From contig CAXXFL010000002.1 in the NCBI GenBank assembly GCA_963674965.2, positions 64,001 through 128,000 of the forward strand: a stretch of 64,000 bases of DNA, read 5' to 3'. The notes under the pieces are model-generated. The model worked only from the letters and a program-made list of their open reading frames with translations, did not search any database and had not been told where the DNA came from. Numbering within the stretch: the stretch's first letter is position 1; every line of letters starts with the position of its first letter. This stretch comes from a bacterium (lineage in GTDB: Bacteria > RBG-13-61-14 > DATKZS01). The position numbers were made by a program, and so were the translations under genes. Positions 1 to 64,000 of this stretch are shown in pieces.

Positions 1-1275
1 ACCCAGGAAGGTGAATTATATTTCTTTAGACCTTGCGAGGGAACAGGTTGTTCATGGCGGGGAGACTACTGGAAAATTATCGAGCCTCAGGACCCTTACC
101 CTTTTTCCGGCAACACCGTTACCGCGAGGCAAGAATTATATTTTTCAGACAACAACTGGAGGCTTGAGGCCATTTCAAAAAGTAGGGCGCCAGGTTGCCC
201 ATATGAGCATGTCGAGGCGACACTATATCTTCCCGATGGCACCAAAAAGAAATATCAAAGAACGGATGGAATCTATTCTGGAACTGTCGTTGGAAGATTA
301 AAATTGGTTGAGATCGATTATCCTAACGGCTCCGTCGTAACAATAGAGTATCTGGCTTCTGACGCCGTTGACACCTACGGTTTTTATAACGCTCCAGAGC
401 GGGTCACTCTCACTGGCGCCGGCAGCACGACTTATAATGTGGATTTCATTTATGAAAACGTATCGTCCGAGGTCGCCCAGTATGAAAATTCCCCATCTTA
501 TTCTTATCGTCCCGCCGGGAGCCTAAAAAGGCTTGACGTTTCCCAGAACGACGAATATTTATACAGCCGTTATTACTATTATCACGATATTCCAGAGGAA
601 TTTTATTGCTCACCCGTGAAGAACGGCTTCACTTGTGATTTTTTCGGGGCCAGCGACTATCAGCTCGTGGACACTTTTATTCTTGATTCTGGGGCCACCG
701 TCGACATTTGGAACGATCTATCAGACGTTTTAAACAATTACACCGTATCAGATTTTTGGCACTTTGAGCCTTTTTCTTTCCTCGGAACCGGGACCGATGT
801 ATGCGAGAGCGAGGTTGTTTCCGGTGATCCGGGTGAAGTTAGCTGCTCTCCTTTTGACAATAATGGGTTGTGCGAGTTTCTTTGCCCTCCTCCAGAGATA
901 AAGGCCATTACGACTCCCTGGGGCGCGAAGATATTATATGATTATGATGGTATATATTACGACCCGCAAGTCGATTTTGGAGCGACTCCTTCCGGCTGGA
1001 ATGAGATAACCGACGGTATCTGGGAACGCAGTGCAACAATTTACTTCAGGAATATTTTGGAGCAGAGAAGCGAGATCAATAAATTAAACGGCCGCGTCGA
1101 TACCTTTAACGCTATGAAAAGGGTCGGGAGCGGCGATCAGGTCGGGACTTTAAAGACCACGATAGAAATCGACAAGCTGATGGACGGCATGAATCCCCAT
1201 ATATTCCGATGTTTCGCCGATTACATCCCGAACGAGACGGATATTGCTTCTCAATTTCATTCCTTAAAAAAGGAG
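1..1275 (+). pseudogene. Rhs/YD-repeat shell protein, 5' part (starts upstream of window), interrupted by IS110
   Basis: Frame 1 is open from base 1 (TQEGELYFF...LYLPDGTKKKY...RLKLVEIDYPNG). YD-like motifs (ITTPWGAKILYDYD). Joins in frame to 2590 once the IS is removed (...HSLKKE|YYYYDTSS...). Confidence 0.8.
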
Positions 1276-1319
1276 ATGGTATGAATGAAGAGTTTTGAGG
1301 TGGTAAATACTTCAACTAG

Positions 1320-1500
1320 GTTAGGAATGATCTATTGGAGTAGGCGGGTCGTGGGCTGGATCGTTTTCGTGAGGCTTATGACCTCGTAAAGGAGATTAGT
1401 CAGCCCCGCGACTGGAGCGCCACCGTAAGGCTAGACCTTGTATAGGAGTTTGGCGGCCCCTCAAAGCGTGTCTACTCCGACCTTAGATCAAATTTATTTC
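1320..1500 (+). ncRNA. Putative bridge/seek RNA of the IS110 element
   Basis: Outer stem (TGATCTA/TAGATCA, GGAGTAG/CTACTCC) encloses two hairpins. Their internal loops carry AAAGGAG (1388-1394, matches target left+core) and ATAGGAG (1442-1448, matches donor left+core). Confidence 0.65.
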
Positions 1501-1517
1501 TAGGGAGGAGTAAGGAA

Positions 1518-2534
1518 ATGGGAAGGTACATTGGAATCGATCTGCACAGGAATTGTTTCACCTCTTGCGTCCTGGCCGAGAACGGACGGAACTATCTCAA
1601 GGACTGGCGTCTCGAGGATTTGGAGAAGTTTTGCTCGACGCTTCGCGAGTCCGACGAGATCGCGGTTGAGGTCACGGGCAACGTCCGCCTTTTTTACGAC
1701 GCCGTTCGCGGCCTCGTTTCCCGCGTCGTGGTTGTCAACCCTCGCCAGTTCAAGGTCATCAGCGAGTCGGTCAACAAAACGGACGGCAACGACGCCAGAC
1801 GCCTTGCCCTGTTTTTGTCCAAGGGCCTTTTGCCGGAGGTGAGGATGCCGAACAAGGAACACGCTCAGGTTAAAAGCCTCACTCAAAGCCGGGACAAGCT
1901 GGTGAAGCTTCGCACGGCCTTGAAGAACAAGATCAACAACATCTGCTCGGCCCACGGCATCAACCTGAAGAAGGAATATCTTTCCAGCGAGAAGGGCCTT
2001 GAGACGGTGCAGGAGATACCTTTCGACCCCATGGTCAAGACCGAGGTCCGCGTCCTGGTGGAGCAGATTCGGGGCTTGAACGCCGGGGTCAAGGAGCTTG
2101 AGGCCGCCATCAAGGACTCGGGCAATCAGCTTCCCGGTCACAAGAATTTGAAGAGCATAAAGGGTATCGGGGACCTTGGCTCGGCCATACTTTTGTCGGT
2201 GATCGTTGACGTCAAGGACTTCCCCGACGAGGGCAAGCTGGCCTCCTACTTCGGCATCGTCCCCCGGGTTAGCAACTCGAACGAGACCAGCCGCTCGGGC
2301 CGGATCACGAAGCGGGGCAACAAACTCGGCCGCACTACCCTGGTCCAATGCGCCCTCATCGCCAAGCGTTACAGCCCTTATTTGTCGAGCTTCTACGAGC
2401 GTATCAAGGCCAGGCGCGGCGCGGGCAAGGCCATCATCGCACTGGCTCGCAAATTTTTGAAGATCATTTACATCACTTTACAGGAAAACTTGATTTGGGA
2501 GGACTTCCCGAACGGAGTAATAGCGAAAGGCTGA
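1518..2534 (+). CDS. IS110-family DEDD transposase/recombinase
   Basis: GIDLH, VEVTG, KTDGNDA motifs and C-terminal SIKGIG...LASYFGIVP...GRITKRGN. RBS GGAGGAG upstream. Confidence 0.95.
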   Translation: MGRYIGIDLHRNCFTSCVLAENGRNYLKDWRLEDLEKFCSTLRESDEIAVEVTGNVRLFYDAVRGLVSRVVVVNPRQFKVISESVNKTDGNDARRLALFLSKGLLPEVRMPNKEHAQVKSLTQSRDKLVKLRTALKNKINNICSAHGINLKKEYLSSEKGLETVQEIPFDPMVKTEVRVLVEQIRGLNAGVKELEAAIKDSGNQLPGHKNLKSIKGIGDLGSAILLSVIVDVKDFPDEGKLASYFGIVPRVSNSNETSRSGRITKRGNKLGRTTLVQCALIAKRYSPYLSSFYERIKARRGAGKAIIALARKFLKIIYITLQENLIWEDFPNGVIAKG

Positions 2535-2589
2535 GTTTGTAAAATAATTCAGCTAATTTAAAAGGTTGGGTAGACAACCATCATAGGAG

Positions 2590-5388
2590 TATTATTATTA
2601 CGACACCTCCTCCATAAGCGAGAACGGTTCAATCTGGCGTTATCAAATCCTCAAGGCTTTAAAGACGTTCGGGGTTCGAGACGACGGCGGTGTTTTCAAC
2701 TTAGAAGACGTGGAGTATGAATGGATTGGTCGGCCATCGCCTTTTTTACTTGGCATCCGGATGGTTTCACAATATTCCGCCACTTCGGTTCCTTACTACG
2801 TTTATTACAACAGGTACGTTGGCGGTTTAACGCAATCCTTTATTGATCCGACTCCCATGATCCCGGTGCTTTCCGGAGTTGAGATGATTCGCGACGGCAT
2901 CACCTACAACATGGAGGCTAGCGACTTCAACATGTACAACTCTCCCGGCAGGGTCGTGTCCTCCATGGACGGGGGTTATTCGAGGACGAGCAATTACACG
3001 TTCAATCATGAGGCCCAAGTAAGCGGGGACACCTACATGATCGGCGTGACAACTAACACAGACTCCAGCCTGAACGGGGGCACGGGCAACGTCGGAAGTT
3101 TTAGAACGGACATGGCTAATGGCCTCCTCCAGGCCTCGGTGGTTGACATGAGCGCTCTTAGCTTGGAGTACGACTCAGGCGGCAACGTAACCAACTCCAT
3201 GGGCGACGATGGCGTTAAAAACACTTACGAGGGCTATACAATGGGTCGCCCCAAGACGGTCAAACTCTACGACGAAGCTTTACGAGGCGACATGAAATAT
3301 AACGCTTTAGGACAGGCAACGGAAGTGAAAGTACCTAACGCCGGCGGCTCTGATATAATTTATCAATACATTTACGACAATATTGGGCGTCTGAAGTCCA
3401 TTATCCGTCCCGGTTCCTTGTATGACACGGAGATAACCTACCAGGGAGGTACGAGTACCACTGACGGTCCCTCCCAGGATTATTATAATTTATATTACTT
3501 TACTGATAGTAGAAAGAGCGTTACCGGGGACCGCGAGAGTATAGATCATCTGGACGGCTGGGGACGTGTTTGGAAATCGGAAAGGAAAACAAACGACGGC
3601 TATAGTATCACAAGATTTATAAGACGCGACGTTTGCGGGGTTCCCCGGTATTCGTGCTCGCCCCTAACCTCGGATTTTAACGACTTCCAGTGCGTTAACG
3701 TTTCCATTTCCATTAGCGCCCTTGACGCCTTTGGACGTCCTTCCTTTTCCACGGATCAGTCGGGAGAGGACGATGAGTTAGGAAGATACGTATCTTACGA
3801 GTACGAGGGTGGGAGTCAGGGTCTGGATGTGGATATAAACGTTGGATGCGTTTCGGGTTCTACTTTTTGCAAGAATGAACCTTATTCTACCAACTATAAA
3901 GAGGTCTATAAGGGTCCTGGTCCAGGCGAGCTATATATGACGGAGCGAGTGGGGCCTACCGTGAGCGGCGGGCCTACTCCTCGCAAGTTTAAATATAACT
4001 ATGGCTCAAAGGGCGAGCTTCTTTCCATATCCGAGGAGAGCGGGGCGGGCATTGGGGACCGTGAATTCACTTACGACGCCAAGGGAAACGTTATCGGCAC
4101 ATACAGTCCCGAGTCCGGCCAGAGAAGATTCACGCGCGATTCTAGAGGCCGGATAACGTCGATCAGGGCCTCGGACAACTCGGTCGTTAATATGACCTAT
4201 GACCGAGCCGACCGGGTGACGCAAATCCAGGCCGTTGGCGTCAATCAGCCTCTTTACAAGTTTACCTATCACTCGGGATCGGGCAGCCTGACCAAGGAGG
4301 AGGGAGACTGGAACCAGGTTTCCTACGATATCGATTACGATTACAACAACTCGGCTCCTCTTCTTGACGAGGTTTTAATTAATTACACCGTCCCCACTTC
4401 AACGGGCGTTGATTACGCCGACTTTAATATCAAATACGACTATAACGAATACGGCGAGGTAACCTCGGTAGACTACGATGGAGAAATGACCATCAATCTA
4501 ACGCGTGATTATTTGGGCAGGGTGAGGTCCATATCCAAGTCAGGGGCGGACGATATCATGGAGTCGATTACTTATCAGCCGGACGGCTCGCTTAAGCGAA
4601 TGACTTATGGAAACGACGTGGTAACGGACATTTTCCAGTTCTATGGCCTTGGCATTATCTCGGAGATATCCATACGCACGAAGGCGCAGGCACAGGCCAT
4701 CAATCGGGATGATATAACCGAAGATATTATCAGGATAGCCGGCGGCGGCTCCTACGATTATTGGAACGAAAGATATGGATATTACGACGGCTCTTACCAA
4801 TACTTCGACAATTATCTCAATCCACACAAGGCTGAAATCGGTCCCAATTATACCAGCTACCGACTTCAAATCGACGCGCAATACGACAAGGAACAACGTC
4901 TTTCCAAAGCGTCTTACTCCGACTTGCAAGGCGACACGGTATTTTTAGACATAACTTATGGTTTTGATCGTCGAGGCAACAGGACCTCGAAGAATCTGAC
5001 ATGGACCCCAGGCTCATCCGAGACTTATTCATACAACTACGATTCACTAAACCGCATCTCTTCAGTGACCGGCAATACCTTGGCCACCAGTCCAACCATC
5101 GGAGATTACGTTCACGACTCGCGGGGCAACGTTATCCAGACGCCCACGCACAAGTACGGCTTCGATCTTTTCGACCGGCTGGTTGACGCCGACGACGGCA
5201 AGGTCAAAATCTATTACACGGCGGGCGGCAACAAGTTCCTAAAGGTGACCGAGGAGGAGGCGACCGTCTATTTCTATGATCCAGGCGGTCGAATGCTATG
5301 CGAGAAGACCTTCCGACTTAGCGACTTCCGGCAGCTTAGCCGCAAGTTATACGTCTACGCCAACGGCCAGATGGTGGCCCAGTTTTAG
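2590..5388 (+). pseudogene. Rhs/YD-repeat shell protein, 3' part; ends before the Rhs-associated core
   Basis: Many YD repeats (EYDSGGN, YDNIGRL, TYDAKGN, TYDRADR, FDRRGNR, YDSLNRI). Terminates at KLYVYANGQMVAQF* with no GARxYDP or DPxG core. Confidence 0.85.
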
Positions 5389-5411
5389 TCGAAGAAGAAG
5401 AGGAGGATAAA

Positions 5412-6227
5412 ATGAAAAGGTTATCTTGCTGGAACTGGATCACTATTAACAAAGCCACTGGCATCGCATTGGCGGTTCTATTTTCAATGTTCATGGCGGC
5501 CTTCATGGGCTGCGGTAAAGGAATGGATAGGACCGGCTCGGACGGCGACGCCGGCGCGGCAGTTTCAGGAAAACAAGCTTCATCCTCATCGGTGAAAGAA
5601 CGGGCTGTCCCCGCCAATACCGCAACCGAGCGCAAAGAGCCTAGGAAGGGCATACAACGCTCCCCCGTTGGAGAAACCAATCTGCGGGCGAAAATACGCG
5701 GACTCGCCTCTTCCAAAAACAAGGCTGAGGCTAATGAATCCATTGATTCGCTCACCGATATTTTCGAAGGTGGAGATAATAATCATGACCTGGCCACAAG
5801 GACCCTGGCGGCGGCGGCCTTGGCCGAACTAAGCAAGGCCGAGGAAGACCGAGCGGCGGCTGTTGCCTCCCTCGAGCCTCTCCGCAAGGCCCTATTTCGC
5901 GATAAGAGCGCGGTGGTCCGAGCCTCGGCCGCGCGCTCACTGGGGGCGAGCGGCTACATCGAGTTCAAGTCCCCCCTTGAGTTAGCCATGAAGACCGACG
6001 CGTCGCTCCTTGTCCAGACGGCGGCTTCCGAGGCCCTTGAAAAGCTAACGGGCGAGACGTTAGTCTCTCCGGTCGAGAAGGCGCTAGCCGAGTCCACCAT
6101 TCCGACCAGGCGCTCCCTTTCCTCTTCGGTCTCATCGGAGTGTATCCCCAGGGAGTTATTCGAGTCGCTAAACGAGCACCTCTTGATTCTCGATCCCGAG
6201 AACGCCGAGCGATCGATATGCAAGTAG
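5412..6227 (+). CDS. Predicted lipoprotein with HEAT/PBS-lyase-like repeats
   Basis: RBS GAGGAGG. Hydrophobic stretch ending FMGC (lipobox-like). HEAT motifs (DKSAVVRASAARSLG, DASLLVQTAASEALEKL). Confidence 0.75.
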   Translation: MKRLSCWNWITINKATGIALAVLFSMFMAAFMGCGKGMDRTGSDGDAGAAVSGKQASSSSVKERAVPANTATERKEPRKGIQRSPVGETNLRAKIRGLASSKNKAEANESIDSLTDIFEGGDNNHDLATRTLAAAALAELSKAEEDRAAAVASLEPLRKALFRDKSAVVRASAARSLGASGYIEFKSPLELAMKTDASLLVQTAASEALEKLTGETLVSPVEKALAESTIPTRRSLSSSVSSECIPRELFESLNEHLLILDPENAERSICK

Positions 6228-6250
6228 GCAAGGAAACAAGGAGCGAAGCC

Positions 6251-9200
6251 ATGAAGTTAAAGGTAATGAAAGCGGCGGCGATCTTCGTCATATTTTTTCT
6301 AGCGGCGGTAATTGTAGGCTGTGGAGCCAATCAGAACAGCTTTGTCAAGGGACTTGGCCCGGCTTACACGGAGGTAATGTCTCTCGGCAAGAACGTGGAA
6401 ATCCTGGACCCGTCCATGGAGGACAACCAGCATAGACTCGTGGTGTTTTTCGACAGGTGCGTTGACGACGACACGGTGACCTTGTCTGATCTTGAGCTTT
6501 ACGGGCAGACCGTTACAAATTTCGATTCTTACCTCACTCCCAGTCAATCCGTCTTTAACTTCGATTATTGCTTTACAAAGTCATGGGACTCCCTTTCCAG
6601 CGGCGCTTATTTCACCGGTACTATTTGGGCGTCCACGACCGAGTGCGAGTCCGGCTATAGCGACAAGCTCTACGTGGGCCTCGTTGACGATGACACGCTG
6701 TGGCACGGAATGGACGATTATGAAGGAGCGTTCGCGTATAAACTGGTAATTGATAAGATATTCCATGACTCGGAAGAGAATCAATCAAGCGGCGACGTAA
6801 TCAATTATTTCATCGTGCGCGACTTCGCGAATAACGCGAAACATCCCACTTTGAGCCACGTTTATCCGGCGAGCGGCTCGGGGCTTTCCGGCGACTCCCT
6901 TTTATACATGCCCATGCCTCCTCACTCGACGTTTACTCTTGGAAGTTCCGAGCCTGTTCTCAACCTGTCTTATATTCCCTATGAGGTTTTCTGGCACGAC
7001 GACGATCTCCATGCCCCGTTTGACGGCCCTTCAATCGGCAATCCCAGCGTAATAGTCAGAAATAACAGAAAAATCGAGATCGGCGCTTCCTCGGGAATGC
7101 CTCTCGATATCGAGTACCATTTTTGGATTTACTCTCGTCCTCAGAACTATTACGACGTTACCTATGGTCCAGGCTCGGGAGCGACCATTTCAATGGACGG
7201 AGAGTTATCGGACGTCCTTCTTGTTTCTCCTCCCCCAATCAACGCGTTTGGCAAGGCCATCGTTCTTCCCTCGGACTCGACCTTCCAAATACTTGAGGAA
7301 GACGTCGTCGAGCGGGACGTTTTCCACGCCGGCTTTTACAGTGATCATCCCACATACGTTAAGGTCTATGAAGTAAAAGGGCGCGTCGGACCGGTCGTTA
7401 TCGACGAACCAGTTACATATTCCTATCATAAAGCGGCGTACTCGGAGAGCTACTTGACCGTGAGGGCCACGCCGGACGTGGACGAGGTCCGCATAACCAT
7501 GGACCACTGGACCGACTTGATCGGCTCCGAGATGGGCGTGGAAATAACCGACGAGCTTAAGCCTCTTTCCAGTCTTTCCATGCCCTTGTTTTCGTCAACG
7601 GTCCTCGCTCCCGCCATGTCGAGGAATGGCCAATACATGTTCTATTGGGCGCAGGACGGGACCACCGACAATGTCTTTCAGGTCTACCGGACCGACCTGA
7701 CGGTTGACGGATATTCCACGGACGCGCTGACCTCGTTTACCGTGGGCCGCGACGACGCTCAGGCGCTCGCCAGCCATAGTATTTCACCCAACAACGCGGG
7801 TGATCAGGCCGTGTTCTGGTCTCGCCAGGACCTTGAGGACGGTGAAACGTCCACTGATGGAGAATTGTATTTTTGGGACGAGAGCGAGGGCCTGTTTCAG
7901 GTCACTACCAGCGATCTTTTCGGGGACACCAGGGGCGAGCCAAATTATGACGCCGTTCTTTCCTATGAAAATATTTTCTTCTTTTGGACGGAAAACTCTT
8001 CAGCCGGCGACACGCTCGATCATTATGAACTCCTCAGATGTACTTACAGTGACGTCGGAGGGCCATACCCCATTGGCTGTGTAAATATCGTCCAGGGCAC
8101 TACTTTGCATCAGCAAGGAATTAATCCACGCTTGTCCTCGACTACCAACGGAGAATACGTGGCGTTCGTTTCCGCCGAGGACTGGGACGCGTCGGTCGGC
8201 AACTCGGACTACAACTATGAAATTTTCTACTATGGGGAATACGGAGTGGGCGTTCACCAGGTCACTGATTCCGGGTCCACCGTGACCAACGATTATCCAG
8301 TTATCGCCGACGATTCATTACAGTCGATTTACTTCAGTTCCAACGGGAATTACGGCGGAATAGACGGATTTTCCAATGATGGAGACTCTGTCTCCACCGA
8401 GCTTTTCGTTTATAGGAGGCTCAGCGGCGACACCGCCGTCTATAACGAGATTGAACAGATAACCAACGCCTCTCCCGGCGTTACGGTTATCCCCGCCGGT
8501 GTATCCTTGCCTGACGGTAACGGCAATATCGACGTTCTGGTCCTTTCCAATCATAATTTTTCGGGAGACACGGTCACGTCCGGATATAACTACTTCCTCC
8601 TCCAACCCACGAGATACGCCGACGACAGGACCTATAACGCGTGGGGCTACGCGATCACGACCGAACCCGTTATCGCCTCTGCCGGCGACGCTCCGCCTCT
8701 CGTCTCCATGGACGAGGAAAACGAATGGATACTCTTTTCCAGCGAGGAGCAATTGCTTCCAGGCGACACGAATTCGGACCTTGACGTCTATCTATTTCAT
8801 TACAAGGGCCTGGAGAAGAGTTTCACCATCTCTTGGGAGGACTTGATCGACGAGTTCAATTCCCAGAACTCTACTAATTATCGGACAGAGGTCCTGTTGC
8901 CTCGTAAAAGGCATCGGATTACCGTGCATTCATCCACCGCCGGCAGCCCCGGCGTGGACGCAATAGATTTCATCTTCACCGCCGACGACGACTCGGACTC
9001 CGACGGACTTAGCGACGCTTGGGAGATCGAATACGGATACGACCCTTACATCGCGGACAGCGATAGCAACTCCATCACGGACGACCTCGAGGACCCGGAC
9101 GGGGACGGAGTTATCAACTCCAGCGAGGAGGACAACTACACGAATCCCCAGCTGGCGGATTCAGATGGCGATGGACTGGACGATGACGTGGAAATCGGCT

Positions 9201-12200
9201 ACTGCACAAGCCCTATCGACGACGACTCGGATGATGACGGCTTAATAGACGGTCGGACCATGGGCGAGGACCAGGATAATGACGGGGAAGTTGACGCGGG
9301 CGAGACCAACCCATGCTATTACGATACGGACGGAGACGGCCTGCTTGACGGAGTGGAGATAGGCTTCGGTTCGAACCCTCTACTAACGGACACGGATGGC
9401 GATTCGTTATCGGACTACGTCGAGATCATGACGGCCAACACCGACCCCACGCTTGTTGACACTGATGGCGATTCATTGGGCGACGCGGCTGAATATGACT
9501 ATTGCACATCTCCGAGCGATCCCGACTCCGATGGAGACGGCCTATGCGATGGAAACACCTCCGTTTATGACGGTCCCACTTTATTGTGCTCCAACGGCGA
9601 GGACGCCGACCTCGATTTCGAGGTTGACGCGGGAGAAACCAACCCCTGCCGGGCAGACACTGACGGCGACGGAATGAATGACGCTTATGAGAGAGAATAC
9701 TCTCTTGATCCCCTGGACCCCTTCGATGCTTTGACTATATTGTCCAGCGCCACGATAGCCGATCCGGATGGCGACGGAGTGGACAATCTATACGAGGCGC
9801 AAAACGGCACTAATCCTTACGTTGCCGACAGCGACGAAGATGGCGTGTCCGACCTGGAAGAACTTGCCTTGGGCACCGATCCTGGAGACGCGACTTCCAA
9901 TTCCGACGGAGATTCTCTTATAGACAGCGTTGAAGTGACGCTGGGGACATCCCCCAACTCAGATGACACGGACGCCGACGGACTGAGCGATTATCAGGAA
10001 ACCACGGCCCTCTACGGCTTGACGATTGGAATGGGATGCACCATCGTGCCCACGAATCCCGACAGCGACGGCGACGGCATTCCCGATGGACTCGAGGATA
10101 TCGACCTGGACGGCGTCCTTGACGGAAATACGGAGACTAATCCCTGTATAGCCGACACTGACGGCGACGGCATGGACGACGGTTGGGAGGTCTTCTGGGG
10201 CCTGAATCCCCATGTCCAGGACGGGGACACGGACTGGGACTCCGACGGCCTCACCAACCTTCAGGAGTTCCTGCTCTACAAGGGGGCCTCATGCGACGCT
10301 TCCGCCGGGTGCCCGGGAGACACGATAACCGTCTATCTCAACCCGCTTATCGCGGACGTGGACGGCGACACCATGGAAGACGGTGAAGAGATACTTATGA
10401 CCGGCTCGACCGTCACCGCCTACGTCTGCAATCCCATCAAGCGCGACACGGACGGCGATAATGTCCCCGACTATTTCGAGGCCGTGATTAGCCTGTGCCT
10501 CGATCCCATGGACCCCGACACGGACGACGACGGCATTCCCGACGGGGTCGAGGATAAAAACCAGGACGGAATCAGGCAGAATATCGAGACCAACCCGTGC
10601 CTGGCCGACACCGACGGCGACGGGCTGGACGACTACGAGGAACTGCTCTTCGGGTCAAACCCGAGAAACGCCGACACCGACGGCGATGACTTAACCGACG
10701 ATCTCGAGTACTTCTATATGACCGATCCCAACGGCTACACCGACAGGAACGACAACGGCATATACGACGAGTTGGAATTGGTGGAATATGGCATACCTCC
10801 CATATACGTGTTCGATGACATGGACGGCGACGGGCTGGTTAACGGCGACTCCACCGGCGAGGACAAGGACAACGATTACGTGGTGGACTCGGGCGAGACC
10901 GACCCCTACGACATGGACACCGACGGCGACGGGCTGCCCGACGGGTGGGAAATCGAGCATAACCTGGACCCGCTCGAGGCCAACACCTGCTCCTTTTGCG
11001 CGGACAACGACGAGTTGACCGACCGCTCCGAGTACCTCCACCATACCCATCCCGGACTCGACGACACCGACTCCGACGGCATGGACGACGACTGGGAAAT
11101 CCTCTACGGCCTCGATCCCCTGACGGACGACTCGGCCGCCGACCTGGACGGGGACACCCTCACCAACCTCCAGGAATACTCGCTGCTCACCAACCCCAGG
11201 AGCGCGGACTCCGATATCGACGGACTAAGCGATTACCTGGAAACCCAGGCGCTATACGGCCATACCGTCGGAATGGGCTGCGCCACGTCGCCCACTAATC
11301 AGGACTCGGACGGCGACGGCGTGCCCGACGGCCTCGAGGACTTCGACCAGGACGGGGCCCTGGACGGCGACACCGAGACCAGCCCCTGCCTGGCCGACAC
11401 CGACGGCGACGGCTTGCCCGACGGATGGGAGCTTATCTGGAACTCTTACCCGCTGACCGATGACGCGACCTCGGACTACGATTCCGACGGGCTTGACAAT
11501 CTCGGCGAGTACCTGGCCGGGACCAACCCCTACCACAAGGACACGGACCACGACGGCATGGACGACAAGTGGGAGGTCGACGCCGGAGACACCCTCGACC
11601 CGCTCACCAACGACGCCGAGGCCGACCCCGACCACGACGGAGTGACCAACATCGAGGAATGCTGCGCCATGTTCCTCGAGCCCTACCACAAGTGCGGCAA
11701 TAGCTGCGACGACGACGCCCTCGATCCCCTCTCGAGCGACTCCGACGGCGACTCCCTCGGCGACTACTGGGAACTCAAGTACCTCCATCCCACGGTGGAC
11801 GATGACCTGACCGCCGACCCCGACTCGGACTCCATCTCCAATATCTGGGAGTTCAGGTTCGGCACGAACCCGGGCTCAACCGACACCGACGGCGACGGCC
11901 TTACCGACCTCCAGGAAATCTCCTTTGACGGCGATTTATCCTTCGACGGGAGCACCGCTTACCACCCCTACGTCAACGTGTGCATCGGCGACGCCGACGA
12001 GTGCGATCTCAACCCCACCCTGGCCGACACCGACCACGACGGACTGTCCGACTACCAGGAACTGTACGGAAACACCCCCACCAGCCCCGTCAACTTCGAC
12101 ACCGACGGAGGAGGAGACCCCGACGGGATCGAGTTGAATATCGGCCACGACCCCACCAACTCCGGCGACGATTACTACGACGCCGCCGGGCTGTCCTTCC

Positions 12201-15200
12201 CGCCGGCTACGGTTAGTGAAACGGTAACGAGAACGGTGGACGGGGCGTTTCTAGCGGATATTGTTGCTTATAATAATAAAGCTTATATACACTACGCATA
12301 TGAAAACGGCGTTACTTTAAGCGGAAATACGCTATATCTTAAATCGCTTCTCATTACTGGCGGATCACTTTCTTTTTCTTATGAAACTCCTTCGCCAGCA
12401 AATTCATGGCGTTTGGCCCCTGAGGATCATTTAAGCGTTGGTATATATGATGGGGATGGAGACTTTACGCATATGATTGCCTTTCCCCGCGTCTATAGCG
12501 GAACGACGCAAAGAGAACTCAGAGTATGTAAGTGGTATTACTCTAATGTGTTTGAAAGATGTTGGGCCTATAGCGATCTATTCTCTCCGTCTATCGAGGG
12601 ATGGTATCCTCTGGATAATGCGGTGGGCAATTTGATTACTTTAGTTGGCCAAAAGGTTGATCCTGAAGATCCCACGAAAATGTCGGTCGTGTACAAGGAC
12701 GGAACGCATACTTCAGATTTTGAAACATATCCTGATTGGTTTTATTGGTATGATTTTCATACTATCATCGATGATCTCGATATTGATGATATATCTACGA
12801 TTGATTTGAAATATCCAAGCCACACCGGTTCGCCCGTTTATGACTGGCTGGCCTATTTTTCTAATGGTTCAAAAAAATATATATACGCCCGATATTCCGA
12901 TGACTTGGGAAATTTTGACCTGGGCACATATAAAGCATATAACCACCAGGAGGGGACTTTCTTCACCGGCGGCCTCCAGGCCGGGGATACCGTTAAATAC
13001 GACGTGTATCGTGGTTTTACCGGATATGATATCGGTTTCTTCGCGGACAATATCTCCCACTTCCCGGACCATATAAATCAGACTGAAAAGCCCGTGGCTT
13101 TCGCCGCCGAAACCATTGGCGAGACGCGTCACGTGGTTTGGAAATCCGCGGTCGAAACCCCGGTGGGATCGGGCCAGACCAAGTCGGTCATACTCTATTC
13201 CAACGACGAGGTGTGGGCGGATTATTACAAAGACTCGCTGGACGACTCTCCTGAATGGAGACCGCCGGTCTTAATATCAAATCCCGACAATGACGCCGTC
13301 CTGGCAAGAATCAAGGCCAGCCCCAATAAAGAATACCTGCACGTGATCTGGGTGGAAAAGGACCCGTCGGATACTTATCACGTGTACTACTCGAAACTGG
13401 ACGTGGGGGAGTATTACGGATCGACGCTGTTTGACGACGATGATTCTGATAATCTTCTTAAAATCGAAGAATACTACGCGGGATCGTCGGACTCCGATGA
13501 GGACACCGATGATGACGGCATGTGGGACGTCTCCGAGGCGCTTTTCGGCCTGGACCCAACCGACCCGTCAGATGGAGACACCGGGGCCGGATGCCATGAC
13601 CTCGACCAGGACGGGCTGTGCAATTATGACGAATATTTTACGTATTTAACCGATGGTACAAGTAAAGATACCGACCTCGACGGAATGCCCGACGAGTGGG
13701 AAGTTCTTAATAATTTAGTCCCCGACGATCCTCAGGACGCGTATGATGACGAAGACCAGGACCATTTAACAAATATCGATGAGTACCGCTATGGTACTAA
13801 TCCATTGTATTGGGATACCGACGCGGATACCGTACCCGATTACTATGAAATACTCGATGGTAGCGACCCTCTATTAGCGGACTCACTAACCGCAGATTAC
13901 GACGGGGATGGATTAGACTATGAAGGAGAATTATTTTTAGGGGGAAACCCGTATAAACCCGACACCGACGAGGATTATTTAACCGATTTTGAAGAGGATG
14001 ATATATGGTATACATATAGAATTGAAGTCTATTTCTCTGACAGTGACTCCGACGGCCTGACCGATAGTCTTGAGTATTTCGCCCTCGCCTCAGCACCCGA
14101 CGATTTCGACAGCGACAATGACAATATGGACGACGGATGGGAACTCGAACACGGCTTCGATCCCATATCGGCCGCTAATGGCGGGACGGCCGACGCGGAT
14201 GGCGATGGAATAATAAACGTTGACGAGTGCGGCCCGGCGCAGATCGAAGGTCCGGAAGGTCTCGAGGGGCAACCACTTTGCAGGTCCGAAATCAACCCCG
14301 TCTCCATTGATTCCGACTTTGACGGCTTCACGGACGGGTGGGAGGTGGAGTACGCGGATAGCCTTGGGTTCGATCCGGTGGTGGTGGAGTGCGATACGGC
14401 GGTGGCGGATTATGACGGGGACGGGATGGCGGCCATTATCGAGGCGAGGCTGGGGACCAACCCGCTGTTGGCCGACTCGGACGGGGACGGGATCGACGAT
14501 TATTGGGAGGTCATCGCCGGGCTGGACCCGCTGGTGGACGACGCGGCCGATGACCCCGACGGGGACGGGAGGACCAATCTCGAGGAGTACCAGAACTCGG
14601 GCTACTTCTACACCAATCCACTGAGTCCCGATACCGACGGCGACGGGCTGTGCGACGGCGTGACCTCCGTCATGAGCGGCGAGACCGTGATATGCGGTCC
14701 AGGGGAGGGAGACTCGGCGACGCCCGAGCTGGACGCGGCGCGGCTACGGCTCCTGGCCGAGAGCGCCATCGGCGAGTTGACCCTCGGCGACGGCGACACC
14801 TGGTCCGACGAGCTCGAGGAGGGCGACACTCTCAAGCTGTCCGTGGCGAAGGCGCTGGACGCGGGGACGTACACGGTGCGCTTCGATAATGGGTCGGGCT
14901 CGGTTTACGCCATCGAGGCGTACGTGTCCGAGGGCGCGACATATATATTTGTGGACACGGGAGACCTCGGGGACGACGCCTCGGGAAATTTCGACATTGA
15001 CGTGGTGGACGACTCGGGCTCGAGCCTCCTCGACTCGGGCGCCGCCTCGGTCAATATCTCCCAGCGGCTCTACCTCCATTACGGGCTCCACTCCCCGGTG
15101 GTCGCCACCAACTCCGACGGCGAGACCGTCTGGCGCCGCGCCTATCTCCCCTTCGGCGCCGACTTCTCCGGCTCGCCCTCCCACCCCCTCACCATCGCCA

Positions 15201-16060
15201 ACTCCTCCATCACCCACGGCTTCGTCGGCCGCCGCTCCGACAACGACGTCGGCCTCTACCAACTCGGCGCCCGCTGGTACGACCCGGATTTGGGGAGGTT
15301 CGTCAGCGTCGATCCGGTTGCCGGGGGCATCAACCAGTACGCCTACGCTTATAACAACCCGTTCGTGTACCAAGACGCGTCAGGAATGGAAGGAGAAGTC
15401 GCGGAGGCCGCCTTAGGTTATAGTGAATGTTTAGGCGCGTATTCGCATGCTTTGTTTCTGGTCCCTGCGGACGCCGTTAATGAAGCTTCAGGCGGCAGAT
15501 TGCGTTCCACTGAAAATGCACATCTGGCGTATTATACTTATTACATGCCAGAGCAAGGCGACCCCACGAGGGCTTGCTATCAGCTTGGTTATGGGGTTGG
15601 CGTTTCATCCGCGTTGGTGGGCGCCGCTGAATTGCTCATTGAACTTTATGCGGCTGGTGACTCTAGCCAGGATATAGCTCCGCCTTCAGAGCCAGTGGAC
15701 CCGAATTACGAGCCGCCGTCGCCTGAGCCTGCCCCTGAATCATCTCCAGAAACAAAGGAGTTGCCAGAAGATATACAGAGAAGACATGATAAACTAAACG
15801 AAAAAGACAGAAGTGGAATGGACTTCACAAAAGCTGGCAAAGATAACGTTAAAGATATAAATAGGCATAATAATGATGGAACGATGAAGTGTGAAAATTG
15901 CGGCCAGGAGGTTGTTGACGCAGAACAGCACAAATCCGGAGTTACACCGCCTGGTAATGAAGCTCATGTTGACCATAAAACTCGAAAGAGAGAAAATGGT
16001 CGTGGCAATCCTGACAATGGGCAGGTGTTATGCCGAGATTGTAATATGGAGAAGCATTAA
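6251..16060 (+). CDS. Giant (~3269 aa) predicted lipoprotein toxin: TolB-like propeller, DxDxDG calcium-binding repeats, Rhs-associated core, C-terminal HNH nuclease
   Basis: AAGGAG RBS before ATG 6251. Signal MKLKVMKAAAIFVIFFLAAVIVGC. Propeller-like segment ~7590-8810. Dozens of DTDGDG repeats. Core GFVGRR...[13 protein letters not shown]...[11 protein letters not shown]. Tip CENC...HVDH...DNGQVLCRDCNMEK. Confidence 0.9.
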   Translation: MKLKVMKAAAIFVIFFLAAVIVGCGANQNSFVKGLGPAYTEVMSLGKNVEILDPSMEDNQHRLVVFFDRCVDDDTVTLSDLELYGQTVTNFDSYLTPSQSVFNFDYCFTKSWDSLSSGAYFTGTIWASTTECESGYSDKLYVGLVDDDTLWHGMDDYEGAFAYKLVIDKIFHDSEENQSSGDVINYFIVRDFANNAKHPTLSHVYPASGSGLSGDSLLYMPMPPHSTFTLGSSEPVLNLSYIPYEVFWHDDDLHAPFDGPSIGNPSVIVRNNRKIEIGASSGMPLDIEYHFWIYSRPQNYYDVTYGPGSGATISMDGELSDVLLVSPPPINAFGKAIVLPSDSTFQILEEDVVERDVFHAGFYSDHPTYVKVYEVKGRVGPVVIDEPVTYSYHKAAYSESYLTVRATPDVDEVRITMDHWTDLIGSEMGVEITDELKPLSSLSMPLFSSTVLAPAMSRNGQYMFYWAQDGTTDNVFQVYRTDLTVDGYSTDALTSFTVGRDDAQALASHSISPNNAGDQAVFWSRQDLEDGETSTDGELYFWDESEGLFQVTTSDLFGDTRGEPNYDAVLSYENIFFFWTENSSAGDTLDHYELLRCTYSDVGGPYPIGCVNIVQGTTLHQQGINPRLSSTTNGEYVAFVSAEDWDASVGNSDYNYEIFYYGEYGVGVHQVTDSGSTVTNDYPVIADDSLQSIYFSSNGNYGGIDGFSNDGDSVSTELFVYRRLSGDTAVYNEIEQITNASPGVTVIPAGVSLPDGNGNIDVLVLSNHNFSGDTVTSGYNYFLLQPTRYADDRTYNAWGYAITTEPVIASAGDAPPLVSMDEENEWILFSSEEQLLPGDTNSDLDVYLFHYKGLEKSFTISWEDLIDEFNSQNSTNYRTEVLLPRKRHRITVHSSTAGSPGVDAIDFIFTADDDSDSDGLSDAWEIEYGYDPYIADSDSNSITDDLEDPDGDGVINSSEEDNYTNPQLADSDGDGLDDDVEIGYCTSPIDDDSDDDGLIDGRTMGEDQDNDGEVDAGETNPCYYDTDGDGLLDGVEIGFGSNPLLTDTDGDSLSDYVEIMTANTDPTLVDTDGDSLGDAAEYDYCTSPSDPDSDGDGLCDGNTSVYDGPTLLCSNGEDADLDFEVDAGETNPCRADTDGDGMNDAYEREYSLDPLDPFDALTILSSATIADPDGDGVDNLYEAQNGTNPYVADSDEDGVSDLEELALGTDPGDATSNSDGDSLIDSVEVTLGTSPNSDDTDADGLSDYQETTALYGLTIGMGCTIVPTNPDSDGDGIPDGLEDIDLDGVLDGNTETNPCIADTDGDGMDDGWEVFWGLNPHVQDGDTDWDSDGLTNLQEFLLYKGASCDASAGCPGDTITVYLNPLIADVDGDTMEDGEEILMTGSTVTAYVCNPIKRDTDGDNVPDYFEAVISLCLDPMDPDTDDDGIPDGVEDKNQDGIRQNIETNPCLADTDGDGLDDYEELLFGSNPRNADTDGDDLTDDLEYFYMTDPNGYTDRNDNGIYDELELVEYGIPPIYVFDDMDGDGLVNGDSTGEDKDNDYVVDSGETDPYDMDTDGDGLPDGWEIEHNLDPLEANTCSFCADNDELTDRSEYLHHTHPGLDDTDSDGMDDDWEILYGLDPLTDDSAADLDGDTLTNLQEYSLLTNPRSADSDIDGLSDYLETQALYGHTVGMGCATSPTNQDSDGDGVPDGLEDFDQDGALDGDTETSPCLADTDGDGLPDGWELIWNSYPLTDDATSDYDSDGLDNLGEYLAGTNPYHKDTDHDGMDDKWEVDAGDTLDPLTNDAEADPDHDGVTNIEECCAMFLEPYHKCGNSCDDDALDPLSSDSDGDSLGDYWELKYLHPTVDDDLTADPDSDSISNIWEFRFGTNPGSTDTDGDGLTDLQEISFDGDLSFDGSTAYHPYVNVCIGDADECDLNPTLADTDHDGLSDYQELYGNTPTSPVNFDTDGGGDPDGIELNIGHDPTNSGDDYYDAAGLSFPPATVSETVTRTVDGAFLADIVAYNNKAYIHYAYENGVTLSGNTLYLKSLLITGGSLSFSYETPSPANSWRLAPEDHLSVGIYDGDGDFTHMIAFPRVYSGTTQRELRVCKWYYSNVFERCWAYSDLFSPSIEGWYPLDNAVGNLITLVGQKVDPEDPTKMSVVYKDGTHTSDFETYPDWFYWYDFHTIIDDLDIDDISTIDLKYPSHTGSPVYDWLAYFSNGSKKYIYARYSDDLGNFDLGTYKAYNHQEGTFFTGGLQAGDTVKYDVYRGFTGYDIGFFADNISHFPDHINQTEKPVAFAAETIGETRHVVWKSAVETPVGSGQTKSVILYSNDEVWADYYKDSLDDSPEWRPPVLISNPDNDAVLARIKASPNKEYLHVIWVEKDPSDTYHVYYSKLDVGEYYGSTLFDDDDSDNLLKIEEYYAGSSDSDEDTDDDGMWDVSEALFGLDPTDPSDGDTGAGCHDLDQDGLCNYDEYFTYLTDGTSKDTDLDGMPDEWEVLNNLVPDDPQDAYDDEDQDHLTNIDEYRYGTNPLYWDTDADTVPDYYEILDGSDPLLADSLTADYDGDGLDYEGELFLGGNPYKPDTDEDYLTDFEEDDIWYTYRIEVYFSDSDSDGLTDSLEYFALASAPDDFDSDNDNMDDGWELEHGFDPISAANGGTADADGDGIINVDECGPAQIEGPEGLEGQPLCRSEINPVSIDSDFDGFTDGWEVEYADSLGFDPVVVECDTAVADYDGDGMAAIIEARLGTNPLLADSDGDGIDDYWEVIAGLDPLVDDAADDPDGDGRTNLEEYQNSGYFYTNPLSPDTDGDGLCDGVTSVMSGETVICGPGEGDSATPELDAARLRLLAESAIGELTLGDGDTWSDELEEGDTLKLSVAKALDAGTYTVRFDNGSGSVYAIEAYVSEGATYIFVDTGDLGDDASGNFDIDVVDDSGSSLLDSGAASVNISQRLYLHYGLHSPVVATNSDGETVWRRAYLPFGADFSGSPSHPLTIANSSITHGFVGRRSDNDVGLYQLGARWYDPDLGRFVSVDPVAGGINQYAYAYNNPFVYQDASGMEGEVAEAALGYSECLGAYSHALFLVPADAVNEASGGRLRSTENAHLAYYTYYMPEQGDPTRACYQLGYGVGVSSALVGAAELLIELYAAGDSSQDIAPPSEPVDPNYEPPSPEPAPESSPETKELPEDIQRRHDKLNEKDRSGMDFTKAGKDNVKDINRHNNDGTMKCENCGQEVVDAEQHKSGVTPPGNEAHVDHKTRKRENGRGNPDNGQVLCRDCNMEKH
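8985..14720 (+). repeat. Coding acidic DxDxDG (thrombospondin type 3-like) repeat region, interrupted by a non-repeat domain at ~12200-13430
   Basis: Recurrent (N/D)P..xD(T/S)DGDG(L/M)xDxxE units. One long internal duplication (~9965-10260 vs ~11210-11510, ALYG.T.GMGC...). Confidence 0.9.
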
Positions 16061-16062
16061 TA

Positions 16063-16512
16063 ATGAAAAGAAAAGAAAAGAAAATATTGTTAGTTTATAA
16101 AGACTTTGATGACGTTTTTCAAATTGAAAGCGTTTGGGCTGAGAAAATGGATGAATATTATAGAATTGTCAATATTCCATTTTTTGCTAAAAACGTCGCC
16201 TATGGTGACATCGTTGCAGTGGAAAACGACGGGGGAAGTCTATACTTTGATAGCCTAATAAAACCTTCAGGCCACAGCACAATTCAAATGATAATTAATG
16301 ATCCTAATGAATTGAAAGGCATTGGAAATACATTAGTTAGTATGGGATGTGACTGGGAAGAAAGTCATATCAAAGGATACATTTCGATAGACATTCCTAA
16401 AAATGTTGATTATACACAAATAAGAAAATATTTAGAAGAAGGATTGTCGCAAAATAAATGGGACTACAGGGAAGCATGTTTAAGTGATGAACATCGAGAG
16501 AGTACGAAATAG
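16063..16512 (+). CDS. Cognate immunity protein, DUF4265-like
   Basis: Directly follows the toxin stop. ESVWA...NIPFFAKNVAYGDIV...SGHSTI motif. AT-rich. Confidence 0.8.
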   Translation: MKRKEKKILLVYKDFDDVFQIESVWAEKMDEYYRIVNIPFFAKNVAYGDIVAVENDGGSLYFDSLIKPSGHSTIQMIINDPNELKGIGNTLVSMGCDWEESHIKGYISIDIPKNVDYTQIRKYLEEGLSQNKWDYREACLSDEHRESTK

Positions 16513-16524
16513 CGTTTTCCGCGC

Positions 16525-16620
16525 AGGCGGGTGCCATCTACGTTATGCTAAAGACCTTGTGGCTCTCGCGAGGCGAGACAGGAGTACCGTTATAAGCTTC
16601 TCATGGTTTTTTGAAAATAG
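16525..16620 (+). repeat. Spacer family A, partial and degenerate copy
   Basis: TGTGGCTCTCGCGAGGCGAGACAGG...TATAAGCTTCTCATGGTTTTTTGAAAA. Confidence 0.75.
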
Positions 16621-16665
16621 GCAAAATGAGCAATTACTCAAAGAAAAGAAAGAAGAGCATGGGTT

Positions 16666-17232
16666 ATGATATATCATAATACAGAATTGATTAAAGAGCA
16701 TTACGAAACCAACTGGAATAATGCGGCAGCAATAAAAAAATGGAATAAAGGGCCAATTCATGAATTGCCTCAATTTTTTAGCGTCCTTGAGTTTAGGCCA
16801 ACCATAAAAAGGGATATGTGGACATATGCAACATGTGGAATGTCAACACTTCAAGATCGGGAAAAGATCGAATTACATATACACTCACCAGAAAGAAATG
16901 AAGGCCTCGTAGAGCTATTAACCGTAGTAGTACATTTTCACGCAACTGATAGTAGTCTTGGTCTATGGCATACCGTTAATTTTGGAAGAGGATGGTTGCC
17001 TGATTCCAATTGTGAATATGGCCTTATTTCATTGCCTTATCTTGACGGTCCAGGCTTTGAAATATTAAAGAATAACAATGATGCCGTTTCTTTTTATTGG
17101 TTAATTCCAATTACAAAAGATGAAGTGGACTATAAAATAAAAAATGGAATAGAATGTCTTGAAGATGCTTTAGAGAAAGCAAACGTTAAATATCTTGATA
17201 AATACAGGGCCAGTGTTATCGGCTGTGAATAG
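16666..17232 (+). CDS. Suppressor-of-fused (SUFU) family immunity-type protein
   Basis: WTYATCGMS...IELHI...FYWLIPITKDE...GIECLED motifs. Confidence 0.85.
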   Translation: MIYHNTELIKEHYETNWNNAAAIKKWNKGPIHELPQFFSVLEFRPTIKRDMWTYATCGMSTLQDREKIELHIHSPERNEGLVELLTVVVHFHATDSSLGLWHTVNFGRGWLPDSNCEYGLISLPYLDGPGFEILKNNNDAVSFYWLIPITKDEVDYKIKNGIECLEDALEKANVKYLDKYRASVIGCE

Positions 17233-17259
17233 GCAACCCGAAGACGGGCATTGTACACT

Positions 17260-17318
17260 TTAGTTGTCAATATAGATGTAACTCCGCTCTTTGAAAACTT
17301 GTCATTATTACTTCCGTC
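17260..17318 (+). repeat. Spacer family B with boxA-like motif (17286-17297)
   Basis: GTTGTCAATATAGATGTAACTCCGCTCTTTGAAAACTTG. Homology to the main gene (14309) starts 33 bp after the motif start. Confidence 0.8.
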
Positions 17319-19139
17319 GATTCCGACTTTGACGGCTTCACGGACGGGTGGGAGGTGGAGTATAGCGATAGCCTTGGGTTCGATCCGGTGGTGGTGGAGT
17401 GCGATACGGCGGTGGCGGATTTCGACGGGGACGGGATGGGGGCGATTATCGAGGCGAGGCTGGGGACGGACCCGAGGTTGGCCGACTCGGATGGGGACGG
17501 GATCGACGATTATTGGGAGGTCGTGGCCGGGCTGGACCCGCTGGTGGACGACGCGGCCGATGACCCCGACGGCGACGGGAGGACCAACCTCGAGGAATAC
17601 CTGAACTCGGGGTATTTCTATACCAACCCATTCAATCCGGACACCGACGGCGACGGGCTGTGCGACGGCGTGACCTCCGTCATGGACGGAGCGACCCAGC
17701 TTTGCGGGCCTGGGGAGGGAGACTCGGCGACGCCCGAGCTGGACGCGGCGCGGCTACGGCTCCTGGCCGAGAGCGCCATCGGCGAGCTGACCCTCGGGGA
17801 CGGCGACACCTGGGCGGACGAGCTCGAGGAGGGCGACACTCTTAAGCTGTCCGTGGCGGGGGCGCTGGACGCGGGGACGTACACGGTGCGCTTCGATAAT
17901 GGGTCGGGCGCGGTTTACGCCATCGAGGCGTACGTGTCCGAGGGCGCGACATATATATTTGTGGACACGGGAGACCTCGGGGACGACGCCGGCTCCGGCT
18001 CATACGACATTGACGTGGTTGACGACTCGGGCTCGTGCCTCCTCGACTCGGGCGCCGCCTCGGTCAATATCTCCCAGCGGCTCTACCTCCACTACGGCCT
18101 CCACTCCCCGGTGGTCGCCACCAACTCCGACGGCGAGACCGTCTGGCGCCGCGCCTATCTCCCCTTCGGCGCCGACTTCGCCGGCTCGCCCTCCCACCCC
18201 CTCACCATCGCCAACTCCTCCATCACCCACGGCTTCGTCGGCCGCCGCTCCGACAACGACGTCGGCCTCTACCAACTCGGCGCCCGCTGGTACGACCCCG
18301 ACCTGGGGCGGTTCGTGAGCGTCGACCCGGTGCCGGGGTTCATCAATCAGTACGCTTACGCGAACAATAATCCATTTAAATATCAGGACGCGAGTGGGAG
18401 GCAATATGGCTCTTCAGGATATACAAGTTGGGCGGAGTGTAGTGGGACTTATGGCAATCCGGACAGCGATTATTGCACTGGAAAAGCAAATGAAAATTAT
18501 GATCCAGAAAAATTAAAGACTATTTTATACTGCACTTCAGGGGCTGCGCATGGGGAGTTGGCCTTCATGTATGATTCAGCAGATGCAGCTGCAAATTGGT
18601 GGAATCCAATTTACCAATATGGTACGTATAAGGGAATATACGAAGGGGGTGACTGGTTAATAAATGCTGATAAAGACGCAGCCTATGAAGCATGGATATC
18701 CAAGCCAAACAATGAGATATGTTACGATATTGGATATGGCACGGCAGCTTTAGGTGCTTTAGCCGCGCCATTGGCCAAAGGTAAGGTCGTTCCTAATGGT
18801 AATAAGCCAATAACTAAACCGAACGCAACTAAAGGCTGGAAAGTAGGAGACCCTATTAATAATTTGACTAGTAAAGGGAAAGTCCCTACATGGGATACAG
18901 TCAGGAAAAGATTTTGGAAAAATGAAGCAAGCAATAATCCAGGAAATTATAACGCTTCAAACCTTGCAAGAATGCGTGAAGGTTTAGCGCCTCAAAGAAT
19001 CAATCCCGGAACGGGCTCGCTTGAAAGTATGGAGTTGCATCATAAGCCTCCACAAAGAAAAGGCGGTTTATTTGATTTTGAACCATTATGGCCTAATGAA
19101 CATTCTGGGATCGATCCATATAGACATACCGGAAACTAA
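17319..19139 (+). CDS. Orphan cassette 1: repeat/Rhs-core copy plus HNH/EndoVII-fold (LHH-like) nuclease tip; no convincing start codon
   Basis: Near-identical to 14309-15385, then unique tip NLARMREGLAPQ...SMELHH...NEH. Confidence 0.85.
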   Translation, partial: DSDFDGFTDGWEVEYSDSLGFDPVVVECDTAVADFDGDGMGAIIEARLGTDPRLADSDGDGIDDYWEVVAGLDPLVDDAADDPDGDGRTNLEEYLNSGYFYTNPFNPDTDGDGLCDGVTSVMDGATQLCGPGEGDSATPELDAARLRLLAESAIGELTLGDGDTWADELEEGDTLKLSVAGALDAGTYTVRFDNGSGAVYAIEAYVSEGATYIFVDTGDLGDDAGSGSYDIDVVDDSGSCLLDSGAASVNISQRLYLHYGLHSPVVATNSDGETVWRRAYLPFGADFAGSPSHPLTIANSSITHGFVGRRSDNDVGLYQLGARWYDPDLGRFVSVDPVPGFINQYAYANNNPFKYQDASGRQYGSSGYTSWAECSGTYGNPDSDYCTGKANENYDPEKLKTILYCTSGAAHGELAFMYDSADAAANWWNPIYQYGTYKGIYEGGDWLINADKDAAYEAWISKPNNEICYDIGYGTAALGALAAPLAKGKVVPNGNKPITKPNATKGWKVGDPINNLTSKGKVPTWDTVRKRFWKNEASNNPGNYNASNLARMREGLAPQRINPGTGSLESMELHHKPPQRKGGLFDFEPLWPNEHSGIDPYRHTGN

Positions 19140-19207
19140 TTTGCCAAGCTCGTAAAATGGTCTACAGTTAAGGGAATGAAAATACTATTTACAAGAATAA
19201 TTGGAGT

Positions 19208-19705
19208 ATGAAGGTGCCAGATTTTCAAAAATATTTTATGGAGTCAGGTGGCAAACCAATCGTGTATAATGGCAAAGAAATTCGGATGATGGATGAAATA
19301 CCTGTTCTTAACAGAGATGCCTTTGCTATTACTATTGAAAAATGTAATAGCGAGTGGAAACAAGGCATTTCCTTAGTAGTAAATGGCATTTTTCAAATAA
19401 ATAAGCAGAGGATTAAAAGGGGCATCCTTTTATGGCAAGACACTGCCCCAAGAACTTCTCAGTTTAAGCTGTCCTTAAATAAACCAGGTAAATTAATCAT
19501 AAAGAATGTTTGGGACACTGGTAATGGCGTCATCGAGTCATGGCATCATGGCGCAGGGATTATCGTTGAGGAGATAAAAAACGGAAAACGTTATCACTGC
19601 AATGATGGACATCCCGATGACAATTTCGACGATATAGTATTTATTATCACTAAAATCACTGGTAATACCAGCGAGCAGGTCGGCGCGTTTGATTTTTTGG
19701 GGTGA
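19208..19705 (+). CDS. Putative immunity protein for cassette 1
   Basis: AT-rich ORF after the toxin, GGAG RBS. Family not recognised. Confidence 0.7.
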   Translation: MKVPDFQKYFMESGGKPIVYNGKEIRMMDEIPVLNRDAFAITIEKCNSEWKQGISLVVNGIFQINKQRIKRGILLWQDTAPRTSQFKLSLNKPGKLIIKNVWDTGNGVIESWHHGAGIIVEEIKNGKRYHCNDGHPDDNFDDIVFIITKITGNTSEQVGAFDFLG

Positions 19706-19711
19706 CCCGGG

Positions 19712-19772
19712 CTTAGGTTACAGCGTTACACGTAATTTCGCTCTTTGAAAACTTGTCATTATTACTTCCGCC
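19712..19772 (+). repeat. Spacer family B with boxA-like motif (19740-19751)
   Basis: GCTCTTTGAAAACTTGTCATTATTACTTCCG. Confidence 0.8.
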
Positions 19773-21428
19773 GATTCCGACTTTGACGGCTTCACGGACG
19801 GGTGGGAGGTCGTGGCCGGGCTGGACCCGCTGGTGGACGACGCGGCCGATGACCCCGACGGGGACGGGAGGACCAATCTCGAGGAATACCTGAACTCGGG
19901 CTACTTCTACACCAATCCCCTGAATCCCGATACCGACGGCGACGGGCTGTGCGACGGCGTGACCTCCGCCATGAGCGGCGAGACCGTGCTCTGCGGGCCG
20001 GGGGAGGGCGACTCGGCGACGCCCGAGCTGGACGCGGCGCGGCTTCGGCTCCTGGCCGAGAGCGCCATCGGCGAGCTGACCATCGGGGACGGCGACACCT
20101 GGTCCGATGAGCTCGAGGAGGGCGACACCCTCAAGCTGGCCGTGGCGGGGGCGCTGGACGCGGGGACGTACACGGTGCGGTTCGATAATGGGTCGGGCTC
20201 GGTTTACGCCATCGAGGTGGCCGTGTCCGAGGGCGCGACTTATATATTTGTGGACACGGGAGACCTCGGGGACGACGCCTCGGGAAATTTCGACATTGAC
20301 GTGGTGGACGACTCGGGCGCGAGCCTCCTCGACTCGGGCGCCGCCTCGGTCAATATCTCCCAGCGGCTCTACCTCCACTACGGGCTCCACTCCCCGGTGG
20401 TCGCCACCAACTCCGACGGCGAGACCGTCTGGCGCCGCGCCTACCTCCCCTTCGGCTCCGACTTCGCCGGCTCGCCCTCCCACCCCCTCACCATCGCCAA
20501 CTCCTCCATCACCCACGGCTTCGTCGGCCGCCGCTCCGACAATGACGTCGGCCTCTACCAACTCGGCGCCCGCTGGTACGACCCGGACCTGGGGAGGTTC
20601 GTCAGCGTCGATCCAGTTGCCGGGGGCATCAACCAGTACGCCTACGCGAACAATAATCCATTCCGATATTATGACGGAGACGGCCGGGAGTCGGAGTTCG
20701 TGAGCGGAATATACGGCGCTCTTTGGACGTACGCGGACGCGGTAAACTCGAATGAGACCACCGCTTGTATCAGCGCCGGAGCTCATGGAGTGCTAAGGAC
20801 GTTTTACTCGACGGGTGAAGGCGTCTATACCATGGCCCGGCATCCAGTCGATACCCTGTATGGCACGGGTGAGACTATTGGTTATGGGGCTTATTTATAT
20901 CTTGATGAGCCCGAGGTGTTGTACTACGGGGCAGTAAACCAGTATAATGCCTTCCTGGCAAGCGATCCTGACGAGCAAGCGTTAATCGGCTCGGAGTTAG
21001 CGGCCAACATTGCGCTCAGCGCGACCGGCGGCCCGAAGAGCATTGGCAAATCAGGGAAAGCATTAAGTGGCGCGGCTAGTAAAACAAGCAAGGCGGCGAA
21101 GGCGGCAAGAGCCGCAAACAAGGCCAGGGGGACAAAGGCAAGAAAAATTCTACGTAAAAACTTAGGTGACCCGCCCTCACATTTAAAAAAGCCACATGCC
21201 CACCATGACTTGCCGGTGGAATTTGAAGATAGATTTAATAAATTAGGCATTAATGATATAAACGAGGCGCAATATGGCCGATGGGTAGAAGGAGATAATA
21301 ACCATCTAAAATGGAGCAGAGACTTTAACAAAGAATGGAGAAAATTCTTCGATAGTAACCCAACAGCTTCTGATAAAGAAGTATTAAATTTCATGCATAA
21401 TTTAAGAAATAATCCAAATTTTCAGTAG
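19773..21428 (+). CDS. Orphan cassette 2: Rhs-core copy plus DUF2380/AHH-like nuclease tip
   Basis: Tip HAHHDLPVEFEDRF...INEAQYGRW...HLKWSRDFNKEWRKFF. 165-bp in-frame deletion between two TGGGAGGT copies in the shared part. Confidence 0.8.
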   Translation, partial: DSDFDGFTDGWEVVAGLDPLVDDAADDPDGDGRTNLEEYLNSGYFYTNPLNPDTDGDGLCDGVTSAMSGETVLCGPGEGDSATPELDAARLRLLAESAIGELTIGDGDTWSDELEEGDTLKLAVAGALDAGTYTVRFDNGSGSVYAIEVAVSEGATYIFVDTGDLGDDASGNFDIDVVDDSGASLLDSGAASVNISQRLYLHYGLHSPVVATNSDGETVWRRAYLPFGSDFAGSPSHPLTIANSSITHGFVGRRSDNDVGLYQLGARWYDPDLGRFVSVDPVAGGINQYAYANNNPFRYYDGDGRESEFVSGIYGALWTYADAVNSNETTACISAGAHGVLRTFYSTGEGVYTMARHPVDTLYGTGETIGYGAYLYLDEPEVLYYGAVNQYNAFLASDPDEQALIGSELAANIALSATGGPKSIGKSGKALSGAASKTSKAAKAARAANKARGTKARKILRKNLGDPPSHLKKPHAHHDLPVEFEDRFNKLGINDINEAQYGRWVEGDNNHLKWSRDFNKEWRKFFDSNPTASDKEVLNFMHNLRNNPNFQ

Positions 21429-21436
21429 GCACCGTT

Positions 21437-22102
21437 ATGATTAAATTTTACTCCATTTCAGATAACTCCTTTGATACAAGAGGCTTCCCCTGGATATCGG
21501 AAATAACGAAAGGAATTACCATGTTGCCCCCCTGCGAAAAATGCGGAGGCCGGAGATTCTATCCTTCAGGTGATATCTCCGTTATTTTTGAGCCGGATAA
21601 GGGTACCAAGTGGGCTGATGTTTTAGGTTGCGGAAGCCAAATGTTATTAATTATCTCAGAAAAAGTCGTCGCAGCATGGTCGAAAGAAAACATTGGAGAA
21701 ATCCCCCTTCACAGGGTTAAACTCCAAAAGCCTTATCCAAAAAAGCTTGAGGGGACAAAGCCTCCAAAGTACTATTGGGTGGATGGAGAAAAACTCTGTG
21801 GCGCCGAGCTTGACTTACTCGCCAGTGGATTTCTTGATGCTCGCTATTGTGAAAGCTGTGGACGATTGTTGTACGATATTACTAAAACATATACATTGCA
21901 GCACTCAAAAATATGCCCTTATATATTCAAGCCTGACAGTTGGGACGGTAAAAACCTTTTCACTACCAATTTATCGTATCTTAAGTTCTTTTGTACGGAT
22001 GCTCTTATAGATTGCGCGAAAAAGTACAAGCTAACCAACTTTCGTTTCACACCCGTTGAGGAAGGAAGCGCGATAGGACATAAAGGGATTAAATATTTGT
22101 AG
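21437..22102 (+). CDS. Immunity protein, double-CXXCG-like
   Basis: CEKCGG and CESCG motifs, SWDGKNLF, KLTNFRF. Adjacent to the DUF2380-like tip. Confidence 0.75.
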   Translation: MIKFYSISDNSFDTRGFPWISEITKGITMLPPCEKCGGRRFYPSGDISVIFEPDKGTKWADVLGCGSQMLLIISEKVVAAWSKENIGEIPLHRVKLQKPYPKKLEGTKPPKYYWVDGEKLCGAELDLLASGFLDARYCESCGRLLYDITKTYTLQHSKICPYIFKPDSWDGKNLFTTNLSYLKFFCTDALIDCAKKYKLTNFRFTPVEEGSAIGHKGIKYL

Positions 22103-22127
22103 GCCTTAGATTAAAAGCTCGCGATCA

Positions 22128-22163
22128 TTTGATCTTTGAAAACTTGCCTCTGTTCTTTCCATC
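22128..22163 (+). repeat. Spacer family B (short) with boxA-like motif (22131-22142)
   Basis: GATCTTTGAAAACTTGCCTCTGTTCTTTCC. Confidence 0.8.
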
Positions 22164-23936
22164 GATTCCGACTTTGACGGCTTCACGGACGGGTGGGAGG
22201 TGGAGTACGCGGATAGCCTTGGGTTCGATCCGGTGGTGGTGGAGTGCGATACGGCGGTGGCGGATTATGACGGCGACGGGATGGCGGCCATTATCGAGGC
22301 GAGGCTGGGGACGGACCCGAGGTTGGCCGACTCGGATGGGGACGGGATCGACGATTATTGGGAGGTCATCGCCGGGCTGGACCCGCTGGTGGACGACGCG
22401 GCCGAGGACCCCGACGGGGACGGGAGGACCAACCTCGAGGAGTACCAGAACTCGGGCTACTTCTATACCAACCCCCTGAATCCCGATACCGACGGCGACG
22501 GCCTTTGCGACGGCGTGACCTCCGTCATGAGCGGCGAGACCGTGCTCTGCGGGCCGGGGGAGGGCGACTCGGCGACGCCCGAGCTGGACGCGGCGCGGCT
22601 ACGGCTCCTGGCCGAGAGCGCCATCGGCGAGCTGACCCTCGGCGACGGCGACACCTGGGCGGACGAGCTCGAGGAGGGCGACACCCTCAAGCTGTCCGTG
22701 GCGGGGGCGCTGGACGCGGGGACGTACACGGTTCGGTTCGATAATGGGTCGGGCTCGGTTTACGCCATCGAGGTGGCCGTGTCCGAGGGCGCGATTTATA
22801 TCCTGGTGGACACGGGAGACCTCGGGGACGAGGCCTCGGGAAATTTCGACATTGACGTGGTGGACGACTCGGGCTCGAGCCTCCTCGACTCGGGCGCCGC
22901 CTCGGTCAATATCTCCCGGCGCCTCTACCTCCACTACGGTCTCCACTCCCCGGTGGTAGCCACCAACTCCGACGGCGAGACCGTCTGGCGCCGCGCCTAC
23001 CTCCCCTTCGGCTCCGACTTCGCCGGCTCGCCCTCCCACCCCCTCACCATAACCAACTCCTCCATCACCCACGGCTTCGTCGGTCGCCGACAAGACAACG
23101 ACGTCGGCCTCTACCAGTTGGGAGCAAGGTGGTACGACCCGGACCTGGGGAGGTTCGTGAGCGTCGAACCAATTCCAGGGTTCCTTAACCAATACGCCTA
23201 TGCTGGTAACAATCCATTTGTTTACCAGGACGATAGTGGTATGTATATAGAGACCGCTATCGATATTGGTTTCATTTCATATGACATTTATGAGCTACAG
23301 AAAGACCCTTCAAGCGGGTGGAACTGGGCGGCCCTCGGCGCTGACGCGCTTTGCGCTGCCCTCCCGGTCGTTACGGGAGGCGGCGCCGCGGTTCACGCTA
23401 TCGGCGGTCTCAACAAGGCGGCTGACGCCGTCCAGGCCGCCGATAAACTTATTGACGCGGGAAAAGCGGTCGATAAGGGCATTGACGCCGCCAGGGGCGT
23501 CGATAAAGGAATTGACGCGGCCAAGGTTGGTTCTGAAGTCGCCAGTCATGCTGATGAGGCCGTTGACGCCGCCAAAGGCTATGAAAGATTGGCTGGAAGT
23601 AACGTCAACCATATAAACGGAGCAATCGCGGAGCAGCATGGATGGCAACGAGCTTTGCAGGATGGACACATTGGTATAAAGCCACCCGGGAAAGTGACGT
23701 CGAAAGGACCGGATTTTATTACATATAGTCGTAAGGATGATTTGATAATGGTTTGGGATGCAAAGTTTAGAAGTGGTGGTAACTTCCCATCATCCATATC
23801 AGCGAGTAAAATGAATAAATGGATGCCTTATGTGGAGGATGCCATAAAAAATATGCCGGCCGGTGAGGCTAAAACCTGGGCCGAAAGAGCGTTAAAAAAT
23901 GGAAATATCAGAGGTAAATTATTTCCGTGGCCTTAA
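22164..23936 (+). CDS. Orphan cassette 3: Rhs-core copy plus restriction-endonuclease-fold (PD-(D/E)xK) tip
   Basis: NGAIAE...KGPDFITY...VWDAK. Confidence 0.8.
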
Positions 23937-23962
23937 TAATAAGGATGATTCTGGTGATTGAA

Positions 23963-24457
23963 ATGGAATGGATAGAGTTTATTCGAATTAGGGAATGGTC
24001 TCCATTAGCAAGTCTTAACATTGACATGGAAATAATTATTGAAGGCAGATATAAAATTAGTGATAATCAATATCTCCTATCATCTCCTTGCAACAAGGAT
24101 TTTATAGATGCCGCTAATGGACCGTTTGTTACTGCGCTTGTTTGGGCATGTAGTGAAGGGGCTTTCAGGAGAGTGTACTTGGCAGAAATTGAAAAGGACG
24201 ATGGAAATATCGTAAGTCCTCCAGACGAAATATTGCCGGAAGCTGGTAAATATACATATAGAAAAATTCATGAGGGCTTAGTTAAATTAAATTGTAAAGG
24301 AATTTTAGAAACTGCCAGCTATCGTATCGCCACGGATGGAGCCTTTTTAAATAGGAGTATTGAATCAGAAATTGCTTCATACCATTTTCGTGGAAGAGAA
24401 TATGATGATGAAGAAGAACCATTCGTAATCACGTGGAACTTGATATTATACAGGTGA
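23963..24457 (+). CDS. Putative immunity protein for cassette 3
   Basis: AT-rich, adjacent to the toxin. Paralog of 28334-28828. Confidence 0.75.
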   Translation: MEWIEFIRIREWSPLASLNIDMEIIIEGRYKISDNQYLLSSPCNKDFIDAANGPFVTALVWACSEGAFRRVYLAEIEKDDGNIVSPPDEILPEAGKYTYRKIHEGLVKLNCKGILETASYRIATDGAFLNRSIESEIASYHFRGREYDDEEEPFVITWNLILYR

Positions 24458-24464
24458 ATTCTGC

Positions 24465-24680
24465 GGCGGGTGGGCTATACGGTTTTGCATGAAAACCGTG
24501 TGGCTCTCGCGAAGCGAGACGGGTATACTGGTATCAGCTTCTCACGGTTCTTTGAAAAATCAATTTAAGCTTTTTGCTGCATGTAGTTGGAGTCGCAAGC
24601 TTCGACATGACGTGAGGCGCTAAGCCAGTTCGCTCCGCTCACCCACTCATTCGTAAAGAATGAGATGGGCCACCCAAGAG
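24465..24680 (+). repeat. Spacer family A, full copy: multi-hairpin element with boxA-like motif (24547-24558)
   Basis: Hairpins GCTATACGGTTTT/AAAACCGTGTGGC, TCTCGC/GCGAGA, CCCACTCATTC/GAATGAGATGGG. Motif GTTCTTTGAAAA. Confidence 0.85.
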
Positions 24681-25964
24681 GACGAGCTCGAGGAGGGCGA
24701 CACTCTCAAGCTGGCCGTGGCGGGGGCGCTGGACGCGGGGACGTACACGGTTCGGTTCGATAATGGGTCGGGCTCGGTTTACGCCATCGAGGTGGCCGTG
24801 TCCGAGGGCGCGACTTATATTTTTGTGGACACGGGAGACCTCGGGGACGAGGCCTCGGGAAATTTCGACATTGACGTGGTGGACGACTCGGGATCGAGCC
24901 TCCTCGACTCGGGCGCCGCCTCGGTCAATATCTCCCAGCGCCTCTACCTCCACTACGGTCTCCACTCCCCGGTGGTCGCCACCAACTCCGACGGCGAGAC
25001 CGTCTGGCGCCGCGCCTACCTCCCCTTCGGCGCCGACTTCGCCGGCTCGTCCTCCCACCCCATCACCATCGCCAACTCCTCCATCACCCACGGCTTCGTC
25101 GGCCGCCGCTCCGACAATGATGTCGGCCTCTACCAACTCGGCGCCCGCTGGTACGACCCCGACCTGGGGAGGTTCGTGAGCGTAGATCCGGTTTCCGGGT
25201 ACCTCAATCAGTACGCCTACGCGAACAATAATCCATTCGTCTATCAGGACGGCAATGGTCGTGATCCCTTTGGTTTGGCCGGTTTGATGATTTACGCGGC
25301 CGCCGGAATCTCGGTTGGGGTTACTGATGGTATAGTATACGGCCTGGGTAAGGTCGGCGGGATTCCTGAGAAAGAGGTTGAAAAATCACGTAATCAATTA
25401 CATAACGAGGTTTGGGATGCCGCCACATTGCCAGGGGATATCTGCTTTGCCTTAAGTTTTACTGAAGGTGTTTATAAAATCGCAAAAAATCCTCGTGGGA
25501 TTTATAATGGAGTTAAGGGATCATGGAATAGGCTTAAGGGATTATTTAAAGGGTCGGCTGACGACGCGGCCGGCGGAGTTGATGATGCTGTCAAATGGGT
25601 TGATGAAAATGCCCATATGAGTCAAAAGGCAAAAGCATATAATGATTCAGCCACAGGAGCGCGCTCGAACGTCGCTACACAAAAAGGACAGGCACCACAG
25701 ATCACTCGCACGTTAGAGGATGGTACAACAAAAGGAGTTAGATTTGATGGAGTTGAAGGGAATGCTTTAATCGACAGAAAGCTCTCAGTTGTAACAACGC
25801 AAAAGGCAAAAGACCAAGCACTTCGACAATCACAGGCATTGATGCAGAATAATTTGACTGGAAAGTGGGAAGTTCCCAATCAAGCAGAAGCAAATCGAGC
25901 GAAAAAATTGTTTGAAGAATTGGGGATAGATAATATTTTAGTGGAGGTTGTAAATGGACCTTAA
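24660..25964 (+). CDS. Orphan cassette 4 (short type): Rhs-core copy plus REase-fold (Tox-REase-5-like) tip
   Basis: Homology to the main gene from ~14807. Tip VRFDG...LIDRK...QALRQ...WEVPN. Confidence 0.8.
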   Translation: MRWATQEDELEEGDTLKLAVAGALDAGTYTVRFDNGSGSVYAIEVAVSEGATYIFVDTGDLGDEASGNFDIDVVDDSGSSLLDSGAASVNISQRLYLHYGLHSPVVATNSDGETVWRRAYLPFGADFAGSSSHPITIANSSITHGFVGRRSDNDVGLYQLGARWYDPDLGRFVSVDPVSGYLNQYAYANNNPFVYQDGNGRDPFGLAGLMIYAAAGISVGVTDGIVYGLGKVGGIPEKEVEKSRNQLHNEVWDAATLPGDICFALSFTEGVYKIAKNPRGIYNGVKGSWNRLKGLFKGSADDAAGGVDDAVKWVDENAHMSQKAKAYNDSATGARSNVATQKGQAPQITRTLEDGTTKGVRFDGVEGNALIDRKLSVVTTQKAKDQALRQSQALMQNNLTGKWEVPNQAEANRAKKLFEELGIDNILVEVVNGP

Positions 25965-26202
25965 AGAAGCGATATCAAAAGCCTTGATTGAGACACTTTT
26001 ATTTTTTGAATTTAGCGACGAAGATATCATTCATCCGGATATATCAATTGCCCAGATAGAACAAGTCGCTGCAATTCTTAAGGAGATGGATGAAAATGGA
26101 AAGATGGAATTTATAAAAACATGCTCAGAAATGGCAATGGAATACAGTGGTGAAAAATATAATTTCATTATTAGCATAGGAGAAAATCTTGGATTGATAT
26201 AA
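25954..26202 (+). CDS. Putative immunity protein for cassette 4
   Basis: Small acidic ORF overlapping the toxin stop, GGAGG RBS. Confidence 0.75.
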   Translation: MDLKEAISKALIETLLFFEFSDEDIIHPDISIAQIEQVAAILKEMDENGKMEFIKTCSEMAMEYSGEKYNFIISIGENLGLI

Positions 26203-26224
26203 GAATGACTTGAGCGTGGGCGGG

Positions 26225-26295
26225 TGACGGGTGGGCCATACGGTTTTGTAAGAAACCGTGTGGCTCTCGCGAAACGAGACAGGTGTGCCAGTATA
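26225..26295 (+). repeat. Spacer family A, 5' part only
   Basis: GCCATACGGTTTTGTAAGAAACCGTGTGGCTCTCGCGAAACGAGACAGG. Confidence 0.75.
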
Positions 26296-26404
26296 AACAG
26301 GTAACACACAAACAGGTAACACACCAAAGGACCTTGAAATATAACCCCTTGGTTTACGGTTATACCTCAAACCGTCTTGGAGGACAGCCCGCTTTCATGT
26401 TTAC

Positions 26405-26535
26405 ATATAGCTCCGCTATATGGGCGAGCATAGCGAGCAGGTCATTGCGATTAAATTACCGGGAATAACCTATGCTTAGGTTGTCGATATAGATGTAACT
26501 CCGATCTTTGAAAACTTGCCTCTGTTCCTTCCGCC
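26405..26535 (+). repeat. Spacer family B, long copy with boxA-like motif (26503-26514)
   Basis: Aligns with 35068-35197. Hairpins CGCTAT/ATAGCG and AGCAGGT/ACCTATGCT. Confidence 0.8.
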
Positions 26536-28311
26536 GATTCCGACTTTTACGGCTTCACGGACGGGTGGGAGGTGGAGTATGCGGATAGCCTTGGGTTCGA
26601 TCCGGTGGTGGTGGAGTGCGATACGGCGGTGGCGGATTTCGACGGGGACGGGATGGCGGCCATTATCGAGGCGAGGCTGGGGACCAACCCGCTGTTGGCC
26701 GACTCGGATGGGGACGGGATCGACGATTATTGGGAGGTCATCGCCGGGCTGGACCCGCTGGTGGACGACGCGGCCGATGACCCCGACGGCGACGGGAGGA
26801 CCAACCTCGAGGAGTACCAAAACTCGGGCTACTTCTACACCAATCCCCTGAATCCCGATACCGACGGCGACGGGCTGTGCGACGGCGTGACCGCGGTCAT
26901 GGACGGCGAGACCTTGCTCTGCGGGCCTGGGGAGGGAGACTCGACGACGCCCGAGCTGGACGCGGCGCGGCTACGGCTCCTGGCCGAGAGCGCCATCGGC
27001 GAGCTGACCCTCGGGGACGGCGACACCTGGTCCGACGAGCTCGAGGAGGGCGACACTCTCAAGCTGTCCGTGGCGGGGGCGCTGGACGCGGGGACGTACA
27101 CGGTTCGGTTCGATAATGGGTCGGGCGCGGTTTACGCCATCGAGGTGGCCGTGTCCGAGGGCGCGACTTATATCCTGGTGGACACGGGAGACCTCGGGGA
27201 CGACGCCGGCTCCGGCTCTTACGACATTGACGTGGTGGACGACTCGGGCTCGAGCCTCCTCGACTCGGGCGCCGCCTCGGTCAATATCTCCCAGCGCCTC
27301 TACCTCCACTACGGGCTCCACTCCCCGGTGGTCGCCACCAACTCCGACGGCGAGACCGTCTGGCGCCGCGCCTACCTCCCCTTCGGCTCCGACTTCGCCG
27401 GCTCGTCCTCCCACCCCATCACCATCGCCAACTCCTCCATCACCCACGGCTTCGTCGGCCGCCGACAAGACAACGACGTCGGCCTCTACCAGTTGGGAGC
27501 AAGGTGGTACGACCCGGACCTGGGGAGGTTCGTGAGCGTCGAACCAATTCCAGGGTTCCTTAACCAATACGCCTATGCTGGTAACAATCCATTTGTTTAC
27601 CAGGACGATAGTGGTATGTATATAGAGACCGCTATCGATATTGGTTTCATTTCATATGACATTTATGAGCTACAGAAAGACCCTTCAAGCGGGTGGAACT
27701 GGGCGGCCCTCGGCGCTGACGCGCTTTGCGCTGCCCTCCCGGTCGTTACGGGAGGCGGCGCCGCGGTTCACGCTATCGGCGGTCTCAACAAGGCGGCTGA
27801 CGCCGTCCAGGCCGCCGATAAACTTATTGACGCGGGAAAAGCGGTCGATAAGGGCATTGACGCCGCCAGGGGCGTCGATAAAGGAATTGACGCGGCCAAG
27901 GTTGGTTCTGAAGTCGCCAGTCATGCTGATGAGGCCGTTGACGCCGCCAAAGGCTATGAAAGATTGGCTGGAAGTAACGTCAACCATATAAACGGAGCAA
28001 TCGCGGAGCAGCATGGATGGCAACGAGCTTTGCAGGATGGACACATTGGTATAAAGCCACCCGGGAAAGTGACGTCGAAAGGATCGGATTTTATTACATA
28101 TAGTCGTAAGGATGATTTGATAATGGTTTGGGATGCAAAGTTTAGAAGTGGTGGTAACTTCCCATCATCCATATCAGCGAGTAAAATGAATAAATGGATG
28201 CCTTATGTGGAGGATGCCATAAAAAATATGCCGGCCGGTGAGGCCAAGACCTGGGCCGAAAGAGCGTTGCGCAATGGCGATGTCGCGGGCCGAATCTTTC
28301 CGTGGCCGTAA
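26536..28311 (+). CDS. Orphan cassette 5: near-duplicate of the cassette 3 REase-fold toxin
   Basis: Tip matches cassette 3 except GPD->GSD and the last ~70 bp. Confidence 0.8.
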
Positions 28312-28333
28312 AATTAAGAATAGGGAGATCATT

Positions 28334-28828
28334 ATGGAATGGAAAGACTTAGTGAAAATAAAGGAATGGTCTCCAGCAAATAATCTTAATATTGAATATA
28401 AGAAAATTAAAAAAGGATTACATAAAATCAGTGAAAATCAATATCTCCTGTTGTCGCCTTATAATGAGAATTTTAAAGAGGCTCCTGGCGGCCCGTTTGT
28501 CAATGCGCTACTTTGGTCATGCAGTGAAGGGGCCGTAAGAAGGGCATATTTAATGGAAATAGAGCAGGACGATGGTACTATTATCAAGCCACCAGATGAG
28601 ATAATGCCTGAGCCGGGTAGATATACTTATAAAGAGATTCTTGTTGGTTTGAAAAGACTTGGATGCAAGGGTATTTTAGAACATGCTAGTTACCGTATCG
28701 CTAAGGATGGGGCCTTTATACATAGGTCTATTGAATCTGAAATTGCTTTATATTCTTTTCGTAATATGGATTTTGATGACAGTGAAGAACCTTACGCTAT
28801 CAGATGGAATTTAGTATTATATAGATGA
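28334..28828 (+). CDS. Putative immunity protein for cassette 5 (diverged paralog of 23963-24457)
   Basis: Shared EWSP, QYLL.SP, GPFV.AL.W.CSEGA and GCKGILE.ASYRIA.DGAF-type motifs. Confidence 0.75.
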   Translation: MEWKDLVKIKEWSPANNLNIEYKKIKKGLHKISENQYLLLSPYNENFKEAPGGPFVNALLWSCSEGAVRRAYLMEIEQDDGTIIKPPDEIMPEPGRYTYKEILVGLKRLGCKGILEHASYRIAKDGAFIHRSIESEIALYSFRNMDFDDSEEPYAIRWNLVLYR

Positions 28829-28834
28829 GTTCTT

Positions 28835-29050
28835 CGGCGAGTGGGCCATACGGTTTTGCAAGAAACCATGTGGCTCTCGCGACGCGAGACGGGTATACTG
28901 GTATCAGCTTCTCACGGTTCTTTGAAAAATCAATTTAAGCTTTTTGCTGCATGTAGTTGGAGTCGCAAGCTTCGACATGACGTGAGGCGCTAAGCCAGTT
29001 CGCTCCGCTCACCCACTCATTCGTAAAGAATGAGATGGGCCACCCAAGAG
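28835..29050 (+). repeat. Spacer family A, full copy with boxA-like motif (28917-28928)
   Basis: 3' portion appears identical to 24520-24680. Confidence 0.85.
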
Positions 29051-30313
29051 GACGAGCTCGAGGAGGGCGACACTCTCAAGCTGGCCGTGGCGGGGGCGCT
29101 GGACGCGGGGACGTACACGGTTCGGTTCGATAATGGGTCGGGCTCGGTTTACGCCATCGAGGTGGCCGTGTCCGAGGGCGCGACTTATATTTTTATTGAC
29201 ACGGGCGACCTCGGGGACGACGCCTCGGGAAATTTCGACATTGACTTGGTGGACGACTCGGGCTCGAGCCTCCTCGACTCGGGCGCCGCCTCGGTCAATA
29301 TCTCCCAGCGGCTCTACCTCCACTATGGTCTCCACTCCCCGGTGGTCGCCACCAACTCCGACGGCGAGACCGTCTGGCGCCGCGCCTATCTCCCCTTCGG
29401 AGGCGACTTCGCCGGCTCGCCCTACCGGCCCATCACCATTAATAACGACGCTATTACCCACGGCTTCGTCGGCCGCCGCTCCGACAATGACGTCGGCCTC
29501 TACCAACTCGGTGCCCGCTGGTACGACCCGGACCTGGGGAGGTTCATGAGCGTCGATCCGGTGCCGGGGTTCATCAATCAGTACGCTTACGCCAATAACA
29601 ATCCAATAAGATATCATGATGCAAATGGAAGAAGTGTAGTAGTCCTCGTATGGATGCTTGCAACTTCAGAAAACGAGACGGCTAATGAGCTTGGGAATTG
29701 CATTAGCGCGGCCGCTGCGGGAGAATTAGAAGGTGGAAAAGACTTTATAGTTGGCACTGTAACAAGCTTGGGAGAAGCTGAGACCTATTATAAGCCAGGT
29801 GCTTTGAGAATTGCAGAATCCGGGTATGAAGTTTATAAAAATAGGGAGCAGATCAAAGATGATTTCCTGAATAAAGATTCAGTTGGACAAGCTAAGGACA
29901 TTGGGCGCGTTTTTGGCGCAGCAGGTGGAGCAATATTACTGACAAAAGCAACTAAGGATTTAAGCGAATTTGCTCAGAAAAAAGCCCCGGGAATAAAAGA
30001 TCTGCCACCTTTAAGACAGCAGTATGTTGATGAAGTAAAAGGGTTAAGGAATAAAATACCAAATATGAGAAAAGCAGGAATGTCGTCTGAAGAGATAGCA
30101 AGAAAATTACATGCTGAACGAAGAAATCTCGGAATTAAATATAAAGACATGACGCCTCCTGAAGAGCTCGAAAGAATTACCGCAAGGAATATAAGAGATT
30201 GTGGTGATCCACTTGGTCCAACAATTGATCATTTAAGAAACGTCAAGGGGAAAACCTGGGAAGAAATAATCGAAAGCGCCTGTACTCCTGGCGGAAAGGA
30301 TTTAGGCTATTGA
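29030..30313 (+). CDS. Orphan cassette 6 (short type): Rhs-core copy plus unassigned basic helical toxin tip
   Basis: Tip RQQYVDEV...EEIARKLHAERR...GDPLGPT...IIESA. Confidence 0.8.
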   Translation: MRWATQEDELEEGDTLKLAVAGALDAGTYTVRFDNGSGSVYAIEVAVSEGATYIFIDTGDLGDDASGNFDIDLVDDSGSSLLDSGAASVNISQRLYLHYGLHSPVVATNSDGETVWRRAYLPFGGDFAGSPYRPITINNDAITHGFVGRRSDNDVGLYQLGARWYDPDLGRFMSVDPVPGFINQYAYANNNPIRYHDANGRSVVVLVWMLATSENETANELGNCISAAAAGELEGGKDFIVGTVTSLGEAETYYKPGALRIAESGYEVYKNREQIKDDFLNKDSVGQAKDIGRVFGAAGGAILLTKATKDLSEFAQKKAPGIKDLPPLRQQYVDEVKGLRNKIPNMRKAGMSSEEIARKLHAERRNLGIKYKDMTPPEELERITARNIRDCGDPLGPTIDHLRNVKGKTWEEIIESACTPGGKDLGY

Positions 30314-30315
30314 AA

Positions 30316-30771
30316 ATGACTGATAATATTTATCTCCAATGTTATGATGAATACAATAAATATGCATGCTATAATGTGATTAATTTTAATATATCATATT
30401 ATAATAAAGAACAAATAGCTGTTAACAAAAACATGGTCCAAAGCGGGTGGTATTCAAGTTATAGTGGCCATTTAATTTTATTATATATAATTAATGGCAA
30501 GTTGATATTAAAAGTAAATGAATTTCATTTCGAATTATGTGAAGATATCATTGTCGATGTCTCAGGCCCTTGGGACAATCGCACTCTAAAAATATATTTA
30601 AAAAAACGAGAAGTACTTACTATCATGTATACTACAATTAATAGGCCATACGATAATGATATAACGCCATTTATAGAGGATGATGATTTTGATTTATGTT
30701 TATTTGCACGCAACCTGTTAATGGACAAAGAGCGAAGAAATCGAGTAATAAACATCAAACGTTATATATAA
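30316..30771 (+). CDS. Putative immunity protein for cassette 6
   Basis: Very AT-rich ORF abutting the toxin, with DITPFIEDDDFD motif. Confidence 0.7.
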   Translation: MTDNIYLQCYDEYNKYACYNVINFNISYYNKEQIAVNKNMVQSGWYSSYSGHLILLYIINGKLILKVNEFHFELCEDIIVDVSGPWDNRTLKIYLKKREVLTIMYTTINRPYDNDITPFIEDDDFDLCLFARNLLMDKERRNRVINIKRYI

Positions 30772-30784
30772 ATAGAGACATGGT

Positions 30785-30993
30785 GGATGTCCATTACGGT
30801 TTTGCATGAAAACCGTGTGGCTCTCGCGGAGCGAGACAGGTGTACCGGTATAAGCTTCTCACGGTTCTTTGAAAATTCAATTGAGCTTTTCGCATACAGG
30901 TGGAGCCGAAAGCTTCGACATGACTTGAGGCGCTAAGCCCGTTCGCTCCGCTCACCCACTCATTCGTGCCGAATGAGGTGGGCCACCCAAGAT
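30785..30993 (+). repeat. Spacer family A, full copy with boxA-like motif (30864-30875)
   Basis: Same hairpin series with loop substitutions. Confidence 0.85.
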
Positions 30994-32229
30994 GACGAGA
31001 TCGAGGAGGGCGACACCCTCAAGCTGGCCGTGGCGGGGGCGCTGGACGCGGGGACGTACACGGTGCGCTTCGATAATGGGTCGGGCTCGGTTTACGCCAT
31101 CGAGGTGGCCGTGTCCGAGGGCGCGACTTATATATTTGTGGACACGGGAGACCTCGGGGACGACGCCGGCTCCGGCTCATACGACATTGACGTGGTGGAC
31201 GACTCGGGCTCGAGCCTCCTCGACTCGGGCGCCGCCTCGGTCAATATCTCCCAGCGGCTCTACCTCCATTACGGGCTCCACTCCCCGGTGGTCGCCACCA
31301 ACTCCGACGGCGAGACCGTCTGGCGCCGCGCCTATCTCCCCTTCGGCGCCGACTTCTCCGGCTCGCCCTCCCACCCCCTCACCATCGCCAACTCCTCCAT
31401 CACCCACGGCTTCGTAGGCCGCCGACAAGATAATGACGTCGGCCTCTACCAACTCGGCGCCCGCTGGTACGACCCGGACCTCGGCAGGTTCGTGAGCACA
31501 GACCCGGTGTCTGGCCTTCTGAACCAGTACTCTTACGCCAATAACAATCCGTTCGTTTATCATGATGCTTCCGGTTTGTTTTTCGAACAATTTACCACCG
31601 GAGTCGTCAAACAAGCCCTCAGCCCATGGATAAAAATCAATGAGGTTGTAAAGGTGCCGGGACTTGATACCGCAATGTATTACATAGAGGGCACGGAGTC
31701 GGAAATCTTGGCATGGGAAGATACTCATGACTTTTTCACCGGTACCGCCCATGAGGATTGGTGGGCCATGGCCGATACTTATGAACAAGGGTCGGCGGGC
31801 TATTGGGCCTATGGCGTCGGCGGCATGTTCGCATGTACGAACGATATACAGTTTTTTGGCAGTATAGCTGAACTAGGGGCTATGGGCCTTGGGGCCAAAG
31901 CTGTCGCCGGTGAGGAAATGGCAGCCGCAAATGCGGGGAAATCATCTAAAGCTTCTCAATTATCAAAAAATAAAGCAAAAGGAGACGCTTTTCGTGACGA
32001 GATAGCTGAATTATTTGAGAAAAATGGGTATGAAGTCGAAAAAGAGGTGACGAAAAAAACCCCATTTGGTAATCGTCGATTAGACATGGAGGTGAAAAAA
32101 GACGGTAAGGTACTTGGTGGAATTGAAACAAAAACGGGAGATTCACCTTATAAGCCTTCACAAAGAGCAAAAGATAAATGGCTTCAGATATTTGAAAGAT
32201 ATTTTGTTGATCTTGTACGTGATAATTAG
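30973..32229 (+). CDS. Orphan cassette 7 (short type): Rhs-core copy plus REase-fold tip
   Basis: NKAKGDAF...TPFGNRRLD...GIETK...Q.AKD. Confidence 0.8.
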   Translation: MRWATQDDEIEEGDTLKLAVAGALDAGTYTVRFDNGSGSVYAIEVAVSEGATYIFVDTGDLGDDAGSGSYDIDVVDDSGSSLLDSGAASVNISQRLYLHYGLHSPVVATNSDGETVWRRAYLPFGADFSGSPSHPLTIANSSITHGFVGRRQDNDVGLYQLGARWYDPDLGRFVSTDPVSGLLNQYSYANNNPFVYHDASGLFFEQFTTGVVKQALSPWIKINEVVKVPGLDTAMYYIEGTESEILAWEDTHDFFTGTAHEDWWAMADTYEQGSAGYWAYGVGGMFACTNDIQFFGSIAELGAMGLGAKAVAGEEMAAANAGKSSKASQLSKNKAKGDAFRDEIAELFEKNGYEVEKEVTKKTPFGNRRLDMEVKKDGKVLGGIETKTGDSPYKPSQRAKDKWLQIFERYFVDLVRDN

Positions 32230-32425
32230 ATTGAATTATCGAAGTGTCACAAGTAGTGTGCCTTGAGGTAAGGATTAACTGACTTGTAAACGGTAACCCG
32301 ATTGACATTGCAAAGCTTTCGATATGAAAGCAACAATATTTTATAATCAATTTTATGTTGTGGTATATATAGAAAGTAAGGGGCGTTAAGATCGTGTGTA
32401 TAAGACATTAAGGAGATTTGGCAAA

Positions 32426-33040
32426 ATGGAAGCTTTGTCTTTATTTAACAGATTAGTTAGGGAACATATCAGGCCTTTATTGTCATTACACGGATATAAA
32501 CGTTATGGCAATACTTACCTGCTTTATAAAGATGAAATATGGAGGCTTATAAACTTTCAGAAAAGCACAAAAAGTACTAGACATGAAGTACTTTTTACCA
32601 TTAATTTGGGAATATCCTCACAGTTACTTTATAATTTTTATAATGAAACAATTAAGCGTCCGAAGATTGAAGACTGTCACTTTCGTGAACGCATTGGATT
32701 TTTATTGCCTCAGCATAAGGATAAATGGTGGACAATCAATGCCAATTCAAACCTTGTCGATCTCAATGAAGAAATATTTTCGAGCACTGAGCATTATATC
32801 GTACCGGAGTTAGAAAAATATTCTAGTAACAGCAATTTGAGAGATCTCTGGATTTCGGGCAGATCACCAGGGTTAACTGATTTTAAAAGGCTAATGAATT
32901 TAATGATCTTATTAAAGGAAATTGGTCCGACCGAAATGCTCGAACAGGTTATTGAAGAATTACGATTGGACGCACAAGGCACGCCAGCTGGTATAACCGC
33001 TGAAATATATATTGATAAAATATTAAAAAGTAATAGGTAA
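32426..33040 (+). CDS. DUF4304-like putative immunity protein
   Basis: P.L..HGYKR.G...LINFQKS...FTINLGI...RERIG.L...D.WW pattern, AAGGAG RBS. Confidence 0.75.
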   Translation: MEALSLFNRLVREHIRPLLSLHGYKRYGNTYLLYKDEIWRLINFQKSTKSTRHEVLFTINLGISSQLLYNFYNETIKRPKIEDCHFRERIGFLLPQHKDKWWTINANSNLVDLNEEIFSSTEHYIVPELEKYSSNSNLRDLWISGRSPGLTDFKRLMNLMILLKEIGPTEMLEQVIEELRLDAQGTPAGITAEIYIDKILKSNR

Positions 33041-33144
33041 CCAACAAAAGGGTCTACATTTTATCACTCTTGTCCAAAATAGGTTATTGTTTTGGACAGG
33101 GTTTCACATCCAGAGGCGTCAATTGATTCGATCTGCCGCCTTGG

Positions 33145-33328
33145 GCGTGTGGCTCTCGCAACGCGAGACAGGTATACCGGTATAAGCTTCTCACGGTTCT
33201 TTGAAAAAACAATTTGAGCTTTTTACTGCATGTAGTTGGAGTCGTAAGCTTCGACATGCCTCGAGGCGCTAAGCCTGTTCGCTCCGCTCACCCACTCATT
33301 CGTTCCGAAAGAGTGGGCCACCCAAGAT
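33145..33328 (+). repeat. Spacer family A, 5'-truncated copy with boxA-like motif (33196-33207)
   Basis: CGTGTGGCTCTCGCAACGCGAGACAGG...GTTCTTTGAAAA...CGCTCCGCTCACCCACTC. Confidence 0.85.
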
Positions 33329-34597
33329 GATGAGCTTGAGGAGGGAGACACGGTGCTCCGGCTGGCCGTGACCTCAAGCTTGGACGCGGGCACTTATACG
33401 GTACGGTTCGATAACGGTTCGGGATCGGTTCACGAGATCGAAGTAGCCGTGTCCGAGGGCGCGACCTATGTTATCGTGGACATAAGCGACCTTTGGGACG
33501 ATGAAGCAAGAAGCTTTTGGGTGGACATTGCCGACGACTCGGGCGCGAGCCTCCTCGACTCGGGCACGACCACCGTCAACCTCACCCACCGCCTCTACCT
33601 CCATTACGGTCTCCACTCCCCGGTGGTCGCCACCAACCAGGACGGCGAGACCGTCTGGCGCCGCGCCTACCTCCCCTTCGGCGCCGACTTCGCCGGCTCG
33701 CCCTCCCACCCCCTCACCATCGCCAACTCCTCCATCACCCACGGCTTCGTCGGCCGCCGACAAGATAATGACGTCGGCCTTTATAAGCTGGGCGCTCGCT
33801 GGTATGACCCGGATTTAGGAAGGTTCGTTAGTACGGACCCGATACCAGGACTTATTAATCAATACGAGTACGCTCATAATAATCCAATAACCTTTCAGGA
33901 CTCGAATGGGATGCAATATGGCGGCCCTGGATATACTCAGTGGGCTGAGAATAGCAGTCTATCTGGCGGGACCGTTTCCGTCAAGGAAGTTGTAAAAGAA
34001 TTAAAGACGTTTGCAGACTTGTCAACGGCGTTTGTCCCGGGTGTCAACGATGTGCGCGATGTATTCGAATGCACCAGCGGCTACGATGCAATAAATGTTA
34101 CGGAACTTCAATGGTACTGGCGGGCGACGAGTTGCGTTGGAATAGCTGCCGCGTCAGGCGCGGGTGTAAGAAAAGCTGGACTGTTAATTTCCGGTGTCAC
34201 ACGGTATGGTGACGACGTTGCAAGTCATGCTGATGAAGTTGCGGGGATAGGCAAATATTGGAAGAATAAGGGTCACCATATCCATGCGGCAGCGGGCTTT
34301 ACGGATCACGTTAAATATAGTAAAAGTAAAGGATTCTCCATAAGCAAAGAGTTTATGGAAGAAAATGGCTTGTCGCATTTAGACATGACAAATGAACAAC
34401 GTAGGCAATTCAGGGAACTAGCTGAAAGTGGGCGTCCCAATACATTGGAAGAACATTCACGTATTGCATACGAATCCTTAATCGCGGGAGGAGCCACACC
34501 AGAAATGGCTGAAGAATTAGTTGGACAATCTCTTCGAAATCTGGCCGAACAAGGCGTTGAAGTACCGACAAATATACCTTGGTATAACAATAAGTAA
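33329..34597 (+). CDS. Orphan cassette 8 (short type, diverged N-part): Rhs-core copy plus His-rich putative nuclease tip
   Basis: Tip KGHHIHA...HLDMT...PTNIPW. Shared part is more divergent than in the other cassettes. Confidence 0.75.
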   Translation, partial: DELEEGDTVLRLAVTSSLDAGTYTVRFDNGSGSVHEIEVAVSEGATYVIVDISDLWDDEARSFWVDIADDSGASLLDSGTTTVNLTHRLYLHYGLHSPVVATNQDGETVWRRAYLPFGADFAGSPSHPLTIANSSITHGFVGRRQDNDVGLYKLGARWYDPDLGRFVSTDPIPGLINQYEYAHNNPITFQDSNGMQYGGPGYTQWAENSSLSGGTVSVKEVVKELKTFADLSTAFVPGVNDVRDVFECTSGYDAINVTELQWYWRATSCVGIAAASGAGVRKAGLLISGVTRYGDDVASHADEVAGIGKYWKNKGHHIHAAAGFTDHVKYSKSKGFSISKEFMEENGLSHLDMTNEQRRQFRELAESGRPNTLEEHSRIAYESLIAGGATPEMAEELVGQSLRNLAEQGVEVPTNIPWYNNK

Positions 34598-34618
34598 ATA
34601 TCACGAGGTAGTGTAATT

Positions 34619-34987
34619 ATGAGTAATCATGTACTCGATCGGTTTGGACAATTTCTAATGGAGAACGTTAGGGATCGACAAATATCAATTTGCACACGAC
34701 TAATTGAAGGAACTATGAAAGGCGTAACTCAAGAAAAGATAAAGCCGATTCTTTCCGACTTGACTGAAAAAGAACTTTCTGTATTTATAAAATTACTGCC
34801 AATAATAGTGGACATAGGATTGCACGAATTTCTTTTTGCATTAACTGAGCAGGATGATATCTCTATATTAGTCGAAACAAACGATGGAGGCAAGGTTGAT
34901 ATAAACGAAGAAAGTGACGGTCTTCATGGAGAACTATTTACTACAGATGGATGGATATATCGCTTCAGTAAATATCCTGAATTCTAA
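34619..34987 (+). CDS. Putative immunity protein for cassette 8
   Basis: LDRFGQFLMENVRD...SDGLHGELF...GWIYRFSK, GAGG RBS. Confidence 0.75.
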   Translation: MSNHVLDRFGQFLMENVRDRQISICTRLIEGTMKGVTQEKIKPILSDLTEKELSVFIKLLPIIVDIGLHEFLFALTEQDDISILVETNDGGKVDINEESDGLHGELFTTDGWIYRFSKYPEF

Positions 34988-35067
34988 ATAACAGGTAACA
35001 CATAGAAGGGTCCTGAAATATAAGTAAACAGGTAACACACAAAAGGGTCTTAAATATAAGTAACCCA

Positions 35068-35197
35068 TATAACTCCGCTATATGGTCGAGAATAGCGAGC
35101 AGGTCATAGAGAATCGTTTCCCGGGGATGACCTATGCTTTGGTTGTCGATATAGATTTAACTCCGCTCTTTGAAAACTTGCCTCTGTTCTTTCCGCC
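35068..35197 (+). repeat. Spacer family B, long copy with boxA-like motif (35165-35176)
   Basis: Aligns with 26405-26535. Confidence 0.8.
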
Positions 35198-36982
35198 GAT
35201 TCTGACTTTGACGGCTTCACGGACGGGTGGGAGGTGGAGTACGCGGATAGCCTTGGGTTCGATCCGGTGGTGGTGGAGTGCGATACGGCGGTGGCGGATT
35301 ATGACGGGGACGGGATGGCGGCCATTATCGAGGCGAGGCTGGGGACCAACCCGCTGTTGGCCGACTCGGATGGGGACGGGATCGACGATTATTGGGAGGT
35401 CATCGCCGGGCTGGACCCGCTGGTGGACGACGCGGCCGATGACCCCGACGGGGACGGGAGGACCAACCTCGAGGAGTACCAAAACTCGGGCTACTTCTAC
35501 ACCAATCCCCTGAGTCCCGATACCGACGGCGACGGGCTGTGCGACGGCGTGACCTCGGTCATGGACGGAGCGACCCAGCTCTGCGGGCCTGGGGAGGGAG
35601 ACTCGGCGACGCCCGAGCTGGACGCGGCGCGGCTACGGCTCCTGGCCGAGAGCGCCATCGGCGAGCTGACCCTCGGCGACGGCGACACCTGGTCCGACGA
35701 GCTCGAGGAGGGCGACACTCTCAAGCTGGCCGTGGCGGGGGCGCTGGACGCGGGGACGTACACGGTGCGGTTCGATAATGGGTCGGGCTCGGTCTTCACC
35801 ATCGAGGCGTACGTGTCCGAGGGCGCGACTTATATCCTGGTGGACGCGGGCGACCTCGGGGACGACGCCGGCTCCGGCTCTTACGACATTGACGTGGTGG
35901 ACGACTCGGGCTCGAGCCTCCTCGACTCGGGCGCCGCCTCGGTCAATATCTCCCAGCGGCTCTACCTCCACTACGGTCTCCACTCCCCGGTGGTCGCCAC
36001 CAACTCCGACGGCGAGACCGTCTGGCGCCGCGCCTACCTCCCCTTCGGAGGCGACTTCGCCGGCTCGCCCTCCCACCCCCTCACCATCGCCAACTCCTCC
36101 ATCACCCACGGCTTCGTCGGTCGCCGCTCCGACAATGACGTCGGCCTCTATCAACTCGGCGCCCGCTGGTACGACCCGGACCTGGGGCGGTTCGTGAGCG
36201 TCGATCCGGTTTTCCAGGATCTCAATCAATACGCATACGCGAATAATAATCCATTCGTCTATCAGGACGGCGATGGTCGCGATCCTATGGCAATGGCGGC
36301 TTTGATAATTTACGCCGCCGGCGGTATTGGAGTTGGAGTTCCTCTCGCTATAGTAGGAGGTCTGGATGGAGTTGGAGCGATTCCTTCTGAAGCAGCGGCT
36401 GATGACGCTTACAATGGAATACGAGATGCTTGGGACGTCGTCAATATCCCAGGGGACGTTTGCGCCGGCTTAAGTTTTACCGCCACCGGCTATAAGATCG
36501 CAAAAAACCCTCGAGGGTTTTATAATGGAGTCAAGGGATCAATAAACGGAGTAAAAGGATTATTAAAAGGGTCGGCCGACGACGCGGCCGAGGGCGCGGG
36601 CAAGGCCGTATTGGAGGCCGCGGAGGAAGTTGGCGATGACGCGGTAGATATAAACTTAAAATATAAACACGGTTGGAGTAATTCGCAACGTGCTGCCGCT
36701 GATGGTAAAGTGAAAGCTCTAACAGAAGCGGAAACAAAAGTAGTGAAAAACCCTAGTCGTAGCGGTACTGCGCAAGCAAAGTATCGCAAGGATTCAGGAC
36801 TAGATGCATCAATGGATGCTGATCATACTATTGATCTCCAATTGAATGGAGTCGATGATATGTCAAATATATCTGGACTCGATAGAAGCGTTAATAGAAG
36901 CTTGGGGGCTCAAATTCAACAGAATATTAAGCAATATCCAGAAGGCACAAGAGTGAATAAAGTCATAATAAAGGATGAATAA
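35198..36982 (+). CDS. Orphan cassette 9: Rhs-core copy plus HNH-fold nuclease tip
   Basis: [15 protein letters not shown]...[10 protein letters not shown]. Confidence 0.85.
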
Positions 36983-37606
36983 ATGTTATATAACTTTATT
37001 AACACATTCAAAGCCACAGGAGATGTTGGCAATGTGAAAGCTAGCATCTGCTTTGAAAAAGAACATGGATTGTTCTTTACGACTTGTATTAATGAATTAG
37101 GAGGAAAGTCTTTCAATCACGGCCTTTATCGCGTTTACAGAAGTGATCAAATAAATACTGCAACTTATTTAGTTGAGGAAGCTTTTCCTGAATTGAAGAA
37201 TCGTATTGTTTGTTTTGCTTTTGATTGGCTTGGCCGACATTTTGCGGTTGACTCATCACGGCAAAAAAATGGCCAGCATCTTATTCTATTTATTGAACCG
37301 GGCACGGGAGAGGTGTTGCAGATACCATCAAATATTATAGATTTTCATAATATTGAATTGGTTAATTATACAAATGATGCTCTTGCACTTTCATTTTATA
37401 ACGAATGGAAACGTAGGAATAATGAAGTATTACAGCATGACCAATGCGTTGGTTATAAAGTGCCTCTTTTCCTTGGTGGGGATGATACGATTGATAATCT
37501 TGAAGTGATTGACCTTGAAGTCTATATAGAGATATGTGGAAAGATTCGTAATAAAATTATTAGTTTACCTGATGGCACGCCTATACGTAAGATTACCATT
37601 AGCTGA
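36983..37606 (+). CDS. Immunity protein, Tdi1-like (DUF1851 C-terminus)
   Basis: GLYRVY...FAFDWLGRHF...CVGYKVPLFLGGDD..DNLE..DLEVY. Confidence 0.85.
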   Translation: MLYNFINTFKATGDVGNVKASICFEKEHGLFFTTCINELGGKSFNHGLYRVYRSDQINTATYLVEEAFPELKNRIVCFAFDWLGRHFAVDSSRQKNGQHLILFIEPGTGEVLQIPSNIIDFHNIELVNYTNDALALSFYNEWKRRNNEVLQHDQCVGYKVPLFLGGDDTIDNLEVIDLEVYIEICGKIRNKIISLPDGTPIRKITIS

Positions 37607-37609
37607 AAG

Positions 37610-37780
37610 TGGCGGGATGGCCATAAGGTTTTGCAAGAAAGCGTGTGGCTCTCGCGGAGCGAGACAGGTATACCGGTATAAGATGCTCACGGTTCTTTGA
37701 AAAAATAATTTGAGCTTTTCACATAAAGGTTAAGCCAAAAACTTCGACATGACTTGAGGCGCTAAGCCTGTTCGCTCCGC
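37610..37780 (+). repeat. Spacer family A, 3'-truncated copy with boxA-like motif (37692-37703)
   Basis: Same hairpin series, lacking the terminal hairpin. Confidence 0.8.
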
Positions 37781-37883
37781 GACACCTGGTAAGACGTGCT
37801 CGAGGAGGGCGACACTCTCAAGCTGTCCGTGGCGGGGGCGCTGGACGCGGGGACTTACACGGTGCGCTTCGATAATGGGTCGC
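37781..37883 (+). pseudogene. Remnant of a tenth cassette, truncated
   Basis: [28 protein letters not shown], then homology stops abruptly. Confidence 0.85.
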
Positions 37884-38517
37884 GGCCACGAGTTACGAAG
37901 GAGTCGCCGAAATCTTTCCTGGAGAAATGGACCTCCGGCATTTCCTTTACCCCTTCAATTAGTCTTTTAGTTGGGAAACCTTCGTTAAATTATTTCTCAC
38001 CGGCTTTCTTTCCCCACTCGCGTGTAACTCCCATCGGCGCCTACATTTTTTGATATTTTCTCCAAAATAGAACGTTATGAAGAGAGTTGCTTCCGGGGAG
38101 CCAGATATCCAGCCGCGAACTAAAGCGGCTTTATTATTTTACGGAGAGCCTCCGGACACCGGGTCCTGGGGCTCTCGGTTTTTTCAATCAATTCCGCCAG
38201 GTTGCGGACCTCTCACACATCTCGCGATTCTCCATTTGCGACTCACATTTTTGGGGTACGTTTGCAACCTTGAGGTTTCGCCCCGCGACCGGAATTTTCT
38301 CCGGCGGAATCTCCCATTCTCCGTTTAACATGCCGAGTTTGTTAACAGTTCCGTGCAGACGCAAAACCAGATTCTCTCTCGCACAATCTCCATACAAGTT
38401 GAATAAATCCATTCGCTTCTACTCGCCCCTTGTGTATTGGCGGTTGTGTTCGGGCGGCCGGGACGGATTTTCTCCGACAGATAATCCCCTCGTCCGGTAT
38501 ATAACCACCAGGGCCGG

Positions 38518-38757
38518 ATGATCGTAGCCGGGTCGCGAGAGGAGGAAGAGTTGGAGAGGAATTCAGGAGATCAAAAAAGGAGTGACGAGGCGATTGGCGA
38601 GATCGCTTCGATTCTGGCGCGAGGATATCTGAGGCTGATGAAATCGAGGCGCGGGGATTCGGATGTCGATGTGGAGGTCGCCTCCGACAATGCGGCGTTA
38701 ACAGAGAATCGCCTTGACTGTTCGAGCGACCGAAGCAATCATTCCGAACCGGTTTAA
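38518..38757 (+). CDS. Small hypothetical protein preceding the recombinase module
   Basis: IASILARGYLRL motif, recalled from ORFs upstream of DUF2924/recombinase modules. Confidence 0.5.
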   Translation: MIVAGSREEEELERNSGDQKRSDEAIGEIASILARGYLRLMKSRRGDSDVDVEVASDNAALTENRLDCSSDRSNHSEPV

Positions 38758-38790
38758 CACAACCGGAGAAAATTCAAGAGGAGGTTTGGA

Positions 38791-40104
38791 ATGGAGACAT
38801 CGGTTTACAGGGAGATCAAGGACCGACTCTCCCGTTCGCTCCTCGATTTCAGCCGCCTCGTGGAAAAGTTCGAGCGTCATGGTGTGAGCTTCGTCTCGGT
38901 CACCCAGCGGTTCTCGACCACTGACTCAATGGGCCGCCTCACCCTCAATATGCTCCTCTCCTTCGCCCAGTTCGAACGCGAGATAATTGCCGAACGAACA
39001 AGAGATAAGATGTCCGCCGCTCGTCAGAAGGGAAAGTGGACCGGCGGCATGCCCGTGCTGGGCTATGACATTGATCCGCGCGGAGGCCGCATCCATGTCA
39101 ATAAAAAGGAGGCGGAACGGGTTCGCGCCATCTACGAACTGTACTTGGAGCACACCACCATGATGCCGGTAGTAAAGGAGTTGAACCGCCTGGGCTGGAG
39201 AACCAAGGAATGGACGACCAAGAAGGGGCACAAACGAGGCGGCAAGCATTTCAACAAAACCAACCTGCACCGGCTCTTGACCAACATCATTTACACCGGC
39301 AAGATCAAGTACAAGGACACGGTCTACGAAGGGGAGCATAAGGCCATAGTCGAACTCGAGACCTGGCAAAAGGTCCAGGACATCATGCGCGGCAACTGCC
39401 ACGGCAACTCCTACGCGGTCCGCAACAAGTACGGCGCTCTGCTGAAAGGCCTGCTCTATTGCGTTCCCTGCGGAACCGCCATGTCCCCTTCCTACGTCAT
39501 CAAGAAGGAAAAGCGCTACCGATATTACGTCTGCATGAACGCCCAGAAGAACGGCTATGATTCCTGCCCCTCCAAATCCCTCAACGGTCACGACATCGAA
39601 CAGGAAGTGGTCAGACACATTCGAGGGATCGGCATGAACGAAGAACTGATCGCCGCGACAATCGGCCACGCCAGGCACCGCGTCGAAAGCAAGCTGAAGG
39701 TGCTCGATACCGAGCGCGACGAGTTGACCAGCGAGCTCAGGCGCTTGAACCTGAAGTTGCGAAAGGTGGTCAAGGAGCCAATCGCCAGGAAGGACGACGG
39801 GACCCTGGAGACAGATTACCTCGCGGACCTCCAGGACCAGATCAGGACAGCCGAACGCAGAATGACCCAAATCAAGGAGGAGATCATCCAACTGCGGCGT
39901 GGGGCCGTGAACGAAAAAGAAGTCGTCGATGAACTGGCGACCTTCGACAACATCTGGGACTCGCTCAACTCCCGCGAGCAGGCCCGGCTCCTTAACGTGC
40001 TTATAGAAAGGATCGGCTACGACGGCTCGACCGGAAAGGTCTCGATCACTTTCAAGTCGCTGGAGATCAAGGAAATGGTACATGGAGGCAAGGAACAGGC
40101 ATGA
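38791..40104 (+). pseudogene. Large serine recombinase lacking its catalytic N-terminus
   Basis: METSVYREIK is fused directly to DRLSRS. The YxRxS motif present in the paralog at 52935 is missing. Recombinase, Zn-ribbon and coiled-coil regions are retained. Confidence 0.8.
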
Positions 40105-40535
40105 AACAGCAGGAAGTGAAAAAGCGTATCAGCGAATCAGGCGGCCTCGAGGTGGAGTTCACCCTCTCGCCAAGCCAACGTCATCAAGGCAAGAAGAAGA
40201 CATCAAAACCGGAAGTAGAACCGGGCAGCATCCCCCGCGTCACTCGCCTCATGGCCCTCGCCATCAAGTTCGACGGCATGCTCGCTCGCGACGAGGTCCG
40301 CGACTACGCCGACATCGCCCGCCTCGGCTACGTCTCCCGCGCCCGCGTCACCCAGATCATGAACCTCACCAACCTCGCCCCCGACATCCAGGAGGAAATC
40401 CTTTTCCTCCCCCGCACGGTCAAAGGCCATGATCCGATCCGTGAGCAGAAACTACGGCCTATAGCAATGGAGCCGGATTGGGGGGAGCAGAAGAAACTAT
40501 GGAAACAGCTTCTTCATCAAAGACGTAGGTCATAA
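40101..40535 (+). CDS. Recombinase-associated HTH-like hypothetical protein
   Basis: ADIARLGYVSRARVTQIMNLTNLAPDIQEEIL, with a paralogous fragment at ~54290-54514. Confidence 0.75.
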   Translation: MKQQEVKKRISESGGLEVEFTLSPSQRHQGKKKTSKPEVEPGSIPRVTRLMALAIKFDGMLARDEVRDYADIARLGYVSRARVTQIMNLTNLAPDIQEEILFLPRTVKGHDPIREQKLRPIAMEPDWGEQKKLWKQLLHQRRRS

Positions 40536-41064
40536 GGATAGAATCCTCGCTTTTTCTTTCTCCCACTCTTCCTCTGTCCCCAGGAATTCCAGGAAATGTT
40601 CCTTTGCGGAATCCGGATCGTCCTTTACCCACTGATTCCACATTTCTTCACCCATCTTGTCGCACTCTTCGCAATTTTGGTTTACGAAATTTTCTATCTG
40701 CTTCTTGCTGGGCCGTCTACGATAAATCTTTTCTTTTGGCCTGTTACAAAGCCAACATGCACAGCGTAAAATCCAGGTCTTCTCGGACTCGGACTTTGAG
40801 TCTCTCTGAGTCAAAGTATGCTTTACAGGTCCGTCGAAAAACATTATTGCACCCCCTTACCGGTTCTTGTCGCTGAACTCATCAATTTCTTTCAGGCTTA
40901 TTTCTCCCAAGAATTCGCCTTGCCCGAAAACGACCTTTTTCTTACTGCCTCCAATCGATATGTAGGGAACATTGGCCGTTTGTCTGGTAGCTTCTGTCTT
41001 GTTGGTCACTTCTCCCTGCTTGTTTATCCAAACCGACCAGCGGCGATTAAGTGACAAGCAACCC

Positions 41065-41311
41065 GGCAATGCAGAACAAATGGCTGGAGGTCATACGATC
41101 TCGCAGAATCATGGGAAAAAATCTGGACGGTTTGAAATACATAATCGCGGCCATGAACCCGCCCAGTTATATCGGAGCGCACCCCTTGGACGCGGCTTTG
41201 GCAGGGCGGTTCGCCTTCGTCATCCACGTGCCCGAGGTTTCGGACATGTCCAATCAGGCCGTGTCCAATATAGTACGGCAAGTCTCGGAGGACGACGCCC
41301 CCAACCGTTGA
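41065..41311 (+). pseudogene. Fragment of a MoxR/AAA_5-type ATPase
   Basis: IIAAMNP..YIGAHPLDAALAGRF with no Walker A. Confidence 0.65.
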
Positions 41312-41590
41312 TCGACTGGAAGGTTATAATCAGTGCGGTCAAGGACCGTATTGCAGGATTTTAGCCTTTATAGATACTTGCAAAGGAGATACTCGACCTG
41401 CTTGGCTATATGCAGTATGTTTGGGGGAAATTGGCAGCGCCCTAAGCCCAATTGCACAATGGCCATGATCGTACTGCTAAAAGAAAAATTTAGGGAGGCT
41501 CCTTGATTTTTTCCTTACAGATGATATAACAAATGTAAGTTTCGTTCGCATAAATAGGGACTTTCTATTAAGGGTCGAAAGGTGCAACTT

Positions 41591-41830
41591 ATGTCTCCAG
41601 ATGAACGCAATTATCCAGCTCTATTAAAAGAAATCCGTAGCCAGCTGGCGTTAAGCCAAGAAGATCTGGCTAGAGAAATTGGAGTAAGTTACGCAACAAT
41701 CAGCCGCTGGGAAAATGGTCAATCAAAACCATCAAAGCTAGCGAAAACCCAGTTAGAGTCTTTCTGTGCAAGAATGATAAAGCGGGGAAGATTAGGTTTA
41801 CCGAATGAATTGAAGCATTCGTTTCGATAA
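41591..41830 (+). CDS. XRE-family HTH regulator upstream of the RM operon
   Basis: LKEIR..LALSQEDLAREIGVSYATISRWENGQSKPS. Confidence 0.9.
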   Translation: MSPDERNYPALLKEIRSQLALSQEDLAREIGVSYATISRWENGQSKPSKLAKTQLESFCARMIKRGRLGLPNELKHSFR

Positions 41831-41849
41831 TCGAGGGTACGATAAAATC

Positions 41850-42791
41850 ATGAACAGCTTTGGGCAAAAAGTTAGTTTCATTTGGTCGGTCGCCGATCTT
41901 CTGCGCGGGCCGTATCGCCCCAACCAATACAAGGATGTCATGCTCCCCATGACGGTCCTTAGAAGGCTCGACTGCGTCCTGGAGCCCACCAAGGAAAAAG
42001 TCCTCGAACAGCGAAAGAAGCTCTCGGGCGGCAAGGTCAAAAATGTCGATCCCATACTTTGCCGGGCTACCGGCGTGCCTTTCTACAACACCAGCCGCTA
42101 CAGCTTCGACAAGCTCAAGGGCGATCCCAACAACATCGCCGCGAATCTCACCAACTACATCAAGGGCTTCTCTGCCAGGGCCCGCGAGATCATAGAACAC
42201 TTCGGCTTCGAGGAACAGATCGCCAAACTCGACAAGGCCGACCGCCTCTATCTCATCGTCGCCAAGTTCTGCGAGATCGACCTTCACCCGGACACCAAAA
42301 CTGCGGAGGCCGAGATAAAGGCGGGCAAGGAAAAACAGGAGGCCATTCTTTCGGCGCTCAGTACCATCGCCGACCAGGGCATGGTCAAAAACCGGGAAAA
42401 GTGGTCCGGCCTCATGAAGCAGGCCTTCAAGAAGAAAAAGGTGGTTGTGCCCGCCGCGCTCTTCAAGGCCGTCCTCATGGCGCTTGCCGAACGCGACGAG
42501 ACAGCGGACGTATGTCTGGACAAGAACGGCAACCCCGAGCCGGACTCTGAACTCAGGGACTTCGAGAACGTGCCCCTAAAGGAAAACATCGAAGAATACA
42601 TGAAGCGCGAAGTCTTGCCTCATGTGCCCGACGCCTGGGTGGACCATGATAAAACCAAGATCGGCTACGAGATCAATTTCAACCGATACTTCTATAAATA
42701 CGTTCCGCCCCGACCTCTCGATGAGATAGAGAAGGACTTGAAGACAATAGAAAAAGAAATCGCCGACATGCTGGCTGAGGTGACCGAATGA
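41850..42791 (+). pseudogene. hsdM: Type I RM methyltransferase with in-frame internal deletion
   Basis: HsdM N-terminus (FIWSVADLLRG...LRRLDCVL) and C-terminus (REVLPHVPDAW...GYEINFNRYFY) join near 42295. No SAM-binding or NPP(F/Y) motif. Confidence 0.85.
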
Positions 42792-43945
42792 ATGACAAAA
42801 ACGACGGACTTGCGCCCCGTTCCGAGATCGTACTCTACCAGACGGAGGATGGAAAAAGCCATCTCCAGGTAATCCTTGATGAAGGGACTGTATGGCTTCC
42901 CCAACGTCTATTAGCAGAGCTATACCAGGTCTCGATCCCGACCGTAAGTGAGCATATTAAAAACATTTTCGAGGAAGAAGAACTGTCGCCAGAGGCAACT
43001 ATTAGGAAATTCCTAATAGTTCAGATGGAAGGTGACAGGCAGGTAAAACGCGCCGTGGATCACTACAACCTTGATATGATACTGGCGGTCGGATACAGGG
43101 TTCGGTCCCACAGAGGCACCCAGTTCAGGCAGTGGGCGACTGAAAATCTCAGCGAGTACCTCGTCAAGGGATTCGTCATGGATGACGAGAGACTCAAGGA
43201 AGGCAAACACCTGGGCACGGACTACTTCGATGAGCTTCTCGAACGGATTCGGGACATCAGGGCCTCCGAGAAGCGCTTCTATCAGAAAATTAAAGATATC
43301 TACTCCCTTTCCATCGATTACGATCCCAAGGCACCTCAAACCCAGGATTTCTTCAAGATCGTACAAAACAAGCTGCACTATGCCATCACCGGTCTCACCG
43401 CCGCCGAGATCATAAGGGACCGGGCCGACGCTGAACTCCCCAATATGGGACTCACCGCCTGGAGCGGTATCAAGGTAAGAAAACAAGACGTGATCGTTGC
43501 AAAGAACTACCTTACTCAGGACGAAATCGAGGAGTTGAACCGCTTCGTTACGATGTATCTCGATTATGCCGAAGACCAGACCAGGAGAAGGCAGCCCATC
43601 TATATGAAGGACTGGAGGAAAAAGCTCGACTCATTCCTCGAATTCAATGAGCGGGGAGTGCTGCGAAACGCGGGCGCGGTTTCAATGGATGACGCCAAGG
43701 AATTCGCCCGCGAGGAGTACGACAGATTTCGTGAAAGAAGGCTGGCCGAGGTCGACGAGATGGCCGAAAAAGAGTTCCAGGCCTTGGTAAGTGAAGTGGA
43801 GGCCAAGGGACTCAAGGCCGCGCCCAAAAAGAAAACCGCCAAAAAATCCTCGGCAAAGAAAAAAGCGGCCAAGAAAACCGGAGCGAAAAAGGCTTCGAAA
43901 AAGAAAACGGCCAGGAAAAAGGCAAGCAAGGTGAAGAGGAAGTAA
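42788..43945 (+). CDS. rhuM: RhuM-family protein with Lys/Ala-rich tail
   Basis: YNLDMILAVGYRVRS.RGTQFRQWA...YLVKGF.MDDERLK. Confidence 0.9.
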   Translation: MNDKNDGLAPRSEIVLYQTEDGKSHLQVILDEGTVWLPQRLLAELYQVSIPTVSEHIKNIFEEEELSPEATIRKFLIVQMEGDRQVKRAVDHYNLDMILAVGYRVRSHRGTQFRQWATENLSEYLVKGFVMDDERLKEGKHLGTDYFDELLERIRDIRASEKRFYQKIKDIYSLSIDYDPKAPQTQDFFKIVQNKLHYAITGLTAAEIIRDRADAELPNMGLTAWSGIKVRKQDVIVAKNYLTQDEIEELNRFVTMYLDYAEDQTRRRQPIYMKDWRKKLDSFLEFNERGVLRNAGAVSMDDAKEFAREEYDRFRERRLAEVDEMAEKEFQALVSEVEAKGLKAAPKKKTAKKSSAKKKAAKKTGAKKASKKKTARKKASKVKRK

Positions 43946-43979
43946 CATGTCGGTCGAGGTGATGGAATAGGAGAAAAGT

Positions 43980-44723
43980 GTGACCAAAATCAAAGAAAGC
44001 AAAACTACTGGGGAAGAAGTTTTCCTTGATTGCCCTCGTTGTAAAGTCAATACCAAACATGCAGTCGAGCGAGCTGTTGAATGGTCAGGCTTTGACGAGG
44101 AAGACTGTGTTCATTATTGGGAAGTTGCTCAGATTATAAGATGTAATGGCTGTGATAATTTGTCTTTCAGATTGCTTGAGGGTGACTCAATGAACACCGA
44201 TCACCATGGAGACCCGATTGAATCGCAAAAGCTTTATCCGGAAAGAGTCAACAGATCACTGGCCGACGAACTATACCTCCGACACGATGTGTATGATATT
44301 CCTCCAATTATTCAAACCGTCTACCGTGAGACCTTGTCGGCTGTTCAGCATGATTTATCCACACTCGCAGGTATTGGCATCCGCGCCATCATTGAGGCAA
44401 CTTGCCAGGACCTCAAGGCCAAGAAGGGGAATCTGGAAAAAAAGATTGATCAACTGGTAAGCATGGCACTCTTAACTCCAGCCGGCGCCGAAATTCTCCA
44501 CGGCATCCGCCTGCTTGGCAATGAGGCCGCCCACGAGATGAAAGCTCCGAAAAAGGGGCAAATCATAGCCGCGCTCAAGGTGATTGACCATCTACTGCTC
44601 GGGGTATATGTACTTCCTCAAGAAGCCTCTAGTCTGCCCAAGAGAAAGCCAAAGGCTTCTGGGAAGGCAACCAAAAAGAGCAGTAAGAGTAGCGCGAAAA
44701 AAACCTCTCGGAGCAAGGCATGA
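43980..44723 (+). CDS. DUF4145 (HEPN-like) protein with Zn ribbon and basic tail
   Basis: CPRC/CNGC, RAIIE...L..KID.L...IRLLGNEAAHE. Confidence 0.85.
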   Translation: MTKIKESKTTGEEVFLDCPRCKVNTKHAVERAVEWSGFDEEDCVHYWEVAQIIRCNGCDNLSFRLLEGDSMNTDHHGDPIESQKLYPERVNRSLADELYLRHDVYDIPPIIQTVYRETLSAVQHDLSTLAGIGIRAIIEATCQDLKAKKGNLEKKIDQLVSMALLTPAGAEILHGIRLLGNEAAHEMKAPKKGQIIAALKVIDHLLLGVYVLPQEASSLPKRKPKASGKATKKSSKSSAKKTSRSKA

Positions 44724-46093
44724 CCAGCATCCACGTACAAGCTGGCAAACGAGCGACCTACCCGGCGTACAAGCCTTCTGGCATCGAATGGCTGGATAAG
44801 ATTCCCGATCATTGGGAGATTCATCGTCTCAAACACATCGCGTCGGTTCAATTCAGCAGCGTGGACAAGCACACCATTGATGGCGAAGAACCTGTACGCC
44901 TCTGCAACTACGTAGACGTGTATTACAACGACTTCATCAAAGAGGGCCTTGAATTCATGTCGGCGACTGCTACGAAGAACGAGATCGCTCGTTTTCAGCT
45001 TCGCCACGGAGACGTGTTGGTCACCAAGGACTCCGAGTCTTGGGATGATATTGCCGTTCCAGCTTATGTAGCTGAAGAACTCGATGGCGTTCTGTGTGGC
45101 TACCACCTTGCCCACATTCGTCCCGATCTTCGAAAGCTTCTGGGCGAGTATCTGTTCCGTGCATTCCGATCCCAGGGAATAAATGACCAGTTTCAAGTCG
45201 CTGCCAATGGCATTACGCGATTCGGCTTGGGCAAGTATTGGCTGGACAACGGACTAATTCCTGTTCCTCCGCTGGATGAGCAACGCTCCATCGCCTCCTT
45301 TCTTGACCGGGAGACGGCTCGGATTGATGGGTTGATCGAAAAGAAGGAGCGGCAGATCGAACTCCTCCAGGAGAAGCGCCAGGCTCTCATCTCCCATGCC
45401 GTCACCAAGGGTGTCAATTCCAACGCCAAGATGAAGGACTCCGGCATCGAGTGGCTGGGCAAGGTGCCAGTGCACTGGGAAGTTAAGAGACTCAAATTTC
45501 TTGTTTCGGAACCTCTTAAATATGGAGCCAATGAAGCCGCAGAGCTTGATAACCCGGAACTACCTCGCTACATCCGCATCACTGATGTAGATGAGAACGG
45601 TCGATTACGAGACGAGACTTTCAAATCGATACCGGAAGACATTGCGCGTCCATACATGTTGAAAGAGGGTGATCTTCTGCTTGCTCGTAGCGGTGCCACT
45701 GTTGGCAAGAGCTTCTACTATGAGCCGTCATGGGGAAGGGCAGCTTTCGCCGGATACTTAATTCGGGCAAGGTTTAACCCCGCCAAGATGACGCCTCGCT
45801 TTGTAAATTATTTTACAAACTCACAACAGTACTGGCAGTGGCTTAATTCATCTTTCATTCAGGCAACTATTCAAAATGTCAGTGCTGAAAAGTACGCCAA
45901 TCTTCTGGTAACTGTACCGCCCTTCGATGAGCAAACAAAGATAGTTACCTTCCTTGATGACGCATGGAAAAAGTTTGGTGGACTGATTGATAAAATAGGC
46001 GAGTCGATTAATCGTCTCATGGAGTATCGTGCAGCTATTATAACATCAGCGGTAACCGGAAAGATTGATGTAAAGAACGAGGTCGCATCATGA
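44720..46093 (+). CDS. hsdS: Type I RM specificity subunit
   Basis: YKPSGIEWL..IP.HW, PPLDEQ..IA.FLD, MKDSGIEWLG, AVTGKIDV. Confidence 0.95.
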   Translation: MTSIHVQAGKRATYPAYKPSGIEWLDKIPDHWEIHRLKHIASVQFSSVDKHTIDGEEPVRLCNYVDVYYNDFIKEGLEFMSATATKNEIARFQLRHGDVLVTKDSESWDDIAVPAYVAEELDGVLCGYHLAHIRPDLRKLLGEYLFRAFRSQGINDQFQVAANGITRFGLGKYWLDNGLIPVPPLDEQRSIASFLDRETARIDGLIEKKERQIELLQEKRQALISHAVTKGVNSNAKMKDSGIEWLGKVPVHWEVKRLKFLVSEPLKYGANEAAELDNPELPRYIRITDVDENGRLRDETFKSIPEDIARPYMLKEGDLLLARSGATVGKSFYYEPSWGRAAFAGYLIRARFNPAKMTPRFVNYFTNSQQYWQWLNSSFIQATIQNVSAEKYANLLVTVPPFDEQTKIVTFLDDAWKKFGGLIDKIGESINRLMEYRAAIITSAVTGKIDVKNEVAS

Positions 46094-46734
46094 GCCTTGC
46101 AACAACAACTCCGATTTTCCGTTTTCTTCACATCGACAATCTGCCGGTGTATCTTCGGCGCGGTATGCTTCATTCCCCTAATCACACTCCCGATGACGGT
46201 CTTGCTTACAGGACCATACACAACGAGGACATTCAACAGCGCCGCCGGGTCACGCGGATTCCATGCGGCCCGGGCGGTGTCATCCATGACTATGTATCGT
46301 TCTACTTTGGTCCCCGTTCGCCCATGCTTTATCAACTGCACACGGGGTGGGTGCAGGGATATTGCGAAGGACAAGAACCCCTCATCTATCTTGTATCCAC
46401 GGCGCAAACCGTGGCGGCGAGCGGTGCTGAATTCGTGTTTTCCGACGGCCACGGCATCGCCCATTTCACGCACTGGTTCGACAATCTTGCGAACCTGAAT
46501 GAGTTGGATTGGGAAGCAATTTATGCTACCTATTGGGCAGACGATATAGAACACATGGACCGGCAGAGAAGGAAGCAGGCCGAGTTCCTGGTGCATTGCC
46601 GTTGCGACTGGTCTCTGATCCTGGAGATCGGCGTGCTCAACGACGGAATGCGATCCAGGGTGGAAGAGGTAATGAATCGATTCCCGGAGGCACTGTGCCG
46701 ACCGGTGAATGTTCGAACAGACTGGTACTATTGA
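46090..46734 (+). CDS. darT: DarT DNA ADP-ribosyltransferase toxin (DUF4433)
   Basis: HIDNL...HDYVSFYFGPRSPMLY...FVFSDG...RRKQAEFLVH. Confidence 0.9.
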   Translation: MSLATTTPIFRFLHIDNLPVYLRRGMLHSPNHTPDDGLAYRTIHNEDIQQRRRVTRIPCGPGGVIHDYVSFYFGPRSPMLYQLHTGWVQGYCEGQEPLIYLVSTAQTVAASGAEFVFSDGHGIAHFTHWFDNLANLNELDWEAIYATYWADDIEHMDRQRRKQAEFLVHCRCDWSLILEIGVLNDGMRSRVEEVMNRFPEALCRPVNVRTDWYY

Positions 46735-46747
46735 GGCATTGGAGGGC

Positions 46748-47800
46748 ATGGAAATGATAGAGATAACCCGGGGCAACATTTTGAAGGCTGATGCCGACGC
46801 CTTGGTCAACACCGTGAACACCGTGGGGCACATGGGCAAGGGGATCGCCCTTCAGTTCAAGAAGGCTTTCCCCGCGAACTATGATGCGTACCGCAAAGTA
46901 TGCGACGCCAAGGAATTGCAGCCTGGCAATATGTTCGTTTACGAGACCAATTCCATGCTGAACCCCAAGTACATCATCAATTTTCCCACCAAACGTCACT
47001 GGCGAGGCAAGTCGCGCATGAGTGACATCGAGGCAGGGCTGAAGGCATTGGTGCAAGAAGTCCGGGAAAGAGGCATTCAATCCATCGCCATACCTCCCTT
47101 GGGTTGCGGCCTCGGCGGCCTGTCCTGGGACGAGGTCAAGCCGAGGATAGAGAACGCTTTCTCCGAGTTGCCCGAAGTAACGGTCCTTTTGTTCGAGCCA
47201 TTAGGTGCGCCGGAGGCCAAATCCATGCCCATTCGAACAAAGCGGCCTCACTTGACCGTTGCTCGCGCTTTGTTCATCAAAATGATGGATCAATATTCCA
47301 CGCTTGCCTATCGCATGACCCTTCTGGAAATTCAGAAGATGGCCTATTTTCTCCAGGAGTCGGGCGAAAAATTGAGGTTGAACTACGAAGAGGGCGTCTA
47401 CGGACCATATGCTCATAACTTGAACAAGGTGTTGGAGATTCTGGAGGGCCACTTCATCAGCGGTTATGGAGACACCCAGCGCCCGGATGTGGAAATCGAA
47501 ATTCTTCCAGGCTCCGTTGATGAAGCCAATGAATTTCTGCTTGATAAAGCGGAGTCGAGGGACAGGCTCGATAAAGTGAGTGAATTAATTGAAGGATTCG
47601 AAACGCCCTACGGCATGGAATTGTTGGCATCCGTTCATTGGCTGGCTGAACACCACGAGCCGCAAGCCATGGATGAGGAATCCGCCATTTCCATGTTGCA
47701 TGCCTGGACCGAGCGTAAACGCCGAATGTTCCGACCTGACCATGTGAGCATCGCGTGGCAACGCCTAATTGAGACGAACTTCATCCCAACGAAGAACTAA
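46748..47800 (+). CDS. darG: DarG macrodomain antitoxin
   Basis: ALVNTVNTVGHMGKGIALQFK, INFPTKRHW, PPLGCGLGGL, YGPYA, GFETPYGMELLASVHW. Confidence 0.92.
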   Translation: MEMIEITRGNILKADADALVNTVNTVGHMGKGIALQFKKAFPANYDAYRKVCDAKELQPGNMFVYETNSMLNPKYIINFPTKRHWRGKSRMSDIEAGLKALVQEVRERGIQSIAIPPLGCGLGGLSWDEVKPRIENAFSELPEVTVLLFEPLGAPEAKSMPIRTKRPHLTVARALFIKMMDQYSTLAYRMTLLEIQKMAYFLQESGEKLRLNYEEGVYGPYAHNLNKVLEILEGHFISGYGDTQRPDVEIEILPGSVDEANEFLLDKAESRDRLDKVSELIEGFETPYGMELLASVHWLAEHHEPQAMDEESAISMLHAWTERKRRMFRPDHVSIAWQRLIETNFIPTKN

Positions 47801-50590
47801 TGCCAGGCCAACACACAGAACAAGCCTTCGAAACCGCCATCGAGGACTGGCTGATCAATTCCAGCGGTTACGAGCAAGGCGATTGCGATGCATTCGACCA
47901 GGAGCGAGGGGTGTTCCCGGTTGACGTGATCTCGTTCATCCAGAAGTCTCAGCCCGAGGAATGGGAGTATCTTGAGAAACTGCAAAAGGACAAGGCCGAG
48001 GAGACGCTTCTGGACGATCTGTGCCGGGCGCTGAATTCAGAGCACGAAGGATGTCTCAAGGTCCTGCGTCACGGGTTCAAGTCTTTTGGCAAGCTTTTTC
48101 GGGTGGCTTACTTTGCTCCGGCCTCGGGCATGAACCCGGATACTTTGAAGCTCTATGAAGACAATAGGCTCACCATTACGCGGCAACTGAAATATTCCCA
48201 CAAGCACGGGAATACTCTTGACGTGACCCTTTCCTTGAATGGCATCCCCATCGCCACAGTGGAACTGAAAAATCCAATGACCGCCCAGAACTATCGGCAT
48301 GCCATCACCCAATACAAGAACGACCGCGATCCTTCGGACCTGATCTTCCAGTTCAAGAAACGGGCGCTGGTGCATTTCGCGGTGGACACGGACGAGGTTT
48401 ACATGTCCACGCGCCTGTCCGGAAGGAACACGCGCTTTCTGCCTCTCAACAAGGGGCGATCCGGCGGCGCTGGCAATCCCGAAAACCCTGGCGGGTACAA
48501 GACCGCATATTTATGGGAAGAGGTACTTGAGAGGCATAGTTTCCTGGACATCCTGGCCCGCTTCATCCACCTGCAGATCGAGGAGAAAAAGTTTGGCGGC
48601 AAGAAGGTGAAGCGGGAGACCATGATCTTTCCACGCTATCACCAGCTTGGCTGCGTTCGACAACTTGTTGTCGATGCTCGGGAGAAGGGACCAGGCACGA
48701 ACTATCTTGTCCAGCACTCGGCCGGAAGCGGTAAGTCGAACTCAATCGCCTGGCTCGCTCATCGTCTGGCGAGCCTTTATAACGAGAAGGACGAGAAGGT
48801 TTACGACTCGGTGATCGTTATCACCGACCGGGTGGTCCTGGATCAGCAGCTTCAGAACACCATCTACCAATTCGAACACAAGCAGGGCGTGGTGCAAAAG
48901 ATCGATGTCAATTCCTCCCAGCTCGCAGAAGCGTTGGTCGCTGGCGTGCCCATCGTGATTACGACCCTCCAGAAGTTCCCCTTTGTGACGGAAAAGATCG
49001 GCGACCTCTCGGAGAAGAAGTACGCCGTGATCATCGATGAGGCTCACAGCTCCCAGGGCGGTGAGACCGCGACTGAGCTGAAGGGCGTGCTTGCGGGAGC
49101 GGCCATCAAAAGGGAGATCGGGGCAATCGCCGACGTAGAGGGTTTGCCGGATTACGAGGAGGAGATTCTCAAGGCAATGGCCAAGCGAGGCCATCAGCCC
49201 AACATCAGCTTCTTCGCCTTCACAGCCACGCCGAAGTACAAGACAATTGAGGTTTTCGGTTCACCAGGGGCGGATGGCAAGCCGGAGCCTTTCCACCTCT
49301 ACAGCATGCGCCAGGCCATCGACGAAGGCTTTATCCTGGATGTGCTTCAGAACTACACCACCTATAAGACTTATTACAAGCTGATCAAGTCCATTGAGGA
49401 TGATCCCAAGGTGGACAAGCGCAAGGCTGGCCGGGCGCTGGCAAGGTTTATGAGCCTGCACCCGCACAACATTGCGCAGAAAACAGAAGTCATGGTCGAG
49501 CATTTCCGCCACTTCACTATGCACAAAATCGGGGGGAAGGCCAAAGCAATGGTTGTGACTTCCAGTCGTCTCCATGCAGTGAAGTACAAGCAGGCGTTCG
49601 ATAAATACATCTCCGAGAAAGGCTATACCGGCATCAAGACCCTGGTTGCCTTTTCCGGTACGGTGGTTGATCCGGACGCACCAGGGGTGGAATACACGGA
49701 AGTCGGCATGAACCAGGGTATTCGAGAAAAGGAACTGCCTGAAAGGTTTGGAACTGAAGAATACCAAGTGCTCCTGGTTGCGGAGAAGTACCAGACCGGA
49801 TTTGACCAGCCGCTTCTTCACACTATGTATGTGGACAAGCGGCTTGCAGGTATTCAGGCTGTGCAGACTTTGTCCAGGCTCAACAGAACGCATCCGGGTA
49901 AAGAGGACACCTTTGTCCTCGACTTCGTGAACGAGGCGAATGAAATCTTGAGCGCCTTCCAACCGTTCTATGAACAGACGCTCATCGGCGATAGGGCTGA
50001 TCCCAAACAACTCTATGAACTGCAGGCCAAGCTAGATTCTCAACAGGTGTATTATAAAGCCGAGGTTGAGGAGTTCTGCAGGGTTTTTTATAAGCCGAAA
50101 CGTAACCAGACATCGACTGATCATGCCCGGATGAACTCTTGTATCGATCCTGCCGTGGGTCGTTATAAGGAGTTGGAGGAGGAAGTTCGCGAGGAGTTCC
50201 GAAAGACTCTAGTGGCTTACCGGAATTTGTATTCTTTCCTGGCCCAGGTGATTCCTTTTCAGGACTCCGACCTGGAGAAGCTCTATTCATATGTTCGTTT
50301 CCTTCTGACCAAGTTGCCAAGAGGAGACCGAGGCCCGATCTACAATTTCGATGACGATGTGGCACTCAAGTTTTATCGGTTGCAGAAGATCAGCGAAGGC
50401 TCGATCAAGCTGGATCCTGGTAAGGAGGAGCCTATTTCCGGGCCAGTTGCAGTAGGCACCGGCGTTGCCAGGGGAGACGAGATCGAACTGTCAAAGCTGA
50501 TAGATATCCTGAATGAGCGGTTTGGTACGGAGTTCAAGCCTGGCGATCAACTGTTTTTCGAATCTATACGAGAGGACGCCGTTGCTGATA
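47800..50590 (+). pseudogene. hsdR: Type I RM restriction subunit, C-terminus cut at an inversion junction
   Basis: VELKNP, QHSAGSGKS, DEAH, FTATP, TGFDQP. After REDAVAD the frame reads into the antisense of the next gene (stop 50625). Confidence 0.85.
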
Positions 50591-52071
50591 AATGTGCGAA
50601 CATAAATCGCCGGGCGCTCAATTAGTGCTTCTGCCTTGGTTGAGAACGCCGAGGGATTGGTCGCTACATACTGCCCGAACGTTGAGGCGAGTCCTTCAAT
50701 GTCTGGCCCCATGAACCCACTCTGCTCCCCGGGCGTCCAGGAGGACACTCGCTCCACTGCCTGTTCAAACGTCACCTTGCTAAGCTCGTCGACGGTCATA
50801 GGGCTATTATGCCCCCAACGCCCAGAGTCGATGCGGACATTCAGGTCCGCCAATTCTGGTTTACCGTGTTTGGCAAGCATGTCCTCGTAAAACTTCTTTC
50901 GTTCGCCCTCCAGGTGCTTTCGCACCCAGTGCATCTTTTTAAATTTCCAATAATTTATCCGGTTTTGTCGGTCCTCATCTGTGGCATCGCGCCCCAGCCT
51001 CTCCTTGAAGGTTTGGTCGAAATCCGACATGTCGGGGCCAGCATCAATCCACCCGAACCACGTAGCCCTGTCTTCTGGCGTCAGCAAGTCCAGCCGACGG
51101 CCGACAAGCATCGCATACTCGTGCTTGTACCTATGATCATCGAACAGGTCACGGTTCATCATGATCTGGCGAGCCAGTGCAGCGTTCTGCTCCGCGAATT
51201 CATTGATCAGATGAACTTTGATGCGTCTGAAGACCACGTATGAATAAGGAGCTATTATTTCGAGCGCCTTACCAAGCGACAGGCTCTCATCTCGGATCGC
51301 TTGTTCGAAGCCCTGTCTGACGAATCCAACCATGACACCAGCGAATTCGTAATCCAGATTCTGTCCATGTTCCTCAATTGCCGGTCGCCACATGTAAGAG
51401 TAATCCGAGCCAGAAGCCGGGTCTACGTGTTTCTTGGCATCTACAGATACCTTCAACCATTCGCACAGCTTCATGAGAAACGCACGCGGTTCTCGTCCAG
51501 CCATAACAGGGATCACCTTTTTGAGTCCAGCCTTGTACCAGTACTCATCCCGCCGACTTGGCTCCTCTTGGCCCTCCTCGAACTTCGGTGTGAACAGAGC
51601 TTCAGCCAAGTCCATAGCGGCTTTCGCCTCGCCCCCTTCCGCGAGCCGAACACAGAGATCGCTGGCATCTTTGAAATTTAGAGAAAGTATTTCCTTTTGC
51701 ATGGCTTGAGATATTCTCGGAACAAGTGTCTTTGCTGCCGCAGATGGCATTGCTAGAGCGGCGTTTATTATGTCTCTTATGATCGATTCGTTATGTGTCT
51801 CTAACCCGATAAATATCGATGCAACCTCAGTTGGCGCATGCGGGGCCATTTTGGCCAGGTACTGTGATGCTGGCCAAAGGGGAAAACGGATTCCACCGCC
51901 CTTTACATGTTCGACCTTCGGTGGATTATCAAACATGCCCCTATTCTTAAGCGGCATGATCCAGTGAGGGTTCTCTAGCTGTGAAAAGAAATACGCCTCG
52001 TGCTGCGGAGAACTCAGCAGGGGCATTGCAGCTTCGACCTGTTCATCGGTTGGTTTGTCGTAAGATTTCAT
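50585..52071 (-). pseudogene. N-terminal part of a large helical hypothetical protein, inverted and truncated
   Basis: Long coding-like ORF (YFFSQLENPHWI.PL...WPASQYL...WRPAIEEH.QN) that runs into hsdR antisense without a natural end. Confidence 0.7.
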
Positions 52072-52300
52072 CTAGCTCTTTCTTTCCTGTGAAGAAATTC
52101 CCTACAAAACTATGGAGCATTCCCTCAAACTTCTTGAATTGGGTCTGCAATTCTGATTCGTCAACCTGGGGAACTTTTTTATCTCGGAGGTGGGTTAGGT
52201 TCATGAACCAGTCTCGCATTCTCTTAAATTCCATCACGAGTCGCTGATTCACCTCCGCTTGAAAGGGTTCCTTGCGCATCAAGTATTCGCCGACATGCAA
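52043..52300 (-). pseudogene. C-terminal fragment of a hypothetical protein upstream of the 52071 gene
   Basis: Overlaps the start of the next minus-strand gene. 5' end coincides with the inversion junction. Confidence 0.5.
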
Positions 52301-52308
52301 TCGGCTTC

Positions 52309-52938
52309 GTGGGTGAAAGCGTTGAAGGCGAGGAAAAAATTCCAGAGGAAGTCGTGAACCGATTCAAGGCGCTATGGGATGTATACTGGGAAGGCTCGGG
52401 CAAGGAGGATGCCGAGGAAAAGCCCGATGCCTGTCTGTTCGGCACTTGGTTCTCATCCGGGCAGTTTCCGGAGCAGTGGGCGCTCGATCAACTTGAAAAT
52501 TTTGTGAACGTCGCCCAAACGCCGGAACCCGATCATGCAATTGTGGAACAGCTCGTAAAGGTATCTCAGGTAGACATCGTAAGAGCAGTCCGTATCCTTG
52601 ATCGGATGATCCGTGGTGATCGAGAGGGATGGCGCATACACGGATGGCAAGATTCAGCAATGCAGATATTAGAGGTGGCGATGAAGGCTGGCGGAGACGC
52701 ACGGACGCAAGCCGAGCAGGTCATCAACTATTTAGGACGACGTGGTTATCGCGAGTTCGGTGAACTGCTTACCCGCATGCACAAGGGCCGGAAGATCATG
52801 GTCAAGGTGCGGGACGACGGCTTCGAGTACGATGGACAGCTTTTCCGCTCGCTCACCGCCATCGCCAAGGAGATCACTGGCTCGCACTGGAACGGCTACG
52901 ATTTCTTCGGGCTGGGTGGAAACGGAGAGAGAAGTTGA
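52309..52938 (+). pseudogene. Fusion: C-terminus of a large hypothetical protein plus C-terminus of a DUF2924-like protein
   Basis: ...INYLGRRGYREFGELL|TRMHKG...DDGFEYDGQLFRSLTAIAKEITGSHWNG.DFFGL. Confidence 0.75.
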
Positions 52939-54514
52939 GCAGACGAACCAACAGCCCGGGCAACAAAGCCCGCCAGGATCAGACAATCGTGCGGTGCGCC
53001 GTCTACACCCGCAAGTCCACGGAAGAGGGCCTCGACCAGGAGTTCAACACACTGGACGCCCAGCGCGAGTCGGGTGAGCTCTATATCCAGAGCCAGAAGC
53101 ACGAGGGCTGGACCTGCATACCGGACCGCTACGACGACGGCGGCTTCTCCGGCGGCAACATAGAGCGCCCCGCGCTCAAGCGCCTGCTGGCCGACGTCGA
53201 GGCAGGCAAGGTCGACTGCATCATCGTCTACAAGGTTGACCGCCTCAGCCGCTCCATCCTCGACTTTGCCAGGCTCATGGAGACCCTTGAGCGCCACAAC
53301 GTCTCCTTCGTTTCGGTCACCCAGAAGTTTTCGACCACTGACTCCATGGGCCGCCTCACCCTCAATATGCTCCTCTCCTTCGCCCAGTTCGAGCGCGAGA
53401 TCATTGCCGAGCGCACCCGCGACAAGATGTCGGCCGCCCGGCGTAAGGGCAAGTGGATCGGAGGCATGCCGTCCCTCGGCTACGACGTGGACCCGCGCGG
53501 CGGCCGCTTGCTCGTGAACGAGGGCGAGGCCATCATGGTCCGCGCCATCTTCGAGCTTTACCTTGAGAAGCGCGCCCTCCTCCCCACGGTGCAGGAGTTG
53601 AACCGGCGCGGTTGGACCACCAAGCGATGGATCACCAAGAACGGCGGCGAGCGCGGCGGCAAGCCCTTCGACAAGGCGATCTTGTCCCGGATGCTCTCCA
53701 ACGTCATTTACCTGGGCAAGGTCAGCTTCCGGGGGGAACTCATCGAGGGCGAACACGAGGCCATCCTGAGCGAGGAGGTCTGGAACCAGGTCCAGGAGAC
53801 CAGGCGTCGCCACGTCGAAACCGGTGGGGCCACGGTCCGCACAAGACCGGCGCGCTCCTGAAGGGCTTGCTTTACTGCGGGCCCTGCGGCACGGCCATGA
53901 GCCACAAATGGACCGTCAACAAGAAACAGCAGTACTACCGATACTACGTCTGCACCACCGCCGAGAAGCGGGGCTGGGACTCGTGCCCGACCAAGTCGCT
54001 GCCCGCGCCCGCGATTGAGAGCTTCGTGGTAGAGCGTATCCGCTGCATCGGCGAGGACCCATCCCTGGTCGCCGAGACCCTCCACCAGGCCAGGGCGCAG
54101 AACAAGAAGCGGGTTGATGAGCTTGAGAGCGAGAAGAAGCTGTTGGAGGGCGAGTTGAAGCAGCTTGACGCCCAGGTCCGGAAGTTGATCGGAGGCATGA
54201 CTCCCGATGGCAACAACCCTCCCCAGACCACGGCCAAGCTCGCGGACCTCCAGGACCGCATCCGTTTGAACGAACAGCGGGCCACGAACACCCGCGCCCG
54301 CATCACCCAAATCATGGACCTCCTCCTCCTCGCTCCCGACATCCAGGAAGATATCCTCCTTTTGCCACGAACCGTAGGAGGACATGATTCTATAAATGAG
54401 CACAAATTGAGGGTTATAACGGGAACACCTTTCTGGAGCAAGCAAAGGATGATGTGGAAAAAAAGAGGAGACCAGCCAGCAACTGACAAGACCAGCAATC
54501 TCATGTTAAAATAG
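52935..54514 (+). pseudogene. Large serine recombinase, frameshifted at ~53841 and fused to the tail of its downstream gene
   Basis: RCAVYTRKST...DRLSRS intact. CGCACAAG vs CGCAACAAG in the paralog (1-bp loss). After ~54290 reads RARITQIMDLLLLAPDIQEDIL. Confidence 0.85.
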
Positions 54515-54554
54515 CCACCTAATTTTTTAAGCGAGTAACAAGGTAATGAAGGCA

Positions 54555-55031
54555 ATGAAGGACACGAACAAGACCAAGGCAGAGTTGATTGAGGAGCTTG
54601 TCAAGCTTCGCTAAAAGCTTGAAGCTCAGGAAAAGGCATCCAGGGCCAAAGTCTCCACGACTGATCGGGCGGGAACGGAGAAGCTCTCGCCCGCTGACTA
54701 TCTGGTCCTGGTGGTGGACGACAGCTCGGTGGTACGAAAGTCGATCAAGTAGGAATTGGCCAAGGCCGGTTACCGGGTCAGTCTCGTAGCAACCGGCCGG
54801 GAGGCGTTGGAGCAGCTCAAAGGCCAACCGGACCTGGTTCTGCTCGATCCACGGATGCCCGATATGGACGGCCTGGAAGTTCTCAAAAAGCTCCGCCGTG
54901 CCAAACCGGGACGGCCTGTGATCATGCTCGCCGCCGCCGCGGACCTCGACAGCCGGATCGACGCCTTCAAGGCCGGGGCGGACGACGTAGTCCCAACATC
55001 ACGGAGAGTAAACATTCTGAGATCGCCCTGA
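54555..55031 (+). pseudogene. Degenerate response-regulator/sensor gene
   Basis: MKDTNKTKAELIEEL start with internal stops, then receiver motifs LVVDD, PDLVLLDPRMPDMDGLEVL, AGADD. Confidence 0.75.
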
Positions 55032-55271
55032 GGGAAAGCTAGGCCCGGTTTCGCGCCTTGGTTTCTAATGTCAACGCGGGCGCCTTCATTTCCCGCCTCA
55101 ACGGGCAATTCCTTTTAGTCAACCGAAAGGTGGCCGGCTTGATACCGGATTTCGAGGACGCGGAGGTCATCCCGATGGACAAATAGGAACGCCGTTGACA
55201 CGGTTTTTTGATTCTGCCAGGATAATGCAAACGCGCAAGGGCTTCTATGGTAGAATTAGAAAAGGCAGTGG

Positions 55272-58200
55272 ATGACAAAAAGGAAATCGAAAGATAAGAA
55301 ATGTGACGATGCTCTTGTTTCCAGGGGAGACAAGACGGCATCAACATCCGGGATTGACGGGACGGCTGAATCAAATGCCGAAGGTTTTCCTATCGTCGGC
55401 ATTGGTGCATCGGCCGGTGGGCTGAAGGCGTTTGAAGAGTTTTTTTCGGGGATGCCTTCCGACTCGAATCCCGACATGGCCTTTGTCCTTGTGCAGCACC
55501 TTGACCCAAACCATAAAAGTATCCTCACCGAACTTGTCCAACGCTACACCCGCATGAAAGTGTTCGAGGTCGAAGACGGGATGAAGGTCGAGCCTAACTG
55601 TGCTTACATCATCCCCCCAAACCGAGAAATGGCTCTTTTCAAAGGTGAGCTGCAGCTACTGGAACCATCCGCTCCCCGCGGACAGCGTCTGCCGATCAAC
55701 TTCTTTTTCCGGTCCCTGGCCCAGGATCAACACGAACGGGCTATCGGCATTGTGCTTTCAGGCACCGGCAGCGACGGCTCCTTGGGGTTGCGTGACATAA
55801 AGGGCGAGGGCGGCATGGTGATCGCTCAATCACCTGAATCCTCCGAGTATGACGGGATGCCCAACAACGCCATCGCCACCGGCCTGGTGGACTACATCCT
55901 GCCCCCGGCACGGATGCCCGCTCAACTGATAGCTTTTACCAACCATCGCTTTGGCCTTCCTACTCGTATTTCCGAAGGTTCAATTTCCAAGTCAGAAAAT
56001 GCCTGGAAGAAAACCCTCCTCCTCCTGCATTCTCAGACCGGCCACGACTTTTCCGATTACAAGCCCAACACCATCCTCCGCCGGATTGGCAGAAGAATGG
56101 CGGTCAACCAGATCGAAACCATGGACGATTACGTCAAATTCCAGCAGCAGTCTCGGGATGAAGTGAAGGCGCTTTTTCAAGACCTGCTGATCGGAGTGAC
56201 CAGTTTTTTTCGCGACCCCGAAGCCTTCAAATCACTCGAAGAATCTGCCCTTCCCAAACTTTTCGCGACCAAGCCGCATGGCGGCTCGATCCGGGTTTGG
56301 TCGCCGGGATGCTCCACCGGCGAGGAAGCTTATTCCATAGCCATTCTCCTGCAAGAAAGAATAGAGGCTTTGGGAGTAAATTACGATGTCCAGATTTTCG
56401 CCACCGACATTGACAGCCGGACGATCGACACCGCCCGTGCCGGGCTGTATCCGGCCAGTATTGCCAGCGACCTTTCTCCGGAGCGATTGAAACGCTTTTT
56501 CACGGAGGAACCCGGCGGCGAAAGCTTCCGTGTCCATAAGCGTATCCGTGACCTGCTGATCTTTTCAGAACAGAACGTGATAAAGGACCCGCCCTTTTCC
56601 AAACTCGACCTGATCAGTTGTCGCAATCTCCTGATCTATATGGGCGGGGACCTCCAGAAAAAACTCATCCCCCTGTTTCACTATGCCCTTAACCCGGGCG
56701 GATTCCTGTTCCTGGGCACCTCGGAGACCGTTGGAGATTTCGGAGACCTATTTTCCGTGGTGGACCGAAAATCCAAGCTATACCAGCGCCGGGAAGGTTC
56801 CAACGTCGAACGGACGCTACTTAGGGTTATCCAACCGTCTCCTTTCCGGCAAGTGAGCGCGGCTCCGGCGAGTGGAAAGATAAAATCTCCCGCAAAGCAG
56901 CCAGTCCGCGAGCTGACCGAACAAACGATCCTGCAGCGCCTTTCCCCGGCCGCGGCCCTTGTCAACGGCGCGGGAGATATACTATACCTCCATGGCCGTA
57001 CCGGTCTCTATCTGGAACCAGCCCCCGGCGAGACCGGCGTGAACAATATTCTGAAAATGGCCCGCGAAGGTTTGCGCCGCGAACTGACCACGGCCCTGCG
57101 TCAAGCCGAGAAGAGCGGGGATACCGTGAGATACCAGGGACTGCGGGTTAAATCCAACGGAGATTATTCGCTAGTGTCCCTTACCGTTCTGCCGGTCGTG
57201 GCTGGCGCCGACGGCGCCATAAACGAGCCTTTGTACCTGGTGGCTCTGGAGAAATCTTCATCCGCCTCTCCCAAGGCGGAAAACGCTCGGAATGCCGACG
57301 CCGGCGTCGAAAATCAGGACTCCGATGAGGCTACCCAAATCGCGGCGCTCAAGCAGGAATTGCGGCTCAAGGAAGAATATCTCCAGGCCACTAACGAGGA
57401 ACTGGAGACCTCGAATGAAGAACTGAAGTCCTCCAACGAGGAGATGCAATCCGTGAACGAGGAATTGCAATCCACCAACGAGGAGTTGGAAACTTCAAAG
57501 GAAGAATTGCAATCGGTCAATGAGGAATTGTCCACGGTCAACGCCGAGTTGCAAACCAAAGTGGCGGACCTTTCGCGGACCAACAACGACATGAACAACC
57601 TGCTGGCCGGAACGGGCATCGGCACCGTCTTCGTGGATCACGGCCTTTGCATTATGCGTTTTACTCCCACCGCCACCAAGATGATCAACCTGATCTCCTC
57701 GGACGTGGGCAGGCCGGTGGGCCACATCGTTTCCAATCTTTTGGGATATGATCGCCTGGTCGAGGATGTGCGGGAAGTGCTCGATAGCCTGATCCCTAAA
57801 GAGATGGAGGTCCAATCCACGGAAGGCGCCTGGTACGCCATGCGCATTCAGCCCTACCGGACTTTGGAAAACGTGATCGAGGGCGCGGTAATCACCTTTA
57901 CGGACATCACCCGTGAAAAGAAAATCCAGGAAAAGCTGAGAGAGAGCGAAACAAAATTCCGCGGGCTCTTCGAGGGCGCTCCATTGGCGATGGCAATCCT
58001 GGAAACGGAGCTTGACCAAGATGGGGAAGCCGGGGACATTATCTTCCGAGCGATCAATACAGCATTCGAGCGCGAGACCGGCTTGCAGGGACTCAACATC
58101 CAGGGCAAGGGTCTGGCTCGGGTTTTCCAAAAGGTTGACATGAAAAATATGTTAGATGCTCTCGGAGCCGCCGCCTCAGTCTCCGAGCCGGTCACCTTCA

Positions 58201-58316
58201 GGCTGCTATCCGTCTCGACCCAAAAGAGCTATGCCGTCACGGCCTATCCGATCGCTCTAAACCAGTGCGCGGCTATTTTTAACCCTGAACCTAACTCCAC
58301 AAGCCAGGAACGGTAA
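55272..58316 (+). CDS. CheB methylesterase/CheR methyltransferase fusion with coiled coil and PAS domains
   Basis: IGASAGG, VQHLDP, LSGTGSDG, IGVTSFFRD, GCSTGEEAYS, CRNLLIY, NEELQSxNEEL repeats. Confidence 0.95.
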   Translation: MTKRKSKDKKCDDALVSRGDKTASTSGIDGTAESNAEGFPIVGIGASAGGLKAFEEFFSGMPSDSNPDMAFVLVQHLDPNHKSILTELVQRYTRMKVFEVEDGMKVEPNCAYIIPPNREMALFKGELQLLEPSAPRGQRLPINFFFRSLAQDQHERAIGIVLSGTGSDGSLGLRDIKGEGGMVIAQSPESSEYDGMPNNAIATGLVDYILPPARMPAQLIAFTNHRFGLPTRISEGSISKSENAWKKTLLLLHSQTGHDFSDYKPNTILRRIGRRMAVNQIETMDDYVKFQQQSRDEVKALFQDLLIGVTSFFRDPEAFKSLEESALPKLFATKPHGGSIRVWSPGCSTGEEAYSIAILLQERIEALGVNYDVQIFATDIDSRTIDTARAGLYPASIASDLSPERLKRFFTEEPGGESFRVHKRIRDLLIFSEQNVIKDPPFSKLDLISCRNLLIYMGGDLQKKLIPLFHYALNPGGFLFLGTSETVGDFGDLFSVVDRKSKLYQRREGSNVERTLLRVIQPSPFRQVSAAPASGKIKSPAKQPVRELTEQTILQRLSPAAALVNGAGDILYLHGRTGLYLEPAPGETGVNNILKMAREGLRRELTTALRQAEKSGDTVRYQGLRVKSNGDYSLVSLTVLPVVAGADGAINEPLYLVALEKSSSASPKAENARNADAGVENQDSDEATQIAALKQELRLKEEYLQATNEELETSNEELKSSNEEMQSVNEELQSTNEELETSKEELQSVNEELSTVNAELQTKVADLSRTNNDMNNLLAGTGIGTVFVDHGLCIMRFTPTATKMINLISSDVGRPVGHIVSNLLGYDRLVEDVREVLDSLIPKEMEVQSTEGAWYAMRIQPYRTLENVIEGAVITFTDITREKKIQEKLRESETKFRGLFEGAPLAMAILETELDQDGEAGDIIFRAINTAFERETGLQGLNIQGKGLARVFQKVDMKNMLDALGAAASVSEPVTFRLLSVSTQKSYAVTAYPIALNQCAAIFNPEPNSTSQER

Positions 58317-58364
58317 GATGAAGAATGTTAATGATGCGGCCTGGCAAGTAAATGGAGGCGATCG

Positions 58365-60062
58365 ATGGGAAGCAAGGATAATAAACCCGACGGCGCTGAA
58401 CTGAGACGACGGGCGGAACAGGCCGCGGCGGAAAGTGCCGATCAGACGCCGGCAAAGTTCGATACGTTATCCAAGGAGGAAACTCGGAGCATAATCCACG
58501 AACTTCGCGTGCATCAGATCGAACTGGAGATGCAGAATGAGGAGCTGCGCCGGGCTCAGGAGGAACTTGCAACCTCGCGGGCCAGGTATTTGGATCTTTA
58601 CGACCTGGCCCCGGTGGGTTATTGCACCCTGAGCGAAAAGGGTCTCATTCTTGAGGCCAACCTCACCCTGGCCGGGCTGCTGGGAAAGGTCCGATCAGAA
58701 TTGATCAAGCAGCCGATCACCCGGTTTATCCTTCCCGAGGACCAGGACATTTATTATCTGCATCGCAAGCGCCTTTTCGAAACCGGAGAGCCGCAGACCT
58801 GCGAGATGAGAATGCTGAACGCTGACGGCTCCGCCCTTTGGGCGATGCTTAAGGCCACCGCCGAACACGACGCGGCCGGCGCTCCCGGCTGCCGGGTTGT
58901 GATCAATGACGTCTCCGAGCGAAAAAGCTTAGAAGAAGAGCGCATAAAGAGCCAACATCTTGAATCCATCGGCTTTTTGGCGGGCGGCATCGCCCACGAC
59001 TTTAACAACATCCTAACCGGCGTCACGGCAAATCTTTCCATAGCCAAAATGGAACTGGAAGAAAACCGGGACCCCACGGAAAGCATCATCGACGCATTAA
59101 AGGCTTCCGACCGTGCCCGCATACTGACCCGCCAGTTACTCACTTTCGCCAGCGGCGGCGCCCCGGTGAAGGAGCTGACCTCGATCGGTGATCTTATTAC
59201 CGAGACGGTTGACTTCGTCAAGCGTGGATCGAAGGTCAAGTGCGACCTGGTGATATCCGATGAGTTGTCCGCGGTAAATGTGGACCCGGGCCAGATTAAC
59301 CAGGTCATCAATAATATCGTCATCAACGCCATTCAGGCCATGCCTGAGGGGGGCAATGTACTTGTTGAAGCTCGGAATGAAAAAATCAAGCAAGGAAATA
59401 CTCTTAATCTACCTGGCGGGGACTTCATTAAAATTGCCATTTCCGACAACGGACCAGGCATCAGTCCGAAAATCATTTCTCAGATATTCACCCCCTACTT
59501 TACTACCAAACAAAAAGGATCGGGGCTGGGGCTGGCCACCAGCTATACTATCGTCAAAAGGCACGGGGGCAATCTTACTGTTTACTCGGAATTGGGCAAA
59601 GGCTGTTCATTCACTATTTATCTGCCGGCTGACAAATCCGTGAAGGTGGGGGCTCCAAAGCCGAAAAAGAGCATCGTTAAAGGCAAGGGATCAATACTGT
59701 TGATGGACGATCAAGAGGTCATCATTCGGACTACTTCTCGAGCACTGATAAAGCTTGGGTACGAGGTCGAGTCAGCTTTTGACGGAGCCCAGGCTATTGA
59801 GAAATATAAAGCCCGCCTTCAGGCTGGAAACCCATTTGACGTGGTAATCATGGACCTGACCGTTCCCGGCGGCATGGGGGGCCAGGAGACGATCAAGGAA
59901 ATGAAAAAAATCGACCCCGACGTCAAGGCCATCGTCGCCAGCGGCTATTCCGAAGACCCGGTGCTGGCCAATTTCGAGGAGTACGGTTTCATGGGGATGG
60001 TGGCGAAGCCTTTCAGGCTTGAAGAACTCAGTCAGACCCTGGCATCAATTCTGGTTTCATAG
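58365..60062 (+). CDS. Hybrid sensor histidine kinase (PAS-HisKA-HATPase-REC)
   Basis: HELRVHQIELEMQNEEL, AHDFNNIL, DNGPGI, FTTK..GSGLGL, LMDD...MDLT.PGG. Confidence 0.95.
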   Translation: MGSKDNKPDGAELRRRAEQAAAESADQTPAKFDTLSKEETRSIIHELRVHQIELEMQNEELRRAQEELATSRARYLDLYDLAPVGYCTLSEKGLILEANLTLAGLLGKVRSELIKQPITRFILPEDQDIYYLHRKRLFETGEPQTCEMRMLNADGSALWAMLKATAEHDAAGAPGCRVVINDVSERKSLEEERIKSQHLESIGFLAGGIAHDFNNILTGVTANLSIAKMELEENRDPTESIIDALKASDRARILTRQLLTFASGGAPVKELTSIGDLITETVDFVKRGSKVKCDLVISDELSAVNVDPGQINQVINNIVINAIQAMPEGGNVLVEARNEKIKQGNTLNLPGGDFIKIAISDNGPGISPKIISQIFTPYFTTKQKGSGLGLATSYTIVKRHGGNLTVYSELGKGCSFTIYLPADKSVKVGAPKPKKSIVKGKGSILLMDDQEVIIRTTSRALIKLGYEVESAFDGAQAIEKYKARLQAGNPFDVVIMDLTVPGGMGGQETIKEMKKIDPDVKAIVASGYSEDPVLANFEEYGFMGMVAKPFRLEELSQTLASILVS

Positions 60063-60418
60063 TTGTAAGCCTGTAAGCCGCAATCCCATCCAACAAAAAA
60101 AAGAGGACAGTGTCATTTGACCTGCCCCCTTGGGTGGGTTGGTGGTTTATGCAAAAGGAACGTCACTCAGAACATCCTTCATCTTCTTCTCGGCGTCGAA
60201 GGTCTGACAGATTGTTTGGCCCGCGAACTGGAAGTTCATGGCCCGGAAGACCTCCTTTTTGTCCTGTTTGAGCTTGGCTCCCACGACCAGCCAACCCCCG
60301 TACCAATCTCTAACTCACTGATATTAAAGAAGCTCCGAAATATTTTAAATTTTTTATTTGCCCTTATGGGAATAAGTGCTATAATGTGTACATCCTCTGG
60401 CAAGAGGGTCATGAAGAG

Positions 60419-61073
60419 ATGAAGAAGATGAAGACACGGGGGCGGGGCCGGCCGCCCACTGAGGAGATCACAGAGCCGCAACGGAACACGCTGGCGGAGA
60501 TCAGTGACTTCCTCGCGGCCAAGGGTTTCCCGCCATCCATCAAGGAACTGTCCGAGATTCTCGGCATCTCGCAGATGAGCGTCCACGCCCAGGTGGAGCA
60601 ACTCATCCGCAAGGGATACCTGAAGCGGGAGCCAGGCAAGGCCCGCGGGCTCACCATACTCCGCGATCCGGACAGCCAGATCACCGAACTCATCTCCGTG
60701 CCAATTGTCGGCAAGGTCGCGGCGGGAGCGCCGATCCTGGCCGTGGAGCACATCACCGGCGAGATATTGATTGATGACAAGGCAGCGCGCTCGGGACGCT
60801 GTTTCGCGCTGGAAGTGTCCGGCGACAGCATGATCGACGCGGGCATAGCCGAAGGCGATCTCGTCATCGTCCGCCAACAGTCATTGGCGGAGAGCGGGGG
60901 ACATTGTTGTTGCCCTTTTGGAAGATGAAGCGACCGTGAAAAGGCTCTACGTTCGTGACGCTCGGATTGAACTTCGTCCGGAAAACCCCAAACACAGACC
61001 CATTCCCATCGGTCCTGATGACGATCTGCGCATCCTCGGCAAAGTAGTGGCGATCAGGCACTCCAAGGATTGA
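60419..61073 (+). pseudogene. lexA: LexA-like repressor with a +1 frameshift in a G run at 60896-60900
   Basis: PPSIKEL, GKVAAGAP, GDSMIDAGI, then continues in another frame DIVVALLEDEATVKRL...LRPEN...ILGKVV. Confidence 0.85.
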
Positions 61074-61211
61074 AGACGGGCCGCGCCCGGGCCGCCACCG
61101 GGAGCAGTCAAGATTCAATCCGGGTGTCCTGATTAGAGGTCTTTCCTGGTTCGTTGGTCGCGTAGCCAGGAAGGAGGAGTGTTTTCAGATTTCCAGAAGG
61201 GGGTGTGGAAA

Positions 61212-62402
61212 ATGGCAATGTTCAATCTTCGCAGGTTCTCGAATCCGGACGTGTTGAAGTCGGTAGGCCGCGAGCATTTGTTGGCGCTCCTCGCGCCGCA
61301 CCAGGAGTACCTCGCGCGGCGAGGGGTTACTCTGCCTCCGTTGCAGGCGGCCAACGGAATTGATTACGAGGGGCTGGTCGGGGTGTTCATGAGTCCGGGG
61401 ACGGACACTCCACGAGACCTGGCCAATGCGCTTTACCTGGTCCACGAGATGGCAACGCCGGGAGGGATGAACGATCTGCTGCTTGAGGCGGAGCGCAGGG
61501 GCATCGCCTTCACGAATCGAGAAGCGACTCCCGCCGATGTCGCGGTCCAGGCCTGGTTGCAATGCCCGGAGCTCCTCGAGAACAAACACGCCGAGCAACG
61601 GGGTCTGCGCCGGCGAGCGTTTGAATACTACCAGACCGACCGGAGTCCAGTCCCGTCATTCGATGAACCCACGAAGGAAACCTTGGGCGCACTCGAGCAG
61701 GACCTGGACAACTGGTTCGAACAGAAACAGCGGGGCCGGTGCAGCAAGGTGATCCTTCATTCCCACAACGACGAGGTCTGGTTTTTTGTCCGCCACGGCG
61801 ATCCGTTCAAGCGCGAGGGCTGCCTTGAGGACGGCAGGTCATCGTCGGTGTTCTACCGGCCAGAGAAGCACGATCTCCTGATCTACAGACCGGCCCTGGG
61901 CGAGGTCAGGATCAACGCGAGGACCAAGGCCGAGCGGGACATGTATCGCGGCAAGTTCGGGCATCACGTGTTCGGAGACGAGGCTTTCTTCCCTGGTGAC
62001 GGCAAGTATTCGCTCCGGCCTTTGATCCGCGACGGCGAGGCCTCGATGGTCTGCACCGACGTGGAAGGCATGGAGTGGGTGAAGCTCAAAGAGGTCCATT
62101 ACTTTTGGGGCGGCCCGATGCGCGAGATCGAGATCAGGAAGGCCGACGACTTGTTCGCGGCGCTGGCCATGCACCGTCGCGTGATCCCGCCCCAGGCGCG
62201 CATCCAGTCCGCGACCTTTCAGGTGAAGTTCGCGGATAGCCGGACGGCTCGGATCGTAACCATCAAACCATCCAACATCGCACAGTACACCAGAGACGAC
62301 GACAGTTCAATAATTGAGGACTGGCTCACCAAGCGTGGCTTTATTAATGCAGAAGGAAGTTATGGACATGTTGAAGCTCCAGCGCTTGTGGCGGTCTCTT
62401 GA
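61212..62402 (+). CDS. Hypothetical protein of the mobile element
   Basis: Long ORF with GC-biased codon use, overlapping the next gene. Confidence 0.75.
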   Translation: MAMFNLRRFSNPDVLKSVGREHLLALLAPHQEYLARRGVTLPPLQAANGIDYEGLVGVFMSPGTDTPRDLANALYLVHEMATPGGMNDLLLEAERRGIAFTNREATPADVAVQAWLQCPELLENKHAEQRGLRRRAFEYYQTDRSPVPSFDEPTKETLGALEQDLDNWFEQKQRGRCSKVILHSHNDEVWFFVRHGDPFKREGCLEDGRSSSVFYRPEKHDLLIYRPALGEVRINARTKAERDMYRGKFGHHVFGDEAFFPGDGKYSLRPLIRDGEASMVCTDVEGMEWVKLKEVHYFWGGPMREIEIRKADDLFAALAMHRRVIPPQARIQSATFQVKFADSRTARIVTIKPSNIAQYTRDDDSSIIEDWLTKRGFINAEGSYGHVEAPALVAVS

Positions 62403-63330
62403 GTCTGTCCCCTGCCTCGCGGACGTGACCTTCACCTGGAAGGCGCTCCTGGGGCCGGAGTACGAACTCGTGTCAAAGTTCCTTCGGCCCAATGGCATGC
62501 TGGCCCAGTCGGTCCCCTGCATGGCCAATCGCGACTGCGGTTGCGCTCACTTTGTGGTCGAGCACGCTCCCGATCATATCGTCGCCGTCTGCCAGTGCGA
62601 GCCGCAGCGGTGCGACACTTTTCCGATCACCAGGGCGGACACAGTCATCTATGAGGTGAACCGGTCCGCCCTGGGAGCAGCCGTGGCTTCGGCCTTGGGA
62701 ATAGAATACGAGGGCGAAGAAGCCAACGACTTGTATATGACCTTTAAGCTGGGGACCTACTCCCCCCTGTCCGGGTTCGAGTTCCCGGTGTTCATGACCA
62801 TTCAGCACGACCCCAACGATCTTCAGCAGGTGGTGGGGACGTTAATCGCGATGAGTGATTTTCCGATGGTCCTGCTGATCCCCACTCGGAGTATCTGCGG
62901 TCCAACAATCATGGCGATGGTTCAGCGCAGGGACGGCTGCGTCTTGGCCCTTGAAGATTTCATGGGACTATCAGAGGACGGGAGCCTTGTCGCCGACCCG
63001 CCCGTGGAGACGCTCCTGGCAAAGTTCAAGGCCCTCCACGTCCCCTCTACTGAAGACCAAACCGCCATGACCTTCTTCCCGACCCCGCCCGGCGCGACCT
63101 GGGAGAACGTGAGCATCCGGTTCGTTGACGGGCACAAGGTCGCGGTCAGGGTCAAGTCGGAGACCGGTGTGTTCAACTTCACCCAGATGGGCATGGCCAA
63201 CAGCAAGAACGGTGAGCCGACTGTGCAGTGGGAGTTGCTTCGATCATTTGCCGAGGAACAAGGGGAACTAACCTGGGCCAGCCGGAAAGCAGATTCCAAC
63301 AACAAGAAAAGGAAGGTTCAACGTATTTAA
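62362..63330 (+). CDS. Cys-cluster hypothetical protein, 3' end cut by ISL3
   Basis: PC...CGC.H...VC.C...C. Stop codon lies inside the IS terminal repeat. Confidence 0.7.
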   Translation: MDMLKLQRLWRSLESVPCLADVTFTWKALLGPEYELVSKFLRPNGMLAQSVPCMANRDCGCAHFVVEHAPDHIVAVCQCEPQRCDTFPITRADTVIYEVNRSALGAAVASALGIEYEGEEANDLYMTFKLGTYSPLSGFEFPVFMTIQHDPNDLQQVVGTLIAMSDFPMVLLIPTRSICGPTIMAMVQRRDGCVLALEDFMGLSEDGSLVADPPVETLLAKFKALHVPSTEDQTAMTFFPTPPGATWENVSIRFVDGHKVAVRVKSETGVFNFTQMGMANSKNGEPTVQWELLRSFAEEQGELTWASRKADSNNKKRKVQRI

Positions 63331-63925
63331 GTATGGGTATATTTAGCATGGAAAGCGCCCCTTATCTTTAGGAAGAAGTATTCCATGTCCCTGAAGCCGA
63401 AGGCAATGCGCTTTATCACCTTGATCTTGTTGTTCACTCCCTCGATGAGGCTGGTGTGAATAAGGCTACGAATCTCCTCGCAGGCCAAAGCCACCTCGGC
63501 GGCAAGACGTTTCGAGTACTCGACCCGGGGAAGCGTCCACTCGAGGCTCTCGGTGACCACTCCGCGGTCGGGGCAATCAACGCGGACCTGATAGAAAAAA
63601 AGGTAACTCCGCTTGAAGACGCCGTAGGAAAGATCACGGACGCAACGTTCGTCGCAGTCGTAATACGCGCTGAACTCCCTGCCGCATCTGCACTTGTAAA
63701 CGTTGCGATCGCGCGAAAGCTCGATCATCAGGCTGGGGAATTCATCTCCCTCCCAAGTATGAGTGCTGACCCGATGAACGGAAAAACCTGGAATGTTGAC
63801 CATAATATCGATATAATCCTTTTTGACCGCCATCTCGTCCTCCTTGTTTTGGTGCTTTTTGCTAAAACTACTCTGACAAAGAGAACGGGGGCGGTCAATT
63901 CACCCACACTAAATTACGTAGAACC
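63315..63925 (-). mobile_element. Internally deleted ISL3-family element (611 bp)
   Basis: Imperfect terminal IRs GGTTCAACGTATTTAAGTATGGGT / GGTTCTACGTAATTTAGTGTGGGT. Confidence 0.85.
63327..63833 (-). pseudogene. ISL3 transposase lacking the central DDE region
   Basis: Zn finger (CRCG...VRDL...RVDCPD) fused to the C-terminal EGVNNKIKVIKR.AFGFRD motif. Confidence 0.85.
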
Positions 63926-64000
63926 TTAAAAGTGTACGGGCCATGTGCATTTCCCATCCCCCGGCTTACGCCGCTCTGATAATCGAACTATCCGCGCAAC

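Follow-up and report, generated by a model that had tools for sequence, protein, structure and literature searches.

A conserved operon that places an Rhs-type YD shell and its core and toxin on separate polypeptides

To our knowledge, Rhs cages outside the Tc toxins have been treated as single polypeptides, in which the shell folds around its own C-terminal toxin. The locus described here lies in a stretch of 64,000 nucleotides of bacterial DNA (the window) and raises the question whether such a cage can also be made of two chains. A YD-repeat gene stops at the point where the conserved Rhs core is expected, and the core together with a toxin forms the end of a separate gene, which encodes a giant lipoprotein. 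The operon and the genes that follow it directly comprise these features:

1..1269, plus strand: 5' part of the YD/Rhs shell gene (codons ~156-578), with homology to the intact shells of the paralogues, P0038 and P0039
~1270..2589, plus strand: IS110-family insertion sequence with a transposase ORF at 1518-2534, which splits the shell gene
2587..5388, plus strand: 3' part of the YD/Rhs shell gene, 933 codons and a TAG stop, ending in ...KLYVYANGQMVAQF, without an Rhs core
5412..6227, plus strand: HEAT-repeat lipoprotein with ribosome-binding site GAGGAGG and lipobox FMG/C, conserved at all three loci of this type in the genome
6251..6322, plus strand: lipoprotein signal peptide of the giant protein, MKLKVMKAAAIFVIFFLAAVIVG/C, judged by eye, with the ribosome-binding site AGGAG upstream
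6323..8950, plus strand: N-terminal globular region of the giant, ~875 aa, no family match, weak Big_5/PD40 lead
8963..12130, plus strand: block I of TSP3-type DxDxDG repeats of the giant, ~30 motifs
12158..13450, plus strand: second globular region of the giant, ~430 aa, weak BNR_4 lead
13478..14650, plus strand: block II of TSP3-type repeats of the giant, ~9 motifs, where the homology of long orphan cassettes begins
14678..15055, plus strand: small pre-core domain of the giant, common to all 14 giant-type orphans and the foreign proteins P0199-P0201
15065..15388, plus strand: YD hairpin and Rhs core (TIGR03696), 108 aa, the piece absent from the shell
15389..16060, plus strand: polymorphic toxin region with a terminal HNH nuclease domain (from ~15890) and the stop codon
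16063..16512, plus strand: DUF4265 protein without signal peptide
16666..17232, plus strand: SUFU-family protein

The shell gene has about 1,511 codons in total. Its start lies 464 bp ahead of the window, and the protein opens with MKLKYASVKVILMAVLAVVVIPS, which by eye resembles a Sec-type signal peptide. An ORF scan found its reading frame (frame 1) open over 1..1284 and 2710..5388. Inside the window lie 423 and 933 of its codons, which fits the count of at least 1,357 codons after removal of the insertion sequence that a preliminary description of this DNA had given. RHS_repeat (Pfam, E 2.4e-10) and TIGR01643 match the 3' part. Conceptual translation yields SRKLYVYANGQMVAQF as the C-terminus; the shell halts at ...YANGQMVAQF and had no match to TIGR03696 in the profile search, confirming that it ends before the conserved core. 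Read-through of the shell stop codon into the giant is ruled out, as the HEAT gene intervenes and is read in another frame.

The giant corresponds to a GTG-initiated ORF at 6140..16060, whose likely start is the ATG at 6251 behind AGGAG, giving a protein of 3,269 aa with the lipobox IVG/C (judged by eye). The complete TIGR03696 model (positions 1-76 of 76) matches the ORF at aa 3002-3083, followed by HNH (PF01844) at aa 3251-3306 with 26.8 bits versus a gathering cut-off of 21.4; this C-terminal domain is a predicted nuclease toxin. RHS_repeat was not reported on the giant in the Pfam search, and a single YD hairpin is present. The preliminary description was therefore correct in assigning the missing core and toxin to the C-terminus of a protein with its own ribosome-binding site, a lipoprotein-type signal (by eye) and DxDxDG repeats, and without a YD shell. 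For the propeller that it had also placed on the giant, no more than a weak language-model lead was obtained from the ESM Atlas (Big_5/PD40, score 0.82, for the N-terminal region; a further, likewise weak lead scored 0.90). Among long proteins, the sole match of the N-terminal 921 aa was their own paralogue.

Could a rearrangement or an assembly error simply have split a conventional Rhs gene here? IS elements and recombinases abound in the region, and the shell in the window is itself cut by an IS. However, the genome contains three shell-HEAT-giant operons, located on two contigs and with identical junctions: 3/3 shell homologues end in ...YANGQMVAQF, followed by the HEAT gene and by a core-bearing giant of 3.26-3.36 kaa. 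The DNA block common to the loci extends from about window position -501 to ~15,380, the intercistronic spacers measure 23 nt and each cistron has its own ribosome-binding site. At dS 0.8-3.2, the paralogous shells have dN/dS ratios of 0.13-0.19; those of the giants are 0.20-0.33. Judged by these ratios, the shells are under purifying selection. Sequencing depth was found in 30/30 bins of window positions 1-7000, which include the shell-HEAT-giant junction (from contigs of runs X1 and X2, among which no single listed piece covers the full stretch), and shells from other organisms stop at the same residue. Hence, the split is real, conserved and under selection. It is not an isolated break and not an assembly chimera, two of the outcomes by which the preliminary description would have been overturned, and we attach next to no probability to decay or artefact.

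The foreign shells were obtained with the shell as query, which returned six proteins other than the genome's own at E <= 1e-30. Three of them (P0041-P0043, metagenomic, 30-34% identity) end flush with the last residue of the shell, P0045 and P0046 continue into core and toxin, and the sixth match is a fragment. Two of these core-less foreign shells, P0042 and P0043, lie on contigs of 36,105 and 39,528 bp, respectively. As for the giant, a fragment from ENA (P0200) combines TSP3 repeats, small domain, hairpin, core and toxin; no shell was seen with the giant-type fragments P0199-P0201, whose contigs are short (2.8-11.4 kb). In a 57-aa half of the core, the giant shares 70-72% identity with P0045, P0046 and P0202, whose cores are fused to this shell family, as compared to at most 56% for 31 other foreign Rhs-type proteins and 30-44% for the 13 conventional cores of this genome. 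The YLHYGLHSP hairpin of the giant is absent from the fused relatives and the boundary strand is present on both chains, and thus the core of the giant is not a simple fission product.

Searches in related genomes did not return the shell from 60 relatives (E <= 1e-8), from 12 other genomes of the phylum (E <= 1e-40) or from 401 sampled Planctomycetota genomes, for which two candidates per genome were scored. These genomes yielded no giant orthologue either, and in the relatives the pre-core query matched TSP3 repeats or cores alone. Scanning of genome contigs with the core alignment yielded 53 loci, 0 of which had a TSP3-rich upstream part according to a crude motif count, and tblastn of these loci with the shell, the HEAT protein and the N-terminal, middle and pre-core domains of the giant gave 0 matches at E <= 1e-5. 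A metagenome-contig scan with four shells produced one weak locus (L100), which was rejected as a conventional Rhs with its own core. Shell-giant synteny, for which the preliminary description had proposed a search in other genomes, is known from one genome alone, at its three loci; foreign shells share the stop point, and orthologues in relatives were not found.

What is missing from the shell can be read from its modelled structure. The AF2 model of the 3' part (pLDDT 78.6) is all-beta and matches the S. bongori Rhs core 8qjd_B (Foldseek E 6.5e-28) and Tse15 (VIA Z 17.4, rmsd 3.2, 624 aligned residues); the N-terminal 700 aa of the shell reached a pLDDT of 39.8, too low for a closed-cage model. 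The last residue of the model aligns to residue 1311 of S. bongori Rhs, the construct of which extends to residue 1420 (bioRxiv 10.1101/2024.02.26.582050). Therefore, the shell is short of ~109 residues; 108 are found on the giant (aa 2976-3083). In YenC2, a chain of 668 residues, the model ends opposite residue 567.

Co-folds of shell aa 250-892 and giant aa 2970-3306 reached ipSAE values of 0.80, 0.84 and 0.84, whereas the best of three controls scored 0.00. The mark was reached by 58/80 solved complexes and by 2/110 mismatched pairs, a calibration that applies roughly here because the co-folds were run with custom alignments. The pLDDT of the partner was 57-61 and contact agreement between runs at least 48%. 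In these models, shell residues 887-892 touch residues 8-9 of the giant chain, the interface comprises chain residues 5-107, and the RLYLHYGL strand of the giant pairs with the last strand of the shell. The pass may reflect memory of the solved single-chain Rhs and TcB-TcC structures. Assembly of two chains in trans, as suggested by the preliminary description, is thereby favoured by the co-fold and by the conserved split; it stands as a model prediction, possibly coloured by such memory.

We consider it rather probable that the operon encodes a two-chain Rhs-type polymorphic toxin system consisting of shell, HEAT lipoprotein, giant lipoprotein and immunity protein, in which the cage would be closed in trans and the toxin displayed on a stalk. 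Alternatively, the giant may be a self-sufficient polymorphic toxin, whose core acts as a releasing autoprotease without any cage, and the shell an independent protein of the cell surface, such as an empty cage, an adhesin or a receptor, tied to the giant by nothing more than their common operon. Such a scenario would explain that the entire TIGR03696 domain and the hairpin are found on the giant, that orphan cassettes recombine with the giant alone, that P0199-P0201 appear without a shell, albeit on contigs of 2.8-11.4 kb, and that the window locus has kept an intact giant despite a broken shell. However, the shell misses precisely the ~109-residue piece that the giant carries, the pair is kept in a tight operon under purifying selection at 3/3 loci, and the core is of the subtype that is fused to this shell family elsewhere. 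In addition, the co-fold score (0.84 versus 0.00 for the best control, at the calibration of 58/80 and 2/110) argues for an interaction, and solved Rhs structures show the C-terminal region as a plug of the shell, not as a free-standing element (bioRxiv 10.1101/2024.02.26.582050). We accordingly regard a self-sufficient giant as unlikely, though the most serious competitor of the two-chain system.

Further information comes from the genes downstream of the giant, which include an array of cassettes, again on the plus strand:

17295..37606, plus strand: array of nine orphan cassettes, each with giant-type pre-core, hairpin, core and a divergent toxin
17355-19139, 19812-21428 and 22200-23936, plus strand: orphan cassette ORFs
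24660-25964, 26572-28311 and 29030-30313, plus strand: orphan cassette ORFs
30973-32229, 33353-34597 and 35234-36982, plus strand: orphan cassette ORFs

The DUF4265 protein is likely the cognate immunity protein, and SUFU-family proteins are a common type of polymorphic-toxin immunity. Small genes within the orphan array include Imm11, DUF4304 and Tdi1_C. The genome has 32 core-containing frames, among them 14 orphans that match the pre-core region of the giant with 74-93% identity; the C-terminus of the shell is matched by 0/14 of these giant-type orphans. An alignment of 14 cores shows conservation up to ...NNPFxYxDxxG and unrelated sequences beyond. The D of SVDP is found in 12/14 cores and replaced by E in 2/14, and the D of QDASG is present in 14/14. 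These two putative catalytic residues, which we take to be those of an aspartyl autoprotease, are 21 residues apart. The title of PDB entry 8uxt names the mutations D1369N and D1391N, a spacing of 22 residues on which this putative assignment draws.

How does the system compare to known ones? With canonical Rhs proteins (S. bongori Rhs, Tse15, RhsA, RhsP, WapA) it shares the YD beta-cocoon fold (VIA Z 13-17), the order of core, hypervariable toxin and immunity gene, and the arrays of orphan core-toxin cassettes. In contrast to these proteins, shell and core/toxin are located here on separate polypeptides with another gene between them, the core and toxin form the C-terminus of a 3.3-kaa TSP3 lipoprotein, and the orphans are homologous to this lipoprotein rather than to YD repeats. 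Unlike in the Rhs proteins of type VI secretion systems (T6SS), PAAR or VgrG do not accompany the locus, and Sec and lipoprotein signals are present instead: both families were absent from the proteins scanned and from the window. The earlier remark that T6SS markers are lacking thus holds for the window but not for the genome, which carries the sheath gene TssC on contig C7 and a single PAAR gene (C6:931879), ~35 kb from the second locus.

A YD cocoon made of two polypeptides, with the core on the toxin-bearing chain, is already known from TcB-TcC, so that the novelty of a two-chain cocoon had been overstated. This likeness raises the possibility of an ABC toxin, in which the shell would be a BC-type cocoon and the giant an A-type translocator. 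Tc toxins as a rule have cocoons made of two chains, and the shell model aligns with TcC chains and other Tc proteins (YenC2, Z 12.6; TccC2, Z 13.0; TcdB2-TccC3, Z 10.8-12.3), the last ~510 residues of the shell being aligned to TcC residues 4-567. However, T6SS Rhs and teneurin chains outscore the Tc chains, the shells P0038 and P0039 had no match to SpvB or another Tc family up to E 1, and the giant had none to TcA-type families up to E 0.01. Moreover, Tc cocoons are split in mid-shell, whereas here one chain provides the whole shell and the other the hairpin, core and toxin, and the latter two reside on the giant itself, unlike in any known A subunit. Finally, an immunity gene, which is cytoplasmic, and orphan arrays are present here and point to interbacterial use, rendering a Tc-like injector very improbable.

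CdiA-type and SitA toxins are built on a long protein or lipoprotein that is attached to the cell surface and ends in an exchangeable nuclease, with cognate immunity and orphan modules alongside. The present locus adopts the same plan but has no TpsB transporter, FHA repeats or SitA-type N-terminus, and involves an Rhs cage. Delivery might also proceed in a SitA-like manner, that is by lipoprotein transfer between the outer membranes of touching kin, with the Rhs cage as a safe container. Lipoboxes are present on both the giant and the HEAT protein. TSP3_bac matches the giant, as do CglD and MtsD, two models for surface lipoproteins of myxobacteria, in its TSP3 blocks, and polymorphic lipoprotein toxins delivered by outer membrane exchange exist (PMC5562445). 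On the other hand, the CglD match (NF033765) scores 314.3 bits versus a curated cut-off of 400 and consists of 10 stretches over the TSP3 repeats, so that the giant falls short of this family of adventurous-gliding lipoproteins. The organism also belongs to a small phylum that is not known to perform outer membrane exchange, and we think this route improbable.

Next to the TcB-TcC cocoon, the nearest precedents are bacterial teneurin-like proteins (TLPs), YD-shell toxins with polymorphic C-termini and immunity genes, which in Gram-negative bacteria are predicted SPII lipoproteins with adhesion domains and no known delivery machine (PMC13018210, 2026). The shell model aligns to the TLP 9ifo_A with Z 15.9, and the lipid anchor, the polymorphic C-termini and the immunity genes recur in our system. 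In view of these lipoprotein-anchored YD-shell toxins, the preliminary description went too far in suggesting a delivery route without a recognised precedent. Nevertheless, TLPs are single chains that unite shell and toxin and have TIP/TTR/FN-plug/NHL elements ahead of the YD shell; of this domain plan, what our system was seen to share is the shell fold. Here it is the chain with the toxin that bears the lipid anchor and the adhesion-type repeats, and a distinct Sec protein forms the shell. The open literature searched, with passages of PMC3482391, PMC13018210 and bioRxiv 10.1101/2024.02.26.582050, revealed no comparable shell/core split, and 300,000 characters of PMC3482391 contain none of the terms 'thrombospondin', 'tsp' and 'rhs core'.

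Shell, HEAT protein and giant, that is the parts to be secreted, all have export signals, which the DUF4265 protein lacks (judged by eye), and the organism is diderm, because its genome has BamA homologues. In the two-chain system that we favour, Sec would export the shell as a YD beta-cocoon without C-terminal plug, and the C-terminus of the giant would contribute a single YD hairpin, the core as plug and aspartyl autoprotease, and the HNH nuclease toxin. After export, the open end of the shell would receive this C-terminus: the hairpin would extend the last strand of the shell, and the core would shut the cage around the toxin. The core may then cut after ...QDASGM, leaving the caged toxin at the tip of a lipid-anchored, Ca2+-binding TSP3 stalk. 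From there the toxin would act on neighbouring bacteria through contact, with the DUF4265 protein shielding the producer; the HEAT protein is perhaps an assembly or holding factor. New toxins would enter by recombination of the pre-core/core of the giant with the downstream orphans and not via the shell gene.

More speculatively, and with less confidence than we place in the two-chain system as such, the shell could be a separately exported, reusable container that is loaded in trans after its export, so that one cage might serve more than a dozen swappable toxins. The hairpin of the giant would then be a docking element, evolved for assembly in trans, and the HEAT protein a loading factor of a contact-dependent device independent of T6SS, T5SS and Tc injectors. 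If confirmed, the system would mean that a second chain can shut and fill an Rhs cage in trans, that the diversifying gene need not be the cage gene, and that YD cages may couple to a lipid-anchored stalk instead of a T6SS spike. It bears on how the caged toxins of Sec-exported YD proteins such as WapA and the TLPs are presented and released, and with it, cage loading, plug docking and autoproteolysis could be studied in a simple set-up of two plasmids.

The shell in the window is inactivated by the IS110-family element. Both paralogous loci are undamaged, and one of their shells may stand in for the interrupted one. The window reads ...FHSLKK, IS, EYYYYDTSS, and the insertion has cut the gene cleanly and in frame, because both intact paralogues read straight through ...KKEYYYYDT.... 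The ends of the element are uncertain by a few bases owing to AGGAG on both flanks. One contig, 90-95% alike, joins positions 1224 and 2971; it most likely stems from a paralogue without the IS and therefore says nothing about an IS-free allele. The transposase carries the domains DEDD_Tnp_IS110 (E 2.5e-15) and Transposase_20 (E 1.6e-21). The element has 12 matches in the genome, 10 of which are near-full-length with 100% identity (including the copy in the window), and its depth in Logan contigs is ~178 as compared to ~14 for the flanking shell DNA.

Four co-directional genes and one insertion occupy the window's left 16.5 kb, and the gene layout proposed in the preliminary description is borne out by open reading frames, domain matches, ribosome binding sites (RBS) and lipoboxes:

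From the left window edge to 1284, + strand: 5' part of the shell (core-less YD/Rhs gene), frame 1, by ORF translation
About 1270-2589: IS110-family element between the shell parts, matching DEDD_Tnp_IS110 and Transposase_20
Resuming at 2587/2710, stop at 5388, + strand: 3' part of the shell, ending in ...SRKLYVYANGQMVAQF before the stop
5412-6227, + strand: HEAT-repeat lipoprotein, 23 nt past the shell, RBS GAGGAGG, lipobox FMG/C
ATG at 6251 behind AGGAG, stop at 16060, + strand: giant gene, 23 nt past the HEAT gene, lipobox IVG/C
Starting 2 nt past the giant stop, + strand: DUF4265 gene, without signal peptide

The giant protein is composed, from its N-terminus, of the following parts:

From the lipoprotein Met: about 875 residues, globular, without family assignment
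Then: about 30 DxDxDG (TSP3) motifs
Then: another globular region, about 430 residues long
Then: about 9 further TSP3 motifs
Then: a small domain
Then: one YD hairpin
Then: a full TIGR03696 core (positions 1-76 of 76; 64.8 bits against a cut-off of 32.5)
C-terminus: toxin region with HNH at its end

The shell gene starts 464 bp upstream of the window and comprises ~1,511 codons in total; its N-terminus, MKLKYASVKVILMAVLAVVVIPS, resembles by eye a Sec signal rather than a lipobox, and its second part matches RHS_repeat (E 2.4e-10) and TIGR01643. The ~14 kb directly before this gene, which contain two-component genes and a recombinase, are bracketed by two identical copies of a different repeated element (C2:43454-45027 and C2:59528-61101).

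The preliminary description had listed a one-off break or an assembly chimera among the outcomes that would refute its reading of the split between shell and core. It is neither. The genome contains 32 TIGR03696 matches and three shell homologues, and all three shells end in ...YANGQMVAQF and are followed by a HEAT lipoprotein and then by a giant with a terminal core (3,260-3,356 open codons). Both shells outside the window are intact (1,505 aa, and 1,568 aa as listed). DNA similarity among the three loci, henceforth A (in the window), B and C, extends from ~500 bp before the shell start to the core, so that shell, HEAT gene and giant form the unit. Nei-Gojobori estimates of dN/dS are 0.13-0.19 for the shells (dS 0.84-3.2), 0.28 for the HEAT genes of loci A and C, and 0.20-0.33 for the giants. 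Logan contigs from two runs of one sample provide depth in 30/30 bins of window 1-7000, including the region around 5300-6300 for which a coverage check had been proposed, with none of the listed pieces spanning the whole stretch. Depths of ~14 for unique shell, ~178 for the insertion and ~33 for the HEAT gene and giant start match the ratios expected from copy numbers.

Loci A and B hardly differ in the HEAT gene and the giant start (window 5412-8950 versus the second locus on C6; pS 0.015), with 100% identity over giant aa 40-960 (first ~960 codons), whereas the shells differ by 19-24%. Window 9491-12261, in turn, is 94.8% identical to locus C as compared to ~72% in the surrounding sequence. 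This mosaic looks like the outcome of gene conversion among the three operons.

The insertion in the window's shell has 12 matches in the genome, and the 10 that are near-full-length and 100% identical define its bounds. The window reads ...FHSLKK, insertion, EYYYYDTSS, and both intact paralogues read ...KKEYYYYDT..., showing that the element cleanly interrupts the shell. Locus A is without a working shell of its own; since shells A and B differ at only 2 positions in their last 40 residues, a paralogous shell could stand in. Two of the 10 copies lie head to tail on contig C7 (6724-9358), and in sequencing run X3 one contig connects the end of the element (2584) with its own start (1271), as would be expected of either two tandem copies or a circular transposition intermediate.

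An AF2 model of the shell's last 892 residues, built from a 30-row alignment, is all-beta (pLDDT 78.6, pTM 0.75), and Foldseek relates it to the S. bongori Rhs core (E 6.5e-28) as well as to Tse5, Tse15, RhsA, teneurins and TcdB2-TccC3. VIA realignment places the model's last residue, 892, at residue 1311 of the S. bongori construct (Z 16.2, rmsd 3.3, 637 aligned), at residue 567 of the 668-residue YenC2 chain and at residue 1243 of Tse15, for which the title of the structure entry gives D1369N/D1391N as the cleavage mutant. As the S. bongori construct extends to residue 1420 according to its Methods (bioRxiv 10.1101/2024.02.26.582050), ~109 plug residues are absent from the shell; hairpin and core of the giant together comprise 108 residues (aa 2976-3083). 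The shell is a genuine Rhs cocoon that ends short of its plug.

Beta-complementation of this cocoon by the giant's C-terminus, as the preliminary description had proposed, is indeed predicted when shell 250-892 (30-row alignment) is co-folded with giant 2970-3306 (14-row alignment): ipSAE values are 0.80, 0.84 and 0.84, as compared to 0.00 in three controls; in calibration, 58/80 solved complexes and 2/110 mismatched pairs attained the mark. Confident contacts connect shell 887-892 to chain-2 residues 8-9 (LY of RLYLHY); they likewise tie the hairpin to shell strands 633-637, 653-655 and 685-687, and the core to shell 700-850, the interface covering chain-2 residues 5-107. Partner pLDDT is 57-61, contact agreement between runs is at least 48%, and the toxin part receives no placement. 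Because Rhs and TcB-TcC structures have already been solved, the result may simply reproduce these known structures. The co-fold indicates likeness rather than binding.

For each of the 32 cores, the surrounding open frame was extracted and compared with the giant and with the C-terminus of the shell. The pre-core region of the giant itself is matched at 74-93% identity by fourteen short frames (orphan cassettes), with homology beginning at aa 2754, 2811 or 2920 of the open frame. Nine of these frames lie at 17.3-37 kb of the window and the other five follow the third locus downstream, and shell similarity was detected in 0/14. Diversification consequently proceeds through the giant gene, which makes the core-on-giant arrangement the working state of the system. 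Six other frames, located in conventional Rhs loci at other places in the genome, exhibit weak YD similarity upstream of the core. Such loci (C2:9068-17687, C4:369615-381799, C1:684900-690288, C6:475786-480544 and C6:847073-858349) have YD repeats before their cores, one open frame of 2,907 aa and short orphan cassettes of their own.

A C-terminal alignment of 14 sequences (giant, nine orphans, two paralogues, two foreign proteins) is near-invariant through ...NNPFxYxDxxG and unrelated beyond. The putative catalytic aspartates are present in 12/14 (SVDP) and 14/14 (QDASG) sequences. Two orphans, 22200-23936 and 26572-28311, carry SVEP at the first of these sites and share almost the same toxin, indicating a duplicated cassette. 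Toxin matches among the orphans are weak (Col-Pyo DNase/LHH and PT-TG), and small genes of the SUFU, Imm11, DUF4304 and Tdi1_C families follow the cassettes. Pre-core fragments of the giant, 63-96% identical and with open frames of 78-361 aa, are located away from the three loci or at their array ends (C1:910801-912275, C6:879347-879943, C6:733350-733946, C1:1464719-1465027) and are likely decayed cassettes.

Relatives of the shell were sought with its 892-aa part as query in a complete HMMER pass over 1.84 billion representatives, yielding 2,364 matches at E <= 1e-3 and seven at E <= 1e-30, one standing for an own paralogue and six foreign. Three proteins from NCBI and ENA (P0041, P0042, P0043; 30-34% identity) align their own last residue with that of the shell and end in ...YANGRLVAQY, ...WVNGRIVAQF and ...YANGQVVAQF, respectively. 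P0044 is a fragment named partial RHS protein from a Planctomycetota MAG. P0045 and P0046 run on for 231 and 297 residues, into a stretch with GFV(G/S)R..D and NNPF.Y.DANG and then a toxin, and are, together with P0202, single-chain members of the shell family. A word-indexed search of proteins < 1,818 aa with hairpin and core yielded 18 matches at E <= 1e-10, nine of them from the own genome. P0200, a 763-aa ENA protein truncated by the end of its contig, is built like the giant's C-terminus, with TSP3 repeats, small domain, YINIHNGLHSP...VWRRAYEPFG, core and toxin; P0199 and P0201 are orphan-type cassettes with small domain and hairpin. The giant's core half (57 residues) is 66-79% identical to foreign giant-type sequences and 70-72% to the cores fused to the shell family (P0045, P0046, P0202), as compared to 40-56% for 31 other foreign Rhs-type proteins and 30-44% for 13 conventional cores of the own genome. 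Shell family and core subtype thus travel together, fused in some lineages and encoded by separate genes here. The hairpin is present in all giant-type forms and absent from the fused ones, and the shell retains an aligning counterpart (LYVYANGQMVAQF) of the first strand of the hairpin. A plain cut therefore does not describe the split, and docking in trans may be made possible by the hairpin.

The system comprises a core-less, signal-bearing YD cocoon and a lipobox-bearing giant with hairpin, core and toxin, followed by the likely immunity gene, in a tight operon present in three selected copies that exchanges cassettes through the giant. If it behaves as Rhs and Tc toxins are established to do, the C-terminus of the giant would enter the open shell, which hairpin and core would close; the core would then cleave after ...QDASGM, the aspartates of SVDP and QDASG being the putative catalytic residues. 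TSP3 repeats bind Ca2+, and the toxin would be kept caged at the end of a lipid-anchored TSP3 stalk, from where it would attack neighbours upon contact. Loading or holding of the parts may fall to the HEAT lipoprotein.

Orphan cassettes and core-bounded toxin swapping are shared with classic Rhs systems. The system works like an Rhs toxin, yet it departs from the single polypeptide characteristic of the family. A two-chain cocoon is already known from TcB-TcC, but its chains are divided in the middle of the shell, and it comes with an SpvB domain and a TcA partner; the domain scan of the shells found no SpvB domain. TLPs (PMC13018210) are lipoprotein-anchored YD-shell toxins with no known delivery machine, but they are single chains. 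In the openly accessible abstracts and article texts searched, no whole-shell gene was paired with a plug-protease-toxin on a non-YD lipoprotein.

The phylum is represented by 13 genomes in the collection used. The genome carries BamA homologues, a T6SS sheath gene on contig C7 and one PAAR on C6, none of them at the three shell-HEAT-giant loci. Downstream of the orphan array follow a serine recombinase, a type I restriction system, and chemotaxis and sensor genes. The recombinase (38791-40104) matches Resolvase only at profile positions 73-145 of 145, and its N-terminus may be truncated or mis-started. The restriction-modification locus (41850-50625) encodes HsdS, HsdR and the N-terminal part of HsdM, with RhuM, DUF4145 and Macro-domain genes interspersed among the subunits, and window 55272-58316 encodes one 1,014-aa protein that combines CheB methylesterase, CheR methyltransferase and a PAS domain.

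Follow-up and report, generated by a model that had tools for sequence, protein, structure and literature searches.

Candidate boxA antitermination elements ahead of start-less orphan cassettes in a putative Rhs-type polymorphic toxin array

Organization of the locus and of its orphan cassettes

Orphan toxin/immunity arrays are widespread, and their presumed role is to keep immunity genes and spare toxin tips in reserve. The window, i.e. the whole stretch of 64,000 nt analysed here, most probably holds a Rhs-type polymorphic toxin locus with orphan cassettes, as indicated by all three of the features tested for this assignment. Its elements are given below; "word" stands for the 12-mer GNTCTTTGAAAA, and A and B for the two spacer families in which it occurs.

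2710-5388, + strand: upstream gene with RHS repeat, 892 aa (Pfam RHS_repeat, E 2.4e-10)
6140-16060, + strand: full-length polymorphic toxin gene, 3306 aa as listed, with TSP3 repeats and an HNH nuclease tip
14303-15377, + strand: constant handle common to the full-length gene and the orphans (self-BLAST)
16063-16512, + strand: cognate immunity gene, DUF4265 (Pfam, E 7.4e-31)
16606-16617, + strand: decayed boxA word GTTTTTTGAAAA in a family A spacer (C4 to T)
17286-17297, + strand: word GCTCTTTGAAAA, family B, orphan 1 (handle from 17313, stop 19139; colicin/pyocin DNase-like tip; immunity gene 19208-19705)
18021-18300, + strand: representative C-rich, G-poor stretch in an orphan handle, candidate Rho loading region
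19740-19751, + strand: word GCTCTTTGAAAA, family B deletion variant, orphan 2 (handle from 19803, stop 21428; immunity gene 21437-22102)
22131-22142, + strand: word GATCTTTGAAAA, family B, orphan 3 (22158-23936; immunity gene about 23927-24457)
24478-24680, + strand: representative family A spacer, about 200 nt
24547-24558, + strand: word GTTCTTTGAAAA, family A, orphan 4 (handle from 24681, stop 25964; immunity gene 25954-26202)
26503-26514, + strand: word GATCTTTGAAAA, family B, orphan 5 (26536-28311; immunity gene end 28828)
28917-28928, + strand: word GTTCTTTGAAAA, family A, orphan 6 (29051-30313; immunity gene end 30771)
30864-30875, + strand: word GTTCTTTGAAAA, family A, orphan 7 (30994-32229; DUF4304 immunity gene end 33040)
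33196-33207, + strand: word GTTCTTTGAAAA, family A, orphan 8 (33329-34597; weak PT-TG match; immunity gene 34619-34987)
35165-35176, + strand: word GCTCTTTGAAAA, family B, orphan 9 (35198-36982; Tdi1-like immunity gene 36983-37606)
37692-37703, + strand: word GTTCTTTGAAAA, family A, 104-nt handle remnant (37779-37882), array end

Translation of the full-length toxin gene displayed a 15-residue C-terminal motif, which we take to be the Rhs-type core end, and no boxA word occurs within this gene (6140-16060). Nine orphans and one remnant matched its handle, from 14303 (family B) or 14807 (family A) to 15377, at 77-95% identity; most copies fell between 89 and 95% and the orphan at 33329 between 77 and 82% (self-BLAST), and tips and immunity genes differed. 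Behind the decayed word at 16606 there is no toxin cassette, but only an immunity gene of SUFU type (16666-17232). Outside this genome, searches returned no close relative of the toxin family.

Orphan cassettes appear to lack usable start signals and immunity genes to possess them. In family B cassettes, no canonical start precedes a GTG at codon +20, 60 nt inside the frame, and this GTG has no spaced Shine-Dalgarno (SD) site; family A cassettes display an ATG about 100 nt downstream of the word, non-conserved and located inside a hairpin. An SD site and an ATG were present for the immunity genes and for a full-length gene. Candidate Rho loading was evaluated with a heuristic of our own, based on 78-nt sub-windows with a C/G ratio of at least 1.5. 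Each handle contains one C-rich, G-poor stretch downstream of its boxA word, and this threshold was passed by 190 of 735 sub-windows in the handle, as compared with 2 of 635 in the toxin tip and 4 of 473 in the immunity part. Promoter-like sites were somewhat commoner in the AT-rich toxin and immunity parts (36, versus 23 +/- 4.6 in shuffles), so that the immunity genes may have promoters of their own.

Distribution of the word and its match to the host rrn boxA

A sequence-only reading of this DNA had reported an rrn-type boxA motif ahead of every orphan cassette. A word search for GNTCTTTGAAAA returned ten matches in the window for 0.03 expected, all on the + strand, which is the sense strand; in 100 dinucleotide shuffles of the window, the mean number of matches was 0.03 and the count never reached ten. 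The matches lie exactly at the positions first reported, five of them in family B (17286, 19740, 22131, 26503 and 35165) and five in family A (24547, 28917, 30864, 33196 and 37692), the latter family also including the one-mismatch copy that had been listed at 16606. Along the array of the window, the word recurs once per 2.0-2.5 kb.

The possibility of a common background word was evaluated over the whole genome (6.5 Mb), and this objection fails, since 35 exact copies were counted versus four for a reversed control word. Spacer families A and B hold 21 of these 35. The initial claim extends to the genome as a whole: an exact sense-strand copy occurs, at a fixed distance, upstream of every one of the 19 orphan or remnant handles in this toxin family, and none of the three full-length genes of the family is preceded by one. 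All ten copies of the window and all 19 pre-orphan copies are found 5' of the cassette, on the predicted transcript strand. The word was mutated in two of three cassette-less spacers (C4 to T at 16606, G8 to T at C1:1346431) against none of 19 with a cassette; it may decay where nothing needs protecting. Copies were also detected in frame in an IS3-type transposase (QKQFFENG, five copies) and beside an IS-associated repeat, which shows that the word can also emerge, or be carried along, for unrelated reasons.

In the host rrn leader, GCTCTTTGAAAACT is located about 104 nt 5' of the 16S gene, after a TTGACA-17-TAAACT promoter and a GNRA hairpin. A differing host boxA was the main refutation envisaged by the sequence-only reading; the word is in fact the same as that in the organism's own rrn leader. 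The same operon contains three one-off variants, GTTCTTTGAAAG, GCTCTTTGAAAT and GTTCTTTGACAA, in the P1 leader and in the 16S-23S spacer. Family B has 14 nt in common with the rrn leader (14/14, including the following CT) and family A 12 nt with the word of the P1 leader. The rrn-like leaders of relatives G001, G002 and G007 carry GTTCTTTGAAAACTA. The rrn operon is immediately preceded, on its own strand, by orphan fragments (contig C1). Genes were found for Rho, NusB (153 aa), NusG (single match), NusA and an inositol-monophosphatase/SuhB-like protein, S10 (NusE) being a universal ribosomal protein. The gamma-proteobacterial consensus GYTCTTTAANA, as given in the available part of PMC5725501, is one position away from GYTCTTTGANA found here; an A at position 2 (GATC...) in four of 13 family B copies falls outside its Y.

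The word also includes TTGAAA, one position from TTGACA, which could be the -35 box of a promoter for each cassette or immunity gene. Since the host rrn operon has sigma-70-type promoters, the sigma-70 consensus is applicable to this organism. However, scanning from 16000 to 35900 gave no + strand site with the TTGAAA of the word as first hexamer (0 of 9 copies), the sole site touching a copy being on the minus strand at 17297, and no TAnnnT was found 16-18 nt downstream of the word in either family. Such a promoter, already raised as an objection in the first description of the motif, is therefore very improbable.

Conservation of the word in three contexts

The two spacer families are distinct, as had been proposed: the longest exact word common to A and B spacers is TCTTTGAAAA, i.e. 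the motif itself. Its placement in family B was also correctly described, the word starting 33 nt before GATTCC, the first cassette codons, and its TGA being in the reading frame of the cassette; the BLAST match to the full-length gene begins 6 nt before GATTCC. Among 13 family B copies, 13 of the 14 positions of the word and following CT were invariant, and pairwise identity over these positions was 0.949, as compared with 0.882 for the coding handle and with 0.753 and 0.585 for the downstream and upstream flanks. The word forms an island of conservation in this family and was apparently selected for itself, not only carried along by the repeat. Four different upstream contexts abut it.

In family A, the word sits 130-134 nt ahead of the handle. 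Two hairpins, ACGGTTTT..AAAACCGT and TCTCGC-NNN-GCGAGA (variable loop), are located 5' of it, and a 3' hairpin, CCCACTCATTC..GAATGAGATGGG, buries the non-conserved ATG. A search of Rfam gave no match for this spacer. Family A spacers are conserved along their whole length, so that conservation does not set the word apart from the sequence around it. Owing to the paralogy of copies within each family, the independent contexts number about three, not 19.

The third context was provided by a related genus (G007 and G010), where GYTCTTTGANA heads five of five orphans; three of those in G007 are truncated about 14 nt upstream of the word. In both G007 frames that are open upstream of the word, C106 (2481 aa) and C90 (cut off by the contig end), it is read in frame as KEFFEN. 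Over 27 aligned codons from eight G007/G010 copies, only four third positions were invariant, all inside the word, and the third position varying within the word is its N. The word persisted through E-to-stop and F-to-L changes. Conservation at synonymous sites and retention through amino-acid changes show that the word is under nucleotide-level constraint.

These data bear on two other explanations. The word could be functionless, with an origin by chance once or twice, or by transfer from the rrn-adjacent array fragment on C1, followed by copying with the spacers. Within-family copies are indeed paralogous, some C2 and C6 copies having identical flanks, and the thorough conservation of family A spacers, the orphan fragments next to the rrn operon and the in-frame copies of the IS3-type transposase are all compatible with such a history. 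It is nevertheless improbable in view of the conservation of the family B word, far better than that of both flanks and better than that of the coding handle, of its recurrence in three contexts, two of them unrelated spacers and the other a coding one with synonymous-site conservation in another genus, and of its mutation in cassette-less spacers only.

Alternatively, selection at the nucleic-acid level may have acted for something other than Nus, the word being a 5' boundary for cassette recombination or capture, or an RNA processing site at which a long transcript is cut into its modules. The abutment of at least three different upstream contexts makes the family B word the 5' edge of a repeated unit; this and the truncated G007 orphans agree with a boundary, and the nucleotide-level constraint deduced from synonymous sites is of unspecified kind. 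Yet exact identity with the rrn leader, CT included, would call for a second coincidence, and the family A word is not at the boundary, given its distance to the handle. No inverted repeats or paired sites were found, all cassettes have one orientation, and the only nearby recombinase is a large serine recombinase on an adjacent island with restriction-modification genes. We consider this explanation unlikely.

Putative antitermination and comparison with known systems

Antitermination is the reading that we hold to be probable, if only just: the words would be Nus-dependent anti-Rho elements for untranslated cassettes. From sequence data we infer co-transcription of the array, Nus binding, an anti-Rho effect and reloading at each cassette. 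The 12-mer would be a true boxA, the RNA site at which NusB-S10 (NusE) starts assembly of the Nus antitermination complex on the polymerase, and the array would be transcribed as one long RNA from upstream. Ribosomes would drop off at each immunity-gene stop codon, and the next cassette, deprived of a usable start, would expose its C-rich, G-poor stretch to Rho loading. In the short gap between the immunity stop and this stretch, boxA would render the polymerase Rho-resistant, so that it could carry on into the next immunity gene, which is equipped with a ribosome-binding site and an ATG of its own. With its own boxA copy, each cassette would still be transcribable wherever recombination puts it.

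This arrangement resembles rrn antitermination in the identity and sense-strand location of the word, the uncoupling of transcription from translation, the presence of the factor genes and, for family A, a hairpin 5' of the word as in the rrn leader. It differs in that the transcribed unit is a start-less protein-gene fragment followed by a translated immunity gene instead of a structural RNA, in the recurrence of the word every 2.0-2.5 kb instead of once per leader and spacer, and in the lack of an accompanying hairpin in family B.

CRISPR arrays, none of which was found in this genome, offer another parallel. According to the available part of PMC7862264, citing Stringer et al. (2020, eLife), a single leader boxA upstream of the array serves it; there too, an array that is long, repetitive and untranslated depends on transcription of its distal units, and an rrn boxA appears co-opted against polarity. 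CRISPR arrays have one boxA upstream, whereas here each cassette unit bears its own, and the need for a copy in every cassette is not evident if one leader copy can serve a whole array.

Orphan cdiA-CT/cdiI and rhs-CT/rhsI modules have the same layout in the accessible text of Poole et al. (2011, PMC3150448): a full-length gene precedes handle-sharing 3' fragments devoid of initiation signals, each followed by an immunity gene with signals of its own. The orphan toxin is without initiation signals in that system, where the orphan immunity protein is produced and the orphan region can be co-transcribed with the main gene, the toxin fragment remaining untranslated. The handle in our case belongs to a TSP3-repeat/Rhs-core protein, and every orphan has a boxA word, whereas that part of the report mentions neither antitermination nor boxA.

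In the literature searched, no description was found of boxA elements heading untranslated toxin cassettes, and the passage of polymerase over kilobases of untranslated C-rich RNA in orphan arrays, without Rho arrest, was not addressed. A boxA ahead of each start-less cassette represents a concrete, mutable element for the study of Rho escape. Should the antitermination reading be correct, the non-ribosomal uses of Nus would extend beyond phage, suhB and CRISPR arrays.

It is possible, but rather doubtful, that boxA is a general, self-installing device of silent-cassette toxin arrays, with a translation-gated in-frame form in G007 and G010. In that genus, ribosomes would occupy the KEFFEN word of the full-length Rhs gene and so keep it inert; it would be exposed as a Nus loading site only once the cassette is displaced downstream and its translation lost; every orphan would thereby inherit a translation-gated antiterminator at its 5' end. 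The lineage of the window would have achieved the same outcome through non-coding spacers. If so, orphan immunity libraries would be kept expressed by Nus-dependent antitermination rather than by private promoters, and the same logic would be expected in other phyla, each with its own boxA dialect. The in-frame form would be a regulatory RNA signal concealed within a coding sequence and activated once translation is lost. As a statement on orphan arrays at large, the boxA claim of the sequence-only reading was too general, although it withstood the sequence-level tests for this toxin family: in five other Rhs-type loci of the same genome, none of 14 core-bearing frames had the word between -400 and +150.

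A genuine Nus-binding boxA could also act as a repressor, either by blocking residual translation of toxin fragments or by promoting Rho termination. Precedents exist in the consulted portions of two sources: boxA-dependent repression in E. coli, for suhB, and in C. koseri, for a ParE-like toxin gene, with boxA within about 50 nt of the start (Baniulyte et al. 2017, PMC5725501), and stimulation or inhibition of Rho-dependent termination by boxA depending on context (Rho review, PMC12360218). The suhB and ParE-like cases share with ours a boxA outside rrn, adjoining a toxin gene, with a consensus one position away, and all sequence evidence for boxA identity fits repression equally well. Translation is repressed there from a boxA close to a functional start, whereas no functional start or ribosome-binding site was found here within about 50 nt of boxA: the nearest candidates are 20 codons inside the cassette without spaced SD (family B) or about 100 nt away and hairpin-buried (family A). 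Promoted termination would moreover shut off the immunity genes further downstream, and it is these alone that have good expression signals. Repression is unlikely on these grounds, and the other Rhs-type loci point the same way. Four short orphans in those loci begin with GGAGGA-N14-ATG, i.e. with their own SD and ATG, and orphans so equipped are the ones without the word, the opposite of what a translational repressor predicts.

Toxin locus and positions of the proposed boxA word

The full-length toxin gene of the window lies between an RHS-repeat gene upstream and a DUF4265 immunity gene downstream, and its translation carries, directly ahead of the variable tip, a 15-residue motif which we take to be the Rhs core end.

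Full-length gene of the toxin locus
6140-16060: full-length toxin gene, 3306 aa as listed, with TSP3 repeats and an HNH tip

Self-BLAST showed that the constant handle of this gene (14303-15377) recurs in nine downstream orphans (start-less cassettes of handle and variable tip) and in one remnant, a handle fragment. The match starts at 14303 in orphans preceded by family B spacers and at 14807 in those preceded by family A spacers; the family B orphan at 19803 is a deletion variant. Every orphan carries a toxin tip of its own and is followed by a small gene; several of these genes match the immunity families SUFU, DUF4304 and Tdi1.

The 12-mer proposed as boxA, the Nus antitermination site, had been read ahead of every orphan, always on the sense strand. 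An exact pattern search with GNTCTTTGAAAA returned the same ten coordinates, all on the + strand and in agreement with the self-BLAST positions of the cassettes; the observation is thereby confirmed. Chance expectation from dinucleotide-preserving shuffles was 0.03 on average for the 64-kb window, at least ten matches being reached in 0 of 100 shuffles. The copy at 16606 departs by one mismatch (GTTTTTTGAAAA), and the pattern search found no copy in the full-length toxin gene of the window. As had also been read, the family B word begins 33 nt 5' of the first cassette codon with its TGA in frame, and the two spacer families are unrelated, sharing no stretch longer than the word. Family A carries the word 130-134 nt 5' of the handle, within a conserved spacer of ~200 nt.

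Several mobile or repeated elements surround the locus. Ahead of the toxin operon stands an IS110-family transposase (window 1518-2534), and direct repeats of 73-76% identity occur within the full-length toxin gene, in its 5' part (window 9976-11493). A large serine recombinase with Resolvase, Recombinase and zinc-ribbon domains directly follows the array (window 38791-40104), and a second stretch similar to it was found 14 kb further, at about 53238-53416. Since HsdM and RhuM genes lie between these two stretches, a mobile island was probably inserted beside the toxin array.

Host rrn boxA and genome-wide distribution

The sequence-only reading equates the proposed word with a boxA form common to many non-enterobacterial rRNA leaders and spacers. 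That the host's own rrn boxA might differ had been named as a possible refutation of the sequence-only reading; this objection fails because the host rrn leader holds the same word. Upstream of the one assembled 16S gene (contig C1:908699-910260, minus strand), the leader reads TTGACA-17-TAAACT, a GNRA hairpin and then TGCTCTTTGAAAACTA, ~104 nt ahead of 16S. Near-copies follow an upstream promoter (GTTCTTTGAAAG) and the 16S gene (GCTCTTTGAAAT), and another stands ~120 nt ahead of 23S (GTTCTTTGACAA). The rrn-like leaders of three other genomes of the phylum (G001, G002 and G007) read GTTCTTTGAAAACTA, which brings the leaders read, from this genome and its relatives, to four. Family B and the rrn leader have 14 consecutive bases in common. 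The form found here, GYTCTTTGANA, stands one position apart from the gamma-proteobacterial consensus GYTCTTTAANA published in PMC5725501, and the host rrn copies likewise have G there. A genome search for exact or one-mismatch words near nusB or the suhB-like gene gave none. Family B orphan fragments were also observed directly 5' of the rrn P1 promoter, on the same strand (C1:910800-912400, minus), with two boxA words (C1:911782 and C1:912291).

The genome-wide count called for by the sequence-only reading gave 35 exact words in 6.5 Mb, against 4 of the reversed control word.

Distribution of the exact word in the genome
rrn leader: 1 copy
Family B spacers: 13 copies
Family A spacers: 8 copies
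In frame in an IS3-type transposase (QKQFFENG): 5 copies
Beside an IS-associated repeat: 4 copies
Singles: 4 copies, three with G at position 2

One-mismatch words numbered 154 over 33 variants in the whole genome, about the background level, those of note being only rrn variants, extra spacer copies and IS-associated repeats. Three full-length paralogues of the window toxin exist in the genome (one in the window, two on C6), each with orphans, and fragments of the family also occur on C1. The 22 handle matches comprise 19 orphans or remnants and these 3 full-length genes; an exact sense-strand word stood upstream at the family-specific distance in 19/19 of the former and 0/3 of the latter.

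The IS-associated repeat is a third non-coding context (..GATCCAAGTCAGGCCCCGGCGGCGCGACCCGCCTT-word-TCGAATACCGAGGG..), found at C1:1078860, C3:165173, C5:227232 and C6:6695, with one-mismatch copies at C2:128040 (40 nt beyond the window end), C2:323622, C3:316515 and C7:894282. It had no Rfam family match and is preceded in several copies by an open frame of ~400 aa. In other copies the shared part stops at ..CCCGGCGG, pointing to the terminus of an insertion sequence or to a site at which it prefers to insert. The IS3-type transposase frame occurs in five identical copies with in-frame ..NWQKQFFENGAAAFE.. (C1:673709, C2:4513, C2:15178, C6:294525 and C6:477964), two of them inside other Rhs arrays.

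Translation signals and proposed transcription through the cassettes

In family B orphans the TGA within the word marks where the frame opens; the earliest canonical start, at codon +20, is a GTG which GGGAG abuts without spacing, and the first ATG comes at codon +47. Of the 7 family A copies, 4 have an ATG, which lacks a Shine-Dalgarno (SD) sequence and lies inside a predicted hairpin. One full-length paralogue begins with AAGGAG-N7-ATG, and in most immunity genes an SD-like sequence stands before the ATG. Orphan cdiA-CT fragments are generally described as lacking initiation signals by Poole et al. (2011, PMC3150448), who report that the orphan immunity protein was made and the orphan toxin not detected; by the same work, an orphan region can be transcribed together with the main gene. 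These signals also bear on a repressive role of the word, documented elsewhere (PMC5725501; review PMC12360218) for the boxA of suhB and for that of one toxin gene: repression of this kind requires a nearby start, and none is present here.

Each handle contains, 3' of the word, 200-280 nt rich in C and poor in G, a candidate Rho loading region; by our own heuristic for such composition, a C/G ratio of at least 1.5 over 78 nt, 190/735 windows passed in the handle, 2/635 in the tips and 4/473 in the immunity parts. The host encodes Rho, NusB, NusA, a SuhB-like gene and a single NusG-family gene, and a site scan of 16000-35900 detected no + strand terminator-like site within the spacers. The same scan addressed whether the word could be the -35 of a promoter: in none of the 9 copies scanned is the TTGAAA paired with a -10. 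Private promoters may drive the immunity genes, promoter-like sites being moderately over-represented in AT-rich parts (36 vs 23 +/- 4.6).

An internal contrast was available from five other Rhs-type loci of the genome, with 14 core-bearing frames.

Other Rhs-type loci with orphans
C2:10343-17369
C4:370050-380932
C1:685251-689598
C6:476326-480166
C6:847553-850552

Between -400 and +150 of the frame opening, the exact word was found in 0/14 of these frames; in a single frame a word with one mismatch occurs, at -307. Four short orphans in these loci follow a conserved spacer ending GGAGGA-N14-ATG and therefore appear independently translatable. Signal-bearing orphans are thus without boxA and start-less ones have it, the pattern predicted by antitermination; the fit concerns two toxin families only and is one of sequence. 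According to Stringer et al. (2020, cited in PMC7862264), boxA upstream of CRISPR arrays promotes the expression of distal spacers; a simple repeat scan of this genome gave no CRISPR array for comparison.

Conservation of the word and its recurrence in a second lineage

Over word plus CT, 13 of the 14 positions are invariant among the 13 family B copies (12 distinct), compared with 1/25 upstream and 8/19 downstream. The word has a pairwise identity of 0.949, against 0.585 on its upstream side and 0.753 on its downstream side; the coding handle reaches 0.882. Upstream, the word adjoins four different contexts. Such an island points to selection on the family B word itself. In family A the word does not stand out, because the whole spacer is conserved. 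Among family A spacers without a cassette, the word is mutated in 2/3, at 16606 (C4 to T, only an immunity gene behind) and at C1:1346431 (G8 to T); in front of a cassette, in either spacer family, it is mutated in 0/19 cases. Mutations at C4 are reported in PMC5725501 to inactivate the E. coli boxA. Isolated family A spacers, away from arrays, were seen at C5:413591, C1:1346431 and C1:1464597, next to small unknown ORFs and to housekeeping or regulator genes, namely PGI and DeoC, a sigma-70 factor and a LuxR-type regulator; these three are probably relics of lost cassettes.

Structure prediction gave several hairpins in the family A spacer, with compensatory change in 2/51 predicted pairs, and no significant fold in family B (z-scores -0.11 and 0.34); the word thus has no boxB-like hairpin as a constant partner. 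The spacers match no Rfam family, the sole match at E <= 1 being a chance miRNA match.

Searched against genome and metagenome contigs, the handle gave distant TSP3 or Rhs-core matches alone (3 and 4 loci), and comparison was therefore based on the paralogues in the genome and on the 12 other genomes of the phylum sample of 13. In G001 and G002, MAGs of the same family, the 16/18 word matches other than the rrn-like leaders resemble chance or coding sites scattered over the genome, and neither MAG includes an assembled array. G007, from another family of the same order, has an Rhs array (C106) with GTTCTTTGAAAA / GTTCTTTGATAA / GCTCTTTGACAA in four copies spaced 2.3-2.5 kb, 4 on the sense strand and 0 on the antisense. 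One is in frame (ELTKEFFEN) in a 2481-aa full-length gene and the other three head three orphans. The same placing recurs in a second G007 array (C90), in an orphan on C79 and in another genome (G010:C485). Of the orphans in this lineage, three are truncated ~14 nt upstream of the word, and in two of these the word is immediately preceded by an in-frame TAG. This second lineage is an independent third context of the word at orphan heads.

Across 27 codons of eight related sequences, aligned ungapped and with the register past codon 16 uncertain in two rows, third positions are invariant at four sites, all in the word (GAG TTC TTT GAN AAT); the varying one inside it corresponds to the consensus N. 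The word is kept despite amino-acid changes, from E to stop and from F to L by TTC to CTC, the consensus Y, which argues for constraint at the nucleotide level. Hitch-hiking of the word with its spacers is contradicted by these synonymous sites, by the family B island and by the decay pattern. A role as cassette boundary or RNA processing site may also be considered and is compatible with the conservation data; it leaves the identity with the rrn word unexplained. Antitermination passes every available sequence-level test, with support from the second lineage, and we infer that the word would bind Nus factors and protect from Rho at the cassettes.

Full-text literature searches retrieved no account of orphan toxin arrays with boxA or antitermination, although the boxA-gene supplements of Baniulyte et al. 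could hold cases. BoxA in an orphan array is a known system put to a new use rather than a new kind of system, its most unusual aspect being the in-frame version. In a G007:C90 Rhs frame running off the contig end, the motif region is duplicated in tandem (EFFKEFFDN; L057, about 205-240), and the first copy, GTTCTTTAAAGA, is near the enterobacterial boxA form.
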